Source: Isurus oxyrinchus (lineage: Eukaryota). Taken from it: a stretch of 64,000 nucleotides of DNA. Location of the stretch: the NCBI GenBank assembly GCA_026770705.1, contig JANJGN010000071.1:1240001-1304000 (forward strand), written 5' to 3'. The position numbers were made by a program, and so were the translations under genes. Shown piece by piece: positions 1-64,000 of the stretch. How positions within the stretch are numbered: position 1 is the stretch's first letter; each line of letters begins with the position of its first letter. The notes under the pieces are model-generated. The model saw nothing but the letters and a program-made list of their open reading frames with translations. It was not told the DNA's origin and did no database searches.

Positions 1-7
1 GTCTCTC

Positions 8-765
8 TGTTATGACTCAGCAACTGGTAAAGGCTGTTGTTTAAAATCCCAGAGGGAAACTTTAAACAACTGTCATAACCTATATTTCCCAGTGGAATGT
101 TTGAGATGCAGCTCTAAATTAAGGAATAAGACCACCAGTTCTCGGGATGGTTTTATATCAAACTACATGAGACGTTTATTAATTTACACAAGTTAAACAT
201 ATGCACATGGCTACAAACTAGTATTATCATAACTTTTTAACAAATTCTTAAACTAATCTCCTCTAAGACAACCCATAGACTTTAAGCAGACACCAGGCAA
301 AGCATTTTCACCTCACAAATTCCAAATGAGGTTCCTTTCACTTTGGTTCCTTTGCAGACAGGTGCAGGCTTACAGCTGCTTTGATGTTACAAGCCTCTGC
401 TCTGCACACACAAAACTGCTCAAGTTATACCCAGCGCTTCGATTTGAATGTAAATTCTCATTGTATCATCAGGACCTTTGAACTACACCTCTTTTAACAA
501 TAAATCCCCTTTCATCGTCTCAATTTTATTAGTAATATAAACGTTGATGGGTTTAAGATTTCACCCCCAGACATTGAATGCTCTATTTAAAAATGCAAAT
601 TACCACTTTACCTCTTTGTTTACATCTCAAAACTATGATACATCAAAGTACACAGACTGGCTGGCTTTCATCCAATTAAAACACACACAAACACACCCAC
701 AGACTGAACTCCTGTCAAAATAGACAATTTCCAATTACATTACATACATTAATAGATTCATAACA
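8..765. mobile_element. Solo LTR-like element
   Basis: Bounded by inverted termini tgttatga (8-15) and tcataaca (758-765), i.e. TG...CA. Related copies lie at ~4268-5082, ~49026-49783 and ~53404-54221; two of these interrupt a LINE. Confidence 0.6.
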
Positions 766-904
766 CTCTGTCTCTGTCCCTTCATCTCTATCCCTCTCTC
801 TCATCCTCTCTCTGATTACAAGGTGCATGTTATTGAGCCTCACACCAGGCACCTGTGTGCAGAATCCAAGCCGTCACTCGCCAGAGCCATTACCGAGGGA
901 GTGC

Positions 905-1140
905 GAGACTGACAGAGGGTCAGTACTGAGGGAGTGCTGCACTGCCGGAGGGTCAGTACTGAGGGAGTACTGCACTGCCGGAGGGTCAGTACTGAGGTAG
1001 CACTGCACTGTCGGAGGGTCAGTACTGAGGGAGTGCTGCACTGTCAGAGGGTCAGTACTGAGGGAGTGCTGCACTGCCGGAGGGTCAGTACTGAGGGAGT
1101 ACTGCACTGCCGGAGGGTCAGTACTGAGAGAGTGCTGCAC
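905..1140. repeat. 33-bp minisatellite (cagtactgagggagtgctgcactgtcagagggt)
   Basis: Direct tandem copies; the source of the repetitive ORFs 874..1338 and 934..1149. Confidence 0.95.
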
Positions 1141-1288
1141 ATGCCTTAGGTGGTTTCTATCATAAGCCATGGGAAGGAGAGTTAAACCCACTGAGCCACG
1201 ACTGACACTAACGAGGCTGCACAATAATTTAACCCTATCAGTGCCAGGAAATGATGTGAGGATGCCTTCTGTTTCCATTTCTCTGTAG

Positions 1289-1529
1289 GGTAAACAGAAC
1301 GTGCTGATTACTGAGCCCCAGAACACAACCAGAGACACAACTAGTGAGGGGGAGACCCCAGCTCCCCGGGATCTCTGAAGGTCCAGTGGGAGGCGATGCT
1401 GGACATGGGAACCCTGACAATCCCGCCGACCTTCTCTACGCCAATCCCCAAGTCTTCAGGGTGCCCAGTGGTGATGGGTCTGTCCACCGGGAAGAGAAGA
1501 CGGAATACGCACAGATCAGATTCAAGTGA
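1289..1529 (+). pseudogene. Siglec-like terminal cytoplasmic exon (copy 1), frameshifted before the Tyr motifs
   Basis: Acceptor ctctgtag at 1287-88. The phase-0 frame GKQNVLITEPQNTT... hits TGA at 1376-78 because 2 nt are missing relative to the copies at 47405 and 50339. LLYANP and TEYAQI fall in another frame. Confidence 0.8.
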
Positions 1530-2589
1530 AATTGAGTGTGAAACGGGGAGAGGGGGTGAGGAGGTTTGTGGGTGTGGCCAGGGATTATGATTCCTTGGAA
1601 CATGAGGCAACCCACTGGGGGAGAGGGGGAGAGAGGGAGGAAGGGACTGAATGGGTCTGTGGTTGGTGAGGTTTGGAATGAAATGTTTCCCCAGTAATGA
1701 CTTGATGCTGAGTCATTGGGGACAGAGATTCAGTGTCTCTCTCTCTGTCCCTGTCTCTCTATCTCTTTCTGTGTCTCTCTCACTCTGCTTCTCTGTCTAT
1801 CGCTCTCTCTCTCTCCTCATTTAACATGGTCCTTATAAACTGGCTTTGTTAACTCAGCTTTTTGTCACCTGTCCCTAATATCTCATTATGTGTCTCAGAG
1901 AAGGATTTATATGTGGTTAGCAATCCCCTAAAGGGTTTTGGCACAGTTTGCTACATTAAAGGTGCTATGTTAATGCAAGTTGTTGTAGTATCTTGGACCT
2001 GCCTCGATTCAGAATGGAACCAATGAGGCTCCTTCGACAGGGCGTGTGTGCAACAGGCTCGCAATAAATGCATTGCAGAGCAACAACTAAGCATGTGCTT
2101 TGATGCTGATGCATCCCAGTCCTGCTGTGTGGACACATCACAACCGAGGGACTGCCTGACTGCGTGCAGCCAACATGGCCGAATAGTAATTAGCAGAAAT
2201 GTGACGTCACTGAACTTTGTTAACATTTCAGAATGTGCTTTCTGAATTCTGCAACTTGTTTATTCTGTGATAGATTACAAGAAGCTTTTGCATTTTCTAT
2301 AATATTACATTTATTGTCACAAGGGATTGAAATGCCCAGACACCACCACCTGGAAGTTCGCCTCCAAGCCACACATCATCCTGATTTTGAAATATATCGC
2401 CGTCCCTTCACTGCCACTTGGTCAAAATCTTGGAATTCCTCCTGTAACTGCATTGTGGGTGTACCTACACCACATGGACTGCAGAGGGTCCGGAAGGCAG
2501 CTCACCACCACCTTCTCAAGGTAATTAGGGATGGGCCATTAATGCTGGCCTAGCCAGTGATGCCCACTTCCCATGGAAGAATGAATATA

Positions 2590-5490
2590 TAAAATATAAA
2601 GTTGGAACAAATGAATGAAGTTATAGCACAAATAGAGATTAATGGGTACGATAAGATGGACACTGCAGAGAGTTGGTTGCAAGGTGACCAAGGTTGGAAA
2701 TTGAAAATTGAAGGATATTTGGAATCTTTGAAAGGATAGGAAAAATGAAAAGGAGGTGGGGTCGCTCTGTTAATAAAAGATGAGACCTGTAAAGTAGTGA
2801 GAAATGATCTTGGCTCAAATGTCAAGATGCACAGTCAGTTTGGGTGAATATAAGAAATTGCAAGGGAAAGAAATCTCTGATGGGTTGGTTTTACTCCACC
2901 CTGACAGTAGTTACACTGCAGGGGTAGATTATAAATCAATACATCAGGAGGTCTGTGAGAAAGGCACCACATTAATCATGGGATTTTTCAATCGTCATAT
3001 GGATTAGACAAATCAGATTAGCAAATGTAGCTTTCAGCGAGATTATACAGATTGTATTCAGGACAGTATTTTAGAACAATGCAACATGGAACCAACCAGG
3101 GAAGAGGCTGTTTTAGTCCTGGCAATGTTTAATGAGACAAGACTAATTAACATCTCATTGTAAAGGACCCTCAAGGGAAGAGTAATCATACGGTGTTGAA
3201 ATTTAATATTCAATTTGGAAACTTGGGTCTGAAGCTAGTGTCATAAACTTAACTAAAGGCAATTACAAGGGTTAAAAGTAGAGTCGGCCCAAGTGGAGTG
3301 GGACAGCAGGTTAAAGTGGGGGGGAGGGTGTAGATGAGGAGTAATAGGCATCTAAAGAGATCTTTCATAAATTCCAATGAAGATATTTTCCAGTAAGAAA
3401 GAAAGAATCTATAAAAAGGATGGAGCATCGGCGGCTAACTCAGGAAGCTAAGGACGGTATCCAATTGTGAGATAAAGCCGGCAATGTTGGGATGCTTAGT
3501 GATAGGCTGGAGATTGGGAATATTTGAGAAACCAGAAAAGTGAGGGGAGAAATATAAGGAGGCAGAAATGATGATATGAGAGTAAACTAGCAAGAACCAT
3601 AAACAATGACAGTGAGATGTTGTACATTAAAATAAGAGAGAAGCTACAGTAATAATGGGACACATAGAAAATCAGACTGGGGAATTAATAATGGGAAACA
3701 GGAAATGACAGAGACTTTCAACAAGAATTTTGTGTCTGTCTTCACAGTAAAAATCTCTAAAACCATCCCAATAGCAGGAGAAAGTCACGGTGCAACAAGG
3801 AGGGAGGAACATAAAACAATCACTATCACCAGAGAAAAAGTATTAAGAAAACTAATGAGACAGATGCTGACAAGTCCCATGGAGCAGACGGCCTGAATGT
3901 GAGGGTCTGAAAGGAAATGGCTGCAGAGAGGGTGGATGCATTGGTTGTAATCTTCCAGAATTCCTTAGATTATGGGAAGGTCCCAGCGGATTGGAAAAAC
4001 ATAAATGAAACATTTCTGTTCAATAAAGTGGGGAGGCAGAAAGCAAGAAACTACAGGTCAGTTAGTCTAATATCTGTCATTGGGAAAATACCAGAATTCA
4101 TTATGAAGGAGGGAGCAGCAGGACATTTAGAAAACCATAATTCAATCAGACAGAGTCAACATGGGTTTGTGAAAGGGATATCATGTTTGAAAAAATAATT
4201 AGATTTCCTCGAGGATGTAACAAGTGGATTGGATAAAGGGGAACCTGTAGATGTGGTGTATTAGGGACTATGACACAGCCAAGGGTAAAGGCTGAGTTGT
4301 TCAAATCCCAGAGGGAAAATTGAAACAACTGTCATAACCCAATTTTGCTGTTTGTAATTTCGAGATGAAGACTTTGAATTCAGTAGGAATAAGACGACCG
4401 AGGATTGAGGGTTTTTTATATAAAATTAAATAAACCATTTATTAATTTAACACATACACATTGGCTACAAGTAACTACTATAATAACTTTTTAACAAATC
4501 CCCCAATTAATCACCCCTACGTAAATCTCTACTAAGGCAACAATGAACCATTGACATAATATAGACACCAGGCAAAGCACATTTGACATTACGAATTCCG
4601 AATGAGGTTCCTTTGCTAGTTGGTTGGAGGCTACAGGCTGGTTCGGTCTGAAATGCTCCTGCCTCACACACACAAACTCCTTCCTTTATATAGCTAGCTT
4701 TCCCTTTGAATGTAAATTTTCCATTGTATCACTCGGTCTTCTGAACTCCACCTCTTCGAACAATAAAACCCCCTTTCATAGCACCAATTTCATTAGTAAG
4801 TTCAAGAAAAAACACATCTTTTGGCTCCTTCTAACTAGGTGCAAGATTTTACCCCCAGTCTGGAATGGTTTATTCAACAATTGCAAATGAACAATTTACT
4901 GTTCTCCTCACAATTCACCTAATTAACATCTCAAAACTACTAAACATCAAAGCACACAGACCAGTTGGCTTTAATCCAATTAAGACACACCCAGACACAC
5001 ACCTATACATGGACCACCACTAGAATTCTATTTTATTAATAATTTCCAAGGACATTTTACACACAAATATCTCTTCGTGACATTGGATTTCCAAAAGGCA
5101 TTCATTAAGGTGCCACATCAAAGGATACAGCACAGGGTGAAATTGGATGGTGTTGGGGGTGATATATTAATATGGATAGAGGACTGGCTAACTGACAGGA
5201 AACAGAGAGCCAGGATAAATGGGTGATTTTCAGCTTGGTAAACTGTAACTAGTGGAGAGCCACAGGGATCAGTGCTGAGGCCTCAACTATTCACAATCTA
5301 CATTAGTGACTTGGATGAAGGGACTGACTGTGCTGTAGGCAGATTTTCTGACTGTATGGTGAAGATAGGTAGGAAATATATAACCTGGGCAGGAAAGCTA
5401 GTTCTGAGGAGGACACAAAGAGGCTGTAGGGGGAGATAAATAGTTTCCGTGAGTGGATAAAATAATGAGCGGATGGAATATAAGGAGTGA
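2590..5490 (+). mobile_element. Degenerate CR1/L2-type LINE ORF2 (endonuclease/RT), interrupted by an LTR-like insert at ~4268-5082
   Basis: Peptide remnants VPADWK...NYRSVSLISVIGK...SQHGFVKG and PQGSVL.PQLFTIY; many stops. Confidence 0.85.
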
Positions 5491-5502
5491 AAATATCAGG
5501 GT

Positions 5503-5718
5503 TAAAACAAAAAAAACTGCAGATGCTGGAAATCCAAAACAAAAACAGAATTACCTGGAAAAACTCAGCAGGTCTGGCAGCATTGGCGGAGAAGAAAAGA
5601 GTTGACGTTTCGAGTCCTCATGACAAAAGGACTCAAGGATTCGAAAACGTCAACTCTTTTCTTCTCCGCCAATGCTGCCAGACCTGCTGAGTTTTTCCAG
5701 GTAATTCTGTTTTTGTTT
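5503..5718. mobile_element. Penelope-like inverted-repeat (hairpin) insertion with ~15-bp target-site duplication
   Basis: Arms are reverse complements. Flanked by tgaaaat(a/g)tcagggt at 5488-5502 and 5719-5733. Absent at the paralogous site ~54630. Confidence 0.8.
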
Positions 5719-5830
5719 TGAAAATGTCAGGGTGTCCAGCTGATCCTACTTGTTCTGTTCTTATATTCTTATACAGACACAGGGTTTACTGACAGTGCAC
5801 AGCAAAGTGCTGTTCACTCACTTTGTTCCG

Positions 5831-5880
5831 ACTTCCTCATTTTGACTCACAGTGACACATCAACCCTTTCTAATTAAATA
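5831..5880 (+). promoter_or_regulatory. Putative promoter of Siglec-like gene A: PU.1/ETS site, AP-1 site, AT-rich box
   Basis: ACTTCCTCATTTT (reverse of AAAATGAGGAAGT) at 5831, TGACTCA at 5843-49, taattaaata at 5871. Conserved upstream of all paralogous exon-1 copies. Confidence 0.55.
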
Positions 5881-5970
5881 CACAGAGGGAGCAGCACAGG
5901 AAGAGGTCATTCAGCCCAAGCAGAGCGTGTGGGCAGTTACTCCCCAGGCGAGCAGTCGGACAGGTCCTGG
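5881..5970 (+). other. Non-coding exon 1 of Siglec-like gene A (5' start approximate)
   Basis: Ends at a strong donor TGG|gtaagt; four near-identical copies in the window; no ATG. Confidence 0.6.
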
Positions 5971-6403
5971 GTAAGTAACGGAACGATTGGAATTCACTTC
6001 CACCACCAACACCGTCCTTTGTTGATGTTGTGACTTTATAAAGACAGATTCCAATGATTGATGCCTTTGAAAGATTTCTACTGGTTATTGAGATCTGGGT
6101 GTGAGGCTCAAGTCTGTTGTACAGAACATCTTTCTAGCTCATGGAACATGAGCTTTGGGACACCCTGAGGTGGTGAAAGGTGCTATAGAAATGCAAGACC
6201 TTCATTGTATTTCTTTCTGAATGCCTTGTAACTCTCTGCAGAGCACCTATCATCCCACAAAGAATCAAATTAGTCTGTGAAGATATTGTCTAAAAGCAGT
6301 TCTGATCTCTCGAGAGCTGTCGGACAAGAGGTGAAGTCTCATTAACTCCTTTCTCTTTCAGAACTTCAGAGTTAGAAGCTGAGGAAATATCTGGGAGTGG
6401 ACA

Positions 6404-6443
6404 ATGATCGGGAAATCTTACTTCCTCCTGTCACTTCTCCAAG
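6404..6443 (+). CDS. Gene A signal-peptide exon MIGKSYFLLSLLQ
   Basis: ATG in an acaATG context; 40 nt ending CAAG|gtaata; joins in phase 1 to VGLSQEW. Confidence 0.8.
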
Positions 6444-7316
6444 GTAATATCATCATCAGCTCGGACAGACTTACGGTTAATAGTCTTTGTAAAAGATCAT
6501 TTTTATTGACCTCTAATTGGGAACTGATTTAGCAGTGACCCAGTGTACAAACTCACACCAAGTCCCATTCATCCATCACCCCTGTGCTCACTGATATACA
6601 CTGACTCCCTGTCTGACAGCAGAATTGGAGGAGAGCAGAGGCCTTGGAGGGTTGTAGGGGCTGGAGGAGTGTACAGGGATAGGCAGGTTTGTAGCAGCGA
6701 GAGCAGAATCTTAAAATTCAGGTGTTGTCAGACGTTGGTCAGTGAGCGATGGGGATTGATGGGTTGAGTAGAGAAGCAGGGATAAAACCTGGTGGGTGAA
6801 GCCTATCCTAATGAGAGTTATCCGATAGCAATAACCTGAAATTTGTGTCCTTTGCTGCCTTTATTCAAAATTTCCCATGAAGACAACACAGCAGCTCCTA
6901 GAATAGACAGGCTGTTCAGTGTCACACTTCCTGTCCATTCTCACCTTGCTAGATACTTCAATAAGGGAGCAAGATAACTGAAAGAGAGAAGAAAGGCAAA
7001 ACTGTCTGTGTGTAAAACTGTCAAATATTCTGAGTTATCATGAGTGTCTCTGATCTGCTGCAGAGTTTAAATTTCACAGAATCTGAGCACTTTGCAGCTC
7101 AGAGAGAGACCATTGACTCACTGCCTGAAAGGCCGGTGGAAGCAGATTCAACAGGAACTTTCAGAAGGGGAACTGGATAAATACTTGAAGGGAAATTTGC
7201 AGGGATGTGCGAAAGGTGCTGGAGAGGAATTGGGAAAGAGTCAGCACATGCACGATGGGTCAAACAAGCTCCTCCTGTGTTGTATCATTCAACGATCAGA
7301 CAATTTAAGAACCTTG

Positions 7317-8513
7317 TCAGCAAATCTTCAGAATCCTGCTGAATCACAGATGTTTCAGAAGGACAGGGAACACGAGGTTTCTGGTATCAACACTTCATGT
7401 GGGGCCCAGTTCAGTTGGAACAAAAAAAATGACAATAGCGTCTTTGAAAGTCATGAAACCACCACAGCGGCACCTCCGACATATGCAGAGCTCAGGCTAG
7501 AGGCACTTTGTTAGTGTGTTTCACAGGGTCTGCTGGAGTAGGGTCAGTGCTGAGCTTGGGGACAAGTCAGTCTACAATGCTGCATCGGAATCAACAATAC
7601 AACAATATGGGGTTTGGATCAGAAATAATCCCCTAGACAATGAGGATCCAAAGAGATTCCTTAGACAATGAGGATCCAAAGAGATTCCTTATTCCATCGG
7701 TTGTCTAACTGGGGTCCATGATTTTCCAAGGGGTCCTTGGCAGAATCAAATTATCGAGCAATAGTGTGTAAAATACCGGAGAGAACGGGAAAGGTGGGAT
7801 CAATGGAAAACTGTTCACTCTGTTTACACTAATGGGAGTTAGTCTCAGTAATGGAGACCATGAAACTATCATCGATTGTCATACACACCCATCTGGTTCA
7901 CTAATGGCCTTTAGGGAAGGAAATCTGCCGTCTATATCTGGTCTGGCCTACATGTGACTCCAGACTCATAGCAACGTGGTTCCTCTGAAATGTCCGAGCA
8001 AACCATCCAGTTCTCACCATGCTAGAAACTTCAATAAGGGAGTAAGATAACTGAAAGACAGAAGGAAGGTAAAGCTGCTCATGTGGATAGATGTCAAATA
8101 TCCTGAGTGATCATGATTGTCTCTACTCTGCTACAGAGATTATGTCACGGGACATTAGAGATGGGCAGCAAATGCTGGCCTTGGCAGCGACGCCCACATC
8201 CCATGAATGAATACATTTACAAAATCTTATTATTTGGAAGGTGCAAGTCCAGGTTGTTATGATCCTTGAGCAGACCCTCTCAGCACTGACCCTACTCCAG
8301 CAGACCCTGAGAAACACACTAACAAAGCGCCTCTAGCCTGAGCTCTGCATGTGTCGGAGGTGCCGCTGTGGTGGGTTCATGACTTTCAAAGATGGTGTTG
8401 TTTATTTGTTCAAACTGAACTGGGCCCCACACAAAACGCTGATACCAGAAACCTCTTGTTCCCTGTCCTTCTGAAATATCCGTGACTTCAGCAGGATTCT
8501 GAAGAGTTGCTGA
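7317..8513. repeat. ~240-bp inverted repeat pair (7317-7554 / 8279-8513) in the gene A leader-V intron
   Basis: Arms are reverse complements; both translate to ...ESHE.TTAAPPT(Y/H)AELRLEALC. Repeated at ~56245-57466. Confidence 0.85.
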
Positions 8514-9875
8514 TGGAGGAACAGACACCCAATTTTTTTTCGTAATTTACAGTTTGGAACCAATAATATTTTGTTTCAAGTAGACGAGGTTTGAGATTTA
8601 AGATGCTTGCGAAGAGAATAAAGCTACAAGATTCCATGGCTTTTAAACAAACAAAAATAAACTTTACTGCACCAGCTCAGATAGATAAAATAATTCACAA
8701 TATCCACCTTATACCCTAACATTCTGGATTAATATGAGCTCATGTGAATTAACAGGCAAACTGTGGTCTCACAGCCACATTACTCATTAAATTGTAAACG
8801 CGACCAAGATAGAGCCCATGGATTTCACAACAACCCACCCGGACATCAGTGAACACTGTCAGTCAACCAATCTCACTGAAACTCTGTTTCTCTCATGAGG
8901 GATTCCAGTCCTCAACTTCGAAGATCTTGCCTTGGAATTCTCTCCAAAAGTCACTTCAACTCGGATGGCCTCAGTGACGTTCCACCTCACAGGGTTTCCA
9001 TCTCTTCTCCTGAGGCTCCATTGCCCTGGATTCCCGACTATATACTCAAGCACCTCTAGGATTAGATGAAAGGTTTTGATTGACTGGGTAGAGAGAGAAT
9101 GTTCCCTCTTGTGGGCAGGAGAATAACTAGAGGCCGAGTGATTGGTGATTCCTTAAACATTGAAGAGGGAATGAACACCAATCAGATTGAATCAGATTAG
9201 CCAATCAGCTGTGTTGAAGAGCAGATAGGAATGTTAGGCTAATTAGTGATTCATGACGGTGATACTGGGGGGAGATCTGAGGGCTCCTAATCCATTGTCC
9301 TGTCTTGTAAATCAGCACTGAATGGATCTCAGTTGGTGGGTCTTGTTGACACTGTGTTGGGTGGAAGATTGGCTTCACTAAGGGGAAGCGGTAGCGGAGA
9401 GGTATTTTCACAGGGCTAGTATTCCAGAGGCCCAGGGTGATGCTCTGGGGCCCTGGGTGTGAATCCCATCACAGCAGATGAATGGGATTAAAAAGCCTGG
9501 TTCACTGATCACCTATAGGGTAGGAAATCTGCCAGCCTTACCCAGTCTGGCCTACATGTCACTCCAAACCCACAGCAATGTGGTTGACTCTTAAATACCT
9601 CTGATGGACATGGGATGGGCAATAAGTCCCATGAATGAATAATTTGAAAAAATTCTAAACAGAGTCCTGAGGACCATGAGCCAATGTAGAATGAACTTGT
9701 CCACTCCTGCATCCAGGATTCTCTTCCATCCATTGTGAAACCTTGAGGAGTTCCTTGTGTGTCCTGTAGATGGTCCACACTGTAGCCAATGTGCCCCAGT
9801 GATGGAGGGGGTGGATATCAAGTCTAGTGGATCGAAAAAACATCCAGAATTAAGTATTGATATTTCTCTCCACAG

Positions 9876-10241
9876 TTGGACTGTCACAAGAGTGGAAAGG
9901 TGACACTCCACGAGAGGTGACAGCGCAGGAAGGTTTCTGTGTACAGATTCCATGTCATTACAGTTATCCATCACATTTGGAAAAGCAACCACGAGTTGGA
10001 ATCTGGTTTAATAATGAGGAATGGAGAAAATCGTCTAGAGCCTTTCACTCCAAAGATCACAGTCACGAGTTACCACGGTTCCACCATCGGACCCGGCTGT
10101 CTGGAGACCTGAAAGATGGTGACTGTTCCCTGATTATAAACAACATCAGACGGGAAGATGCAGGACCTTATTTTTTCAGAATAGAATTTGACAGCAGAAA
10201 TAAATACAGCTACTATCCTGTAACCCAGCTTCACGTTTCTG
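9876..10241 (+). CDS. Gene A Siglec V-set domain exon
   Basis: Shows Siglec hallmarks CVQIPC, GDCSL, YFFR (essential Arg position) and KYSY; 366 nt, phase 1-1. Confidence 0.92.
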
Positions 10242-10716
10242 GTAAGTGCTGTGTTATAATTACTCAACAATTCACATTCAACACTCAATGGGAAATAACA
10301 CAAACTGTGACGTTTACATATTAACACAAAACACAGCTTATTATAACACACTGTCTGATTCTCAATAACCTGCTGATAGCTTCCAGTTCAGTCCGAAAGC
10401 AACCTCTAATACTCACTTTAGTATCACTGATGAAAAGCATTAACTGTATTCTCAGGTTATCCACTCCCATCAATCTCTCCTGTCCTGTTTAAAAGTCTGA
10501 CTTATCGATAAAAGAAAGATGTGCATTTCTGCAGCGCAATTTACCACCTCAGGAGGATCCAAATCCCTTCACAGCCAACAAAATTATTCCTGAATTGTAG
10601 TCACAGATGTTAAACACAGCAGGCAGTTTGTGCACAGCAAGATCCAACAAACCACAAGGTGCTAAATCACCCAGATCACTGAGGAAATGAGAAGCCAGTG
10701 AACTCAAACCTCTGGT

Positions 10717-10750
10717 CTGATGAAGAGTCATACGGACTCGAAACGTTAAC
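10717..10750 (+). ncRNA. Minimal hammerhead ribozyme motif in a Penelope-like terminal repeat fragment
   Basis: CTGATGA-a-GAGTC-atacg-GACTC-GAAA-CGTTA: catalytic core boxes, a perfect 5-bp helix II and a palindromic helix III. Copies at ~23416 and ~59672. Confidence 0.65.
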
Positions 10751-11100
10751 CCTGTCTTCCTCTCCACTGATACTGTCAGACCTGCTGAGTCTTTCCAGCA
10801 ATTTTTGTTTTTGTTTCAGATTTCCAGCATCCGCAGTATTCTGCTTTTAACTCCAATCTCTGGTCTGAGCCTCTTCTCTCATCCAGTGTTGTCAATTCAC
10901 ATGTCTCGGAGTGAACGTGTATTAAGCTGAGAGACAGAAACACTACTGCCAAAGAGCAAGAAAATCTTTCCTGATCATTGTAACCTCTCAGTTCTGATAT
11001 CATCCTTGTAAAAGTACTTTCTCTTGTGGGACTGTGATTTCTATTTGAACTGATGCTTCACGTTATATTTCTCTAAAAGGATCCATTCTCTGTGTGTTAG

Positions 11101-11398
11101 ATTTCACAGATAAACCCACGATATTCCCTGCTGAAATTATCGCAGGAAAGCGCTGTGGATGTAAGCTGCACCTTCAACACAACGTGCAATGGAACAGCAG
11201 CACCTGTCTTAACCTGGGACACTCCCACTGACGTACCTGGATCAGTCTCAAACACTGTAACTCAGCATGGTGTCACTCTGACCCATACTTCTGTTCTGAC
11301 CCTGATCCCATCACTCAAACACCACGGACACACACTCAGCTGCAGAGTGAGATATCCATCTGTTTCATTGGAGCGGACCCTCATACTAACTGTGCAAG
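11101..11398 (+). pseudogene. Gene A second Ig (C2-set) exon with a +1 frameshift
   Basis: 298 nt versus 297 in the paralogues; aagcgCtgtggat versus aagcgtgtggat; leads to TGA at 11229-31. Confidence 0.85.
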
Positions 11399-11617
11399 GT
11401 AAGAACGGTCAACCTTCATTCTACATTAGCTAGAAAGCTGTACATAGTACATTGCAAGATCCCACAACTGCATTGTGTTTAGCAACAAATCAATAGTCTT
11501 TAACTGATACAAATTCACCTCTGACACTGCAGCAATCCCTGAATACTGATTCTCCAACACTGCAGCACTCCCTCAGTACTGAGTCTTGTTCACAATGAAA
11601 TCTTTAATTGTTCTTAG

Positions 11618-11710
11618 ATGCACCACAGAATCTCTCATTTACTTCGCGTGATATGATTAATGTTTCATCGATCAATATAATTGAGGGGTTCATAACCATC
11701 ACTGTGGAAT
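11618..11710 (+). CDS. Gene A 93-nt internally deleted Ig mini-exon
   Basis: Reads DAPQNLSFTSRDMINVSSINIIEG/FITITVE; both splice sites intact; in frame. Confidence 0.7.
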
Positions 11711-11824
11711 GTGAGTTAATGCAAACTTCAACATCACTCACACACACACACACACACATGCAGAAACATACACAATCTCAACTCACACAAGCACACACAC
11801 ACACATGCATAGACAGACACACGT

Positions 11825-11867
<43 letters not shown>

Positions 11868-12379
11868 AGTACGTGCACACACACAGATCCTTATTTTACA
11901 GAAACATACACACATAAGCCAGCACACACATACACACACACAAAACATGTGGGTTCCCTCTCCTCTCCCAGTGCTGCACTGGAGTCTCAGTATCAGCTCC
12001 GAATCTGTGTTGAAGGAAGGTAAACTCCAGATCATCAAGACACTGAACTGCATGGAGCAACCTCCTGAACAGTGAATTGTAGTTTTACCCCTCAGTGCTC
12101 CATTGGTCAAATACAATTCATTGCCTTTGAAGCCGTTGCGGACATCCTGAGGATCTGAAAGGGAGTTTCCTGCATTCTAGATGGACACCTCCACTGGTGG
12201 GAGAATGTAACTGCAGTGTGACAGTTTACATAGGCAGTGCCCATTGTAAATGTGAAATAAGTTCTTATCCTGAGGGAATGTACCTGGAAATGCATTCAGA
12301 CATCAGATACAGAGACATGATGCATGGAGTCTTGCTGTGCACTATATTTGCTCATATTAAAATCTTTCTATGTTTATAG

Positions 12380-12661
12380 ATGCACCACGGAATCTCTCAA
12401 TTACTTCTCTTGGTGTGATTAACGCTTTATCGATCGATGTAATTGAGGGGAATTCTGCAGTGATAATCTGCTCTGTCGAGAGCTTCCCAGCTTCTAACCT
12501 GACGTGGCGACATCTTAATGTCCCAGTGAACAGAACAAGTTGCAACAATGAGCTATGGTTGGTGATTCCTCACGTTACATCCAGGGACACTGGAGACTAT
12601 CAGTGTGTGGCAGAGAATGAACATGGAGCAGTGGAGGGGTTCATAACCATCACTGTGGAAC
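12380..12661 (+). CDS. Gene A Ig repeat exon 1 (C2/I-set)
   Basis: IICSVESFPASNLTW...DTGDYQCVAENEHG; 282 nt, phase 1-1. Confidence 0.9.
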
Positions 12662-13324
12662 GTAAGTTACTGCAAACTTCAACATCACTCGCACACACAC
12701 ACACACACATACACCCACGTGCACACACATACTCATAAACATACACACACATTCACTCATGCACAGAAATATACACAAAGACACACTCACATATGCGCAG
12801 ACACATACACACACGCACACACAGACACATGCGTGCATACTCACACAAACACACTCACTTGTGCAGAAACACAAACACAAACACATACACACACATGAGT
12901 TCCCTCTCCTCTCTCAGTGCCGCACTGGAGTCTTGGTATCAGCACTGATTCTGTGTTGAAGGAATGTAAACTCCAGATCAGCAAGACCCTGAATTGGATG
13001 GAGCAACCTCCTGAACAGAGAATTGTAGACTTACCCCTCAGTGCTCCATCGATCAAATACAATTCATTGCCTGTAAATCCCTTGGCAAAATCCTGAGGAT
13101 GTGAAAGTTTCTTTCATTCTAGGTGGACAGCACCTCTACTGGTGGGAGAATGTAACTGTAGTTTGACTGTTTACATAGGCAGTGCCCATTATAAATTTGA
13201 CAGTGGAAGTTATATGGAGGGAAGGTACCCGGAATTGCATACAGACATCAGATACAGAGAGATGATGCGTGGAGTCTTGCTGTAAATTGAGCTTGCTCAC
13301 ATTAAACACTTGATTTGTTTTTAG

Positions 13325-13606
13325 ATTCACCACAGGATCTCTCATTTACTTCGCTTGAAATGATTAATGCTTCATCGATCAATATGATTGAGGGGAATTC
13401 TGCAGTGATAATCTGCTCTGTCGAGAGCTTCCCATCTTCTAACCTGACGTGGCGACATCTTAATGTCCCAATGAACAGAACAAGTTCCAACAATGAGCTG
13501 TGGTTGGTGTTTCCTCACCTTACATCCAGGGACACTGGAGACTATCAGTGTGTGGCAGAGAATGAACATGGAGCAGTGGAGGGATTCATAACCATCACTG
13601 TGGAAT
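13325..13606 (+). CDS. Gene A Ig repeat exon 2
   Basis: Near-identical to 12380-12661; ttag|AT acceptor and T|gtgagt donor. Confidence 0.9.
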
Positions 13607-14348
13607 GTGAGTGCACACAGACATCTACATCACACACACACACTCACACATGCAAAAACACTCATGTGTAGACACAAACATGCACGTTTACACACAAACA
13701 TACGTTCAAACACATACACAGAAACACACACAAACTCAACTCACACGTACAATCATTCATGCGCACACGTAGACACACGTATACACACACACTCATTCAA
13801 GCACAGATGTACACACAAGACCCACATACATACGCGTGCCCACACATGCGCAGACAGACACGCGCATACACACAAATACAAACTCACTTGTGCAGAAATA
13901 CACACACACACACAAGTGTGAGATCCCTCCCCTCTCTCAGTGCTGCACTGGAGTCTCGGTATCAGCTCTGATTCTGTGTTGAAGGAAGGTAAACTCCAGA
14001 TCAGCAAGACCCTGAATTGGATGAGCAACTTCCTGAACGGAGAATTGTAGATTTACTCCTCAGTGCTCCATCAATCAAATACAATTCACGGGCTTTCAAT
14101 CCCTTGGGGGCATCTTGAGAGTGTTAAAGGATGTTTGTTTCATTCTAGGTGGACAGCAACTCTGTTGGTGGGAGAATGCAACTGCAGTGTGACAGTTTAC
14201 ATAGGAAGTGCCCATTATAAATGTGGCAGTATTTTTTCCTGAGGGAAGGTACCTGGAAATGCATTCCAATATCAGATACAGAGAGATGATGCATGGAGTC
14301 TTGCTGTGCACTGTGCTTGCTCACATTAAAATCTTTATTTGTTTTTAG

Positions 14349-14630
14349 ATGCTCCACGGAATCGCTCAGTTACTTCTCTTGATATGATTAATGCTTCATC
14401 GATCAATATAATTGAGGGGAATTCTGCAGTGATAATCTGCTCTGTCAAGAGCTTCCCAGCTTCTAACCTGACGTGGCGACATCTTAATGTCCCAATGAAC
14501 AGAACAAGTTCCAACAATGAGCTGTGGTTGGTGATTCCTCACGTTACATCCAGGGACACTGGAGACTATCAGTGTGTGACAGAGAATGAACATGGAGCAG
14601 TGGAGGGATTTATAACCATCTCTGTGGAAC
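14349..14630 (+). CDS. Gene A Ig repeat exon 3
   Basis: Near-identical to 12380-12661; C|gtgagt donor. Confidence 0.9.
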
Positions 14631-14669
14631 GTGAGTTACACAGAATTGAACGTTCTCGTGTTATTAGCT

Positions 14670-15700
14670 CATGGGACGTGGGCATTGTTGACAAGACCAG
14701 AAATTATTGCCCATCTGTAACTGCCCCTTGAGAGGGTGGTGGTGAGCTGCCTTCTTTAACCACTGCAGTCCATGTGGTGTAGGCGCACCCACAGTGCTGT
14801 TAGGGAGGGAGTTCCAGGATTTTGTCCCAGTGATGGTGAAGGAACGGCCGATATAGTTCCAAGTCCCAGGGCAGACCACCACCTCAAGTTCACTTCCAAA
14901 TCACACACCACACTGAGTTGGAACTGTCTTGGTGGAAGAGGTTAAGAGTTTGGAAGGTGCTGTCGAAGGAGCCTTGGTGAGTTGCTGCAGTGCATCTTGT
15001 AGATGGTGCACACACTGCTGCCATTGTGTGCCAGTGGTGGAGGGTATGAATGTTCATGCTGGTGGATGGGCTGTCGATCAAACAAGCTGCTCCTGGATGG
15101 TGTTGAGGTTCTTGAGTGTTGTTGGAGCTGCACTCATCCAGCCAAGTGGAGATTATTCCATCACACTCCTGACTTGTGCCTTGTCGATGGTGGACAGGCA
15201 TTGGAGAGTCAGGAGTTGAATGACTCACCACAGAGTTCCCAGCCTCTTACCCGCATTTGTAGCCACATTATTTCCTGTTGCCGGGCTGTTGCCAGGGCCA
15301 ATAGCCTTTGCTGTATCCAGTATCATCAGCTGATTCCTGATGTCACGTGGAGTCAATCGAATTGTCTGAAAGCTGACATCTGTGATGCTGGGACCCTCTG
15401 GAGGAGGCCGAGATGGAGCATCCACTCAGCACTTCTGGCTGAACATGGTTGCCAATGCTTCAGCCTTGTCGTTTGCACTGATGTGCTGAGCTCCCCCATC
15501 ATTAAGGATGGGGATATTTGTGGAACATCCTCCTCCTGTTAGATCTTTAGTTGTCCATCACCATTCATGACTGGATGTGGCAGGACTGCAGAGCTTAGAT
15601 CTGACCCGTTGGTTGTGGGATCGCTTTGCTCTGTCTATAGCATGTTGTTTCCGCTGTTTGGTGTGTATGTAGTCCTGTGTGTCACCTCAGCAGCTTGGCA
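14670..15700 (-). mobile_element. LINE 3'/ORF2 fragments
   Basis: Shares sequence with 29870-31830 and 48230-48680; peptide IRLTPRDIRNQL..LDTAKA.GP. Confidence 0.75.
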
Positions 15701-16589
15701 CCTGTTATATGTGAATCCTCCTTATAGAAACCTGCATGTACATGGATATTATCAATAAATATTACATAGATAAATGTTATTTGTACAGACCTTTCATGCA
15801 TAGACAATATCACTTCACAAGTTCAGAATTACTACATGTACATAGGGAACCATTCTCAAACTGTACCGGAGTCATTCATTGGCTGATTTTACAGGGCGAG
15901 ATTCCAATGAATGGAAAGCAGGATTGCTTGGAGCAGGAATCTGTTTGAGTCTTGGACTGAGTGGATTCTTCATCTTCAAGTGTGTGAGAAAGTAAGTGTG
16001 AAGGTTTAATTGGTTGTCTTTGAACATGTTTTCTTCAACCTTCTCTCCTTTTCGAAAGAACTTGCGTTTCTATAGCACCTTTCACAACCCAAAACCCTTC
16101 ACAGCCCCTGAAGAGCTTTGATGTTCACTCACTGTTTACCATCTCATCCAACACTCACTGTTTCACAACTCAGTCCTGTAACTGGCAGTGTTGACCTGGA
16201 CCATAAAATACCTTGTGACTTCCTGATGATGCGAAATGTGCTATATAAATGAAAACCTTTCTTTTGTTAGTGAATGCAATCTCTTTCCATTTTCCCTGTC
16301 GCATTCACTCTCTCTCTTATCTCCACTAATGCACGCCTTCTCATTCTCTCTCTCTCGTCCTCTTACACGTTGTTCAGTCTCTCACATTTTTAAGGAGCGC
16401 TGAGCAACATCTGCTCCTTCAGAAGATCCACCTCAACACCTGGAATGAGCAGTGAAATGAAACTTGCTCAACGACTGCTCAGCTTTACACAGGAATCACG
16501 TCACAGAGTCAGGACACAAAGGGTTAACGGTTTGCTTACAACACAACACTAAGACCCTACGTTTCAATGAAAGGGTTTTCACAATTGTT

Positions 16590-16897
16590 CCCCAATTCCT
16601 GATTTGACTCACAGTGACACATCAACCCTTTCTCATTAAATACACAGAGGGAGCAGCACAGGAAGAGGTCATTCAGCCCAAGCAGAGCGTGTGGGCAGTT
16701 CCTCCCCAGGCGAGCAGTCGGACAGGTACTGGGTAAGTAACGGAACGATTGGAATTCACTTACACCACCAACACCGTCCTTTGTTGATGTTGTGACTTTA
16801 TAAAGACAGATTCCAATGATTGATGCCTTTGAAAGATTTCTACTGATTATTGAGATCAGGGTGTGAGGCTCAAGTCTGTTGTACAGAACATCTTTCT
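16590..16897 (+). pseudogene. Orphan copy of the Siglec-like promoter, exon 1 (donor at 16733) and the start of intron 1
   Basis: Near-identical to 5835-6135; similarity ends abruptly at ~16897; no leader or V exon follows. Confidence 0.8.
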
Positions 16898-17243
16898 GGT
16901 TAAATTATGCAGACAGCTTACACACAGTCTACGATTATATCCCCTCAGGTCTAGAAGATTAAGGAGTGATCTATCTGAGGGGTTCAAACTGATTAAACAC
17001 TCGATAGGGTCGATAGAGAGAAGCTATTCCCTCGGGTGGGGGTGGGTGGTGGGGGTCGGGTGGAGTCCAGAACAAGGGGGCCGGAACTTCAGATTGGAGC
17101 CAGGCCGTTCAGGGGTGATGTCAGGAAGCACTTCTTCACACAAAGGGGAGTGGAAATCTGGAACTCTCTCCCCAATAATCAAACCCAACACCGAATACAC
17201 ATCATGTTGATTGTCACTCTGTCCATTTCCATCTCTATTACAG

Positions 17244-17348
17244 AAGAGAGGCGAGGGGAAAGCAGGAATCAAATCGAACCATCGTGTTGATGAATATCGA
17301 GGTCCTGTTTATGAAAACTGTGAGCGTGGTTGGGCTTTGAGGAATCGG
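17244..17348 (+). CDS. Putative cytoplasmic exon KRGEGKAGIKSNHRVDEYRGPVYENCERGWALRNR
   Basis: Polypyrimidine acceptor ...ctctattacag; phase 0-0 with a CGG|gtgact donor; YEN motif; acceptor region homologous to that of the 18078 exon. Confidence 0.55.
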
Positions 17349-17481
17349 GTGACTCACACACCACAGGATCCCCAGCCTCTCAGCTGCTCCAGTAGCCTGG
17401 TTATTGATATGGCTGCTCCAGTCCTGTATCTGCAATGTTTTATACAGTCACTCCCAAACCCAACCAAACTCACACCCAACA

Positions 17482-17978
17482 CCGTTCAGAATCAATAATC
17501 AAACCCCGTTCAGTATCAATAATCAAACCCCGTTCAGTATCAATAATCAAACCCCATTCAGAATCAATAATCAAACCCCGTTCAGTATCAATAATCAAAC
17601 CCCGTTCAGTATCAATAATCAAACCCCGTTCAGTATCAATAATCAAACCCCATTCAGAATCAATAATCAAACCCCGTTCAGTATCAATAATCAAACCCCG
17701 TTCAGTATCAATAATCAAACCCCATTCAGTATCAATAATCAAACCCCGTTCAGAATCAATAATCAAACCCCATTCAGTATCAATAATCAAACCCCGTTCA
17801 GAATCAATAATCAAACCCCGTTCAGAATCAATAATCAAACCCTGTTCAGTATCAATAATCAAACCCTCTTCAGAATCAATAATCAAACCCCGTTCAGTAT
17901 CAATAATCAAACCCCGTTCAGAATCAATAATCAAACCCCGTTCAGTATCAATAATCAAACCCTGTTCAGTATCAATAA
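17482..17978. repeat. 24-bp tandem repeat (atcaataatcaaaccccgttcagt), ~20 copies
   Basis: Direct repeats without spacers. Confidence 0.97.
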
Positions 17979-18077
17979 TTAATGTATCTATTGTGGGTGG
18001 AATTTTCGATTTGGATCAATAATACTAAACACTGATCACTCTGATTGTCACTCTGATCATTTCTGTTTCTATTACAG

Positions 18078-18194
18078 AAGAAAGATGAGAAGGATCTGGA
18101 AATGAAATCTAACCGCGGAGTCAATCCTGATACAGATGATGATCTTTACGCAAACTGTGATTTTGCCAAGGATTCTGTTTATGGGAATTTATAA
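18078..18194 (+). CDS. Putative terminal cytoplasmic exon KKDEKDLEMKSNRGVNPDTDDDLYANCDFAKDSVYGNL*
   Basis: Acceptor tttctattacag; phase 0; acidic DDDLYAN and a C-terminal SVYGNL (ITIM consensus) just before the stop. Confidence 0.65.
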   Translation, partial: KKDEKDLEMKSNRGVNPDTDDDLYANCDFAKDSVYGNL

Positions 18195-19249
18195 ACTGAG
18201 CAAGAATGAGACACACACAGTGTGGGGAGAATACAGAATGGGAGAATCATTCAAAACTCCAATTTACCTTCCTAATATCCACAGGAACTCACTCCCAGGA
18301 AATAGATTTAAACCTCTTGTTACAATCTGATGGAATTTCTTCGGAATGATCTATCCAGGATGATTGTCTGTGGGTTTCAATTCGAACATCCTCCTTCAGA
18401 ATTGTCCCTCACTGTTGGAAACATCCTTCTCTCCATTCTGATTGTAAATGTCTTTAGATATCGTTCGATGATGTACCAGGACAGAACGGACAAATTCAAT
18501 CCCGTGTCCGTGATTGAGTTAATTTTCATTCTGTTATTCACCTTTCTGTCTGTCAGTGTTTACAGAATATTCATCAGCCAGTGCAGACTTCAGGAAATGC
18601 AGGATCGGTGGATAATTGGAGCAGAGGAGATTGGTAAAATTTCCTCACCATTTTGTAGTCAAATGTATTTTCAGATATATATTTGGATTTTACACTTCAT
18701 CGTTAAACAGCGAAACAAACAAGAATCTGGGAAACAGGGAAACAATTTGATTGGAGAGTTGAGAAATTCTCTGCAGCTCAGAGGATAACAGATGTGCTAC
18801 AGTGCCACCACTGGTAGGAGGACATCATTTCAGCGTGACATGTTTACATTCATGTTGCCAATGAACATTGAAAACTATGATGTGAAAAATTGGTTGCAGG
18901 TTTATCTTCTTCAGTATGTCATGGATGGATGAGACAGCTTTGATAACAGAATGAGATATAGCTGCAATAAACCACCATTTTAGTCTTTCACACTTGGAGA
19001 GTACAATTAGCATCCATCCTGAAGGCTGAGTGGATGGGTGGACTGTGCGATGTGTTACAGATTACAGAGACCAACATACTCGATCCTGGTTCCGCTCTGT
19101 GTTTGATGAGATACTTGATTCAAAGATTGGGAAAATAAATAATCCTCCTGCATTGATCTGTAACTGGTCATTTTCTCTGTTAATGAGGTGAGGACAGATT
19201 TGGGTTCGAGGTCCCAAATCAGACACATGCTTTGACTGCCCATTGACTC

Positions 19250-21130
19250 GGAACAGGAGGTGGCCATTCAGCCCCCTCGAGCCTGCTACACAGGAACAAG
19301 AGGGCACCTGAAATAAAAACAGAAAATGCTGGAGAAACTGAGTAGGTCTGGCAGCATCTGTGCAGAGATAAACAGAAATAACATTTTGAGTCCGTATGAC
19401 CCTTCTTCAGAGTCTCAAAGCAAAAACTCTGTTTCTCTCTCCACAGCTGCTGCCAGACCTGCTGAGTTAATGCAGCATTTTCTGTTTTTATTTCAGATTT
19501 ACAGCATCTGCAGTATTTATTTTTAATGAGAGGAGGACATTCAGCCCCTCGAGCCTGTTACACAGGAACAGGAGGAGGCCCATTCTGTCCCCTTGAGCCA
19601 GTTACACAGGAACAGGAGGAGGCCCATTCTATCCCTTTGAACCTGTTACACAGGAACAGGAGGAGGCCCATTCACCTTCCTCGAGCCTATTACACAGGAA
19701 CAGGAGGAGGCCCATTCTGTCCCCTTGAGCCTGTTACACAGGAACAGGAGACCCATTCAGCCTCCACAAGCTTGTTACACAGGAACATTAGGGGCTCCAT
19801 TCAGCCACTCAAGCCTGTTCCACAAGAACAGGAGCAAAAACAAAAATAGCTGGAAAAACTCAGCAGGTCTGATAGGATCTGCGGAGAGGAACACACTTGA
19901 CGTTTTGGGTCTGTAAGACTCTTCATCAGAACTAAGGGAATCGAGAAATGAGGTGACGTTTTAGCTGGTAGAGGGGGTGGGGCAGGTAGAGCTGGATTGT
20001 GGGCCAGTGATAGGTGGAGGTAAAGAAGAGGTTGCCAAAGATGTGATAGACAAAAGGACAAAGGGGTGTTGACGGTGGTGATATTATCTGAGGAATGTGC
20101 TAATGGGGACATTAAGGGTAGAAAGCAGGACGAGCAAGAGACAGATAGTCCTAGTGGGGGTGGGGTGGGGGGAAAGGATTGAAATCGGCTAAAAGGTAGA
20201 GATACAACAACAGATGTAAAACATTTAAAAATAATGGAAATAGGTGGGAAAAGAAAAATATATAAATAAAATAAATATTAAAAATGATAAATTATTGGAA
20301 AAAGGGAGATTGGAAAGGGGGTGGGGATGGAGGAGAGAGTTCATGATCTGAAATTGTTGAACTCAATATTCAGTCGGGAAGGCTGTAAAGTGCCAGGTCG
20401 GAAGATGAGGTGTTGTTCCTCCAGTTTGTGTTGGGCTTCACTGGAACAATGCAGCAGGCCAAGGACGGACATGTGGGCATGAGAGCAGGGTGGAGGGTTA
20501 AAATGGCAAGCGACAGGGAGGTCTGGGTCATGCTTGTGGACAGACCGAAGGTGTTCATCAGAGCGATCACCCAGTCTGTGTTTGGTCTGTCCCATGTAGA
20601 GGAGACCACATTGGGAGCAGTGAATGCAGTAGATTAAATTGAGGAAAGTGCAAGTGAAATGCTGCTTCCAATGATGCTCCTAATGTACTCGAGCCTGGTA
20701 CACAGGAACTGGGGAAGGCCAATTCAGCCCCTTTAGCCTTTTACACAGGAACAGGAGGAGGCCCACTCAGCCCCATGAGCCTGGTACACAGTGAGAGAAG
20801 GAGGCCACTCATCCCCATGAGCCTGTTACACAGGAACAGGAGACCCATTCAGCCCCTCGAGCTTGTTACACAGGAACAGGAGGAGGTCCATTCAGCCCCT
20901 CAAGTCAGTAACATAGGAACAGGAGAAGTCTCATTCAGCCACATAAGCATCTTATATAAGAACATGAGGGGGCCCAAACAGCTCCTCAAGCCTGTTACAC
21001 AAGAAGAGGAGGAGGAGGTTCATTCAGTCCCTCGAGGCTGTTACACAGGAACAGGAGGAGGCCCATTCAGCCACATGAGCCTGTTACACTGGAACAGGAG
21101 GAGGCCCAGTCAACCCCTCGAGCTTGTTGC
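19250..21130. repeat. ~40-bp minisatellite (cctgttacacaggaacaggaggaggcccattcagcccctcgag) interrupted by Penelope-like inserts
   Basis: Arrays at 19250-19305, 19530-19830 and 20690-21130; a reverse-strand array at 39790-40070. Confidence 0.85.
19835..20670 (-). mobile_element. Penelope-like retroelement 3' fragment (GIY-YIG endonuclease C-terminus plus terminal repeat)
   Basis: YMGQTKHRLGDR..EHLRSV...HFN...LEEQHLIFR.GTLQP..LNIEF; degenerate hammerhead motif at ~19895-19930. Confidence 0.85.
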
Positions 21131-21234
21131 ATGTGAACAGTCGATGGCCCTTCAACCACATTCTTGGTACGCAAAGGGTTAACAGTTTTCTAACTGTGTG
21201 AGGCAAAGAGCTGCTTTCTCACTTGGTACTAACC

Positions 21235-21374
21235 ACTTCCTCATTTTGTCTCACAGTGACACATCAACCCTTTCTAATTAAACACACAGAGGGAGCAGCA
21301 CAGGAAGAGGTCATTCAGCCCAAGCAGAGCGTGTGGGCAGTTCCTCCCCAGGCGAGCAGTCGGACAGGTCCTGG
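21235..21374 (+). promoter_or_regulatory. Gene B promoter and non-coding exon 1
   Basis: ETS site ACTTCCTC intact; AP-1 mutated to TGTCTCA; donor gtaagt at 21375. Confidence 0.6.
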
Positions 21375-21802
21375 GTAAGTAACAGAACGATTGGAATTCA
21401 CTTCCACCACCAACACCATCCTTTGTTGATGTTGTGACTTTATAAAGACAGATTCCAATGATTGATGCCTTTGAAAGATTTCTACTGATTATTGAGATCT
21501 GGGTGTGAGGCTCAAGTCTGTTGTACAGAACATCTTTCTAGCTCAAGGGATGAGGGAAGTGCAGAGACATGAGCTTTGGGACGTCCTGTGATAGTGAAAG
21601 GTGCTATAGAAATGCAAGTCCTTCATTATTTTTTTTTCTTAAAGCCTTGTAACTCTCTGCAGAGCACCTATCATCCCACAGAGAATCAAATTATTCTGTG
21701 AAGACATTGTCTAAAAGCAGTTCTGAACTCTCGAGAGCTGTCGGACAAGAGGTGAGGTCTCATTAACTCCTTTCTCTTTCACAGCTTGAGAGTGAGAAGT
21801 GG

Positions 21803-21863
21803 ATGGAATATCTGGGAGTGGACAATGATCGGGAAATCTACTTCCTCTTGTCACTTCTCCAAG
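21803..21863 (+). CDS. Gene B leader exon MEYLGVDNDREIYFLLSLLQ
   Basis: A 1-nt deletion puts the ancestral ATG (21825) out of frame and an upstream ATG (21803) in frame. Confidence 0.6.
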
Positions 21864-24800
21864 GTAATATCATCGTCAGCTCGGATAGATTTATGTTTAA
21901 CAGTCTTTGTAAAAGATCATTCTTATCTCTTTATCTCTGTAACCTCCTGCAACTCACCCAAACAACTTCCCAGATCTCTGTGTTACTCCAATTCCGGCCT
22001 CTTGACCATCCCTCGATTCCCATCACTCCAATACTGGCGGCCGGGCCTTCAGCTGCCTGGGGCCTGAGCTCTGGAATTCACTCGCTAAACCTCGGGGATG
22101 GAGGAGATCAGAGGGATTCATTTTACTGACAATCACCACGACCACATCACAGCTGCAGTGAGAATAGACAGAGAGTCCAGCCCTCACACTTCCTGCACAG
22201 TTTCACCATAGCAACCACAATAAGGAAGTAAAATAACTGAAAGTTAAACCGAAGCCAAGCCAGTCAGTGTAGAGAGATGAGATGTTTACACAGTTTCCCT
22301 GTGTATCTTGTAGACACTGTGTTGGGTGGAAGACTGGCTTCACTAAACAGGGTCCTGAGGACCATGAGCCAATGTAGAATGAACTTGTCCACTCCTGTGT
22401 CCAGGATTCTCTTCCATCCATTGTGAAACCTTGGGGAGTTCCTTGTGTGTCCTGTAGATGGTCCACACTGCAGCCACTGTGCCCCAGTGATGGAGGGAGT
22501 GGATATCGAGTCTAGTGGATCTACAAACTATCCAGAGTTAAATATTGATATTTCTCTCCCCAGTTGGACTGTCACAAGAGTGGAAAGGTGACACTCCACG
22601 AGAGGTTGCAGCACAGGAAGGCTCGTGTGTACAGATTCCATGTCATTACAGTTACTCATCAAATTTAGTAGGGAGATCGCGTGTCAGAATCTGGTTGAAA
22701 GGAATAGATGTGAATCCACAGACTAAATGGTCTATAGCCTTTCACTCCGAAGGTCACAGTCACAGGGATCAAAGATTCCACCATCGGACCCGGCTGTCAG
22801 GAGACCTGAAAGATGGCGACTGTTCCCTGATTATAAATAACTTCAGACGGGAAGATGCGGGACCTTATTTTTTCAGAATAGAATTTGACAATGGTCCGAG
22901 CCATAACTATTACCCTGTAACCCAGCTTCACGTTTCTGGTAAGTGCTGTGTTATAATTACTCAACAATTCACATTCAACACTCGATGGGAAATAACACAA
23001 ACTGTGACGTTTACATATTAACACAAAACACAGCTTACACATCAGACACACTGTCTGATTCTCAATAACCTGGTGATAGCTTCCAGTTCAGTCCTAAAGC
23101 AACCTCTAATACTCACTTTAATATCAATGATGAAAAGCGTTAACTGTATTATCAGGTTACCACACCCATCAATCTCTCCTGTCCTGTTTAAAAGTCTGAC
23201 GTATCGATAAAAGAAAGATGTGCATTTCTGCAGCGCAATTTACCACCTCAGGAGGATCCAAATCCCTTCACAGCCAATGAAATTATTCCTGAATTGTAGT
23301 CACAGATGTTAAACACAGCAGGCAGTTTGTGCACAGCAAGATCCAACAAACCACAAGGTGATAAATCACCCAGATCACTGAGGAAATGAGAAGCCAGTGA
23401 ACTCAAACCTCTGGTCTGATGAAGAGTCATACGGACTCGAAACGTTAACCCTATCTTCCTCTCCACTGATACTGTCAGACCTGCTGAGTCTTTCCAGCAA
23501 TTTTTGTTTTTGTTTCAGATTTCCAGCATCCGCAGTATTCTGCTTTTAACTCCAATCTCTGGTCTGAGCCTCTTCTCTCATCCAGTGTTCTCAATTCACA
23601 TGTCTCGGAGTGAACGTGTATTAAGCTGAGAGACAGAAACACTACTGCCAAAGAGCAAGAAAATCTTTCCTGATCATTGTAACCTCTCAGTTCTGATATC
23701 ATCCTTGTAAAAGTGCTTTCTCTTGTGGGACTGTGGTTTCTATTTGAACTGATGCTTCACGTTATATTTCTCTAAAAGGATCCATTCTCTTTCTGTTAGA
23801 TTTCACAGATAAACCCACGATTTTCCCTGCTGAAATTATTGCAGGAAAGCGTGTGGATGTAAGCTGCACCTTCAACACAACGTGCAATGGAACAGCAGCA
23901 CCTGTCTTGACCTGGGACACTCCCACTGACGTACCTGGATCAGTCTCAAACACTGTAACTCAGCATGGTGTCACTCTGACCTATACTTGTGTTGTGACCC
24001 TGATTCCATCACTCAAACACCACGGACACACTCTCAGCTGCAGAGTGAGATATCCATCTGTTTCATCGGAGCGGACCCTCGTACTAACTGTGCAAGGTAA
24101 TTACATACACTTTCATTCTACATCAGCACTCCCTCAGCGCTGACCCTCTGACAGTGCAGCCCGTTCTCAGTATCCACATTCTCAGACCTCTCTAAGTGCT
24201 TCAAAGTCGATAGAAGTTAATTGATCTTTATTTGATTATTGCTGAATAAAGAGACAAGCTGTCTAAACTTTACATCTCGCACACACCATTCTCCATGGCA
24301 ACACCTCCACCTATCAGAGACCACTTGCCAACCAATCAGCACTCTCTTCCCATTAAGTATAAATTGTTGTTCACTTTCTGTTGGTAATCCTGTGAACGGG
24401 CTTCTTGATTCCTGCCCTGACATCTTAATGTCCCAATGAACAGAACAACTTCCAACAATGAGCTGTGGTTAGTGATTCCTCACATTACATCCAGGGACAC
24501 TGGAGACTATCAGTGTGTGGCAGAGAATGAACATGGAGCAGTGGAGGGATTCATAACCATCACTGTGGAACGTGAGTGTACACAGACTTCAACATCTCTC
24601 GCAGATTCGAACACGACACAAACACCCTCAAACATACACATCTAAGTAGACACATGCAGACACACATATATGACCACACAGAAAGACACACTCACACACA
24701 AACACACTAACACACACTCCCCTGTGGGCTACCTGACCTCCCTCAGTACTGCCCTGGAGAGTTGGCCTGAATTCTGGGATTTGTGTTCCCATTCATATTT

Positions 24801-26389
24801 ATGCAAGAATATGGAAATTACAAAGTCTATTACAGACAGTCAGATGCATAGAGACACTCACAGATACTCTCTGCCTCTCCAACTCTCTCTCTCCCTTTAA
24901 GAAGCTTCCTGAAAGCTCACCCTTCGAACAATCACCGGTCCCAAATCCTCCTTATCTGATTTGTGTGATTTTCTTTGTGTATTTGAGAGTAAGCGAGAGG
25001 TGGAGAGGTTTAGGAGGAGAATTCCTGTTGGTGAAAAGCTTACATCATGTTCTCACCTTTCCAGTGCCCATATTTTACATGATGTCCAATGTCCTTGTTC
25101 ATAATGGGAATTGCCTATGTAAACATCACGCTGTAGTTACAGTCTCCTACCAGTGGTGGCATTGTAGCACTTAATCCTTGTGTTTCCCAGCTTTTCAAGC
25201 AACTCCACTTCCCAGTTTGCTCCACAAGCTGTGAGTTCATTGGAATTCAATTATTTCTCAAACGGTAGATTTGATGTCATTTTATTGAAAACTTCCTCAG
25301 TGCCTCCCTGAAGGGTTGACACTCTCTGGGAAGCAGGAATAGGCTGGATGTTGGGGAGTTCATCTTTTCCCAAAGAGTAGTGATCCTCGGGAATGTGCTG
25401 TCAGTGGGTGTGGTGGTTGCTGTTTCCCTGTCACCTTCAAGAGGGATCTGGAGTCGTTACTGACTGGGGGAGAGATCATGGAAACGGAGAATGATACAGC
25501 ACAGGAGGAGGCCATTCAGTCCATTGTGCCTGTGCCAGGTCTTTCAATGTTCTATCCAATCAGATCCAATAACCACCATTCCAATTTGCCACCATCTTCC
25601 TCCTTTAAGTATTTATCCAATTTCCCTTTTGAAAGTTCCTATTGAATCTGCTTCCACCGCCCTTTCAGGCAGCACCTTCCAGATCACAACAACTCGCTCT
25701 GTCAAAACAAATTCTCCTCATCTCCCCCTCTGGTTCGTCAATCTGTGTCCCTCTGGTTACCGAGCCTCCTGCCCCTTAAGTACATTGATACTGTTCACCT
25801 CAACCACTCCCTGTGGGAGCGAGTTCCACATTCTCCCCTCTCTCTGGGTAAAGATTGGAACTGTTTATTAAGTGAGGCCTGTAAGTCCGTGGGGGAGTCC
25901 ATCTCGATCCTGCCCGATTCGTACACGCGTCCGAGATGGATTTCCACCCTGCACTAAACGTTTCCAGAATTTTCTACAGCACAATCCTGTACACAACGAT
26001 TGGGAGAAACATTGGACAGGGAGTCCAACAGCACAATGATCCATTCTCACCAATGTTCCACGCTAAGGGGAAAGTTCCGATTGTCCACTCTTAGAGTGTT
26101 TACAATGAAAACATTCATTCCACATTGAATCCCAGTGGATGGGTCAATATTACAACAAATGTTGCAGTGATATGAAGCTTGATTGTTCAGCCAGAGTGAG
26201 AGATTGAAAGCGGAGAGTCAGTGATGATTTCTTTCTGTGTGTTCTCTAGACAGTGGAGGAGAGATTCTGCACGTGATCCTGATCCTGGGAATACGAGCTG
26301 TGATATTCCTTGTGGCTGTGGTTATCACTATCGCTGGAGTCTGTGTCTGGGAGAGACAAACAGTGAAAGGAAGTCGACAGACTGTTTGA
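21803..26389 (+). CDS. Siglec-like gene B: leader-V-C2-TM(Arg)-short tail, predicted activating receptor (~290 aa)
   Basis: Exons 21803-21863, 22564-22938, 23800-24096 and 26250-26389 join in frame (873 nt) with no stop. Confidence 0.75.
22564..22938 (+). CDS. Gene B Siglec V-set exon
   Basis: CVQIPC, GDCSL, YFFR; 375 nt, phase 1-1. Confidence 0.92.
23800..24096 (+). CDS. Gene B C2-set exon (Siglec domain-2 type)
   Basis: VSCTFNTTCNG...LTW...HHGHTLSCRV; the extra Cys fits the Siglec inter-domain disulfide; intact 297 nt. Confidence 0.9.
24419..24571 (+). pseudogene. 5'-truncated remnant of an Ig repeat exon in gene B
   Basis: Only HLNVPMNRT...ITVE and the donor remain; the acceptor, first Cys and Trp are replaced by unrelated sequence. 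Confidence 0.85.
26250..26389 (+). CDS. Gene B TM/cytoplasmic exon SGGEILHVILILGIRAVIFLVAVVITIAGVCVWERQTVKGSRQTV*
   Basis: Acceptor gttctctag; phase 1; hydrophobic stretch with Arg (CGA 26294-96); short tail without Tyr. Confidence 0.85.
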
Positions 26390-26499
26390 AGCTTTGTACA
26401 GCAACAATCTGGTCAGTCAGTGCGGACAAATAACGTGTGATGTTGGGTTAAGTTGTAATGAAACTGGTCAGTGTCCTGGTTAGAATCACCTTCGTATCA

Positions 26500-27070
26500 G
26501 AGAGGCATTCCAGCACAGTGGGAGCCCATTCAGCCCATTGAGTCCATGCTGTCTCTCTGTAGAGCAATACAGTCAGTCCCATTTCCCCCGCTCTATCCCC
26601 GTATCCCTGCAAGTTTATTTCCCCTCAAGTGTCCAACCAATTTCCTTTTGAAATCGTTCGTCTCCGCTTCCACCATCCTCGTAGGCAGCGAGTTCCAGCT
26701 CATTACCACTCGCTGTGTAAAAAAGTTACTCCTCACATCCCCCCTCTGCCCAAAACCTTCAATCTGTGTCCCCCAGTCCTTGTCCCATCAGCTAATGGCA
26801 ACAGCTTCTCTTTGTCTGCCTTATCTAAACCCATCATCATCTTGTACACCTCGATCAGATCCCCCCTCAATCTCCTTTGCTCCAAGGAGAACAACCCCAG
26901 CTTCTCCAACCCAACCTTGTAGCTAAAATCCCTCATCCCTGGACCCATTCTGCTCAATCTCCTCCCCACCCTCTCAAGGACCCTCACTTCCTTCCCAAAG
27001 TGAGGAGACCAGAACTGGACACAATACTCTAGTTGTCACCTAAACAGAGCTTTATAAATGTTCAGCATAA
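26500..27070 (-). mobile_element. CR1-type LINE 3' end
   Basis: LEKLGLFSLEQRRLRGDLIEVYKMM motif. Confidence 0.85.
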
Positions 27071-27814
27071 CCTCCCTGTGTTTGTACTCAATCCCTCGAT
27101 TTATGAAAAGCTTATTCTTTCCATCAGCACAAACAGCAATTTCCAAGCGGACTCCCATCAGCAGACAGAGTGCAATGAAACATCGGCATGCCTGCTTCTT
27201 AATGTACGGAGAGAAACCTGGAACGAGAGATTCTCCTTCTTCTCCTCAGCAAGCTGAAACTTTTCCTTATACCTGGTGCTCCCCAGTCCTGCTGTGTGGA
27301 CACATCATAACCACGGCATTGTCTGGCTGTGTGCAGCCAACATGGTCGAATAGGAATGAACAGAAATGTGACATTGCTAAACTCTGTTCTCTGATTGGAA
27401 TGTGCTTTCTGAATGCTGCACCTTTTTCATGCTGCAATAGATTGTAAGAAGCATTTGGGTTATGAATAAAATTACATTGATTAACACAAGTGATTAAAAT
27501 GCTCAGGCTGTTCTGTAGATATTTAAAGATTAAAATTCTTGTTTTGCTGCAAAATACTTGGCTCAAAGACATTACTTCATATTGTCATGTTTTCCAATCA
27601 GATGAATTCCTCTGTCCATCTTTATAATAGAAATTTCCAATGTAAACATGTCACATTGTAGCTGCACACACTTGCCAGTGGCTGGTGTGATATCAAAGCT
27701 GTCTTGCTGTCGAGAAACAGCGAGAAATATTCCTGTTGTGTGCATGAACTTCATGTTAGCATGAGACACAGGCATCAGATACAATTTTGTGCAATTTGTA
27801 CAATGTTCTTTAGA

Positions 27815-28362
27815 CAGCGGAGCACTCCCTCAGTACTGACCCTCCAACAGTGCTGCACTCCCTCAGTTCAGACCCTCCTACAGTGCAGCACTCCCTCAGA
27901 TCAGACCCTCCGACAATGCAGCACTCCCTCAGTTCAAACCCTCCGACAGTGCAGCACTCCCTCAGTTCAGACCCTCCGACTTTGCAGCACTCCCTCAGTT
28001 CAAACCCTCAGACAGTGCAGCACTCCCTCAGTTCAGAACCTCCGACAGTGCAGCACTCTCTCAGTTCAGACCCTCCGACAGTGCAGCCCTCCCTCATTTC
28101 AGACCCTCCGACAGTGCAGCACTCCCTCAGTTCAGGCCTCCGACAGTGCAGCACTCCTTCAGTTCAGACCCTCCGACAGTGCAGCACTCCCTCAGTTCAA
28201 ACCATCCGACAGTGCAGCACTCCCTCAGTTCAAACCCTCCGACAGTGCAGCTCTCCCTCAGTTCAGAGCCTCCGACAGTGCAGCACTCCCTCAGTTCAGA
28301 CCCTCCGACAGTGCAGCACTCCCTCAGTACTGAACCTCCGACAGTGCCGCACTACCTCAGTA
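27815..28362. repeat. 33-bp minisatellite array (reverse orientation)
   Basis: cagtgcagcactccctcagttcagaccctccga units. Confidence 0.95.
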
Positions 28363-29869
28363 CTTCTCTGCCGATGCTGCCAGACCTGCTGAGTTTTTCC
28401 AGGTATTTCTGTTTCTGTTTCTGTTTTGGATTTCCAGCATCTGCAGTTTTTTTGCTTTTAGTGCTGGGCAGTTCCTCAGCAAGGATTCGGGCCACAAAAC
28501 ATTGCGAGTGCTGTGGATCTGCGCCACGATTTAGAGAGCTGTGCTTGGCACGCCTATTCTAGTCCCAGTCCAGTGTGGTGGGGACAGCCTGGCAGTCCTG
28601 GGTTGGTGGTGCCCAGCATGGTGTGAGTGACGTGGTCAGTCCCTCACACACGTCCATCCTGGGGGTGGGTGGCTTGATACTAGGCCGCAGGTGGCACAAT
28701 CCCAGTCAGGGGAGGCATCTGCAGCCTGTCAGTGGGGAGCAGGTAATATAGAGAGTAGGGGTGGGGGTGGGAATCGAGGGGGGCCGGTGGTCTCTGTAAG
28801 TCACAGTACAATGGGCCTCTAGTTGGAGAGAGGTCAGGTCTACATGGGGCATTGGGATGTCAACATCAGACAGTCTAGGGAGGAGGACTGGGATGTCAAC
28901 CCCGAACACAATAAGATCAAGGATTAGAGAGGAAGGGAGGAGACTGATTGGAAGGAGGGGAATGTGCACATTATGCTCCTCCAGCACGATGGGAGGGACT
29001 GTGATGGTTACGGGGGTGGGGGGGGTGAAGTGGGAGGGGATAGACGCTTACCTGGTGGTATTGCCTCAGCCTCACCCTTTTTCAAGCTGATCCAATGTCG
29101 CAGTTGAAGAATAAGCTACAAAACAAATTGGCAGGGGAGGTCTCCCAGGGCCTGTGGGAGACATCACCCACTGCATCTTTGGCCTGTTTGAAGGGGCACC
29201 CGAACAATTCCGGCTTTTCCAAATGATGAGGAAGACACAGCTGCACCCCGAGTCCCCTACTGGGGATCCAGAAGGTTGCAATAGCGCTGCGAGGGACTCA
29301 TGGGCTCCACAGTGACTCCCTAATTAGCGACTGGAAGGTTTATGTTCATTTATCTTTATTATCCGTTCATATTGAGCAATGGAGCTCCTGATCTGACACC
29401 TTTCTGTACCTCGTCCAATGCTTCTGTTATCAGGACTTCCACATCGATGTGAAAGAGCCATGATGATAGCAGACAGTCGCACAATGGGAATGGCACTAGG
29501 CCAGTGATCCAGAGGCCCAGGTGAATGCTTTGGAGGTACGGGTTCAAATCCCACCACGGCAGCTGGAGGAATTTAGATTCGATTAATCAATAAATTTAAT
29601 TGATTGATACATTTTTTTCTTATTCATTTCAGGGATGTTGGTGTCGCTGACTAGGCCAGTATTTGTTGCCCATCCCCATTTGCCTTTGAGAACATATGGA
29701 TATCTGAGTTAGGATCAGGAGTAGGTCACTCAGTCCCTCGAACCTGCTCCGCCATTCAGTAAGATCATGGCTGATCTGATTGTCACCTCAACCTCACATT
29801 CCTGCCTACCCCCAATGACCTTTCACCCCATTGTTAATCAAGAATCTATCTAGCTCTGTGGAAGGGGAG

Positions 29870-31830
29870 CCAATCAATCGGGCTGCTTTGTCCTGGATGG
29901 TGTCAAGCTTCTTGAGTGTTGTTGGAGCTGCACTCATCCAGGCATGTGGAGAGTATTCCATCACACTCCTGACTTGTGCGTTGTAGATGGTGGACAGGAT
30001 TTGGGGAGTCAGGAGGTGAGTTACTGTCTGCAGGGTTCCCAGCCTCTGACCTGCTCTTGCAGCCACAGTGTTTATATGGCTGGTCCAGTTCAGTTTCTGC
30101 TCAATGGTAACTCCCAGGATGTTGATATTGGGGGATTCAGTGATGGTAATGCCATTGAATGCCAAGGGGCGATGGTTATGAATGGTCTGTGGGATATTCT
30201 GGTACAAAATGTCAACACTCGGACTCCAGATGCAATATTCAAGTGGTTCCTTTATTAGGCATGTGGGGAGCAAATGCTGAGCAGTCCAGGCGCTTCTCCA
30301 CCGAAGTTCAAATGAGCACAGTTTATATATTTTTTACTCTCAGTTACAAGGTAATGGTATTAGTTAGACAAAGGCCACAGCACAATGACCCTCCGGTGGG
30401 CTGATAATTGTGTTCTTGTACAGTAATTACAGGGCAGAGACTGGCTATTGTCCTTTTGAGACAGCAAAGAATCTATGTTTGTTCGATACAAAAGGTTTCC
30501 GGAGGCTGACTGGATGTGGTTCAAGGCCATCGGACGGTGTGAAATAACCTTCCCCAATTCTTGATTGAGTCACCCTGTGTCCTTGTGTGTGTGTCTCCCA
30601 TTTCCTCATTGCAAATTTCCAGCTGAGCCCTCTGTACAGGTTTTTAGCTTTCACGTAAGGATGTGATTGTCTGTGTACGCTTTGTCACCCTAGCTGCTGG
30701 TCCTGGCTGGCTCTTTAAAATAAATCCAAATTTTCTGCGCCTTCAGTTAGATTCTCTCTTGTTGGAGCTGGTCATTGCCTGGCACTTGTGTGGCATGAAT
30801 GTTACTTGTCACCTGTCAGCCCAAGCCTGGATGTTGTCCAGGTCTTGCTGCATTTGGACATAACTTGCTTCAGTATCTGAGGAGCCATGAATGATGCTGA
30901 ACATTCTGCAAACATCAGCAAACATCCCCACTTCTGACCTTATGATGGAAGGAAGGTCATTGATGAAGCAGTTGAAGATGTTTGAGCCTAGGACACTACC
31001 CTGAGTAACTCCTGCAGTGATGTCCTGGAACTGAGATGATTGACCCCCAATAATCACAACCATCGTCCTTTGTGCTGGGTATGACTCCAAGCAGCGGAGA
31101 GTTTTCCCCCGATTCCCATTGACTCCAGTTTTGCTCGGGCTCCTTGTTTTGCCACACTCAGTCAAATGCTGCCTTGATGTCAAGGACAGTCACTCTCACC
31201 TCACCTCTGGAGTTCAGCTCATTTGTGCATGTTTGAACCAAGGCTGTAATGAGGCCAGGAGCTGAATGATCCTGGTGGAACACAAACTGAGCGTCAGTGA
31301 GCAGGTTCTTGGTAAGCAGGTGCTGCTTGCAAGCGCTGTTGATGACCCCTTCCATCACTTTAGTAATGATCAAGAATAGACTGCTGGGGAATTGGCTGGG
31401 TTGGATTTGTCCTGCTTTTTGTGTACAGGACGTACCCCATAGCCGGGTAGTTGCCAGTGTTGCAGCGGTACTAGAAAATTCCAGAAAAGCTTGGCTAGGG
31501 GCGCAGCAAGTTCTGGAGCACAAGTCTTCAGTACTATTGCCGGAATAATGTCAGGGTCTGGAGCATTTGCAATATCCAGTGCCTTCAGCCCTTCCTTGAT
31601 ATCACGTGGAATTAATCGAATTGGCTAAAGATTGGCATCTCTGATGCTGGGGACCTCCGGAGGAGGCCGAGATGGATCACCCACTCAGCACTTCTGGCTG
31701 AAGATTGTTGCGCATGCTTCAGTCTTGTCTTTTGCACCGATGTGCTGGGCTCCTCCATCATTGAGGATGGGGATATTTGTGGAGCCTCCTCCTCCAGTGA
31801 GTTGTTTAATTGTCCACGACTGGATGTGAC
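29870..31830 (-). mobile_element. Degenerate LINE RT (CR1/L2-like) with an internal insertion
   Basis: GVTQGSVLG..IFNCFINDL...MFAD and ILGVTIEQKLNWTSHIN...IYNAQVRSVMEY. Confidence 0.85.
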
Positions 31831-33819
31831 ATCTGGAATGCGAAGCTAGTCTCAGTAATGGTGACCATGAAACTAAGGCCAATTGTTGCAAAAACCCATC
31901 TGGGTCACTAATGCCCTTTGGGGAAGGAAACCTGCCGTCCTTACCCATTCTGGCCTACGTGTGACTCCTGACCCACAGCAATGTGGTTGACTCTTAACTG
32001 GCCCCTGAAATGGCCGAGCAAGCCACTGAGTTATATCAAAACCCGCCACAGACCAGTCAAACCAGGTGAACTGCAGCACTTCGAAAAGGCAGCTCAGCAC
32101 CCCCTTCTCAAGGGGTCAGTCAGGAACAGGTAACAAACGCTGTCCACATCCCGTGAAAGAATTTTGGTAAAAAGGTAGCCGTGTATCACCACCCACGGCC
32201 AGCGCCAACCCCCCCACCCCTACCTGATTGCACCAGTTTCAGATTACACCAGGTCAATGAACGGATAGAAACCCAAACCAATGAGATGAGCACAGAGAAG
32301 GATCAAGCCAGAGAGAGTTGGTGGGAAGAATTGGGAAAGCAACAAAAAAGGCAGAGCGGACACTAACACTATAACAAAGTAAAGACCAGAGGAGGAAGGA
32401 AGCAAGTGCGAAGAGGAATTGAGAGCAGAGCTGGTAGGCTGCTTGTCGAAGCCAAGGAACCTCCATAGGGCACATCCACAGTGCTGTTGGGGAGGGTGAT
32501 ACATCATTTTGACCCAGGATCATCAAGTGTTGCACTGGCAGAGCCTTTAAAGAAAAGGGACCTTCACTACCCGTGTCCCCCGCCCTACAAAGCTGTTGAC
32601 CTGCTGAGTCCACCTGTACAGGCAGCCTCCAGACAGTTGACTACAGAGGCCATTGCAGCTGCTGAATATGACTTCCAGTTTCAAACCCTTCATGAATGCA
32701 AGGATGGAGAATTCAGCAGGAATATTCCTGCACACCCTGTGGCAGATCCTGTAAATAAAAGGGACCTTCACTCACTCCCCAAAGCTGCTGTCCTGCTGAT
32801 TCACATCTACAGGCAACCTCCAAATAGTCAACTAGAGAAGACAACGCAGCTGCTGAATGTGACTCCTAGTTTTAAACCCTTCACTCTGGAAAGAAGGAAT
32901 CCAGAGCAATGGCCTCAGTATGATTCTTCACAGAAACTGATTTTAAATCTCATGTCTAAGTATTATTTTTCCTTTGCTTACATTTTAATCCCTGCACCTG
33001 ATGGCTTTATCGCTTCAACTTAAATAACTTTCAGCAGGAGCCAGGTTCAAATTGAATGGACAAGCTGGCTTGGGGGGCCAAAAGGCCTACTCCTGCTTCT
33101 GTTTATTTATGTTGGTGTTGTTATGTAGTGGAACTAGAGAGGTTATAGCAGTTATGAGAACATTAAGCAAACAGCAGCAAGAATTGAACACCTACGTTGT
33201 GGTTTATGAAAAGGTTTTCAACCTGGTCAACTGGTAAAATCTGTTGAAAGTGGGCTATCATGGCGTGTGCCCTTTGTGAGATATTTGTAACAACGTTCTC
33301 GATGTCGGAACAGCTTGCATTGAACAAAGCTGATCTTTACCCAGAACTTCAGAGGAACGGGGGACAATTGTTCCCTGGTGTGGGGGGCATGGTGGGGGGG
33401 GAGGGTGAGGGAGAGACAAGTAGCCTGAAATACCAAGCCAGACACTTTGTGAAGACAAAAGTTGTTTATTCATTTTTTTTCACAAATCATAATCTTTACA
33501 ATTAAAGTCCCGACAAGATAATGGTGAATCATGAACACATTGTCGGGGTGAATCTGTGCCCGGGAGCATAAAGCAGCAAAATCAGGAGCCCGCTTTACAT
33601 CTCTCTGAATTTTAACTATCATTAACCCCAGTAACATCCATTCAAATGACTTAGTCATAAGATTCCTCACACATTCACTTGCACACTCACACACCCACAC
33701 CCACACAGACACACTGACACACTCACTCATTCACATTGACACACACTGACACAGTCACACACACCCACACAGACACACTGACACACTCACTCATTCACAT
33801 TGACACACACTGACACAGT

Positions 33820-33852
<33 letters not shown>

Positions 33853-34305
33853 ACGCTGACACAATCACACACATTCACATTGACACGCACTGACAGTCAC
33901 ACATACACACACACACGCTGACACAATCACACACATTCACATTGACACACACATATTGACAGTCACACACACACGCTCATAAAGACAGACACAAACACAG
34001 TCACGTGAGGTGAATAGTGTCGATGTATTTAAGGGGAAGCTGGATAAACACACGAGGGAGAAATGAATAGAAGGATATGGTGATGGGGTGAGATGGAGAA
34101 GGGGTGGGCGGAGACTCGTGTGGAGCAGAAACTCCAGCATGGAACAGATGGGCCGAATGGCTTCTTTCCCTGCTGTAAAACGCAGGTAAAGTTTCAGTTG
34201 GAATTACTGAACAGGGCCTGTGTTAAGTAGATTGCTAAGCAGTAGATAAGGAGGGGAGAGGCTGTGGCATGGTGCAGGATGACCTTGCGTGAATGAGGCC
34301 AGGGT

Positions 34306-34422
34306 CTAATATCTACAGCAGAGACCACAAGTCTCATTTGGTTCTCTCCAATTACAGCAGTTACAGCAGAATCTGCAGAGCTGCTGTCTGCCCATTCTCT
34401 TCTGGCGCTGCAGCAAGGAGCC
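34306..34422 (-). CDS. HAMP: Hepcidin exon 3 (furin site and mature peptide)
   Basis: Acceptor cctgcttttccag; RQKR; CRFCCNCC...CGLCCRY TAG; candidate AATAAA at 33465-33470 on the minus strand. Confidence 0.95.
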   Translation of the reverse strand, partial: GSLLQRQKRMGRQQLCRFCCNCCNWREPNETCGLCCRY

Positions 34423-37400
34423 CTGGAAAAGCAGGAGGACAATAGGTGAGAACATTCCGGAAAGAAAGAAGGCATCATTTCAATCAAGCGCGTCATTGGA
34501 AGGAGGATGGCGCAATTCTATAGCGCCTTTCCCCTCCTCAGGATGGCCCAAAGTGTTCCACAGCTGAAGGAAGGACTTTTTCTGAAGTGAGCTCACCGCT
34601 GTAATGTAGGAAACGCAGCAGGCAATTCACGCACAGCAAGATCCCACAAACAGAAATGTGATAATGGCCCCGATTTTCAGTTTTTTACCAATGTCAGTTG
34701 AGGGATAAATGTTTGCCCCAGGAAAGCAGACATAACTGCATCCCATCCACCCCGCACCACCCCCTCCACACATACCCCCAACTCATGACGCACTTCATTT
34801 AAATTGTGGTCATGGAATCCTCTACATCCATCTGAGAGGGCAGATGTTGTCTCAGTTTAACATCTCATCTGAAAGACAGCGCCTTCAACAGTGCAGCACC
34901 CCCTCAGTACTGACCCTCCGACTGTGCAGCACTCCCTCAGTACTGACCGTCTGACAATGCAGCACCCCCTCAGTACTGACCCTCCGACTGTGCAGTCCCC
35001 CGCCGGTACTGACCCTCTGACAGTGCAGCACTCCAAGACTGACCGTCTGACAATGCAGCACCCCCTCAGTACTGACCCTCCGACTGTCCTGCCCCCCCGC
35101 CGGTACTGACCCTCCGACAGCTCGGTAATTTCTCAATTACGCCTGGTGGTCCTTTTAATTCAGAGCTGAGAGTTGCAGAGAATCGAGCAGACACCCTGAA
35201 CTGACACTTGCAGTGCAAGTACTGGGAGCGCGCTGGTCATTATCATGCTGCTGTCTGTGGGATCTTACTGTGCGCCAATGGCTGATTCTTTTCCCACAGT
35301 ACATCAGTGACCTCACATGAAAGAAAGAAAGCACTTGATTGTCTGCGAAACAGTTTGGGACGTCCTGATGTGTTGGAAGGCGCTAGAGAAATGCAAGAGT
35401 TGACGTTTCGAGTCCTCATGACCCTTCTGAGGACTCGAAACGTCAACTCTTTTCTTCTCCGCCGATGCTGCCAGACCTGCTGAGTTTTTTCAGGTAATTC
35501 TGTTTTTGTTTTGGATTTCCAGCATCCGCAGTTTTCTTTGTTTTTATAGAGAAATGCAAGTCCTCTTTGTCTTTCACTGGATCCTCTAAGGTGTCTGTTG
35601 ATTAACCAGCCTCTCGGTGTATGATGTAGGCCTGGTTATAAACAGTTAGAAGGATCAAATATCAAAAGTGCTTTGGCTGACAGTCAAACCGATTGTGCAT
35701 TCGGAGAGATTAGATACGGTCTGCGCACAATGACTCCAGTCTCTGGCACTGACTGCCGCCTGGGGTCTCCCTTCCACATAACACTCACAACTTGCATTTA
35801 CACAGCGCCTCTGCCATTGCAAAATGTCCCAGCCCACATTACCGGAGCGTAAATCAGAGAGAAGTCTAACACTGAGTCACATATGGAGATATTAGGTGAC
35901 CAAAAGCTTGGTCATAGATGTCAGTTTTTAAGGAGCATCTTAAAGGAGAGAGAGAGAGAGAGGCAGAGAGGTTAAGGGAGGGTATTCCGGAGCTCAGGGC
36001 CCCAGGCAGCTGAAGGCACGGCCACCAATGGTGGAGCGATGGGAATCAGGGGGACCCGGGAGATGCAGGAATTTCAGAGATTTTGGAGGAACATCGGGAC
36101 CGGAGGAGGTGTTCTCCTGCTCCATATCTCTCTCTCTCTTCCTCTCATCCACTCCTCCTCTCCCTGTCTCTCTCTCTCCTACTCTTCCGCTCAATTGCCC
36201 TCTCTCCCAATCTTTCTCTCCTCTCTCCCTTTTCCTGTCTCTCTCCCTCTCTCTCTCCCCTGTCTCCTTCTCCCACTCTGTATCTCTCCCTCTCTCTCAC
36301 ACTATTTTTGTACCTTTCGCTCACTCTGTAACTCTCCCTTTCCTGTTAATTTCTCTCTCTTGGACAATCTCTCTTCCCTTTTCACTTTCCCTCACTCTGC
36401 ATCTCTTCTTTAATTTCTCCCTCTGTCACTCTCTCCCACCTATGTTCTTTCCCTTTCACCCCTCCCCGTCCCACTCTCTGTCTCTCTCTTCCAATCCCTC
36501 CCTCCCTCATTCCATCCCTCTCTCCGACTCTCGACTCCCAGCCTCTCTTTAACCCACTCCCAGGCTGGATCAGTCTCCCTCTCACTATTCCCGGCGTGGG
36601 TTACATTTAAAATTCCTGTGGGGATATGTTCAGTTCCTTGGAATTGCCTCTTCCCAGCTTTGCAAAAAAAAGGGGGCGGCGGGGGGCTCGATTTCAAACA
36701 TGCCTCCTGAGTATAACCGAGACAGACTGCCACTGAAATCAGCTTGAAATCAGAAAACTTTCTGTGGAAGAAACGAGCAGGGAGAAACCTTAAAATAAGG
36801 AATGAATTTCCACCTACCGTGTCCGGGGAATCCACAGATTTCTCAATCGTCGAAGAACCTAAAGCAGTGTCAACCTGCAAAAAGAAAGAATTTATCAGGG
36901 AGAAAGTGAGAGGAGGATTGAGGGAGAGGGAGAGAGAGAGAGAGAGGTACAGGAGAGAGAGGGGGAGGAGGACAGACTTGCATTTCTCTAACGCCTTTCA
37001 CCACATCCCAAAGCATTTCACAGCCACTGAAGGATGTTTTTGAAGTGCACTCACACTGTAGGAAATGTGGCAGCTGATTTGTGCACAGCAAGATCCCACA
37101 AATAGCAATGTGATCATGGCCTAGATCATCTGTTTTTGGTGATGTTGGGTGAGGGATAAATATTGGTCCCAGGACACCGGGGAGAGCACCCCCTGCTCTT
37201 CCTCCAAATAGTGGCTGTGGGATCTTTCACACCCGCCCGAGAGGGCAGACGGGGGACTCAGTTTAATGTCTCATTCAACATTGTTGTGCTCCCTCAGTAC
37301 TAACCCTTTGACACTGCAGCACTCCCTCAGTACTAACCCTTCGATAGTGCTGCACTCCCACAGTATTGTCCCTCCGTCAGTGCAGCGCTCCCTCAGTACT

Positions 37401-38832
37401 GACCCTCCGACAGTGCAACACTTCCACAGTACTGACCCTGTAACAATGCAGCACTTCCTCAGTACTGACCTCCGACAGTATAGCACTCACTCAGTACTGT
37501 CCCTCCAATAGTGCAACACTTCCACACTACTGACCCTCTGACAGTGCAGCACTCCCTCAGCACGGAGTGTTGACCGACGTTATGGGACTGAATTCCCTGG
37601 AGTGAGACTCAGACCAGAGATTTAGGTAGGGTTGTTCCGGCTGGAGGAGGTTACAGAGATAGGGAGGGTTGTAGAGGCTGTAGGAGGTAACAGAGATAGG
37701 GAGGATTCTAGAGGCTGTAGGAGGTTACAGAGATAGGGAGGGTTGTAGGGGCTGTAGGAGGTTACAGAGATAGGGAGGTGAGTAGGGGCTGTAGGAGGTT
37801 AAAGAGATGGGGGGGTTGTGGGGGCTGGAGGAGGTTACAGAGGTAGGGAGGGTTGTAGAGGCTGGAGGAGGTTACCAAAATAGATACTGTTGTAGGGGCC
37901 ACAGTAGGTTACAGAGATAGGGAGAGTTATAGTGTGGAGAGGACGTTATAGAGTTCATGAGCATTGTAGGGGCTGGAGGAGGTTACAGTGATTCTGAGGG
38001 TCGTGGGGCCTGGAGGAGGTTACAGAGATAGGGAGGGTTGTAGGGTCTGGAGGAGGTTACAGAGATAGGGAGGGTTGTAGGGTCTGGAGCAGGTTACAGA
38101 GATAGGGAGGGTTGTAGGGTCTAGAGGAGTTTACAGTGATCATGAGTGTTGTGGGGCCTGGGGGAGGTTACAGAGATAGGTAGGGTTGTAGGGGCTGGAG
38201 GAGGTTACAGAGATAGGGAGGTTTATAGGGGCTGGAGGAGGTTACAGAGATAGGGAGGGTTGTAGGGGCTGGAGGAGGTTACGGAGATAGGGAGTGTTGT
38301 AGGGGCTGGAGGAGGTAACAGAGATAGGGACAGTTGTAGGGGCTGGAGGAAGTTACAGAGATAGGGAGGGTTGTAGGGGCTGGAGGAGGTTACAGATATA
38401 GGGAGGGTTGTAGCGGCTGGAGAAGGTTACAGAGATAGGGAGGGGTGTAGGAGCTGGAGGAGGTTACAGAGATAGGGAGCGGTGTAGGGGCTGGAGGAGT
38501 TTACAGAGATAGGGAGGGTTGTACGGGCTGGAGGAGGTTACAGAGATAGGGAGTCGCTGAGGAGGGATTGAAAACAAGAATGAGAATTTCAGGGGAAATG
38601 ACAGAAGGAAATGATGTTAAATTCATAGAGGGCGACAATATTAAAGGCACGAACATAATAATATCAAACTGCGGAAGTGACCAGTCTATCTGGGTGGTGG
38701 ACGTAGAGTCATGTGCAAGAAACACCTCACCCAGAGGGACATCTCTTAGCTTACCCTCGACAAGGAGAAGAAGTGACTCAGCTGCAGGGAGAGCAGCAAA
38801 GTCAGAGTGAACAAGACAAGTCGCCATTTCAT
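34306..38832 (-). CDS. HAMP: Hepcidin-family antimicrobial/iron-regulatory peptide precursor, 3 exons, 83 aa (88 aa from the ATG at 38847)
   Basis: Exons 38832-38755, 36874-36818 and 34422-34306, all phase 0 with GT-AG: MKWRLVLFTLTLLLSLQLSHFFSLSR|VDTALGSSTIEKSVDSPDT|GSLLQRQKR-MGRQQLCRFCCNCCNWREPNETCGLCCRY*. Signal peptide, furin site and the 8-Cys CxxCCxCC...CGxCC pattern are all present. Confidence 0.92.
34885..35120. repeat. 33-bp minisatellite in hepcidin intron 2
   Basis: Tandem units; forms the end of the inverted duplication. Confidence 0.9.
35398..35546. mobile_element. Penelope-like short insertion with a 14-bp TSD (tagagaaatgcaag)
   Basis: TSD at 35384-97 and 35547-60; absent from the inverted copy at ~46435. 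Confidence 0.85.
36818..36874 (-). CDS. HAMP: Hepcidin exon 2 (prodomain)
   Basis: ttctttctttttgcag|...ACG|gtaggt; 57 nt, phase 0-0. Confidence 0.85.
37640..38552. repeat. 37-bp minisatellite (ggaggaggttacagagatagggagggttgtaggggct) in hepcidin intron 1
   Basis: More than 20 tandem degenerate units; a reverse-strand piece at 39297-39408. Confidence 0.95.
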
Positions 38833-38847
38833 CTGGGAGCTTCCCAT
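38755..38847 (-). CDS. HAMP: Hepcidin exon 1 (signal peptide)
   Basis: (MGSSQ)MKWRLVLFTLTLLLSLQLSHFFSLSR, then AGG|gtaagc. Confidence 0.85.
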
Positions 38848-38918
38848 CTCTGCCTGTCTCTTCTGATCTTCTGGCTCTGCTTTGATGCTTTGGTTTGTAA
38901 CTAGAGGAGCTTCCTGCT

Positions 38919-39130
38919 CTTATACCTGAAACACTTGAAGGGGACAGCCGCGGGTGGGTTGCTGTGTGGTATCACACCCATTTCTGGATATTGCAGTGTC
39001 GATGTTCCCTGTCCCACTGGCCTGGGACCAGCAGTAAGGTCACTGGGACATTGACTGTCTGGCGCCGAGAACTATCAGTCCCTCCGCAACGCCCTTCACC
39101 TTGTGCAAATATGTGTTCATATTGACGCAA
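38919..39130 (-). promoter_or_regulatory. Hepcidin proximal promoter: TATA, BMP-responsive GGCGCC, C/EBP-like sites
   Basis: TATAAG (minus) at 38919-24; GTCT-GGCGCC at 39057-66; TTGTGCAA at 39101-08; TGACGCAA at 39123-30. Confidence 0.55.
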
Positions 39131-40089
39131 CACAACATAGCAAAAACATAGGGGCTGGTTCTTATGTCGGCAAATCAGGTGAACCGCACGCCCCCTAACC
39201 CCTTACTCCTCTCATTGCTACACTTACTATTTTACAAATTGTGTGCGTTGCTTTTATTTTGGACAAGGGGCCTGGAGGGGGAACTGATTTACATTTTGTA
39301 ACCTCCTCCAGCCCCTACAACACTCCTTATCTCTGTAACCTCCTCCAGCCCCTACAACCCTCCCTATCTCTGTAACCTCCTCCAGCCCCTGTAACCCTCC
39401 CCATCTCTTGAAGGGTTCTCAAAATTTCCAACTGTCAAGGAACCCTGGGTTGGTGAGCGTGACCCCTGACCTCTCCTAGTGCAATTTAGTTAGGGTTTGG
39501 GGGTGGGACAAGGGTAAGGGCATTAGTAGCGTGATTCTCCCTCGTTATGCCGGTTGTTCCCCAGACTTAACTCAGTGTACTTTGTAAGTCTGTATAATCT
39601 CAGTGTCATCCTAATGTTAGAAGTTCATTTGTGACTTCAGTAAACTCAGTTTTTGTCTTGCACCAAAACCAGTTGTCTGCTGCACTTTGTGACAAGCCCC
39701 GAATAAGTCCAAGGTCTAGAACCCAGGGAGTGGGAGCGATTCAGACGGCTCAGAAGTCGCAGGTGAAGCTGACACACACCACCACACCCTACAAGGGGCT
39801 GAATGGCCTCCTCCTGTTCCTGTGTAATGGGCTTCAGTGGCTGAATGGCCTCCTCCTGTTCCTGTATAACGGACATAAGTGGCAGAATGGCCTCCTCCTG
39901 TTTCTGTGTAACAGTCTTGAGGGGGCTGAATGGCCTCCTCCAGTTCCTGTGTAACAGTCTCGAGGGGGCTGAATGGGCCTCTTCCTGTTCCTGTGTAACA
40001 GGCTTGAGGGGGCTGAATGGGCCTCTTCCTGTTCCTGTGTAACAGGCTCAAGGGGCTGAATGGCCTCCTTCTGCACTGTAAACTTGTTG

Positions 40090-41436
40090 TGATACTGTAA
40101 CTGCCTCTTTGGTTTCATTCAGCTGAATCTTCAGCTCTTCAGTCTCTTCCTTGTATCTCTTGCCTTCCTCCTGGAACATTGGACATGGTTGGGTCTTCCC
40201 TGCCAACTGTTTCTTCAGTTTGCTCAGAGCGGCACAGAATTCGCTTTCTTTCTCTTCAGGATTTTCCAGTGGAACCAACTCTGACCTGAGGGACACTTGC
40301 AGCCTGTGAGGATGCTTCAATTCTTCAAACTCATTCCGAGATACACTCTCATATTCCCCCAGCAACTCAGCAACTCCTCCAGTGAAACATTTCAGAGCAG
40401 CTGAGCTTGGTTTTCTGGAACCAGTCTCGGCCCAGAAGACTAGGGCCCTCACCTGTCGCTATGATCACTGGAAGCTGGGCTGTCTGCTGCCTGTAGGACA
40501 CAGGTACTGGGATGAGGTCCTTTCCCTGTATGGATTCTCCAGTGTGTGTCTTCAGCTGATCCATTGTTTGCTCTAAATTCAGCATCTGGGTTCCTTCATT
40601 TAGCTGTTTAAATGTGGGCTCTTCCACCACTGTGTCTGAGGCTCCCGTATCTGCCCCATTACTAGTGGCTGCCCATTCACTTGGGTTGTGATGGTTATAG
40701 GTTCAGTTTTTACCACTGTGACATTGGACAGGGAATAGACATCGGTATCAGCAGCTTCAGGCTCTGTGATATTATTCACTTCCATCATGTTGGTGCACTG
40801 TCTGATGGGCTGTCTCGATTTCACCCTGCATTGCTTTATTACCTGCCCCTTTCTTGTGGCAGTGATGGCATTCTGCCCCCTTGAACCTGCAGGTGTCCAG
40901 TACGTGCTCAATGCCCCCCACATCGAGAACAGGCCAACTTCGGAGTTGCTGCTGAAATACTCCCACGAAGCCTTTTAGTTTCTGGAGCGGCAGAGACTGT
41001 CTCTCGCTTGGCGGCTGTCTCTCTCCCTCTCTCTCCAGTTTGAGCCTCACGCCCGGTGGTTGTTTCCTGTCCCAGCTGAGGACTGGCGCCATGTTGTACA
41101 TCCTGTAAATCTCGCCAGTCTCTCCCAGCACTTTCCATGCCTGGCGCTATTTCCATGGTGCGCTTCAAATCGATGTCGGCTTCTGCGAGTAAACGGCTCT
41201 GAATGGCGTTGGGGTGAACGACACAAACCAATCGGCCCCGCAACATGTCATTGAGTGTGTCTCCGAGGTCCCAGTGCTCAGTCACCTGCTTCCACTTCAC
41301 TGTATAGGTTGCGATGGACTCTCCCTGGGCCCTTACTCTGGAGTTAAACTTAAACCTTTTCATTATTACCCACGGCTTCAGCTGAAAACACATCTTCATG
41401 AGGTCGACTAATTGGTGAAAAGATTTAGAATTGGGT
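40090..41436 (-). mobile_element. Ty3/Gypsy gag-protease fragment, degenerate, no LTR at the 5' junction
   Basis: KSF.QLV.L...PWVI.KRFKFN.R...GESIA...LNDMLR.RLVC; CxxC zinc-knuckle remnants; VNGQP.../PSLLGRDW. Confidence 0.85.
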
Positions 41437-42592
41437 GTAATACACGTCACTGTCTTCAGCTCTGAGACTGTCAATCCTCACCGAACAATTCTTCCCTTCC
41501 AAGTCGCCGATTATTTTAGCACGTCCCACGAATGTGGCCATCCCATAGTTGGGATCTTTGGTATATGTGATGATATATTTCCATCTATACCAATATTTAT
41601 ACCAAGCTCCGTGCAGTGCTGTGTAAGAGTGGGAAGGAAAGTCAAAGCTACACGGAATAACCACACAAGAGCTGCTGATGGCCCTCCGAGGCAGCGCCTT
41701 CATAGACCATTCCTCTGACGTCACTCCTGAAAGGCAACAAGGGAGGGGACTGAACATCAAAAAGCAGAATATTACTTCAATTGAGAGAGTCTACAGAATG
41801 CGGTACAGAGGGATCTGGGTGTCCTTGTACATGAATCACAGAAAGTCAGCATTCAGGAACAGCACGGAATGAGGAAGGCAAGTGGAATGTTGGCCTTTAT
41901 TGCAAAGGGATGGAGTATAAAAGGAGGGAAGTCTTGCTACAACTGTACAGGGCGTTGGTGAGATTGTATCAGGAGCAGTGTGTACAGTTCTGGTCTCCTT
42001 ACTTAGGGAGGGATAGACTCTGCATTGGAGGCAGCTCAGAGGAGGATCACTGGGCTGATTCCTGGGATGAAGGGGGTTTGTCCTGTGAGGAAATGTTGAG
42101 CAGGTTGGGCCCTGTATCCATTGGAGTTTAGAAGAATGAGAGGTGATCTTATTGAAACATATAAGATTCTGAGGTGGTGGGGGGTTTGACAGGGTGGATG
42201 CTGAGGGGATGTTACCCCTTGTGGGGGAATCCTGTGAAGCAATAAGGATGTTTTACTGCATTAAAGGTGCTGTATAAATGCACTGTCATTCCTATTGAAA
42301 CAAGCTCTCTGATGCACAAACAGAAAATGCTGGAAAAACTCAGCAGGTCTGACAGCATCTGTGGAGAGAGAAACAGAGTTGGTGTTTCGAGTCCGTATGA
42401 GACTTTTGCTTTTGCTATATTCTCTGACTTGCTATTCACTCACTCTCTGTGTGATCACTAACCCTGTTCTCTAAAATTAAATGTTCACTTCCTCACTCCA
42501 GGAAAGAATCCAATTCCCTGAGTTCCGATCAGTAATGAATTTGTACCTTGCAGCAAGCTGATGAAGATCAGTATCAGACCGACCTCTCCCAT
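41437..42592 (-). pseudogene. Divergent MAG/Siglec-like gene D: leader exon plus V-set exon truncated at the F strand
   Basis: Leader 42592-42547 MGEVGLILIFISLLQ G|gtacaa. V exon from 41726: GVTSEEW...SCVVIPCSFDFP...HGAWY...GDLEGKNCSV...AEDSDVYY, then gag sequence. Confidence 0.85.
41790..42230 (+). mobile_element. CR1-type LINE 3' fragment
   Basis: EYKRREVLLQLYRALVR..LE.CVQFWSPY-like peptide. Confidence 0.8.
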
Positions 42593-42859
42593 CTTCAGTT
42601 CCTCATCTAAATGGAAATGATAAAGACAGAGACTTTTTCAGAAATTGTCCCCAGCGTTTCTTCCTCAAACAACAACAACTTGTGTTTAAATGGCACCTTT
42701 CAGGGAATTAAACAGCCCCAGGGAATTATCCAATGTCAAGACAAGGAAGGAGAGATTGAGAAGGGACATCGCAAACTGATTCACCAAACACGGCAAAAAT
42801 TCATTGTTCCCTCACTCCCTCTGCTCGGTGTCCAGCTTTTTCTCTCAGTGAGTTTAGTC

Positions 42860-43950
42860 CTCACAATCTCTATCTATCGCACTCTTCTGCTCTATCTCTC
42901 TCTCTCACACACACATTCTCTCTCTAACACTCACAATCTCTCTCTATCACACTCTTCTGCTCTCTCTCTCTCTCTCACACACACACATTCTCTCTCTAAC
43001 ACTCACAATCTCTCTCTATCGCACTCTTCTGCTCTATCTCTCTCTCTCACACACACATTCTCTCTCTAACACTCACAATCTCTCTCTATCACACTCTTCT
43101 GCTCTATCTCTCTCTCTCTCACACACACATTCTCTCTCTAACACTCACAATCTCTCTCTATCACACTCTTCTGCTCTCTCTCTCTCACACACACACACAT
43201 TCTCTCTAACAAACACAATCTCTCTCTATCACACTCTTCTGCTCTCTCTCTCTCTCTCACACACACACATTCTCTCTCTAACACTCACAATCTCTCTCTA
43301 TCGCACTCTTCTGCTCTATCTCTCTCTCTCACACACACATTCTCTCTCTAACACTCACAATCTCTCTCTATCACACTCTTCTGCTCTATCTCTCTCTCTA
43401 TCGCACACACATTCTCTCTCTAACACTCACAATCTCTCTCTATCACACTCTTCTGCTCTATCTCTCTCTCACACACACACACATTCTCTCTCTAACACTC
43501 ACAATCTCTCTCTATCACACTCTTCTGCTCTATCTCTCTCTCTCACACACACACCTTCTCTCTCTAACACTCACAATCTCTCTCTATCACACTCTTCTGC
43601 TCTATCTCTCTCTCACACACACACACATTCTCTCTCTAACACTCACAATCTCTCTCTATCGCACTCTTCTGCTCTCTCTCTCTCTCACACACACACTCTC
43701 TCTCAAACACACACTGTCAGAGGGTCAGTACTGAGGGAGTGCTGCACTGTCAGAGGGTCAGTACTGAGGGAGTGCTGCACTGTCAGAGGGTCAGTACTGA
43801 GGGAGTGCTGCACTGTCAGAGGGTCAGTACTGAGGTAGTGCTGCGCTGTCAGAGGGTCAGTAGTGAGGGAGTGCTGCACTGTCAGAGGGTCAGTACTGAG
43901 GGAGTGCTGCACTGTCAGAGGGTCAGTACTGAGGGAGTGCTGCACTGTCA
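42860..43950. repeat. ~60-bp CT/CA compound tandem repeat followed by a 33-bp minisatellite (43712-43950)
   Basis: Direct inspection. Confidence 0.95.
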
Positions 43951-44720
43951 GAACTGTCGTAATTCAGATGATGTTTGAAATTAGCAACATGCCTCGTGTA
44001 ACATTCTATATCATCAGCTCAATATAACCAGATTAGTCTTGTACGTTTCACTTCACTGCAAATTGTTCATGGTTTCATTTCCTTGTTAACCAGGCTCATG
44101 TGATCACTATTTTTAAATAATGTTTGTTATTTGGAACAAGGGGCCATGCCTGAACAGATAACTGTAGGATCAAGCAGCTGGGTTTTTTCTTGAACCTTAC
44201 TTCATTCTGTTGTTTGCTGCTGGACATGAGATCATTAATGTGTGAATGTAGAATCGAAGTCACCTCAGTGAACAGCAGCATTGGTTGAACAGCCTGATCT
44301 GCAATAAGAACTGCTGAACACAATGTCCATTCAGAACAGCTCGGTCCCCGATCAGAGAAACAGCCTCAGACAGAACCAACTGACGCTGGAATCCATACAA
44401 TTCATCAACGTGTTGGGAGTTAGTTTGATGTCGGAGATGGAGTGTTACTGGGAAGGAGGGAACCCGTCAGGATGAACAGCTCGATGTACGACAAGGAAAG
44501 GATGAGCTAAGAGGGGTTGGTCACGGACAGACGGAGCGTGTGAAGACTCAACAAGCTAATGGCAGGTGAAGAGCTGGAAAGGTGTCTTTTCAACACAAGG
44601 TTTAGACACAGAACTCGATGTTTGATCGGGTATTTCAAACCAGAGAAACTCTTTACAGGGTGAATGGACCTTGTCAATAATCCATCCAGCCAACCTCGCC
44701 TGGAGATTAGTCCAATATTA

Positions 44721-46915
44721 GACACTAAACCGAGACCCCCGTCTGCCCTCTCGGGCGGGTGTGAAAGATCCCACAGCCACTATTTGGAGGAAGAGCAGGG
44801 GGAGTTCTCCCCGGTGTCCTGGGACCAATATTTATCCCTCACCCAACATCACCAAAAAGCAGATGATCTAGGCCATGATCACATTGCTATTTGTGGGATC
44901 TTGCTGTGCACAAATCAGCTGCCACATTTCCTACAGTGTGAGTGCACTTCAAAAACATCCTTCAGTGGCTGTGAAATGCTTTGGGATGTGGTGAAAGGCG
45001 TTAGAGAAATGCAAGTCTGTCCTCCTCCCCCTCTCTCTCCTGTACCTCTCTCTCTCTCTCTCCCTCTCCCTCAATCCTCCTCTCACTTTCTCCCTGATAA
45101 ATTCTTTCTTTTTGCAGGTTGACACTGCTTTAGGTTCTTCGACGATTGAGAAATCTGTGGATTCCCCGGACACGGTAGGTGGAAATTCATTCCTTATTTT
45201 AAGGTTTCTCCCTGCTCGTTTCTTCCACAGAAAGTTTTCTGATTTCAAGCTGATTTCAGTGGCAGTCTGTCTCGGTTATACTCAGGAGGCATGTTTGAAA
45301 TCGAGCCCCCCCCAACTTTTTTTTGCAAAGCTGGGAAGAGGCAATTCCAAGGAAGTGAACATATCCCCACAGGAATTTTAAATGTAACCCACGCCGGGAA
45401 TAGTGAGAGGGAGACTGATCCAGCCTGGGAGTGGGTTAAAGAGAGGCTGGGAGTCGAGAGTCGGAGAGAGGGATGGAATGGGGGAGGGAGGGATTGGAAG
45501 AGAGAGACAGAGAGTGGGACGGGGAGGGGTGAAAGGGAAAGAACATAGGTGGGAGAGAGTGACAGAGGGAGAAATTAAAGAAGTGATGCAGAGTGAGGGA
45601 AAGTGAAAAGGGAAGAGAGATTGTCCAAGAGAGAGAAATTAACAGAAAAGGGAGAGTTACAGAGTGAGCGAAAGGTACAAAAATAGTGTGAGAGAGAGGG
45701 AGAGATACAGAGTGGGAGAAGGAGACAGGGGAGAGAGAGGGAGAGAGACAGGAAAAGGGAGAGAGGAGAGAAAGATTGGGAGAGAGGGCAATTGAGAGGA
45801 AGAGTAGGAGAGAGAGAGACAGGGAGAGGAGGAGTGGATGAGAGGAAGAGAGAGAGAGATATGGAGCAGGAGAACACCTCCTCCGGTCCCGATGTTCCTC
45901 CAAAATCTCTGACATTACTGCATCTCCCGGGTCCCCCTGATTCCCATCGCTCCACCATTGGTGGCCGTGCCTTCAGCTGCCTGGGGCCCTGAGCTCCGGA
46001 ATGCCCTCCCTTAACCTCTCTGCCTCTCTCTCTCTCTCTCCTTTAAGACGCTCCTTAAAAACTGACATCTTTGACCAAGCTTTTGGTCACCTAACCCTAA
46101 TATCTCCATATGTGACTCAGTGTTAGACTTCTCTCTGATTTACGCTCCGGTAATGTGGGCGGGGACATTTTGCAATATCAGAGGCGCTGTGTAAATGCAA
46201 GTTGTGAGTGTTATGTGGAAGGGAGACCCCAGGCGGCAGTCAGTGCCAGAGACTGGAGTCATTGCGTGCAGACCATATCTAATCTCTCCGAATGCACAAT
46301 CGGTTTGACTGTCAGCCAAAGCACTTTTGATATTTGATCCTTCTAACTGTTTATAACCAGGCCTACATCAAACACCGAGAGGCTGGTTAATCAACAGACA
46401 CCTTAGAGGATCGAGTGAAAGACAAAGAGGACTTGCATTTCTCTAGCGCCTTCCAACACATCAGGACGTCCCAAAGTGTTTCGCAGACAATCAAGTGGTT
46501 TTTTTCTTTCATGTGAGGTCACTGATGTACTGTGGGAAAAGAATCAGCCATTGGCGCACAGTAAGATCCCACAGACAGCAGCATGATAATGACCAGCGCG
46601 CTCCCAGTACTTGCACTGCAAGTGTCAGTTCAGGATGTGTGCTGGATTCTCTGCAACTCTCAGCTCTGAGTTAAAAGGACCACCAGGCATAATTGAGAAA
46701 TTACCGAGCTGTCGGAGGGTCAGTACCGGCGGGGGGGCAGGACAGTCGGAGGGTCAGTACTGAGGGGGTGCTGCATTGTCAGACGGTCAGTCTTGGAGTG
46801 CTGCACTGTCAGAGGGTCAGTACCGGCGGGGGACTGCACAGTCGGAGGGTCAGTACTGAGGGGGTGCTGCATTGTCAGACGGTCAGTACTGAGGGAGTGC
46901 TGCACTGTCAGAGGG
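44721..46915 (+). pseudogene. Inverted partial duplicate of the hepcidin gene (intron 1 end, exon 2 at 45118-45174, intron 2)
   Basis: Reverse complement of ~34885-37270; exon 2 identical with intact splice sites; exons 1 and 3 not seen. Confidence 0.9.
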
Positions 46916-47404
46916 TCAGGGCTAAGGGAGTGCTGCACTGATGGAGGGTCAGTACTGAGTGAGTGCTGCACTGTCAGAGGGTCAGTGCTAAGGGATTGCT
47001 GCACTGTTGGAGGGTCAGTACTGAGTGAGCGCTGCACTGATGGAGGGTCAGTTCCGAGGGAGTGCTGCACTGTCAGAGGGTCAGTGCTAAGGAAGTGCTG
47101 CACTGTCAGAGGGTCAGTGCTAAGGAAGTGCTGCACTGTACAGAGGGAGTGTGAGACTGACAGAGGGTCAGTAATGAGGGAGTGTGAGACTGACAGAGGG
47201 TCACTATTGAGGATGTGCTGCACAGTCGGGGGGGTCAGTACTGAGGGAGCACTGCACTGCCATAGGTGGTTTCTTTCAGATGACATGAGAGAGAGGGTTA
47301 AACCCACTGAGACAAGACTGACACTAATGAGGCTGCTCAATAATTTAACCCTATCAGTGCCAGTAAATAATGTGAGGATGTCTTCTGTTTCCATTTCTCT
47401 GTAG

Positions 47405-47653
47405 GGTAAACAGAACGTGCTGATTACTGAGCCCCGGAACACAACCAGAGACACAACTAGTGAGGGGGAGACCCCAGCTCCCCGGGGTCTCTCTGAAGGT
47501 GCATTGGGAGGCGATGCTGGACATTGGCACATCGACAATCCCAACGGCCTTCTCTACGCCAATCCCCAAGTATTGAGGATGTCCAGTGATGATGGGTCTG
47601 TCCACAGGGAAGAGGAGACGGAATACGCACAGATCAGGTTCGAGCATAACTGA
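47405..47653 (+). CDS. Siglec-like terminal cytoplasmic exon (copy 2): LLYANP and TEYAQI (ITSM-like)
   Basis: Open phase-0 frame GKQNVLITEP...EETEYAQIRFEHN*; AATAAA at 48185; no upstream TM exon found. Confidence 0.75.
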   Translation, partial: GKQNVLITEPRNTTRDTTSEGETPAPRGLSEGALGGDAGHWHIDNPNGLLYANPQVLRMSSDDGSVHREEETEYAQIRFEHN

Positions 47654-47850
47654 ATGAGAAATGGGGAGTGAGAGTGAGGAGGTGTGGGGGTGGGGGTAGT
47701 GATTGAGATTCCTGGGAACAGGAAACAACCCACCGGGGGACAGGGGGAGAGAGGGAGGAAGGGATGCGATTGGGCTGCGGTTGGTGTGGTTTGGAATGAA
47801 ATGCTTCTCCAGAGAGGACTGGATGCTGAGCCACTGGGGATAGAGATTCA

Positions 47851-47889
<39 letters not shown>

Positions 47890-48229
47890 TCTTTGTCTTT
47901 CTTTCTGTGTCTGTCACTCATTCTCTATCTCCAGCTCCTCCTTTAAGATGCCCGTTAATAACTGACTTTGTTGACTCAGCTGTTGGTCTCCTGTCCCTTA
48001 TATCTCCTCATGTGCCTCAGAGTCAGGTGAAGATGTGACTAACAATTCCCGGATGAGCCTTGGGACATTTTGCTACATTAAAGGTGCTATATAAATGCAA
48101 GTAGTTGCAGTAAGTCTGATCTGCTTCGATTAACAATGGAACCACAAAGGCTCCTTCGACAGGGCGTGTGTGCAGGAGGATCCCAATAAATACATTGAGC
48201 TGTGAGATTTTTAATTCTTACATCGAATG

Positions 48230-48680
48230 TGGCTGTCACTGGTGATGCCAGCATTAATGCCCATCCCTAATTGCCCTTGAGAAGGTGGTGGTGATCAGCC
48301 TTCTTGACCCACTGCAGTCCATGTGGTGTAGGTACACCCACAGTGCTGTTAGGGAGGGAGTTCCAGGATTTTGACCCAGTGACAGTGAAGGAACGATGAT
48401 ATATTTCCAAGTCAGGATGGTGAGTGGCTTGGAGGGGAACTTCCAGGTGGTGGTGTTCCCATGTGTCTGCTGCCCTTGTCCTTCTAGATGGTAGAGGTCG
48501 TGGGTTTGGAAGGTGCTGTTGAAGGAGCCTTGCTGAGTTGCTGCAGTGCATCTTGTAGATGGTACACACACTGCTTCCACTGTGTGTTCGTTGTGGAGGG
48601 AGTGAATGTTTAATGTGGTGGATGGGGTGTAGATCAATCGGGCTGCTTTGTCCTGGATGGTGTCAAGCTTCTTGATTCTG
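48230..48680 (-). mobile_element. LINE 3' fragment
   Basis: Same family as 14670-15200. Confidence 0.75.
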
Positions 48681-48808
48681 TGCTTTGTATAGAACTGATT
48701 TAAAGAGACAGTCCCAGTCGTTGGTCTAAGATTACAGTGGGCTCTGTGTCTGTGCTACACTGACTCTCTGCTATATGATAACCACAGTGTGATATTTTGT
48801 TATTACAG

Positions 48809-48890
48809 GAGAAAGACAGCGATGGAGGAGAGAGTTTCAGGGACCAGTGACATTGTATTGACCCCCAGTCCACTCTCTGTGAAGCACCAG
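48809..48890 (+). CDS. Membrane-proximal cytoplasmic exon (R)RKTAMEERVSGTSDIVLTPSPLSVKHQ
   Basis: tattacag acceptor and CAG|gtacag donor; 82 nt, phase 2-0, compatible with exon 50339; basic RRK start as expected after a TM helix. Confidence 0.65.
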
Positions 48891-50338
48891 GTACAGGAGC
48901 TGTTTACACTCACTCCAAAGCTTCTATCTCAGTGTGTAGACAACACATGTCCCAGATTCCCAGCCAGGTTACCCACTGATTTGTACCTGTGGAGTCAGCA
49001 ATGGTTCAGTATCATGCTGTCTCTCTGTTATGTCACAGCAACTGGTAAAGGCTGTTGTTTAAAATCCCAGAGGGAAACTTTAAACAACTGTCATAACCTA
49101 TATTTCCCAGTGGAATGTTTGAGATGCAGCTCTAAATTCAGGAATAAGACCATCAGTTCTTGAGATGGGTTTATATCAAACTACATGAGACATTTATTAA
49201 TTTTCACAAGTTAATCATATGCACATGGCTACAAGCTAGTACTATCATAACTTTTTAACAAATTCCCAAACTAACGTCCTCTAAGACAACCCATAGACTT
49301 TAAGCAGATTCCAAGCGAAGCATTTTCACCTCACAAATTCCAAATGAGGTTCCTTTCACTTTGGTTCCTTTGCAGACAGGTGTAGGCTTACAGCTGCTTT
49401 GATGTTACAAGCCTCTGCTCTGCACACACAAAACTGCTCAAGTTATACCCAGCTCTTCTCTTTGAATGTAAATTCTCATTGTATCATCAGGACCTTTGAT
49501 CTCCATCTCTTCTAACTATAAATCCCGTTTCATAGTATCAATTTTATTAGTAATATAAACATTGATTGGTTTAAGAATTCACTCCCAGGCTTTGAATCCT
49601 CCTTTTAAAAATGCAATATGCCTCTTTACCTCTTTGTTTACATCTCAAAACTACTATACATAAAAGTACCCAGACCGGCTGGCTTTAATCCAATTAAAAC
49701 ACACACACACACACCCACAGACTAAACCTCTGTTTAAAAAGACAATTTCCAATTACAATACATACATTAATAGATTCATAACGCTCAGTCTCTGACCCTT
49801 CATCTCTCTCTCTCTCTCTCAACCTCTCTCTGATTACAAGATTCATGTTATTGAGCCTCACACCAGGCACCTGAGTGCAGAATCCAAGCCGACACTCGCC
49901 AGAGCCATTACCGAGGGAGTGCGAGACTGACAGAGGGTCAGTACTGAGGGAGTGCTGCACTGTCAGAGGGTCAGTACTGAGGGAGTGTTGCACTGTCAGA
50001 GGGTCAGTACTGAGGAAGACCTGTACTGTCGGAGGGTCAGTACTGAGGGAGCGCTGCACTGCTGGAGGGTCAGTACTGAGGGAGCGCTGCACTGTCGGAG
50101 GGTCAGTACTGAGGGAGTGCTGCACTGTTGGATGGTCAGCATTGAGGAAGTGCTGCACTATCGAAGGGTCAGTACTGAGGGAGCACTGCACTGCCATAGG
50201 TGTTTTCTTTCATAAGACATGTGAGAGAGGGTTAAACCCACTGACCCACGACTGACACTAACGAGGCTGCAGAATATTTTAACCCTATCAGTGCCAGTAA
50301 ATGATGTGAGGATGCCTTCTGTTTCCATTTCTCTGTAG

Positions 50339-50587
50339 GGTAAACAGAACGTGCTGATTACTGAGCCCCGGAACACAACCAGAGACACAACTAGCGAGGG
50401 GGAGACCCCAGCTCCCCAGGGTGTCTCTGAATGTGCAGTGGGAGGCAATGCTGGACATGGGAACCCCGACAATCCTGACGAGTTTCTCTACGCCAATCCC
50501 CAAGTCTTCAGGGTGCCCAGTGGTGATGGGTCTGTCCACAGGGAAGAGCAGACGGAATACGCACAGATCAGATTCAAGAGAAACTGA
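50339..50587 (+). CDS. Siglec-like terminal cytoplasmic exon (copy 3): FLYANP and TEYAQI
   Basis: Open phase-0 frame to TGA. Confidence 0.78.
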   Translation, partial: GKQNVLITEPRNTTRDTTSEGETPAPQGVSECAVGGNAGHGNPDNPDEFLYANPQVFRVPSGDGSVHREEQTEYAQIRFKRN

Positions 50588-50786
50588 GCGTGAAAAAGGC
50601 AGAGGTGGTCAGGAGGTTTGTGGATGGTGGCAGGGATGAAGATTCTTGGGAACATGAGACAACCCACTGGGGGAGAGGGGGAGAGAGGGAGGAAGGGACT
50701 GAATGGGTCTGTGGTTGGTGTGGTTTGGAATGAAATGTTTCCCCAGTGACGACTTGATGCTGAGTCATTGGGGACAGAGATTCAGT

Positions 50787-50966
50787 NNNNNNNNNNNNNN
50801 NNNNNNNNNNNNNNNNNNNNNNNNNNNNNNNNNNNNNNNNNNNNNNNNNNNNNNNNNNNNNNNNNNNNNNNNNNNNNNNNNNNNNNNNNNNNNNNNNNNN
50901 NNNNNNNNNNNNNNNNNNNNNNNNNNNNNNNNNNNNNNNNNNNNNNNNNNNNNNNNNNNNNNNNNN
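50787..50966. other. Assembly gap (others at 60700-60879 and 61666-61837)
   Basis: N runs, located where the paralogue has microsatellites. Confidence 0.99.
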
Positions 50967-53900
50967 ATTAACTGGCTTTGTGAAATCAGCTTTTTGTCAC
51001 CTGTCCCTAATACCTCATTATGTGTCTCTGAGATGGATTTATATGTAGGTAACAATCCCCTGAAGAGATTTGGGACAGTTTGTTACATTAAGTGTGCCAT
51101 ATAAATGCAAGTTGTTGCAGGAAAGTTGATTTGCCTCGATTCAGAATGGTAATTCGGAGGGTCCATCGACAGGGCGTGTGTGCAACAGCCTCGCAATAAA
51201 TGCATTGCACGGCAACAACTAAGCATGTCCTTTGATGCTGATGCATCCCAGTACTGCTGTGTGGACACATCACAACCGAGGGACTGCCTGACTGCGTGCA
51301 GCCAACATGGCCGAATAGTAATTAGCAGAAATGTGATGTCACTGAACTTTGTTGACATTTCAGAAAGTGCTTTCTGAATTCTGCAACTTGTTTATTCTGT
51401 GATAGATTACAAGAAGCCTTTGCATTTTCTATAATATTACATTTATTGTCACAAGGGATTGAAATGCCCAGACACCACCACCTGGAAGTTCACCTCCAAG
51501 ACACACATCATCCTGATTTTGAAATATATCGCCATTCCTTCACTGCCACTAGGGTCAAAATCTTGGACTTCCTTCTCTAACTGCATTGTGGGTGTACCTA
51601 CACCACATGGACTGCAGAGGGTCAGGAAGGCAGCTCACCACCACCTTCTCAAGGTAATTAAGGATGGGCCATAAATGCTGGCCTAGCCAGTGATGCCCAC
51701 TTCCCATGGAAGAATGAATATATAAAATATAAAGTTGGAACAAATGAATGAAGTTATAGCACAAATAGAGATTAATGGGTACGATAAGATGGACACTGCA
51801 GAGAGTTGGTTGCAAAGTGACCAAGGTTGGAAATTGAAAATTGAAGGATATTTGGAATCTTTGAAAGGATAGGAAAAATGAAAAGGAGGTGGGGTAGCTC
51901 TCTTAATAAAAGATGAGACCTGTAAAGTAGTGAGAAATGATTTTGGCTCAGATGTCAAGATGCACAGTCAGTTTGGGTGAACATAAGGAATTGCAAGGGA
52001 AAGAAATCACTGGTGGGTTGGTTTATACTCCCCCCTGAATGTAGTTACACTGCAGGGGTAGATTATAAATCAATACATGAGGAGGTTTATGAGAAAGGCA
52101 CCACATTAATCATGGGAGTTTTCAATCGTCATATGGATTAGCCAAATCAGATTAGCAAATGTAGCTTTCAGCGAGGTTATACAGATTGTATTCAGGACAG
52201 TATTTTAGAACAATCCAACATGGAACCAACCAGGGAAGAGGCTGTTTTAGTCCTGGCAATGTTTAATGAGACAAGACTAATTAACATCTCATTGTAAAGG
52301 ACCCTCAAGGGAAGAGTAATCATACCGTGTTGAAATTTAATATTCAGTTTAGAAACTTGGGTCTGAAACTAGTGTCATAAACTTAACTAAAGGCAAATAC
52401 AAGGGTTAAAAGCAGAGTCAGCCCAAGTAGAGTGGGACAGCAGGTTAAAGGGGGCGGGGGGGTGGTAGATGAGGAGTAACAGGCATCTAAAGAAATCTTT
52501 CATAAATGCCAATGAAGATATATTCCAGTTAGAAAGAAAGAATCTATAAGAAGGATGGAGCATCGGTGGCTAACTCAGGAAGCTAAGGACGGTATCCAAT
52601 TGTGAGATAAAGCCGGCAATGTTGGGATGCTTAGTGATAGGCTGCAGATTGGGAATATTTGAGAAACCAGAAAAGTGAGGGGAGAAATATAAGGAGGCAG
52701 AAATGATGATATGAGAGTAAACTAGCAAGAACCATAAACAATGACAGTGAGATGTTGTACATTAAAATAAGAGAGAAGCTCCAGTAATAATGGGACACAT
52801 AGAAAATCAGACTGGGGAATTAATAATGGGAAACAAGGAAATGACAGAGACTTTCAACAAGAATTTTGTGTCTGTCTTCACAGTAAAAATCTCTAAAACC
52901 ATCCCAATAGCAGGAGAAAGTCACGGTGCAACAAGGAGGGAGGAACATAAAACAATCACTATCACCAGAGAAAAAGTATTAAGAAAACTAATGAGACAAA
53001 TGCTGACAAGTCCCATGGAGCAGACGGCCTGAATGTGAGGGTCTGAAAGGAAATGGCTGCAGAGACGGTGGATGCATTGGATGTAATCTTCCAGAATTCC
53101 TTAGATTATGGGAAGGTCCCAGTGGATTGGAAAAACATAAATAAAATATCTCTGTTCAATAAAGGGAGGAGGCAGAAAGCAAGAAACTACAGGTCAGTTA
53201 GTCTAATATCTGTCATTGGGAAAATACCAGAATTCATTATGAAGGAGGGAGCAGCAGGACGTTTAGAAAACCATAATTCAATCAGACAGAGTCAACATGG
53301 GTTTGTGAAAGGGATATCATGTTTGAAAAAATAATTAGATTTCCTCGAGGATGTAACAAGTGGATTGGATAAAGGGGAACCTGTAGATGTGGTGTATTAG
53401 GGACTATGACACAGCCAAGGGTAAAGGCTGAGTTGTTCAAATCCCAGAGGGAAAATTGAAACAACTGTCATAACCCAATTTTGCAATTTGTAATTTCGAG
53501 ATGAAGACTCTGAATTCAGTAGGAATAAGACCACGGAGTCTTGTGGGGGTTTTTCAAAATAAAAAAAAATTATTATTAAAACAAATTTAACACATATGCA
53601 CAGCTATAAATTATGACTACAATAACTTTTTAACAAATCCCCAAATGAAAAACTCTCAGATAAATCTCTACTATGGCAATAGTCACCCATAGGCATTATG
53701 GAGACACCAGGCAAAGCACATTTGACATAGGAATTCTGAATGAGGTTCCTTTGCAAGTTGGTTGGAGGCTACAGGCTGGTTCGGTCTGAAATGCTCCTGC
53801 CTCACACACACAAACTCCTTCCTTTATATAGCTAGCTTTCCCTTTGAATGTAAATTTTCCATTGTATCACTCGGTCTTCTGAACTCCACCTCTTCTAACA

Positions 53901-54738
53901 ATAAAACCCCCTTTCATAGCACCAATTTCATTAATAAGTTCAAGAAAAAACACATCTTTTGGATCCTTCTAACTAGGTGCAAGATTTTACCCCCTGTCTG
54001 GAATGGTTTATTCAACAATTGCAAATGAACACTTTACTGTTCTCCTCACAATTCACCCAATTAACATCTCAAAACTACTAAACATCAAAACACACAGACC
54101 AGCTGGCTTTAATCCAATTAAGACACACACAGACACACACCTATACATGGACCACCACTAGAATTCTATTTTAAAATATAATTTCCAAGCACATTTTACA
54201 CACAAGTATCTCTTCATGACATTGCATTTCCGAAAGGCATTCGATAAGGTGCCACATCAAAGGATACTGCACAGGGTGAAATTGGATGGTGTTGGGGGTG
54301 ATATATTAATATGGATAGAGGACTGGCTAACTGACAGGAAACAGAGAGCCAGGATAAATGGGTGATTTTCAGCTTGGTAAACTGTAACTTGTGGATAGCC
54401 ACAGGGATCAGTGCTGAGGCCTCAACTATTCACAATCTACATTAGTGACTTGGATGAAGGGACTGACAGTACTGTAGGAAGATTTTCTGACTGTGTGGTT
54501 AAGATAGGTAGGAAATATATAAACTGAGCAGGAAAGCAAGTTGTGAGGAGGACACAAAGAGGCTGTAGAGCGAGATAAATAGTTTCAGTGAGTGGATAAA
54601 AAAAAGAGTGGATGGAATATAAGGAATGAAAATGCCAGGGTGTCCAGCTGATCCTACTTGTTCTGTTCTTATATTCTTATACAGACACAGGGTTTACTGA
54701 CAGTGCACAGCAAAGTGCTCTTCTCTCAGTTTGCTCCA

Positions 54739-54878
54739 ACTTCCTCATTTTGACTCACAGTGACACATCAGCTCTTTCTAATTAAATACACAGATAGATC
54801 AGCACAGGAAGAGGTCATTCAGCCCAAACAGAACGTGTGGGCAGTTCCTCCCCAGGTGAGCAGTCGGACAGGTCCTGG
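54739..54878 (+). promoter_or_regulatory. Gene C promoter (ETS and AP-1) and non-coding exon 1
   Basis: ACTTCCTC at 54739, TGACTCA at 54751, donor gtaagt at 54879. Confidence 0.6.
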
Positions 54879-55328
54879 GTAAGTAACGGAACGATTGGAA
54901 TTCACTTCCACAATCAACACCGTCCTTTGTTGATGTTGTGACTTTATAAAGACAGATTCCAATGATTGATGCCTTTGAAAGATTTCTACTGCTTATTGAG
55001 ATCTGGGTGTGGGGCTCAAGTCTGTTGTACAGAACATCTTTCTAGCTCAAGGGATGAGACAAGTGCAGAGACATGAGATTTGGGATGTCCTGAGCAGGTG
55101 AAAGGTGCTATAGAAATGCAAGTCCTTCATTGTTTTTCTTTCTTAAAGCCTAGTAACTCTCTGCAGAGCACCTATCATCCCGCAGAGTATCAAATTAGTC
55201 TGTGATGACATTGTCTAAAAGAAGTTCAGATCTCTCGACAGCTGTCAGACAAGAGGTGAGGTCTCATTAACTCCTTTCTCTTTCACAGCTTGAGAGTGAG
55301 AAGCTAATGGAACATCTGCGAGTGGACA

Positions 55329-58300
55329 ATGATCGGGAAATCTTACTTTCTCCTGTCATTTCTCCAAGGTAATATCATCGTCAGCTCGGACAGATTTATG
55401 GTTAATTGTCTTTGTAAAAGATCATTTTTATTGCGCTCTGATTGGGCAGTGATTCTGCAGTGAGACAGTGTACAAACTCACACCAAGTCCCATTCACCCA
55501 TCACCCCTGTGCTCACTGATATACACTGACTCCCTGTCTGACAGCAGAATTGGAGGATAGCAGAAGTCCTGGATGGTTGTAGGGGCTGGAGGAGGTTAGA
55601 GGGTTAGGCAGGATTGTAGCAGCTAGATCAGAATCTTAATCTTCAGGTGATGTCGGATGCTGGTCAGTGAGTCATGGGGAGTGATGAGTTGAGCAGTAAA
55701 TTAGGAATAAACACTGGGAGATGAAGTCTATCCCGATGCTTGGACTCTGAAAGCAATAACCTGAAATGTGTGCCTTTTGCAGATTTTAGACAGAATTTCC
55801 CATGAAGACAACACAGCAGCTCCTAGAATAGACAGGCTGTTCAGTGTCACACTTCCTGTCCATTCTCACCTTGCTAGATACTTCAATAAGGGAGCAAGAT
55901 AACTGAAAGAGAGAAGGAAGGCAAAGCTGTCTGTGTGTAAAACTGTCAAATATTCTGAGTTATCATGAGTGTCTCTGATCTGCTGCAGAGTTTAAATTTC
56001 ACAGAATCTGAGCACTTTGCAGCTCAGAGAGAGACCATTGACTCACTGCCTGAAAGGGCGGTGGAAGCAGATTCAACAGGAACTTTCAGAAGGGGAACTG
56101 GATAAATACTTGAAGGGTAAATTTGCAGGGATGTGTGAAAGGTGCTGGAGAGGAATTGGGAAAGAGTCAGCACATGCACGATGGATCAAACAAGCTCCTC
56201 CTGTGTTATATCATTCAACAATCAGACAATTTAAGAACCTTGTCAGCAAATCTTCAGAATCCTGCTGAATCACAGATATTTCAGAAGGACAGGGAAGAAG
56301 AGGTTTCTGGTATCAGCATTTCATGTGGGGCCCAGTTCAGTTTGAACAAAAAAAATGACAACAGCATCTTTGAAAGTCATGAACCCACCACAGCGGCACC
56401 TCCGACACATGCAGAGCTCAGGCTAGAGGCGCTTTGTTAGTGTGTTTCACAGTGTCTGCTGGAGTAGGGTCAGTGCTGAGCTTGGGGACAAGTCAGTCTA
56501 CAATGCTGCATCGGAATCAACAATACAACAATATGGGGTTTGGATCAGAAATAATCCATTAGACAATGAGGATCCAAAGAGATTCCTTAGACAATGAGGA
56601 TCCAAAGAGATTCCTTAGACAATGAGAATCCAAAGAGATTCCTTATTCCATTGGTTGTCTAACTGGGGTCCATGATTTTCCAAGGGGTCCTTGGCAGAAT
56701 CTAATTATTGAGCAATAGTGTGTAAAATACCGGAGAGAAAGGGAAAGGTGGGATCAATGGAAAACTGTTCACTCTGTTTACACTAATGGGAGTTAGTCTC
56801 AGTAATGGAGACCATGAAACTATCATCGATTGTCATACACACCCATCTGGTTCACTAATGGCCTTTAGGGAAGGAAATCTGCCGTCTATATCTGGTCTGG
56901 CCTACATGTGACTCCAGACTCATAGCAACGTGGTTCCTCTGAAATGTCCGAGCAAACCATCCAGTTCTCACCATGCTAGAAACTTCAATAAGGGAGTAAG
57001 ATAACTGAAAGACAGAAGGAAGCCTAAGCTGTTCATGTGGATAGATGTCAAATATCCTGAGTGATCATGATTGTCTCTACTCTGCTACAGAGATTATGTC
57101 ACGGGACATTAGAGATGGGCAGCAAATGCTGGCCTTGGCAGCGACGCCCACATCCCATGAATGAATACATTTACAAAATCTTATTACTTGGAAGGTGCAA
57201 GTGCAGGTTGTTATGATCCTTGAGCAGACCCTCTCAGCACTGACCCTACTCCAGCAGACACTGTGAAACACACTAACAAAGCGCCTCTCGCCTGAGCTCT
57301 GCATGTGTCGGAGGTGCCGCTGCGGTGGGTTCATGACTTTCAAAGATGGTGTTGTTTATTTGTTCAAACTGAACTGGGCCCCACACAAAACGCTGATACC
57401 AGAAACCTCTTGTTCCCTGTCCTTCTGAAATATCCGTGACTTCAGCAGGATTCTGAAGAGTTGCTGATGGAGGAACAGGCACCCAATTTTTTTTGATAAT
57501 TTACAGTTAGGAACCAATAATATTTTGTTTCAAGTAGACGAGGTTTGAGATTTAAGACGCCTGCAAAGAGAATAAAGCTACAAGATTCCATGGCTTTTAA
57601 ACAAAAAAAAAAATAAACTTTACTGCACCAGCTCAGAAAGATAAAATAATTCACAATATCCACCTTATACCCTAACATTCTGGATTAATATGAGCTCATG
57701 TGAATTAACAGGCAAACTGTGGTCTCACAGCCACATTACTCATTAAATTGTAAACGCAACCAAGATAGAGCCCATGGATTTCACAACAACCCACCCGGAC
57801 ATCAGTGAACACTGTCAGTCAACCAATCTCACTGAAACTCTGTTTCTCTCATGAGGGATTCCAGTCTTCAACTTCGAAGATCTTGCCTTGGAATTCTCTC
57901 CAAAAGTCGCTTCAACTCGGATGGCCTCAGTGACGTTCCACCTCACAGGGTTTCCATCTCTTCTCCTGAGGCTCCATTGCCCTGGATTCTTGACTATATA
58001 CTCAAGCACCACTAGGATTAGATGAAAGGTTTTGATTGACTGGGTAGACAGAGAATGTTCCCTCTTGTAGGCAGGAGAATAACTAGAGGCCGAGTGATTG
58101 GTGATTCCTTAAACATTGAAGAGGGAATGAACACCAATCAGATTGAATCAGATTAGCCAATCAGCTGTGTTGAAGAGCAGACAGGAATGTTAGGCTAATT
58201 AGTGATTCATGACGGTGATAATGGGGGGAGTTCTGAGGGCTCCTAATCCATTGTCCTGTCTTGTAAATCAGCACTGAATGGATCTCAGTTGGTGTGTCTT

Positions 58301-61300
58301 GTAGACACTGTGTTGGGTGGAAGACTGGTTTCACTAAGGGGAAGCGGTAGCAGAGAGGTATTGTCACTGGGCTAGTATTCCAGAGGCCCAGGGTGATGCA
58401 CTGGGGCCCTGGGTGTAAATCCCATCACAGCAGATGAATGGGATTAAAAAGCCTGGTTCACTGATCACCTATAGGGAAGGAGGTCTGACACTCTTACCCA
58501 GTCTGGCCTACATGTCACTCCAAACCCTCAGCAATGTGGTTGACTCTTAAATGCCTCTGATGGAGATGGGATGGGTAATAAATCCCATGAATGAATAATT
58601 TGAAAAAAAGCTAAACAGGGTCCTGAGGACCATGAGCCAATATAGAATGAACTTGTCCACTCCTGTGTCCAGGATTCTCTTCCATCCATTGTGAAACCTT
58701 GGGGATTTCCTTGTGTGTCCTGTAGATGGTCCACACTGCAGCCACTGTGCCCCAGTGATGGAGGGGGTGGATATCGAGTCTATTGGATCTACAAACCATC
58801 CAGAGTTAAATATTGATATTTCTCTCCCCAGTTGGAATGTCACAAGAGTGGAAAGGTGACACTCCACGAGAGGTGACAGCGCAGGAAAGTTCGTGTGCAC
58901 AGATTCCATGTCATTACAGTTATCCATCACATTTGGAAAACCAACCACGAGTTGGAATCTGGTTTAATAATGAGGAATGGAGAACATCGTCTATAGCCTT
59001 TCACTCCAAGGATCACAGTCACGAGTTACCACGGTTCCACCATCGGACCCGGCTGTCTGGATACCTGAAAGATGGCGACTGTTCCCTGATTATAAACAAC
59101 ATCAGACGGGAAGATGCAGGACCTTATTTTTTCAGAATAGAATTTGACAATGGTCCGAGCCATAACTATTACCCTGTAACCCAGCTTCACGTGTCTGGTA
59201 AGTGCTGTGTTATAATTACTCAACAATTCACATTCAACACTCAATGGGAAATAACACAAACTGTGACGTTTACATATTAACACAAAACACAGCTTATTAT
59301 AACACACTGTCTGATTCTCAATAACCTGGTGATAGCTTCCAGTTCAGTCCTAAAGCAACCTCTAATACTCACTTTAATATCAATGATGAAAAGCATTAAC
59401 TGTATTATCAGGTTACCACTCCCATCAATCTCTCCTGTCCTGTTTAAAAGTCTGACGTATCGATAAAAGAAAGATGTGCATTTCTGCAGCGCAATTTACC
59501 ACCTCAGGAGGATCCAAATCCCTTCACAGCCAACGAAATTATTCCTGAATTGTAGTCACAGATGTTAAACACAGCAGGCAGTTTGTGCACAGCAAGATTC
59601 AACAAACCACAATGTAATAAATCACCCAGATCACTGAGGAAATGAGAAGCCAGTGAACTCAAACCTCTGGTCTGATGAAGAGTCATACGGACTCGAAACG
59701 TTAACTCTGTCTTCCTCTCCACTGATACTGTCAGACCTGCTGAGTCTTTCCAGCAATTTTTGTTTTGGTTTCAGATTTCCAGCATCCGCAGTATTCTGCT
59801 TTTAACTCCAATCTCTGGTCTGAGCCTCTTCTCTCATCCAGTATTCTCAATTCACATGTCTCGGAGTGAACGTGTATTAAGCTGAGAGACAGAAACACTA
59901 CTGCCAAAGAGCAAGAAAATCTTTCCTGATCATTGTAACCTCTCAGTTCTGATATCATCCTTGTAAAAGTGCTTTCTCTTGTGGGACTGTGATTTCTATT
60001 TGAACTGATGCTTCACGTTATATTTCTCTAAAAGGATCCATTCTCTGTCTGTTAGATTTCACAGATAAACCCACGATATTCCCTGCTGAAATTATTGCAG
60101 GAAAGCGTGTGGATGTAAGCTGCACCTTCAACACAACGTGCAATGGAACAGCAGCACCTGTCTTAACCTGGGACACTCCCACTGACGTACCTGGATCAGT
60201 CTCAAACACTGTAACTCATCATGGTGTCACTCTGACCTATACTTCTGTTCTGACCCTGATCCCATCACTCAAACACCACGGACACACTCTCAGCTGCAGA
60301 GTGAGATATCCATCTGTTTCGTCGGAGCGGACCCTCGTACTAACTGTGCAAGGTAAGAACGGACACCCTTCCATCTACATTAGCTAGAAAGCTCTACATA
60401 GTATATTGCAAGATCCCACAACTGCATTGTGTTTAGCAACAAATCAATAGTCTTTAACTGATACAAATTCACCTTTGACACTGCAGCAGTCCCTGAACAC
60501 TGACTCTCCAACACTGCAGCACTCCCTCAGTACTGATCCTCTGACAGTGCAGCACTCCCTCAGTACTGAGTCTTGTTCACAATGAAATCTTTAATTGTTC
60601 TTAGATGCACCACAGAATCTCTCATTTACTTCGCTTGATATGATTAATGCTTCATCGATCAATATAATTGAGGGGCTCATAACCATCACTGTGGAATGTN
60701 NNNNNNNNNNNNNNNNNNNNNNNNNNNNNNNNNNNNNNNNNNNNNNNNNNNNNNNNNNNNNNNNNNNNNNNNNNNNNNNNNNNNNNNNNNNNNNNNNNNN
60801 NNNNNNNNNNNNNNNNNNNNNNNNNNNNNNNNNNNNNNNNNNNNNNNNNNNNNNNNNNNNNNNNNNNNNNNNNNNNNNNACACAGATCCTTATTTTACAG
60901 AAACATACACACACAAGCCAACACACACATACACACACAAAAACATGTGGGTTCCCTCTCCTCTCTCAGGGCTGCACTGGAGTCTCAGTATCAGCTCCGA
61001 ATCTTTGTTGATGAAAGGTAAACTCCCGATCATCAAGACACTGAACTGGCTGGAGCAACCTCCTGAACAGTGAATTGTAGATTTACCCCTCAGTGCGCCA
61101 TTGGTCAAATACAATTCATTGCCTTTGAAGCCCTTGGGGACATCCTGAGGATCTGAAAGGGAGTTTCCTGCATTCTAGATGGACACCTCCACTGGTGGGA
61201 GAATGTAACTGCAGTGTGACAGTTTACATAGGAAGTGCCCATTATAAATGTGACAGTAATTTTTCCTGAGGGAAGGTACCTGGAAAAGCATTCCAACATC

Positions 61301-64000
61301 AGATACAGAGAGATGATGCATGGAGTCTTGCTGTGCACTATGCTTGCTCACATTAAAATCTTTATTTATTTTTAGATGCTCCACAGAATCTCTCAATTAC
61401 TTCTCCAGATATGATTAACGCTTCATCGATCAATATAATTGAGGGGAATTCTGCAGTGATAATCTGCTCTGTCGAGAGCTTCCCAGCTTCTAACCTGACG
61501 TGGCGACATCTTAATGTCCCAATGAACAGAACAAGTTCCAACAATGAGCTGTGGTTGGTGATTCCTCACGTTACATCCAGGGACACTGGAGACTATCAGT
61601 GTGTGGCAGAGAATGAACATGGAGCAGTGGAGGGGTTCATAACCATCACTGTGGAATGTGAGTTANNNNNNNNNNNNNNNNNNNNNNNNNNNNNNNNNNN
61701 NNNNNNNNNNNNNNNNNNNNNNNNNNNNNNNNNNNNNNNNNNNNNNNNNNNNNNNNNNNNNNNNNNNNNNNNNNNNNNNNNNNNNNNNNNNNNNNNNNNN
61801 NNNNNNNNNNNNNNNNNNNNNNNNNNNNNNNNNNNNNTAAGTATACACAGACAGTCATACATGTACAAACACATACACAGGAAAATACACACCCATCTCA
61901 AACACACACACATATTCATGCCCACACATAGACACACACATACACGTACTCTCACTCATGTACAGACGTAGACACACAGACACGCGTGCATGCGCACACA
62001 CAGCTACATGTGTGCATACACACACAAACACACTCACATGTGCAGTAACACAAACACACACATACACACGCGAGAGTTCTCAGTGCTGCACTGGAGTCTC
62101 GGTATCAGCTCCGATTCTGTGTTGAAGGAAGGTAAACTCCGGATCAACAAGACCCTGAATTGGATGGAGCAACCTCCTGAACAGAGAATTGTAGATTTAC
62201 CCCTCAGTGCTCCCTCAATCAAACATTGCCTGTCAAGCCCTTTGCGAAATCCTGAGGATGTGAAAGCAAACTTCTTTCATTCTAGATGGGCAACACCTCT
62301 ACTGGTGGGAGAATGCAACTGCAGTGTGACAGTTTACATAAGCAGTGTCAATTATAAATGTGCCATAAGACCTTATCCTGAGGGAAGTTATCTGCAAATG
62401 CATTCGGACATCAGATACAGAGAGATGATGCATGGCGTCTTGTGCACTATGTTGCTCACTTTAAAATCTTTCCATATATTTAGATGCACCATTGAATCTC
62501 TCAATTAATTCTCTTGATATGATTAACGCTTCATCGATCAATATAATTGAGGGGAATTCTGCAGTGATAATCTGCTCTGTCGAGAGCTTCCCAGCTTCTA
62601 ACCTGACGTGGTGACATCTTAATGTCCAAATGAACAGAACAAGTTCCAACAATGAGCTGTGGTTGGTGATTCCTCACGTTACATCCAGGGACACTGGAGA
62701 CTATCAGTGTGTGGCAGAGAATGAACATGGAGCAGTAGAGGGGTTCATAACCATCACTGTGGAACGTGAGTTAACACAAGCTTCAACATTACTCTCACAT
62801 ATACACAGACACACTCATACACACTCATACACACGTGCACACAAACAAGCATTCATGTGCAATCCCACATGTGCACAGGTGTGCACGCCTGTATGCTCAC
62901 ACACAGAAGCATACATACAGAATCACACGTGTGCTTGCTCACACACACACAGACATGTGTGAGTTGTCTGTTCTCCCTGTGCTGCACTGGAGTGTTGCTC
63001 CAGATTCTGCTCTGAAACACTGACGACATCAGCTGAACAAGACCCTGTATTGGACGAGCAGCCCCCTGCACAGAGAATTGTAGGTTTATCACTCAATACC
63101 CCATTATTCTAAAGCAATTCCTCCACTGTCAAATCCCTGTGAACATCCTGATGATGTGAAAGACATTTTCTTTTCTTCTAGACCGACAGTGTCTCCTCTG
63201 GTAGATGGCTGTAATTACAGCGTGACAGTTTACATATCCACATGCAGCAAGAGCTGAATAACACTCAGCTTGGGCTGAGACAATTAATGCATCACAATTA
63301 CCAGGCAGTGATCATGTCCAACAAGAGAGAATCTAACCATCTCCCCTTGATGTTCAGTGAGTTTACTATCACTGAATCCCCCACAATCAACATCCTGGGG
63401 GATGTTAACCAAACTACTAACTGGACCGGCCATAAATACTGTGGCTACAGGAGCAGGTCAGAGGCTGGGAATTCTGTGGGTGTGAAAAACTCACCACCAC
63501 CTCCTCAAGGGCAATTAGGGATGGGTAATAAATGCTGGTCTAGATAGATACATCCACTTCCCATGAATGTGCAAAAAGAAAAACACCGGCAGTGACCATT
63601 ATAAAAGTTGACATAGGAACTTAAAACAGGAAAGAACTCTTGAAATGCACATAGACACCAAATAGAGAGAGATGTATCATGGAGTCTTGCTGTGCACTGT
63701 GTTTGCTGACAATGAAACCTTTATTTGTATTTAGATGCACCACGGAACCCATCAATTACTTCTCTTGATATGATTAACGCTTCATCGATCAATATAATTG
63801 AGGGAAATGCTGCAGTGATAATCTGCTCTGTCGAAAGCTTCCCAGCTTCTAACCTGACGTGGTGACATCTTAATGTCCCAATGAACAGAACAAGTTCCAA
63901 CAATGAGCTGTGGTTGGTGATTCCTCACGTTACATCCAGGGACACTGGAGACTATCAGTGTGCGGCAGAGAATGAACATGGAGCAGTGGAGGGATTTATA
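55329..64000 (+). CDS. Siglec-like gene C (incomplete at the window end): leader, V, C2, mini-exon and Ig1 intact; Ig2 and Ig3 carry nonsense codons
   Basis: Exons 55329-55368 (MIGKSYFLLSFLQ), 58832-59197, 60056-60352, 60605-60697, 61376-61657, 62484-62765 (TGA at 62612) and 63735->end (TGA at 63863). Confidence 0.8.
58832..59197 (+). CDS. Gene C Siglec V-set exon
   Basis: CAQIPC, GDCSL, YFFR; 366 nt. Confidence 0.92.
60056..60352 (+). CDS. Gene C C2-set exon, intact
   Basis: 297 nt, open frame. Confidence 0.9.
61376..61657 (+). CDS. Gene C Ig repeat exon 1, intact
   Basis: 282 nt, open frame. Confidence 0.9.

Follow-up and report, generated by a model that had tools for sequence, protein, structure and literature searches.

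The 64,000 nucleotides of Isurus oxyrinchus DNA analysed in this work (GCA_026770705.1, contig JANJGN010000071.1, positions 1,240,001-1,304,000, forward strand; hereafter the window) are best read, with a probability that we put at roughly 70%, as part of a Siglec-type multigene family, which among the proteins compared is restricted to elasmobranchs, lies beside hepcidin and evolves through tandem duplications, the loss of exons and gene conversion, with gene B of the activating type, genes A and C of the modulating type, and a block of V and C2 exons exchanged among them. Domain identities, exon structure, the splicing of gene B, the conserved signalling modules and a signature of gene conversion were all observed.

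Siglec identity of genes A, B and C

The window contains three Siglec-like genes on the plus strand (A, B and C), a broken V exon (D) on the minus strand, three loose ITIM-like/ITSM tail exons and a hepcidin gene (Table 1). Domain and structure searches were performed on the spliced models with each exon taken separately. The V-set exons of the three genes matched Pfam V-set at 2e-12 to 4e-13 and Ig_CD22 over its cut-off, and the best 18 matches of their V domains in a PDB sequence search were all Siglecs, led by Siglec-5, MAG, CD33, Siglec-8 and sialoadhesin. In Siglecs, a conserved arginine of strand F binds the carboxylate of sialic acid; this key residue is found within YFFRIE in A, B and C, aligned with YFFRVE of Siglec-5 and YYFRGD of MAG, and an arginine occupies the same column in 72/85 related V domains. 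The typical cysteine pattern of the family consists of an early C-x4-C in V, paired with the Cys of (D/N)CSL, and of a C-x5-C in domain 2 for the inter-domain bond. At the level of sequence, and aligned to Siglec-5, it is present as EG(F/S)CVQIPC ... GDCSLII in V and VSCTFNTTC in C2. The AF2 model of the gene B V domain had a pLDDT of 86, and when it was submitted to Foldseek nearly all of the best 40 matches were Siglec V domains (TM-scores 0.77-0.85), with sialoadhesin, MAG, CD33, Siglec-10, -7, -8 and -5 as the leaders. Pfam and the exon boundaries also identified the C2 exons and the 282-nt Ig-repeat exons. Genes A, B and C are Siglec-like by sequence and fold, as had been claimed for the V-set with its essential Arg, the C2 exons and the Ig repeats, and their V domains probably bind sialic acid.

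Table 1. Exons, exon remnants and assembly gaps located in the window (positions counted from its first nucleotide)
Feature	Position	Strand	Remarks
ITIM-like/ITSM tail exon	1289-1532	+	Frameshift near 1372; 3' end of a gene starting before the window
cytA exon copies	5878-5970, 21282-21374, 54801-54878	+ (21282 copy)	21282 copy is 5' of gene B and spliced to the B leader in RNA contigs (joint 21374>21786)
Gene A leader exon	6404-6443	+	MIGKSYFLLSLLQ, phase 1 donor; 100% identical to residues 2-20 of great white shark P0023
Gene A V-set exon	9876-10241	+	366 nt, AG/GT; YFFRIE; Pfam V-set 2e-12, Ig_CD22 3.8e-11; PDB phmmer Siglec-5 1e-15
Gene A C2 exon	11101-11398	+	298 nt vs 297 in B and C; extra base near 11153 gives frameshift; tblastn matches split 11150/11155
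Gene A mini-exon	11618-11710	+	93 nt; Ig-repeat exon minus its core; in frame, splice sites retained
Gene A Ig-repeat exons (three, 282 nt each)	12380-12661, 13325-13606, 14349-14630	+	Pfam Ig_3, I-set; CA-rich intron after each
Gene A uncharged TM exon	15895-15991	+	NEWKAGLLGAGICLSLGLSGFFIFKCVRK, phase 1 to 2; 93% identical to TM of great white shark XP_041037180 (P0012)
Gene A cytoplasmic exon cytA	16648-16732	+	GSSTGRGHSAQAERVGSSSPGEQSDRYW; matches post-TM segment in P0012 and P0007
Possible extra cytoplasmic exon, YEN	17244-17348 (end approximate)	+	Partial duplicate of the 18078 exon; use and donor uncertain; similar segment in P0007 only
Gene A last exon	18078-18194	+	...DLYANCDFAKDSVYGNL, stop; YAN (YxN) and ITIM-consensus SVYGNL; homologous to tails of P0012, P0007, P0045, P0046
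Gene B leader exon	21785-21863	+	MEYLGVDNDREIYFLLSLLQ; joint 21861>22562 in three RNA runs
Gene B V-set exon	22564-22938	+	375 nt; key Arg present; Pfam V-set 3.8e-13; joint 22937>23799 in four runs
Gene B C2 exon	23800-24096	+	Pfam C2-set_2; RNA joints
Ig-repeat exon remnant, 3' half	24421-24571	+	In last intron of gene B; tblastn and donor motif; skipped by RNA joint 24094>26248
Gene B last exon	26250-26389	+	TM with arginine (ILHVILILGIRAVIFLVAVVITIAGVCVW), tyrosine-free 12-residue tail, stop
Hepcidin exon 3	34309-34479	-	Furin-type site, 8-Cys mature peptide; Pfam PF06446 4e-7, 30.7 bits vs cut-off 27
Gene D V exon	41428-41727	-	Lone, divergent, Siglec-like; open frame stops at key Arg position; adjoins retroelement-like sequence
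ITIM-like/ITSM tail exon	47405-47653	+	LLYANP...TEYAQI, intact, without ectodomain
Juxtamembrane cytoplasmic exon	48811-48914	+	Goes with the 50339 tail; a TM exon was looked for 5' of it and not found
ITIM-like/ITSM tail exon	50339-50587	+	FLYANP...TEYAQI, intact, without ectodomain; 82% identical to great white shark P0023 tail, phmmer 1e-47
Assembly gap	50787-50966		3' of the stop in the 50339 tail exon
Gene C leader exon	55329-55368	+	MIGKSYFLLSFLQ
Gene C V-set exon	58832-59197	+	Mosaic: first variable patch A-like, second B-like
Gene C C2 exon and mini-exon	60056-60352, 60605-60697	+	Pfam and boundaries
Assembly gap	60700-60879		Starts 2 nt past donor GT of the gene C 93-nt mini-exon
Gene C Ig-repeat exons	61376-61657, about 62484-62765, 63735 to window end (64000)	+	Two gaps in introns
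Assembly gap	61666-61837		Starts 8 nt inside the intron following a gene C Ig exon

Signalling ends and transcription of gene B

Gene B, or a near-identical copy of it, is transcribed and spliced as predicted, with GT..AG joints in RNA contigs for all of its introns. The joint from C2 to TM (24094>26248, GT..AG) was observed in four runs from three studies, in short contigs with 21-30 nt on each side, and one 258-nt RNA contig crosses the V-C2 joint. Read in their phases, the exons together form an open frame of some 290 codons. In the leader, a deletion of 1 nt shifts the frame of the usual ATG (21825), and an in-frame ATG is located upstream, at 21803; the signal peptide read from this substitute start has an acidic N-region. 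The encoded receptor would consist of a signal peptide, a sialic-acid-type V, a C2, a TM helix with an arginine buried in it and a tail of 12 residues. The combination of a basic TM residue with a short tail free of signalling motifs is the layout of an activating member, and the short-tailed Arg-TM exon proposed earlier starts exactly at 26250. Its arginine most likely pairs with an ITAM-bearing adaptor, e.g., FcR-gamma or DAP12, and we propose that it is through this pairing that gene B would activate cells. Exons with 80-96% identity to the Arg-TM exon occur in five further shark species; the exon has been kept across shark orders, being present in Carcharodon (91-96%), Scyliorhinus canicula, S. 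torazame and Chiloscyllium, and a charged TM also occurs in one stingray protein. V-C2 directly joined to Arg-TM is also the arrangement of XP_072325011 and P0168-P0170, and the Arg-TM region, searched by itself against the database with a method that depends on shared words, returned two proteins only.

The A and C receptors would be longer, with V and C2 followed by a spacer, at least three Ig domains and an uncharged TM, and would end in a tail with YxN and the ITIM-consensus SVYGNL; this type of tail may recruit SH2 phosphatases or Grb2 and so dampen or modulate cells. The uncharged TM exon ending in phase 2 had been expected in neighbouring windows, but it was found inside this one, at 15895-15991, together with cytA at 16648-16732; a TM exon search of the 64 kb gave this exon and the one at 26250-26389 only. 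TM, cytA and last exon follow each other in the gene A order in great white shark XP_041037180 (P0012), in which TM, cytA and the 18078-type exon are joined directly. As for the YxN/YxN/ITIM tail attributed to 17244 and 18078, its motifs are present (YEN, then YAN and SVYGNL); inclusion of the 17244 exon in it is putative. Gene A is the only complete ITIM-tailed gene of the window, with a C2 that is frameshifted in this assembly, and the tail of gene C lies beyond the window end. None of the three assembly gaps falls within an exon and no reading frame spans any of them; because two of them (60700-60879 and 61666-61837) fall among tandemly repeated Ig-exon units, the Ig exon count of gene C is provisional.

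The acceptor is identical before the tail exons at 1289, 47405 and 50339. The starts of these predicted YxN+ITSM tails and their LYANP...TEYAQI were recovered, the distal TEYAQI being present and the proximal LYANP outside the ITIM consensus (some relatives have LLYASI), but no ectodomain is linked to them in the window and the 1289 copy is frameshifted. A same-strand search of the 64-kb window found no TM or ectodomain exon upstream of them. V exon D was considered as a MAG orthologue, which could not be shown, as it stands on a long branch and its nearest relatives are the cyprinid si:dkey-238d18.5 proteins, with 39% identity. Retroelement matches near D and at 30-31 kb are weak, under the Pfam cut-offs.

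The sequences suggest adaptor coupling, opposed signalling and the functional pairing of genes of the two types, any particular pair being putative. What stands of the paired activating/inhibitory system originally proposed is the Arg-TM gene B beside ITIM-tailed members, whereas A is frameshifted and the ITIM-like/ITSM tails come without an ectodomain.

Proposed exchange of the V-C2 block and history of the cluster

The description of the ectodomains as near-identical does not hold: the V of B shares only 83-86% of nucleotides and 74-78% of amino acids with that of A or C, against 97% identity in C2. In the intron between V and C2 (intron 2), the identity of the three genes reaches 97-98%. 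The leader block is 92-93% identical, and its divergence of 6.8-8.0% contrasts with 2.0-2.6% in intron 2 (Fisher p 6e-5 to 2e-8). The edges of the shared block are sharp, at 22343 and 24127, and the V-exon dS of 0.25-0.33 is tenfold the intron divergence, with the differences gathered in two patches and gene C a mosaic of them. Because the intron is more alike than the leader block and the V differences are patchy with a high dS, we attribute this pattern to gene conversion. A stretch of approximately 1.8 kb with the V and C2 exons would have been recently exchanged among A, B and C, with the ligand-facing patches of the V exon remaining divergent. Positive selection behind the V divergence was considered and rejected (dN/dS about 0.55, dS ten times the intron divergence), and a dS of this size suggests that the V patches are old or imported. 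The differences of the B V domain from A/C (22-26% of residues) are concentrated in the C-C' region, which tunes specificity in mammalian Siglecs, and for that reason the ligands of B and of A/C may differ.

The broken copies of the window (D, the 1289 tail, gene A with its frameshift and the partial Ig exon of gene B) fit the birth-and-death evolution that had been envisaged. They could also be taken as signs that the cluster consists mostly of decaying duplicates without a working pair, B being a truncated by-product (poorly translated or a decoy), A a pseudogene, the tails debris and the shared block a recent partial duplication. While the frameshift in the gene A C2 exon, the canonical start of B out of frame, the frameshifted 1289 tail, the tails lacking an ectodomain, the disrupted V exon D and the partial Ig exon of gene B agree with such an account, we regard it as unlikely: decay does not sit well with an Arg-TM exon and 12-residue tail kept across shark orders, with spliced B-type transcripts in four runs or with an open frame retained through all exons of B, and a V-exon dS far over the intron divergence is unlike a simple recent duplication.

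The preferred reading, that of a family evolving by duplication, exon loss and conversion, also draws on phylogeny. In an unrooted V tree (122 columns), A, B and C fall within an elasmobranch-only clade with 99% SH-aLRT, separate from the clade of Tupaia CD33 and Siglec-12; the comparison with CD33-related Siglecs suggested at the outset places the family in an elasmobranch clade of its own, outside the mammalian group. By their V domains, Arg-TM and ITIM-tailed proteins cluster according to lineage, e.g., in a Scyliorhinus clade with 97% SH-aLRT. Nine changes of tail type are needed on the V tree, and its well-supported branches alone are compatible with a single Arg-TM origin; we take the distribution of tail types as supporting evidence, short of proof. 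The three signalling modules are all found again in other sharks and rays, and the system is therefore old and elasmobranch-wide.

The hepcidin gene reported within the cluster was confirmed, with exon 3 over the Pfam cut-off and the sequence ...QRQKR MGRQQLCRFCCNCCNWREPNETCGLCCRY followed by a stop. In human, HAMP adjoins MAG and CD22 on 19q13.1. A more speculative view, which we consider doubtful, is that the hepcidin-linked cluster is the surviving ancestral Siglec locus of jawed vertebrates, already a fast-evolving activating/inhibitory system with swappable signalling exons; its descendants would include the mammalian MAG-CD22-HAMP block as well as the CD33-related cluster, and paired Siglec signalling would be approximately 450 million years old and not a mammalian CD33-related invention. 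It is improbable that A, B and C are instead shark orthologues of the HAMP-flanking mammalian MAG and CD22, locally duplicated and without a separate fast lineage, because their V-tree clade (99% SH-aLRT) is apart from shark CD22-like P0039 and P0041 and Schwann cell myelin protein-like P0099, because human CD22 scored 1e-5 in the PDB search against 1e-15 for Siglec-5, and because sharks have separate CD22-like genes, even if hepcidin lies inside the cluster as HAMP lies beside MAG and CD22 in human, the V domain has an Ig_CD22 match in Pfam, the best PDB matches include MAG and the YxN motifs resemble the CD22 tail. An assembly artefact (uncollapsed haplotypes or a mis-join) behind the large copies at 1-14700 and 49019-64000, which would make the gene count and arrangement wrong, is very improbable despite the three gaps in the second copy and the many tandem repeats and satellites of the region, given that the copies are 5-8% divergent with many indels and unlike V patches, far exceeding typical heterozygosity, that gene B is a third copy with a different structure, and that other shark genomes have many such genes.

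Comparison with known Siglec systems

Elasmobranchs have a large, separately expanded set of Siglecs with three interchangeable signalling ends, in which activating-type and ITIM-tailed genes are adjacent and probably exchange their V-C2 block. Paired Siglecs are thought to be driven by pathogens that mimic host sialic acids. Should both shark types oppose each other on related ligands, they would be either the oldest paired Siglec receptors known or a second, independent instance. The locus is now defined for the study of FcR-gamma/DAP12 coupling in cartilaginous fish, and its HAMP linkage can be traced for the evolution of the Siglec locus. Automatically annotated models of other sharks belong to the same family and have the three signalling modules, with identities of 80-96% in the TM-Arg exon and up to 97% in C2; since these genes already are in automatic annotations, our finding is a characterisation and not a new kind. 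Those entries are computed models named after their best mammalian matches; what the window contributes beyond them is the arrangement in the genome, the signature of conversion and the RNA joints. Our literature search on shark Siglecs and cartilaginous-fish DAP12 returned nothing specific, and no study of the annotated shark genes or of their pairing.

Fish have been described as having only Siglec-1, CD22, MAG and Siglec-15, without CD33-related inhibitory Siglecs, in a study whose coverage did not include cartilaginous fish (PMC7226832). The shark genes share with these conserved fish Siglecs the V fold and the key Arg, and their clade is distinct; Siglec-15 likewise has a charged TM residue. 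With the CD33-related Siglecs of mammals they have in common the short V-C2 architecture and the clustered, rapid birth-and-death, and TEYAQI of the loose tails resembles the mammalian TEYSEI/V, the proximal LYANP being outside the ITIM consensus. In contrast, the shark V domains fall outside the group of Tupaia CD33 and Siglec-12, and no homology was detected between the shark tails and those of mammalian CD33 and Siglec-12.

The closest parallel is with the human paired receptors Siglec-5/Siglec-14 and Siglec-11/Siglec-16 (PMC4042635, PMC5701461), in which inhibitory-type and Arg-TM short-tailed members are also adjacent. As in these pairs, V and C2 would be homogenised up to a point before the TM, and the key Arg is present. 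However, V identity is 74-78% here and not over 99%, the tail of the shark partner has YxN and one ITIM in place of ITIM and ITIM-like motifs, and the ectodomain of that partner has three or more extra Ig domains. Unlike the human receptors, the shark family forms a separate elasmobranch clade.

Siglec-like domains and layout of the cluster

The Siglec-like cluster is real, with three plus-strand genes (A, B and C) and a lone minus-strand V exon (D), and was mapped by combining six-frame reading, Pfam, tblastn with database relatives and RNA contigs, the spliced gene models being searched exon by exon. The V exons of genes A and B score above the Pfam V-set and "CD22-like first Ig" models, and in a sequence search against all solved structures the 18 best matches of the gene A V exon were Siglecs, with scores of 1e-15 for Siglec-5, 7e-15 for MAG, 3e-14 for CD33 and 7e-13 for sialoadhesin; Siglec-15 (3e-8) and CD22 (1e-5) scored more weakly. 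The motif YFFRIE aligns with YFFRVE of Siglec-5 and YYFRGD of MAG, the position of the sialic-acid-binding arginine, which 72 of 85 related V domains share. The Siglec cysteine pattern is reproduced in the V alignment, with a matching extra cysteine in the C2 exon, and the top 40 PDB matches of an AlphaFold model of the gene B V domain (pLDDT 86) were nearly all Siglec V domains (TM-scores 0.77-0.85). Pfam, PDB sequence matches and predicted fold therefore agree on the Siglec-like V-set with the essential arginine proposed in the original prediction, and these V domains probably bind sialic acid.

Self-comparison of the window showed two copies of one segment and a shorter third copy of its two-exon part (see table). 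None of the three assembly gaps overlaps an exon or reading frame. Two lie within CA-rich introns of gene C, where Ig-exon units of roughly 1 kb are repeated in tandem, so that the Ig-exon count of this gene is uncertain. A CA/TG-rich microsatellite stands behind every Ig-repeat exon, and 2/3 gaps sit in such tracts. Several satellites occur in mid-window, and one with a period of about 33 bp, a frame of which reads ...STDPPTVQHSL..., recurs across the cluster, immediately 5' of each ITIM-like/ITSM tail exon.

Coordinates of genes, exons, repeats and assembly gaps
Feature	Position	Strand	Remark
Gene A	6404-18194	plus	
Gene B	21785-26389	plus	
Gene C	55329 to past 64000	plus	
Lone V exon D	41428-41727	minus	
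Hepcidin exon 3	34309-34479	minus	
Mature hepcidin	34309-34395	minus	
ITIM-like/ITSM tail exon, three copies	starts 1289, 47405, 50339	plus	
cytA-type exons	5878-5970, 16648-16732, 21282-21374, 54801-54878	plus	
Leader blocks of A, B, C	5802-6506, 21203-21926, 54710-55431		
Duplicated segment	1-14700, 49019-64000		92-95% identity
Third, shorter copy	22343-24127		two-exon part
Inverted repeat	34882-37274 vs 46947-44717		~2.4 kb, 97-98% identity
Satellite, ~33 bp	874-1260, 27812-28364, 34885-35136, 37266-37510, 43703-43978, 46709-47266, 49694-50255		
Tandem repeat, 24 bp	17478-17979		~21 copies, 94-96% identity
CA/TG-rich microsatellites	11711-11880, 12662-12800, 13607-13920, 60698-60900, 61658-61990		
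Gap	50787-50966		200 nt 3' of the stop of the 50339 tail exon
Gap	60700-60879		starts 2 bases past donor GT of gene C 93-nt mini-exon
Gap	61666-61837		starts 8 bases into intron behind an Ig exon

The presence of a hepcidin gene within the cluster was borne out, its exon 3 encoding a furin-type site and an eight-cysteine peptide and passing the Pfam Hepcidin model. In the mature peptide, the loop between the cysteine pairs is unusually long and carries the N-glycosylation sequon NWREPNETC, and there is no histidine close to the N-terminus. The lone V exon of gene D is Siglec-like but divergent; its open frame ends at the arginine position, and it adjoins retroelement-like sequence. The inverted repeat flanks the 5' part of hepcidin, this retroelement-like sequence and the broken exon D, and could promote inversion of the bracketed segment. 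In the human genome, HAMP is a neighbour of MAG and CD22.

Gene B and the signalling ends

Gene B is transcribed and is a true Siglec-like gene of the activating type. In RNA contigs from four public runs (three studies) its exons are joined at GT..AG introns: leader to V (21861>22562) in three runs, V to C2 (22937>23799) in four, including a 258-nt contig with 157 + 101 nt either side, and C2 to the last exon (24094>26248) in four, with a shorter side of only 21-30 nt. The exact boundaries are 21863/22564, 22938/23800 and 24096/26250; all introns are in phase 1, every exon is open in frame, and the product has about 290 residues. The predicted start of the exon encoding a transmembrane segment with arginine (Arg-TM) and a short tail, at 26250, was thereby confirmed; this exon reads DSGGE-ILHVILILGIRAVIFLVAVVITIAGVCVW-ERQTVKGSRQTV before the stop. 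A near-identical paralogue could contribute to these RNA joints. Relative to A, C and the great white shark proteins, the leader of gene B has a 1-nt deletion that puts the usual ATG (21825) out of frame, so that the in-frame start is an upstream ATG (21803), which gives a leader with an acidic N-region. At 21838, RNA contigs from three runs have one T more, which restores the usual MIGKSYFLL start frame, and this T is mostly absent from one run, as in the window; the two forms reflect either alleles of B or paralogue transcripts. Half of an Ig-repeat exon survives as a remnant (24421-24571) in the last intron and is skipped in the RNA, which indicates that gene B derived from a longer receptor.

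Gene A has an uncharged TM exon (15895-15991, NEWKAGLLGAGICLSLGLSGFFIFKCVRK), starting in phase 1, ending in phase 2 and 93% identical to the TM of the great white shark protein XP_041037180; such an exon had been expected in a neighbouring window. It is followed by a cytoplasmic exon (cytA, 16648-16732), missed by the first reading, and XP_041037180 has the same order of TM, cytA and a last exon resembling 18078-18194. This last exon of gene A (KKDEKDLEMKSNRGVNPDTDDDLYANCDFAKDSVYGNL, then stop) combines a YxN motif with a terminal ITIM-consensus sequence. Of the proposed YxN/YxN/ITIM tail, the 18078 exon supplies one YxN and the ITIM-consensus sequence, and the 17244 exon (YEN), a partial duplicate of it, is a possible further cytoplasmic exon. 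The intron between these two exons is filled by a 24-bp tandem repeat. The C2 exon of gene A is separated from three 282-nt Ig exons by an in-frame mini-exon of 93 nt, which is an Ig exon lacking its core and is also found in gene C. The C2 exon has 298 nt in A against 297 in B and C, and an extra C near 11153, outside a homopolymer, shifts its frame in the assembly; gene A is either a pseudogene, or this is one allele or an assembly error. The cytA exon belongs to an element of roughly 310 bp, with copies 93-96% identical, also present 5' of the leader exon in each of the three genes. RNA contigs join the copy ahead of gene B to the B leader exon (21374>21786), which means either that a coding exon has a second use as an upstream exon or that there are read-through or chimeric transcripts.

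The three loose tails share an identical acceptor, and their homology to tails in annotated shark proteins (P0023, from great white shark, and P0002) is clear; in those proteins this tail type stands behind V, C2 and an uncharged TM. Their predicted motifs are present, the proximal LYANP fitting YxN and not ITIM, and the distal TEYAQI fitting ITSM. No TM or ectodomain exon was found 5' of them on the same strand within the window, where a juxtamembrane exon (48811-48914) 5' of the 50339 tail is the sole associated exon, and the 1289 copy, frameshifted near 1372, belongs to a gene before the window.

Signs of sequence exchange among genes A, B and C

In the nucleotide alignment of the three genes, gene B is homologous to A and C from 22343, where the match begins abruptly, to 24127. 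Within this block, every pair of genes is 97.4-98.0% identical in the V-C2 intron (858 nt), and C2 is 97% identical, against 92-93% for the leader block (Fisher p 6e-5 to 2e-8). The least similar part is the V exon, B having 83-86% nucleotide and 74-78% protein identity with A or C, so that "near-identical" overstates the likeness of the ectodomains. With a V-exon dS of 0.25-0.33 and dN/dS of about 0.55, recent positive selection is ruled out as the source of this divergence, which is either old or due to imported sequence. Two patches hold the differences, one (about nt 100-225, C-C' region) setting B apart from A and C, and the other (about nt 325-350, strand G) setting A apart from B and C; these opposite groupings make the gene C V exon a mosaic. 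At the level of sequence, the pattern is a clear signature of gene conversion with putatively ligand-facing patches retained or swapped, in keeping with the idea first put forward.

Relatives in other species and proposed receptor pairing

A search of the gene B V exon against 1.84 billion representative proteins gave 922 matches, the close ones all from sharks or rays and the highest identities (up to 97%) from great white shark, which places the origin of the window in that species or a near relative; such genes are already present in automatic annotation. The Arg-TM exon recurs in database proteins of Carcharodon carcharias (P0165, P0166, P0169; 91-96% identical), Scyliorhinus canicula (P0168, P0170), S. 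torazame (P0006, P0054, P0153) and Chiloscyllium punctatum (P0018). A TM of another kind, also with an arginine, is found in P0184 of the stingray Hypanus sabinus. P0054 and P0168-P0170 share the short V, C2, Arg-TM architecture of gene B, and the two remaining tail types likewise recur among elasmobranchs. Two Arg-TM members, P0054 and P0018, have lost the key V arginine (Ser and Lys instead), as have some primate Siglecs. The 415-aa sawfish protein P0014 (Pristis pectinata) has its own tail with a full ITAM-like motif (YQEL-x7-YSEL), which, judged from its sequence, would give the family a fourth means of signalling.

In a V-domain tree (85 rows, 122 columns, quick search), A, B and C fall in an elasmobranch-only clade (99% SH-aLRT), separate from shark "CD22-like" and "Schwann cell myelin protein-like" proteins, frog sialoadhesin, turtle Siglecs, and Tupaia CD33 and Siglec-12. 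Grouping in a larger V tree follows lineage and not tail type, with Scyliorhinus Arg-TM and ITIM-tailed proteins together (97%), lamnid Arg-TM and ITSM-tailed proteins together (94%), and nine tail-type changes required; since a single Arg-TM origin is compatible with the well-supported branches, this tree is supporting evidence only.

Our literature search found no paper on shark Siglec clusters, and a 2020 study attributing four Siglecs to fish, without CD33-related ones, had cartilaginous fish outside its scope (PMC7226832). Functional activating/inhibitory pairing, which we infer for this cluster, is weakened in that B has a divergent V domain, A is frameshifted and the loose tails lack an ectodomain; the known paired Siglecs are Siglec-5/14 and Siglec-11/16 (PMC4042635, PMC5701461).

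What the first reader, a model, noticed from the sequence alone, without database searches (positions are those of the whole stretch)
34306..38847. Complete hepcidin-family gene hidden in the receptor cluster
Three short phase-0 exons spread over 4.5 kb of minisatellite-rich introns assemble into an 83-aa prepropeptide with a signal peptide, an RQKR furin site and an 8-Cys mature domain. The exon layout matches vertebrate HAMP. The ORF track never gives the assembled peptide and shows exons 1 and 3 only in other frames, so automated annotation could miss it.
Basis: partly seen in the sequence, partly recalled or inferred. Interest (0 to 1): 0.85.

Follow-up and report, generated by a model that had tools for sequence, protein, structure and literature searches.

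The report
Intact shark hepcidin gene copy
The three small exons do encode an intact hepcidin-family peptide, lying among Siglec immune-receptor genes in what looks like a shark genome. It is one of many such copies in this genome, it lacks the usual iron-hormone N-terminus, and I could not test whether it is expressed.

Summary
On the minus strand there are three exons: 38847-38755, 36874-36818 and 34422-34306. They have canonical GT/AG borders and both introns are phase 0. They encode a signal-peptide-like start, a pro-region, an RQKR convertase site and a 29-residue peptide with 8 cysteines.

The only correction is length: 88 aa from the ATG at 38847, and 83 aa only from the second ATG.

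Exon 3 alone passes Pfam's Hepcidin gathering score (31.6 bits against 27, E 2e-7). The cysteine motif occurs once in all six frames and never in 300 resampled windows.

The neighbouring genes are Siglec-family. The gene sits in a tandem duplication of about 49 kb. Earlier notes of this scan report many sister copies on other DNA of this genome.

The mature peptide (MGRQQL-CRFCCNCC-NWREPNET-CGLCCRY) lacks the His and hydrophobic N-terminal motif of ferroportin-binding hepcidins. It also has an 8-residue loop carrying an N-E-T sequon. A TATA box and a GGCGCC-CAGAC element resembling a BMP-responsive element lie upstream.

Expression and splicing were not tested. Protein searches were blank. The joined peptide was not searched, by instruction.

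Verdict: a real, intact new member of a known family, of modest interest.

The parts
39057..39066 (-). GGCGCC immediately followed by CAGAC, 214-219 nt upstream of the ATG. It resembles a BMP-responsive element plus a SMAD-binding element.
   Evidence: Only 2 GGCGCC sites occur in the 64 kb window. The human HAMP BRE1 and BRE2 are both GGCGCC (PMC3879105; PMC3203580). This is a motif match only; its function was not tested.
38919..38924 (-). TATAAG box about 75 nt upstream of the ATG. There is no upstream ATG between it and the start codon.
38755..38847 (-). Exon 1 coding part, 31 codons. It has basic residues (K7, R9), a 12-residue hydrophobic core (LVLFTLTLLLSL) and ends in SLSR. It encodes the signal peptide and the start of the pro-region. 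The donor is AGG|GTAAGC.
36875..38754 (-). Intron 1, 1880 nt, phase 0. It contains a 37-bp minisatellite (25 copies) and 33-bp repeats.
36818..36874 (-). Exon 2, 19 codons, pro-region only (VDTALGSSTIEKSVDSPDT). The acceptor is TTTTTGCAG| and the donor is ACG|GTAGGT.
34423..36817 (-). Intron 2, 2395 nt, phase 0. It contains GA-rich low-complexity sequence and 33-bp repeats.
34306..34422 (-). Exon 3 coding part. It encodes the end of the pro-region (GSLLQ), the RQKR convertase site, the 29-aa mature peptide and the TAG stop.
   Evidence: Pfam Hepcidin 31.6 bits against a cut-off of 27. Weak match to bass hepcidin 1S6W.
34309..34395 (-). Predicted mature peptide MGRQQLCRFCCNCCNWREPNETCGLCCRY. 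It has 8 Cys, an 8-residue loop containing an N-E-T sequon, and net charge +2.
   Evidence: Compared by eye with the sequences printed in PMC5665920 and PMC7915682.
33465..33470 (-). The only AATAAA/ATTAAA on the gene strand within 1 kb after the stop, about 840 nt downstream and beyond a GT/CA microsatellite. The true 3' end is unknown.
44717..46947 (+). Partial inverted duplicate of the gene, 97-98% identical. It covers parts of both introns and an identical exon 2 copy at 45118-45174. It has no copy of exon 1 or exon 3.
41428..41760 (-). Siglec-family V-set exon 2.6 kb upstream of the gene on the same strand. This is the nearest receptor-like neighbour.
   Evidence: Pfam V-set 25.1 bits, just under the cut-off of 26. 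PDB matches to sialoadhesin, Siglec-5 and MAG, E 7e-11 to 7e-9.

Best explanation
This is an intact paralogue of the hepcidin (HAMP) family in a cartilaginous-fish-type genome. It is one unit of a tandemly amplified block of Siglec and hepcidin genes.

Inferred mechanism:
- Transcription starts about 30 nt downstream of the TATAAG box.
- Two phase-0 introns are removed.
- The 88-aa prepropeptide enters the secretory pathway through its N-terminal signal peptide.
- A furin-type convertase cuts after RQKR and releases a 29-residue cationic peptide held by four disulfides.

The six residues before the first cysteine (MGRQQL) lack the His-3 and hydrophobic-4 motif of ferroportin-binding hepcidins. 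The cysteine core (CRFCCNCC...CGLCCRY) is almost that of the defence-type sea bass Hamp2. I therefore think it most likely acts as a host-defence type hepcidin, not as the animal's ferroportin ligand.

Shown here: the gene anatomy, family membership, the Siglec neighbourhood and the duplication. Inferred: expression, processing, disulfide pattern and function.
For: - Exons, splice sites, phases and translations.
- Pfam Hepcidin above the gathering score on exon 3 alone.
- The bass hepcidin structure is the only PDB sequence match.
- The cysteine motif is unique in the window and absent from 300 resamples.
- The exon-to-domain layout equals the conserved HAMP layout (PMC3325200).
- TATA box, no upstream ATG and a strong start context.
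- Sea bass Hamp1 is QSHLSLCRWCCNCC... and Hamp2 is HSSPGGCRFCCNCC...CGVCCRF. Per that paper's title, only Hamp1 regulates ferroportin (PMC5665920).
- The human ferroportin-binding epitope is DTHFPICIF (PMC7915682).
- Siglec-family V-set and Ig exons lie on both sides.
- Window 1-12.7 kb is about 94% identical to 49.0-61.7 kb.
- Earlier scan notes, unchecked by me, report sister copies of the same design elsewhere in this genome, several of them strongly transcribed.
Against: - There is no RNA evidence for this copy.
- No homologue was recovered from the large protein collections, so there is no cross-species conservation test.
- The upstream GGCGCC-CAGAC element is the kind that gives HAMP its iron/BMP response. 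Leu-6, Cys-7 and Phe-9 of the binding epitope are kept. An iron-hormone role is therefore not excluded.
- No canonical poly(A) signal lies within about 840 nt of the stop.
- In a multi-copy array, a young intact copy may be silent.
Confidence: 0.6

Rival explanations
1. It is the functional iron-regulatory hepcidin, or one of several equivalent copies. On this reading, shark ferroportin recognises a different N-terminus, and transcription is controlled by BMP/SMAD signalling as in mammals.
For: - GGCGCC followed by CAGAC lies 214-219 nt upstream of the ATG, and it is one of only two GGCGCC sites in 64 kb. The same motif forms both BMP-responsive elements of human HAMP.
- The N-terminus has the canonical length of six residues before Cys-1. 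It keeps a hydrophobic residue at 6, Cys at 7 and Phe at 9.
- The position beside Siglec genes matches HAMP-MAG-CD22 in human (own knowledge).
- Earlier notes say this peptide form is the common one in this genome (unchecked).
Against: - His-3 and the hydrophobic residue 4 shared by human DTHFPI and bass QSHLSL are replaced by Arg and Gln.
- The loop is twice the usual length and carries a glycosylation sequon.
- One 6-bp motif is weak evidence and was examined post hoc.
- No STAT site (TTCNNNGAA) lies in the 450 bp upstream.
Confidence: 0.2
2. It is an intact-looking but silent or decaying duplicate. A recent segmental duplication carried the gene along, and it contributes little or no peptide.
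For: - The gene sits in a tandem duplication of about 49 kb, about 94% identical.
- Beside it lies a partial inverted duplicate that keeps only exon 2, so hepcidin copies are visibly being broken up here.
- Earlier notes describe damaged and chimeric copies in the same genome (unchecked).
- No RNA holder is on record.
- There is no nearby poly(A) signal.
Against: - The reading frame, both splice-site pairs, the start context, the TATA box, the convertase site and all eight cysteines are intact.
- Several runs guessed to be RNA hold 7-61% of the stretch's words, though this was not resolved.
- Sister copies are reported as very highly transcribed (unchecked).
Confidence: 0.17
3. It is a chance assembly of short ORFs and not a gene.
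For: Each exon is short. Exons 1 and 2 have no database match on their own.
Against: - Pfam scores above its curated cut-off on exon 3 alone.
- There were 0 motif hits in 300 resamples.
- Three in-frame pieces with canonical splice sites appear in the family's known order.
Confidence: 0.01

Closest known systems
Human hepcidin / HAMP (hepcidin-25, [25 protein letters not shown]; PMC9779829, PMC7915682)
   Same: - Three exons with the same division of signal, pro-region and mature parts.
- A basic convertase site directly before the mature peptide.
- Eight cysteines in the same order.
- Six residues before Cys-1, with a hydrophobic residue at 6 and Phe at 9.
- A GGCGCC motif upstream.
- Siglec-type neighbours (HAMP-MAG-CD22 on human 19q13 is from my own knowledge).
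   Different: - There is no Asp-Thr-His (ATCUN) start, no His-3 and no Phe-4.
- The loop between Cys-5 and Cys-6 is 8 residues against 4, and it contains N-E-T.
- The mature peptide is 29 aa against 25.
- The introns are about 2 kb and full of minisatellites.
- The gene is multi-copy, not single.
Sea bass Hamp2, the defence-type teleost hepcidin (HSSPGGCRFCCNCCPNMSGCGVCCRF; PMC5665920; PDB 1S6W)
   Same: - The CRFCCNCC core is identical.
- The C-terminus is nearly identical (CGLCCRY against CGVCCRF).
- It lacks the Hamp1 QSH motif.
- It belongs to an expanded gene family, as teleost hamp2 does (PMC6240063).
   Different: - Teleost Hamp2 arose within ray-finned fishes, so the likeness is probably parallel and not orthology (inference, no tree built).
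- The loop is 8 residues against 5.
- Antimicrobial activity was not tested here.
Sea bass Hamp1, the iron-regulatory teleost hepcidin (QSHLSLCRWCCNCCRGNKGCGFCCKF; PMC5665920)
   Same: The cysteine framework is the same. There are six residues before Cys-1, Leu at position 6 and an aromatic residue at position 9.
   Different: His-3 and Leu-4 are replaced by Arg and Gln, and the loop is longer.
Nurse shark plasma hepcidin (detected by LC-MS/MS; PMC9207270)
   Same: It shows that hepcidin exists and circulates in an elasmobranch. That paper also found no whale shark orthologue of it when it compared with the whale shark protein database, which suggests shark annotations can miss hepcidin.

Membership tests
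Hepcidin family (Pfam PF06446) | Profile HMM score at or above the curated gathering score | tested here: met
   31.6 bits against 27, E 2e-7, on exon 3 alone, profile positions 24-52 of 53. The joined peptide was not scored, by instruction.
Hepcidin family (Pfam PF06446) | Eight cysteines in the order C-x2-CC-x-CC-loop-C-x2-CC | tested here: met
   CRFCCNCC-NWREPNET-CGLCC. It is unique in six frames and appears 0 times in 300 resamples. The loop is 8 residues, against 4 in human and 5 in bass.
Hepcidin family (Pfam PF06446) | RX(K/R)R proprotein-convertase site directly before the mature peptide | tested here: met
   RQKR precedes MGRQQL. The motif is as described in PMC3325200.
Hepcidin family (Pfam PF06446) | N-terminal signal peptide | tested here: inconclusive
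   By inspection only: basic K7 and R9, a 12-residue hydrophobic core, and small residues at S-L-S before R31. No signal-peptide predictor was available.
Hepcidin family (Pfam PF06446) | [quoted passage not shown] | tested here: met
   against PMC3325200. The coding exons are 93 and 57 nt here, against 87 and 78 nt in teleosts. All are multiples of three, so the phase is the same.
Hepcidin family (Pfam PF06446) | Spliced, expressed transcript (liver in other vertebrates) | not testable with these tools
Hepcidin family (Pfam PF06446) | Beta-hairpin fold with four disulfides | tested here: inconclusive
   The single-sequence AlphaFold2 model has pLDDT 71 and pTM 0.38 and is helical. It is not trustworthy for a disulfide-rich 38-mer without an alignment.
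HAMP orthologue by position | Linkage to MAG/CD22-type Siglec genes | tested here: met
   V-set exons at 9857-10321, 22545-23018 and 58813-59277 hit Pfam V-set and Ig_CD22 and PDB Siglec-5, MAG and CD33. The exon at 41428-41760 hits sialoadhesin, Siglec-5 and MAG. The mammalian gene order is from my own knowledge. USF2 was not looked for.
Iron-regulatory (ferroportin-binding, Hamp1-type) hepcidin | N-terminal motif with His at 3 and a hydrophobic or aromatic residue at 4 (DTHFPI, QSHLSL) | tested here: not met
   MGRQQL has Arg at 3 and Gln at 4. Leu-6, Cys-7 and Phe-9 are kept.
Iron-regulatory (ferroportin-binding, Hamp1-type) hepcidin | BMP-responsive element (GGCGCC) in the promoter | tested here: inconclusive
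   GGCGCC+CAGAC lies at 39066-39057 and is one of 2 such sites in 64 kb. The motif is as in human BRE1 and BRE2. No functional or conservation test was made.
Iron-regulatory (ferroportin-binding, Hamp1-type) hepcidin | Binds ferroportin and causes its internalisation | not testable with these tools
   This needs an experiment. No ferroportin sequence of this species was at hand.
Teleost Hamp2 (defence-type) hepcidin | Orthology with the teleost hamp2 clade | not tested
   No set of homologues could be gathered, so no tree was built. The likeness rests on the CRFCCNCC and CGxCCR motifs only.

The most novel reading that the evidence does not exclude
Shark long-loop hepcidins that lack the ferroportin-binding N-terminus may represent the ancestral, defence-type state of the family, or a glycosylated hepcidin with a different target. 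They would have been co-amplified with Siglec receptors as one immune gene block while already under BMP/SMAD control. If so, the iron-responsive promoter would predate the ferroportin-binding peptide.
Probability: 0.1. Interest if true: 0.65.

Novelty: new member of a known kind. Interest (0 to 1): 0.35.

Why it matters
Hepcidin is the master iron hormone of vertebrates, and little has been published on it in cartilaginous fishes. My searches of the open library found only a plasma-proteome mention (PMC9207270).

An intact copy with a non-canonical N-terminus, a long loop carrying a sequon and a BMP-element-like promoter motif gives a concrete peptide and promoter to test. Its position in an amplified Siglec block adds to that. 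These tests would address when hepcidin's iron-hormone function arose relative to its defence function.

For annotation, it is a reminder that genes with three very short exons and repeat-filled introns are easily missed. In itself it is one more family member, and the scan has already noted many sister copies in this genome.

Tried and rejected
After that I sent no letters of 36474-36509, nor of their copy near 45.5 kb, to any external search tool. One search was cut to stay clear of them. Local scripts read the whole window file, but only on the closed machine.
- **The look-up of sequencing runs**: no holder is on record as RNA. The shares of 0.07-0.61 in runs guessed to be RNA could not be interpreted without laying reads.
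- **The search for homologous proteins**, twice, with the contiguous 57-aa in-frame ORF ending in exon 3: no candidate shared three words. A third try with the 38-aa exon was too short for the tool, and I did not pursue it.
- **The search of protein representatives** with exon 3: the only hit was a 577-aa repeat ORF (P0001), not a hepcidin. A 38-aa query cannot reach significance for distant relatives against 1.8 billion proteins.
- **AlphaFold2** on a single sequence: a helical, low-confidence model that I rejected as uninformative. No fold search was made.
- **ESM Atlas**: best score 0.76 to an unnamed plant cluster. No lead.
- All searches were exon by exon and by reference.
- **Selection on the orphan exon 2:** I considered this and rejected it. 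The exon is identical between the copies, but so are 452 nt around it.
- **Second hepcidin gene in the window:** rejected. There is no other copy of exon 1 or exon 3 and no other C-x2-CC-x-CC motif.
Full report
**What is there**

Read on the minus strand, the region holds three short exons.
- Exon 1 starts with the ATG at 38847 and runs to 38755. It has 31 codons (MGSSQMKWRLVLFTLTLLLSLQLSHFFSLSR) and is followed by GTAAGC.
- Exon 2 is 36874-36818. It has 19 codons (VDTALGSSTIEKSVDSPDT), follows a pyrimidine tract ending in CAG, and is followed by GTAGGT.
- Exon 3 is 34422-34306. It has 38 codons plus TAG (GSLLQRQKRMGRQQLCRFCCNCCNWREPNETCGLCCRY) and follows TTTTCCAG.

Exons 1 and 2 are 93 and 57 nt long, so both introns are phase 0.

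The total is 88 residues from the ATG at 38847.

The introns are 1880 and 2395 nt and are full of tandem repeats. These are a 37-bp unit x25 at 37623-38553 and 33-bp units at 37289-37560 and 34888-35120.

**More than chance**

The motif C-x2-CC-x-CC-x(3-9)-C-x2-CC occurs once in the six-frame translation of the window. It occurs 0 times in 300 first-order Markov resamples, and even the short C-x2-CC-x-CC is unique.

**Family**

Everything was done exon by exon and by reference.
- Exon 3 alone scores 31.6 bits on Pfam Hepcidin (PF06446). That is above the curated cut-off of 27, with E 2e-7, and covers profile positions 24-52 of 53.
- The only solved-structure sequence it matches is bass hepcidin 1S6W. 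The match is weak (E 0.26) but aligns cysteine for cysteine.
- The division of labour among the exons is the one described as strongly conserved for HAMP in fish and mammals, along with the RX(K/R)R site and eight cysteines (PMC3325200). Exon 1 encodes the signal peptide and the start of the pro-region, exon 2 encodes pro-region only, and exon 3 encodes the rest of the pro-region plus the mature peptide.
- Teleost coding exons 1 and 2 are 87 and 78 nt, also multiples of three, so the intron phases agree.

**Surroundings**

- The ORF-sized exons at 9857-10321, 22545-23018 and 58813-59277 (+) hit Pfam V-set and Ig_CD22. They also hit the solved structures of Siglec-5, MAG, CD33 and Siglec-8 (E 1e-15 to 1e-13).
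- An exon at 41428-41760 on the gene's own strand, 2.6 kb upstream, hits sialoadhesin, Siglec-5 and MAG. In that alignment, Gln stands at the place of sialoadhesin's Arg in YNFR.
- The 'receptor cluster' is therefore Siglec-family. This fits the HAMP-MAG-CD22 neighbourhood of mammals (gene order from my own knowledge).
- Window 1-12,700 is about 94% identical to 49,019-61,665. The gene therefore lies inside a tandem repeat unit of about 49 kb.
- Earlier notes of this scan list many further hepcidin copies in Siglec surroundings on other DNA of the same genome. Some were followed up as strongly transcribed, some as damaged, and one as a chimera. I could not check those notes, and I count them as leads only.

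**A broken sister copy**

Positions 34882-35397 and 35547-37274 recur inverted at 46947-46432 and 46445-44717, at 97-98% identity. That copy holds an identical exon 2 at 45118-45174 (+) but no exon 1 and no exon 3.

The identity of exon 2 is not a sign of constraint, because 452 nt around it are identical too.

**Control regions (motif level only)**

- TATAAG lies at 38924-38919, about 75 nt before the ATG, with no intervening ATG.
- GGCGCC followed directly by CAGAC lies at 39066-39057. Only two GGCGCC sites exist in the 64 kb, which has a CpG observed/expected ratio of 0.31.
- GGCGCC is the sequence of both BMP-responsive elements of the human hepcidin promoter (PMC3879105). It is a direct Smad1/5 site, and a HAMP promoter mutation of it impairs the BMP response (PMC3203580).
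- No TTCNNNGAA STAT site lies within 450 bp upstream.
- The only AATAAA on the gene strand after the stop is about 840 nt downstream, at 33470-33465.
- I looked for these motifs after the fact and tested none of them.

**The peptide**

Cleavage after RQKR would release MGRQQL-C-RF-CC-N-CC-NWREPNET-C-GL-CC-RY, which has 29 residues and net charge +2. I compared it by eye with three sequences printed in papers:
- human [25 protein letters not shown] (PMC7915682);
- bass Hamp1 QSHLSL-C-RW-CC-N-CC-RGNKG-C-GF-CC-KF (PMC5665920);
- bass Hamp2 HSSPGG-C-RF-CC-N-CC-PNMSG-C-GV-CC-RF (PMC5665920).

The comparison shows four things.
- The N-terminus has the canonical length of six residues. It keeps a hydrophobic residue at 6, Cys-7 and Phe-9.
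- His-3 and the hydrophobic residue 4 are Arg and Gln, so the ATCUN/ferroportin-type start is absent.
- The CRFCCNCC core and the CGxCCR(F/Y) end are those of Hamp2, the type that does not regulate ferroportin (title of PMC5665920).
- The loop is 8 residues long, against 4-5, and contains the sequon N-E-T.

I could not test that.

**What could not be done**

- The decisive test, spliced reads, failed. 
- The run search found no holder on record as RNA.
- Two word-index protein searches were blank. The exhaustive representative search returned only a spurious repeat ORF.
- The Atlas gave nothing.
- A single-sequence AlphaFold2 model was helical and low in confidence.
- As a result, I have no cross-species conservation, no copy-specific expression and no check of whether public annotation holds this gene.

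**Reading**

- I put about 0.9 on 'intact hepcidin-family gene'. That rests on the Pfam score, the motif statistics and the gene anatomy.
- I put about 0.7 on 'expressed'. That is inferred from the gene's intactness, its TATA box and the unchecked reports on sister copies.
- Among functions, I favour a defence-type, Hamp2-like peptide over the ferroportin ligand by roughly three to one. The promoter motif keeps the iron-hormone reading alive.
- It is a new member of a known family in a lineage where the family is barely described, and one of many copies already noted by this scan. Interest is therefore modest.

Noticed in passing
window 1-12700 and 49019-61665: Tandem segmental duplication with a period of about 49 kb at about 94% identity. 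It carries Siglec-like genes. A third related V-set and C2-set pair at 22343-24127 is 93-95% identical to both.
   Followed up: partly
window 44717-46947 (+): Inverted partial duplicate of the hepcidin gene. It keeps an identical exon 2 (45118-45174) and parts of both introns but has no exon 1 or exon 3. It may be a leftover of rearrangement or an assembly effect.
   Followed up: partly
window 41428-41760 (-): Siglec-type V-set exon in which Gln aligns with sialoadhesin's Arg in the YNFR strand. The open frame ends right after it and overlaps a 188-aa ORF (40911-41474) that has no Pfam match. It may be a non-lectin or decayed Siglec exon.
   Followed up: no
window 12370-12735, 13315-13671, 14339-14731, 61411-61665, 62630-62800 (+): A run of near-identical Ig-domain exons (Pfam Ig_3 and I-set for the first). 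Each is followed by CA/TG-rich microsatellite sequence that reads as 'HTHTH' ORFs. This looks like internal exon amplification within the Siglec-like genes.
   Followed up: no
window 50787-50966, 60700-60879, 61666-61837: Three runs of N, 172-180 bases long. Two of them interrupt Ig-domain exons of the second Siglec-like unit.
   Followed up: no
P0001 (not in the window): The only 'significant' hit of the representative search was a 577-aa ORF made of a tandem repeat of about 60 aa, unrelated to hepcidin. It shows how cysteine- and leucine-rich repeats can produce false hits for very short queries.
   Followed up: yes

What the first reader, a model, noticed from the sequence alone, without database searches (positions are those of the whole stretch)
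34306..34395. Atypical mature hepcidin: no His-containing N-terminus, doubled hairpin loop with an N-glycosylation sequon
The predicted mature peptide is MGRQQLCRFCCNCCNWREPNETCGLCCRY (29 aa). Iron-regulatory hepcidins begin DTHFP or QSHLS, the segment needed for ferroportin binding and ATCUN metal binding, and have about 4 residues between Cys5 and Cys6. Here the N-terminus is MGRQQL and the loop has 8 residues (NWREPNET) including N-E-T and two acidic residues. This suggests a neofunctionalised paralogue (antimicrobial or with another target), possibly glycosylated.
Basis: partly seen in the sequence, partly recalled or inferred. Interest (0 to 1): 0.8.

Follow-up and report, generated by a model that had tools for sequence, protein, structure and literature searches.

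The report
Diverged copy of shark hepcidin
This is a real, intact three-exon hepcidin gene in a shark genome: its long loop is normal for shark hepcidins, but the receptor-binding start and the basic loop of the conserved shark hormone have been replaced, so it is probably a side-branch copy and not the iron hormone.

Summary
Minus-strand 34395..34309 encodes MGRQQLCRFCCNCCNWREPNETCGLCCRY directly after an RQKR furin site. It is the last exon of an intact 31+19+38-codon hepcidin gene, with Pfam Hepcidin at 30.7 bits against a cut-off of 27.

Annotated hepcidins of basking shark and two catsharks also have 29-residue peptides with an 8-residue loop, and they carry a canonical MSHLS[V/I]C start. 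So the "doubled loop" is the normal shark form.

What is unusual here:
- The start is MGRQQL, with no His3.
- The loop is acidic, not strongly basic.
- NET arose beside a conserved Thr.
- Signal and pro-region are 52/59 identical to the basking-shark protein, but the mature peptide only 12/29 (p=8e-6). All 8 Cys are kept (p=1e-4).

I read it as a diverged, selectively maintained copy, like teleost Hamp2 in function but of shark origin. It is probably not the ferroportin hormone. Glycosylation is possible but doubtful.

The scan has noted many near-identical copies of this gene elsewhere in the same genome. Those notes are untested here.

The parts
38919..38924 (-). TATA-like box (TATAAG), 77 nt upstream of the start codon
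   Evidence: motif scan; sequence. Function inferred.
39057..39066 (-). GGCGCC followed by CAGAC, a BMP-responsive-element/SMAD-box-like motif at -219
   Evidence: This is a motif match only. A single GGCGCC in 650 bp is not far from chance.
38755..38847 (-). Exon 1 coding part: 31 codons, signal peptide MGSSQMKWRLVLFTLTLLLSLQLSHFFSLSR, Kozak GCAGAGATGG, donor AGG|GTAAGC
   Evidence: 94% identical to residues 1-31 of Cetorhinus XP_078389754.1.
36875..38754 (-). Intron 1 (1880 nt), mostly a ~37-nt minisatellite and SINE-like tandem repeats
36818..36874 (-). Exon 2: 19 codons, VDTALGSSTIEKSVDSPDT (pro-region), acceptor TTTTTGCAG|G, donor ACG|GTAGGT
   Evidence: (84% to Cetorhinus residues 32-50)
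34423..36817 (-). Intron 2 (2395 nt).
34309..34422 (-). Exon 3 coding part: 38 codons, GSLLQRQKR plus the 29-residue mature peptide; acceptor CTTTTCCAG|G; stop at 34306-34308
34396..34407 (-). Furin-type propeptide cleavage site R-Q-K-R. R-x-[K/R]-R followed by Met is conserved in all shark homologues.
34378..34395 (-). N-terminal six residues MGRQQL, in place of MSHLS[V/I]. There is no His3. R-M-G-R also makes a minimal second furin motif.
   Evidence: The role of the first six residues in ferroportin binding comes from PMC9882908.
34330..34353 (-). Hairpin loop NWREPNET (8 residues) containing the sequon N-E-T (34330-34338)
44717..46947 (+). Inverted partial duplicate of the gene (part of intron 1, exon 2 copy at 45118-45174, most of intron 2), 97-98% identical, with no exon 1 or exon 3

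Best explanation
The stretch is the mature-peptide exon of an intact three-exon hepcidin-family gene, lying in a Siglec-like gene array of a shark, probably a lamniform. What the sequence shows: a TATA-box promoter, a strong Kozak start, two GT-AG introns and a precursor of 31+19+38 codons. What is inferred: the signal peptide takes the precursor into the ER, eight cysteines form the four-disulfide hepcidin hairpin, and a furin-type convertase cuts after RQKR to release a 29-residue peptide. A further cut at RMGR would give a 26-mer starting with Gln. The scaffold, including the 8-residue loop, is the ordinary shark hepcidin scaffold. This copy has replaced the ferroportin-contacting start (MSHLS[V/I] to MGRQQL, losing His3 and the hydrophobic residue 4) and six of the eight loop residues (basic to acidic). 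It has kept every cysteine, Gly24, the cleavage site and the reading frame. I therefore read it as a diversified, selectively maintained paralogue type. In function it would be analogous to teleost Hamp2, which does not regulate ferroportin, but it arose within the shark hepcidin lineage. It most likely has weak or no ferroportin-occluding activity and serves host defence or another secreted-peptide role. N-glycosylation at N20 is possible but more likely absent or partial.
For: Family membership: Pfam Hepcidin is above its cut-off and the only PDB matches are hepcidins. Gene model: each exon aligns to exactly residues 1-31, 32-50 and 51-88 of annotated 88-residue shark hepcidins, with canonical splice sites and Kozak context. 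Shark reference form: Cetorhinus maximus XP_078389754.1, Scyliorhinus canicula XP_038670190.1 and S. torazame XP_072325013.1 all carry MSHLS[V/I]C and an 8-residue basic loop. Their mature peptides are 26/29 identical across two orders, while their prepro regions are 38/59. Inverted pattern here: prepro 52/59 against mature 12/29 identical to Cetorhinus, Fisher p=8e-6. The 17 changed sites miss all 8 Cys, p=1.2e-4. Functional inference: the first six hepcidin residues contact ferroportin and the C-terminal carboxylate binds its metal (PMC9882908). Sea bass Hamp2, which lacks QSHLSL, does not regulate ferroportin (PMC5665920). Over the Cys core this peptide matches bass hepcidin at 15 of 20 aligned residues.
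Against: No function was tested. The N-terminal segment keeps the canonical length (6 residues), Leu6, Cys7 and Phe9, and two residues follow the last Cys pair as in other hepcidins, so residual ferroportin binding cannot be excluded. Net charge (+2) is lower than that of the canonical shark peptide (+5), which does not favour a membrane-active antimicrobial role. No AATAAA or ATTAAA lies within 838 nt of the stop. I could not show that a canonical MSHLS copy exists in this same genome. DNA of relatives was unavailable, so dN/dS and gene conversion were not tested.
Confidence: 0.6

Rival explanations
1. It is still an iron-regulatory hepcidin. It would bind and occlude ferroportin like the canonical form, the N-terminal changes being tolerated by, or co-adapted with, the shark ferroportin.
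For: The N-terminal length is the same (6 residues before Cys1). Leu6, Cys7 and Phe9 are retained, and the loop length and C-terminal spacing match the canonical shark peptides. A GGCGCC-CAGAC motif of the BMP-responsive type lies at -219. The gene occupies the HAMP-type position beside Siglec/MAG-like genes.
Against: S2, H3, L4 and S5, which are invariant in the three canonical shark peptides and shared with sea bass Hamp1 QSHLSL, are all replaced, and position 4 becomes polar. The mature peptide evolves much faster than the prepro region, the opposite of the hormone-like pair. The promoter motif is close to chance level.
Confidence: 0.2
2. It is a non-functional by-product of segmental amplification: a transcribed or silent copy drifting towards a pseudogene.
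For: The locus is a ~49-kb repeated unit. A truncated inverted copy carrying only exon 2 lies 6 kb away. There is no canonical poly(A) signal within 838 nt. Earlier scan notes, untested here, report sister copies with splice or frame defects.
Against: The ORF, both introns' GT-AG sites, the Kozak context, the furin site and all eight Cys are intact despite 17 of 29 replaced residues. The chance of sparing the Cys is 1.2e-4.
Confidence: 0.12
3. On origin rather than function: exon 3 represents an ancient second hepcidin lineage with a CRFCCNCC-type core as in teleosts. Its 5' exons and introns would have been homogenised with the canonical gene by gene conversion inside the array, so it is not a recent duplicate under strong positive selection.
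For: Seventeen replacements in 29 codons stand against about 10% divergence in the neighbouring exons, and 8% in a TE-derived exon downstream. For recent divergence that would need an extreme rate. The core CRFCCNCC, the PN and the CCR[F/Y] match bass hepcidin and sea bass Hamp1/Hamp2 better than they match the canonical shark core CVYCCGCC.
Against: The peptide is too short for a reliable tree. The 8-residue loop, N15, T22 and the Met start are shared with the shark canonical form, not with teleosts. No DNA of relatives was available to test for conversion tracts.
Confidence: 0.3

Closest known systems
Canonical long-loop shark hepcidin (Cetorhinus maximus XP_078389754.1; Scyliorhinus canicula XP_038670190.1 'hepcidin-2-like'; S. 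torazame XP_072325013.1 'hepcidin-1')
   Same: 88-residue precursor with identical exon boundaries. Signal peptide 94% and exon 2 84% identical to Cetorhinus. R-x-[K/R]-R then Met, a 29-residue mature peptide, the same Cys spacing and an 8-residue loop beginning with N and ending with T.
   Different: The start is MGRQQL in place of MSHLS[V/I], so there is no His3. The core is CRFCCNCC in place of CVYCCGCC. The loop is WREPNE in place of [K/R]KG[T/S]KK, taking the mature peptide from net +5 to +2 and creating an N-E-T sequon. The tail is CGLCCRY in place of CGYCCKL. Only 12/29 mature residues are identical.
Teleost Hamp2-type hepcidin (bass hepcidin PDB 1S6W; sea bass Hamp2, PMC5665920)
   Same: No SHL motif. 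The core CRFCCNCC, the PN in the loop, CG-x-CCR plus an aromatic residue are shared: 15 of 20 aligned residues. It belongs to a multi-copy, fast-evolving mature-peptide family. Bass hepcidin also has a sequon (N-M-S) at the aligned loop position.
   Different: It is not an orthologue, because its prepro region is of the shark hepcidin type. The loop has 8 residues against 5. Six residues precede Cys1 and they are different ones. Antimicrobial activity is untested.
Human hepcidin-25 (PDB 1M4F, 6WBV)
   Same: Pfam family, eight-Cys frame, six residues before Cys1, Phe9, a furin-processed last exon, and a gene next to Siglec-family genes. The human HAMP-MAG-CD22 adjacency is from general knowledge.
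   Different: No His3 or ATCUN motif, polar residue 4, and a loop of 8 against 4 residues.
Short-loop catshark hepcidin (Scyliorhinus canicula XP_038669797.1)
   Same: It also lacks His at position 3 (MTNHSI). Its loop residues N-R-E-N occur in the same order within NWREPNET. It has the highest exon-3 identity of the set, 53%.
   Different: 4-residue loop, an 84-residue precursor and a CVYCCGCC core.

Membership tests
Hepcidin family (Pfam PF06446) | Profile match above the curated cut-off | tested here: met
   30.7 bits against a cut-off of 27, E=4e-7
Hepcidin family (Pfam PF06446) | Eight cysteines spaced C-x2-CC-x-CC-xn-C-x2-CC at the C-terminus of the precursor | tested here: met
   n=8, as in other shark hepcidins
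Hepcidin family (Pfam PF06446) | Three-exon gene, ~84-90-residue prepropeptide, R-x-[K/R]-R convertase site directly before the mature peptide | tested here: met
   31+19+38 codons, GT-AG introns, RQKR
Hepcidin family (Pfam PF06446) | Four-disulfide beta-hairpin fold | tested here: inconclusive
   The AlphaFold2 model on a 4-sequence alignment had mean pLDDT 55.9 and was helical, so it is unusable
Iron-regulatory (HAMP1-type) hepcidin | N-terminal x-[S/T]-H-[L/F]-[S/P]-[I/L/V]-C segment with His3 (ATCUN) | tested here: not met
   MGRQQLC here. It is MSHLS[V/I]C in three shark species and QSHLSLC in sea bass Hamp1.
Iron-regulatory (HAMP1-type) hepcidin | Mature peptide more conserved than the prepro region (hormone-like constraint) | tested here: not met
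   12/29 against 52/59 identical to Cetorhinus (p=8e-6). The canonical pair shows 26/29 against 38/59.
Iron-regulatory (HAMP1-type) hepcidin | Binds ferroportin and causes its occlusion or internalisation; induced by iron/BMP | not testable with these tools
   Only a GGCGCC-CAGAC motif at -219 was found
Teleost Hamp2-type antimicrobial hepcidin | Membership of the teleost hamp2 clade (orthology) | tested here: not met
   The prepro exons are 84-94% identical to a shark hepcidin. The resemblance to bass hepcidin is confined to the Cys core.
Teleost Hamp2-type antimicrobial hepcidin | Direct antimicrobial activity and no ferroportin regulation | not testable with these tools
   Net charge is +2, counted. 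No assay was possible.
N-glycosylated secreted peptide | N-x-[S/T] sequon in the lumenal part | tested here: met
   N20-E-T22 at 34330-34338. T22 is conserved in the long-loop shark hepcidins.
N-glycosylated secreted peptide | Sequon actually occupied | not testable with these tools
   The site lies 9 residues from the C-terminus and within a Cys-rich fold. Extreme C-terminal sites need STT3B, and disulfide formation limits STT3B access (PMC6683751; PMC4137057).

The most novel reading that the evidence does not exclude
Sharks evolved their own second hepcidin class, independently of teleost Hamp2. It would be an acidic-loop, possibly N-glycosylated peptide that no longer acts on ferroportin. 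It would have been amplified together with Siglec receptor genes in a ~49-kb repeating unit and might be functionally coupled to them, for example as a sialylated glycopeptide ligand or as a co-regulated immune effector.
Probability: 0.1. Interest if true: 0.7.

Novelty: new variant of a known kind. Interest (0 to 1): 0.38.

Why it matters
Hepcidin is the master iron hormone of vertebrates. In teleosts it split into an iron type and a defence type. I found no paper in the searched library that gives a shark hepcidin sequence or tests its function.

The comparison made here shows two things:
- The conserved SHLS-type shark hepcidin carries a hairpin loop twice as long as in bony vertebrates. 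Loop length is therefore free to vary in a probable ferroportin ligand.
- At least one shark lineage carries a further type. It keeps that scaffold but has rewritten the ferroportin-contact end and reversed the loop charge.

If the diverged type is expressed and inactive on ferroportin, two-type hepcidin systems arose more than once. That would give a natural experiment on which residues matter for ferroportin binding. If it is active, it would widen the known sequence tolerance of the hormone's N-terminus.

Tried and rejected
Searches and tools that gave nothing:
- Word-index protein search with the exon-3 stretch found nothing.
- The exact 49-residue ORF is not in the 15-billion-protein collection.
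- A full HMMER search of 1.84 billion representatives with the 38-residue exon-3 peptide returned one hit. It is a 577-residue repetitive artefact, not a hepcidin. A 38-residue query has little power at that database size, so this says nothing about absence.
- AlphaFold2 on the exon-3 peptide with 3 homologues gave pLDDT 56 and helices. I discarded it and ran no fold search.
That ruled out dN/dS and a gene-conversion test.
I stopped that step, took the identity counts by eye from alignments A1-A3, and passed only numbers to the statistics.
- The supplement of the nurse-shark plasma proteome paper has no hepcidin entry.

The exons were handled one by one.

Readings considered and rejected:
- Chance ORF: rejected on Pfam and the exon-by-exon matches.
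- Orthologue of teleost hamp2: rejected because the prepro region is shark-type.
- Loop length as a mark of neofunctionalisation: rejected because canonical shark peptides share it.

Full report
**1. What is in the sequence**

The minus strand of 34306-34455 is an ORF ending ...LLFQGSLLQRQKRMGRQQLCRFCCNCCNWREPNETCGLCCRY-stop. A six-frame scan of the whole 64-kb window for CC-x-CC finds this one place only.

The eight Cys are spaced C-x2-CC-x-CC-x8-C-x2-CC. The first six residues are MGRQQL. The loop is NWREPNET, with N-E-T at 34338..34330.

Pfam Hepcidin (PF06446) matches at 30.7 bits (cut-off 27, E=4e-7). The only solved structures matched are bass hepcidin 1S6W and human hepcidin 1M4F. Both alignments open a 4-residue gap opposite the loop.

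**2. The gene**

| Part | Coordinates (minus strand) | Content |
|---|---|---|
| TATA-like box | 38924 | TATAAG, 77 nt before the ATG |
| Exon 1 | 38847..38755 | MGSSQMKWRLVLFTLTLLLSLQLSHFFSLSR, Kozak GCAGAGATGG, donor AGG\|GTAAGC |
| Exon 2 | 36874..36818 | VDTALGSSTIEKSVDSPDT, acceptor TTTTTGCAG\|G, donor ACG\|GTAGGT |
| Exon 3 | from 34422 | starts after CTTTTCCAG\|G |

All junctions are phase 0 and the coding exons hold 31+19+38 codons.

Each exon was aligned separately to annotated shark proteins. Each falls exactly on residues 1-31, 32-50 and 51-88 of 88-residue precursors. Local tblastn of those proteins against the window gives the same three blocks, at E=2e-14, 3e-8 and 4e-12.

One weak point: there is no AATAAA or ATTAAA within 838 nt after the stop, only an AATACA at +279.

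**3. Relatives, and what they change**

The exon-3 stretch found nothing in the word-indexed protein search. The full HMMER search returned only a repetitive artefact.

A stop-free stretch around exon 1 did find relatives. It hit Cetorhinus maximus LOC144671611 (XP_078389754.1, 88 residues, Pfam Hepcidin). Searching with that protein found four more:
- Scyliorhinus canicula XP_038670190.1 ("hepcidin-2-like")
- S. canicula XP_038669797.1 ("hepcidin-2-like")
- S. torazame XP_072325013.1 ("hepcidin-1")
- S. torazame GCB65323.1

Mature peptides after R-x-[K/R]-R compare as follows:

| Source | Mature peptide | Loop |
|---|---|---|
| Basking shark | MSHLSVCVYCCGCCNKKGTKKTCGYCCKL | 8 residues |
| Both catsharks | MSHLSICVYCCGCCNRKGSKKTCGYCCKL | 8 residues |
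| Second S. canicula gene | MTNHSICVYCCGCCNRENCGFCCKH | 4 residues |
| This window | MGRQQLCRFCCNCCNWREPNETCGLCCRY | 8 residues |

So a 29-residue peptide with an 8-residue loop is the conserved shark form. It carries the S-H-L-S start that matches sea bass Hamp1 QSHLSL (PMC5665920) and has His at position 3.

The "doubled loop" is real relative to human and teleost peptides. Within sharks it is not atypical and is not linked to loss of the N-terminal motif.

**4. What is unusual in this copy**

Against the basking-shark protein, by-eye counts from alignments A1-A3:

| Region | Identical |
|---|---|
| Exon 1 | 29/31 |
| Exon 2 | 16/19 |
| Pro-part of exon 3 | 7/9 |
| Mature peptide | 12/29 (only 4 of 21 non-Cys positions) |

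- Prepro 52/59 against mature 12/29 gives Fisher p=8e-6.
- The canonical basking shark-catshark pair shows the reverse: prepro 38/59, mature 26/29 (p=0.012). That is what a constrained hormone should show.
- The 17 replaced positions spare all eight Cys (p=1.2e-4). They also spare Gly24, N15, T22, the Met start and the furin site.

This is diversification under a maintained scaffold, not decay.

The changes in detail:
- S2G, H3R, L4Q, S5Q and V6L at the start.
- V8R, Y9F and G12N in the core.
- [K/R]KG[T/S]KK becomes WREPNE in the loop, taking the loop from net +4 to -1.
- The whole peptide goes from net +5 to +2.
- The N-E-T sequon arose by one replacement (K20N) next to the conserved T22.
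- R-M-G-R creates a minimal second furin motif. If used, it would leave only Q-Q-L before Cys1.

Over the Cys core the peptide resembles bass hepcidin (CRFCCNCC, PN, CG-x-CCR plus an aromatic residue; 15 of 20 aligned residues) more than it resembles its shark sibling (11 of 23). I cannot tell convergence from an old lineage whose 5' exons were homogenised by gene conversion.

**5. Likely mechanism**

- Shown: family membership, gene integrity, the scaffold, and the pattern of divergence.
- Inferred: ER entry, disulfide folding, furin cleavage and secretion.

Structures of ferroportin with hepcidin show that the first six hepcidin residues contact ferroportin and the C-terminal carboxylate coordinates its bound metal (PMC9882908). 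In sea bass, Hamp1 (QSHLSL...) regulates ferroportin and Hamp2 does not (PMC5665920).

Four of the six N-terminal residues that are invariant in canonical shark peptides are replaced here. His3 is lost and position 4 becomes polar, so loss or strong weakening of ferroportin action is the most likely outcome (about 0.6-0.7). Residual activity cannot be excluded, because the segment length, Leu6, Cys7, Phe9 and the C-terminal spacing are kept (rival, 0.2).

A defence or other secreted role is inferred by analogy only. The reduced positive charge does not favour a classical membrane-active peptide.

On glycosylation, the sequon sits 9 residues from the C-terminus. Such sites depend on the post-translocational STT3B complex, and disulfide formation limits STT3B access in cysteine-rich domains (PMC6683751; PMC4137057). 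I put occupancy at roughly 0.25.

From memory, not tested here: native bass hepcidin, which has N-M-S at the aligned position, was reported with an unglycosylated mass.

**6. Context**

The gene lies among Siglec-type genes:
- V-set plus CD22-like first Ig exons lie at 9857-10321. Similar ORFs lie at 22545 and 58813.
- A V-set exon at 41428-41760 has sialoadhesin, Siglec-5 and MAG as its best solved relatives.

The first 13.6 kb of the window recur at +49 kb with 92-95% identity, so the locus is a ~49-kb repeating unit.

A 2.2-kb inverted fragment of the gene, holding exon 2 and the flanking introns only, lies at 44717-46947.

The alternative 3' exons of the basking-shark isoforms X1 and X3 also exist downstream in this window, at 31161-31271, 22344-22511 and elsewhere. 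The two loci therefore share their architecture.

**7. Earlier scan notes**

Look-ups in the scan's own notes show this gene type was found many times on other DNA of the same genome. The notes state that it is multi-copy, strongly transcribed, and that a standard-looking hepcidin is also expressed.

I could verify only two things: that ordinary shark hepcidins are in public databases, and that the locus is a repeated unit. The rest is untested here.

**8. Limits and refusals**

Those letters were sent to no search afterwards.
- The AlphaFold model was unusable.
- No paper in the searched library prints the shark hepcidin core motif. The only functional hint is that hepcidin was detected in nurse-shark plasma (PMC9207270).

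**9. Verdict**

This is a diverged variant within a known family. It has no described counterpart in the protein collections searched, and it is already met repeatedly in this genome by the scan. Interest is moderate.

Noticed in passing
window 44717-46947 (+), exon-2 copy at 45118-45174: An inverted partial duplicate of the hepcidin gene (part of intron 1, exon 2, most of intron 2), 97-98% identical to 34882-37274. It has no exon 1 or exon 3, so it is a gene fragment or an assembly artefact.
   Followed up: partly
window 1-13600 versus 49019-62800: The start of the window recurs about 49 kb downstream at 92-95% identity. The Siglec-like genes and the hepcidin gene therefore sit in a ~49-kb tandemly repeated unit.
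   Followed up: partly
window 9857-10321, 22545-23021, 58813-59280 (+); 41428-41760 (-): These are Siglec-type V-set exons. The first matches Pfam V-set and the CD22-like first Ig domain. The one at 41428-41760 has sialoadhesin, Siglec-5 and MAG as its best solved relatives, and retroelement-like ORFs (40048-41474) follow it before the hepcidin promoter.
   Followed up: partly
window 31161-31271 (-); 22344-22511, 9665-9823, 58612-58779 (-): The alternative last exons of Cetorhinus LOC144671611 isoforms X3 (reverse-transcriptase-like) and X1 are also present downstream of the hepcidin gene here, at 81-92% identity. Read-through chimeric transcripts from hepcidin exons 1-2 may therefore occur in this genome too.
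   Followed up: no
window 37600-38580 (intron 1); 34880-35120 and 37290-37566: Intron 1 is largely a ~37-nt minisatellite (CTCCCTATCTCTGTAACCTCCTCCAGCCCCTACAACC-like). SINE-like ~33-nt tandem arrays (CAGTACTGAGGGAGTGCTGCACTGTCGGAGGGT-like) flank it and recur across the window (1000, 27800-28360, 43700-43950, 46700-47290, 49900-50200).
   Followed up: no
window 39057-39066 (-): GGCGCC followed by CAGAC lies 219 nt upstream of the start codon. It resembles the BMP-responsive element plus SMAD box of HAMP promoters. No TTCNNNGAA STAT site was found in 650 nt. This is a motif match only.
   Followed up: no
window 33660-33980: A long CA-rich compound microsatellite lies 330-650 nt downstream of the hepcidin stop. 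The first canonical AATAAA lies only beyond it, at 33470.
   Followed up: no
Scyliorhinus canicula XP_038669797.1 (P0005): The catshark has a second hepcidin with a short 4-residue loop (NREN) and an MTNHSI start (His at position 4, not 3). Sharks therefore have at least three mature-peptide types.
   Followed up: partly
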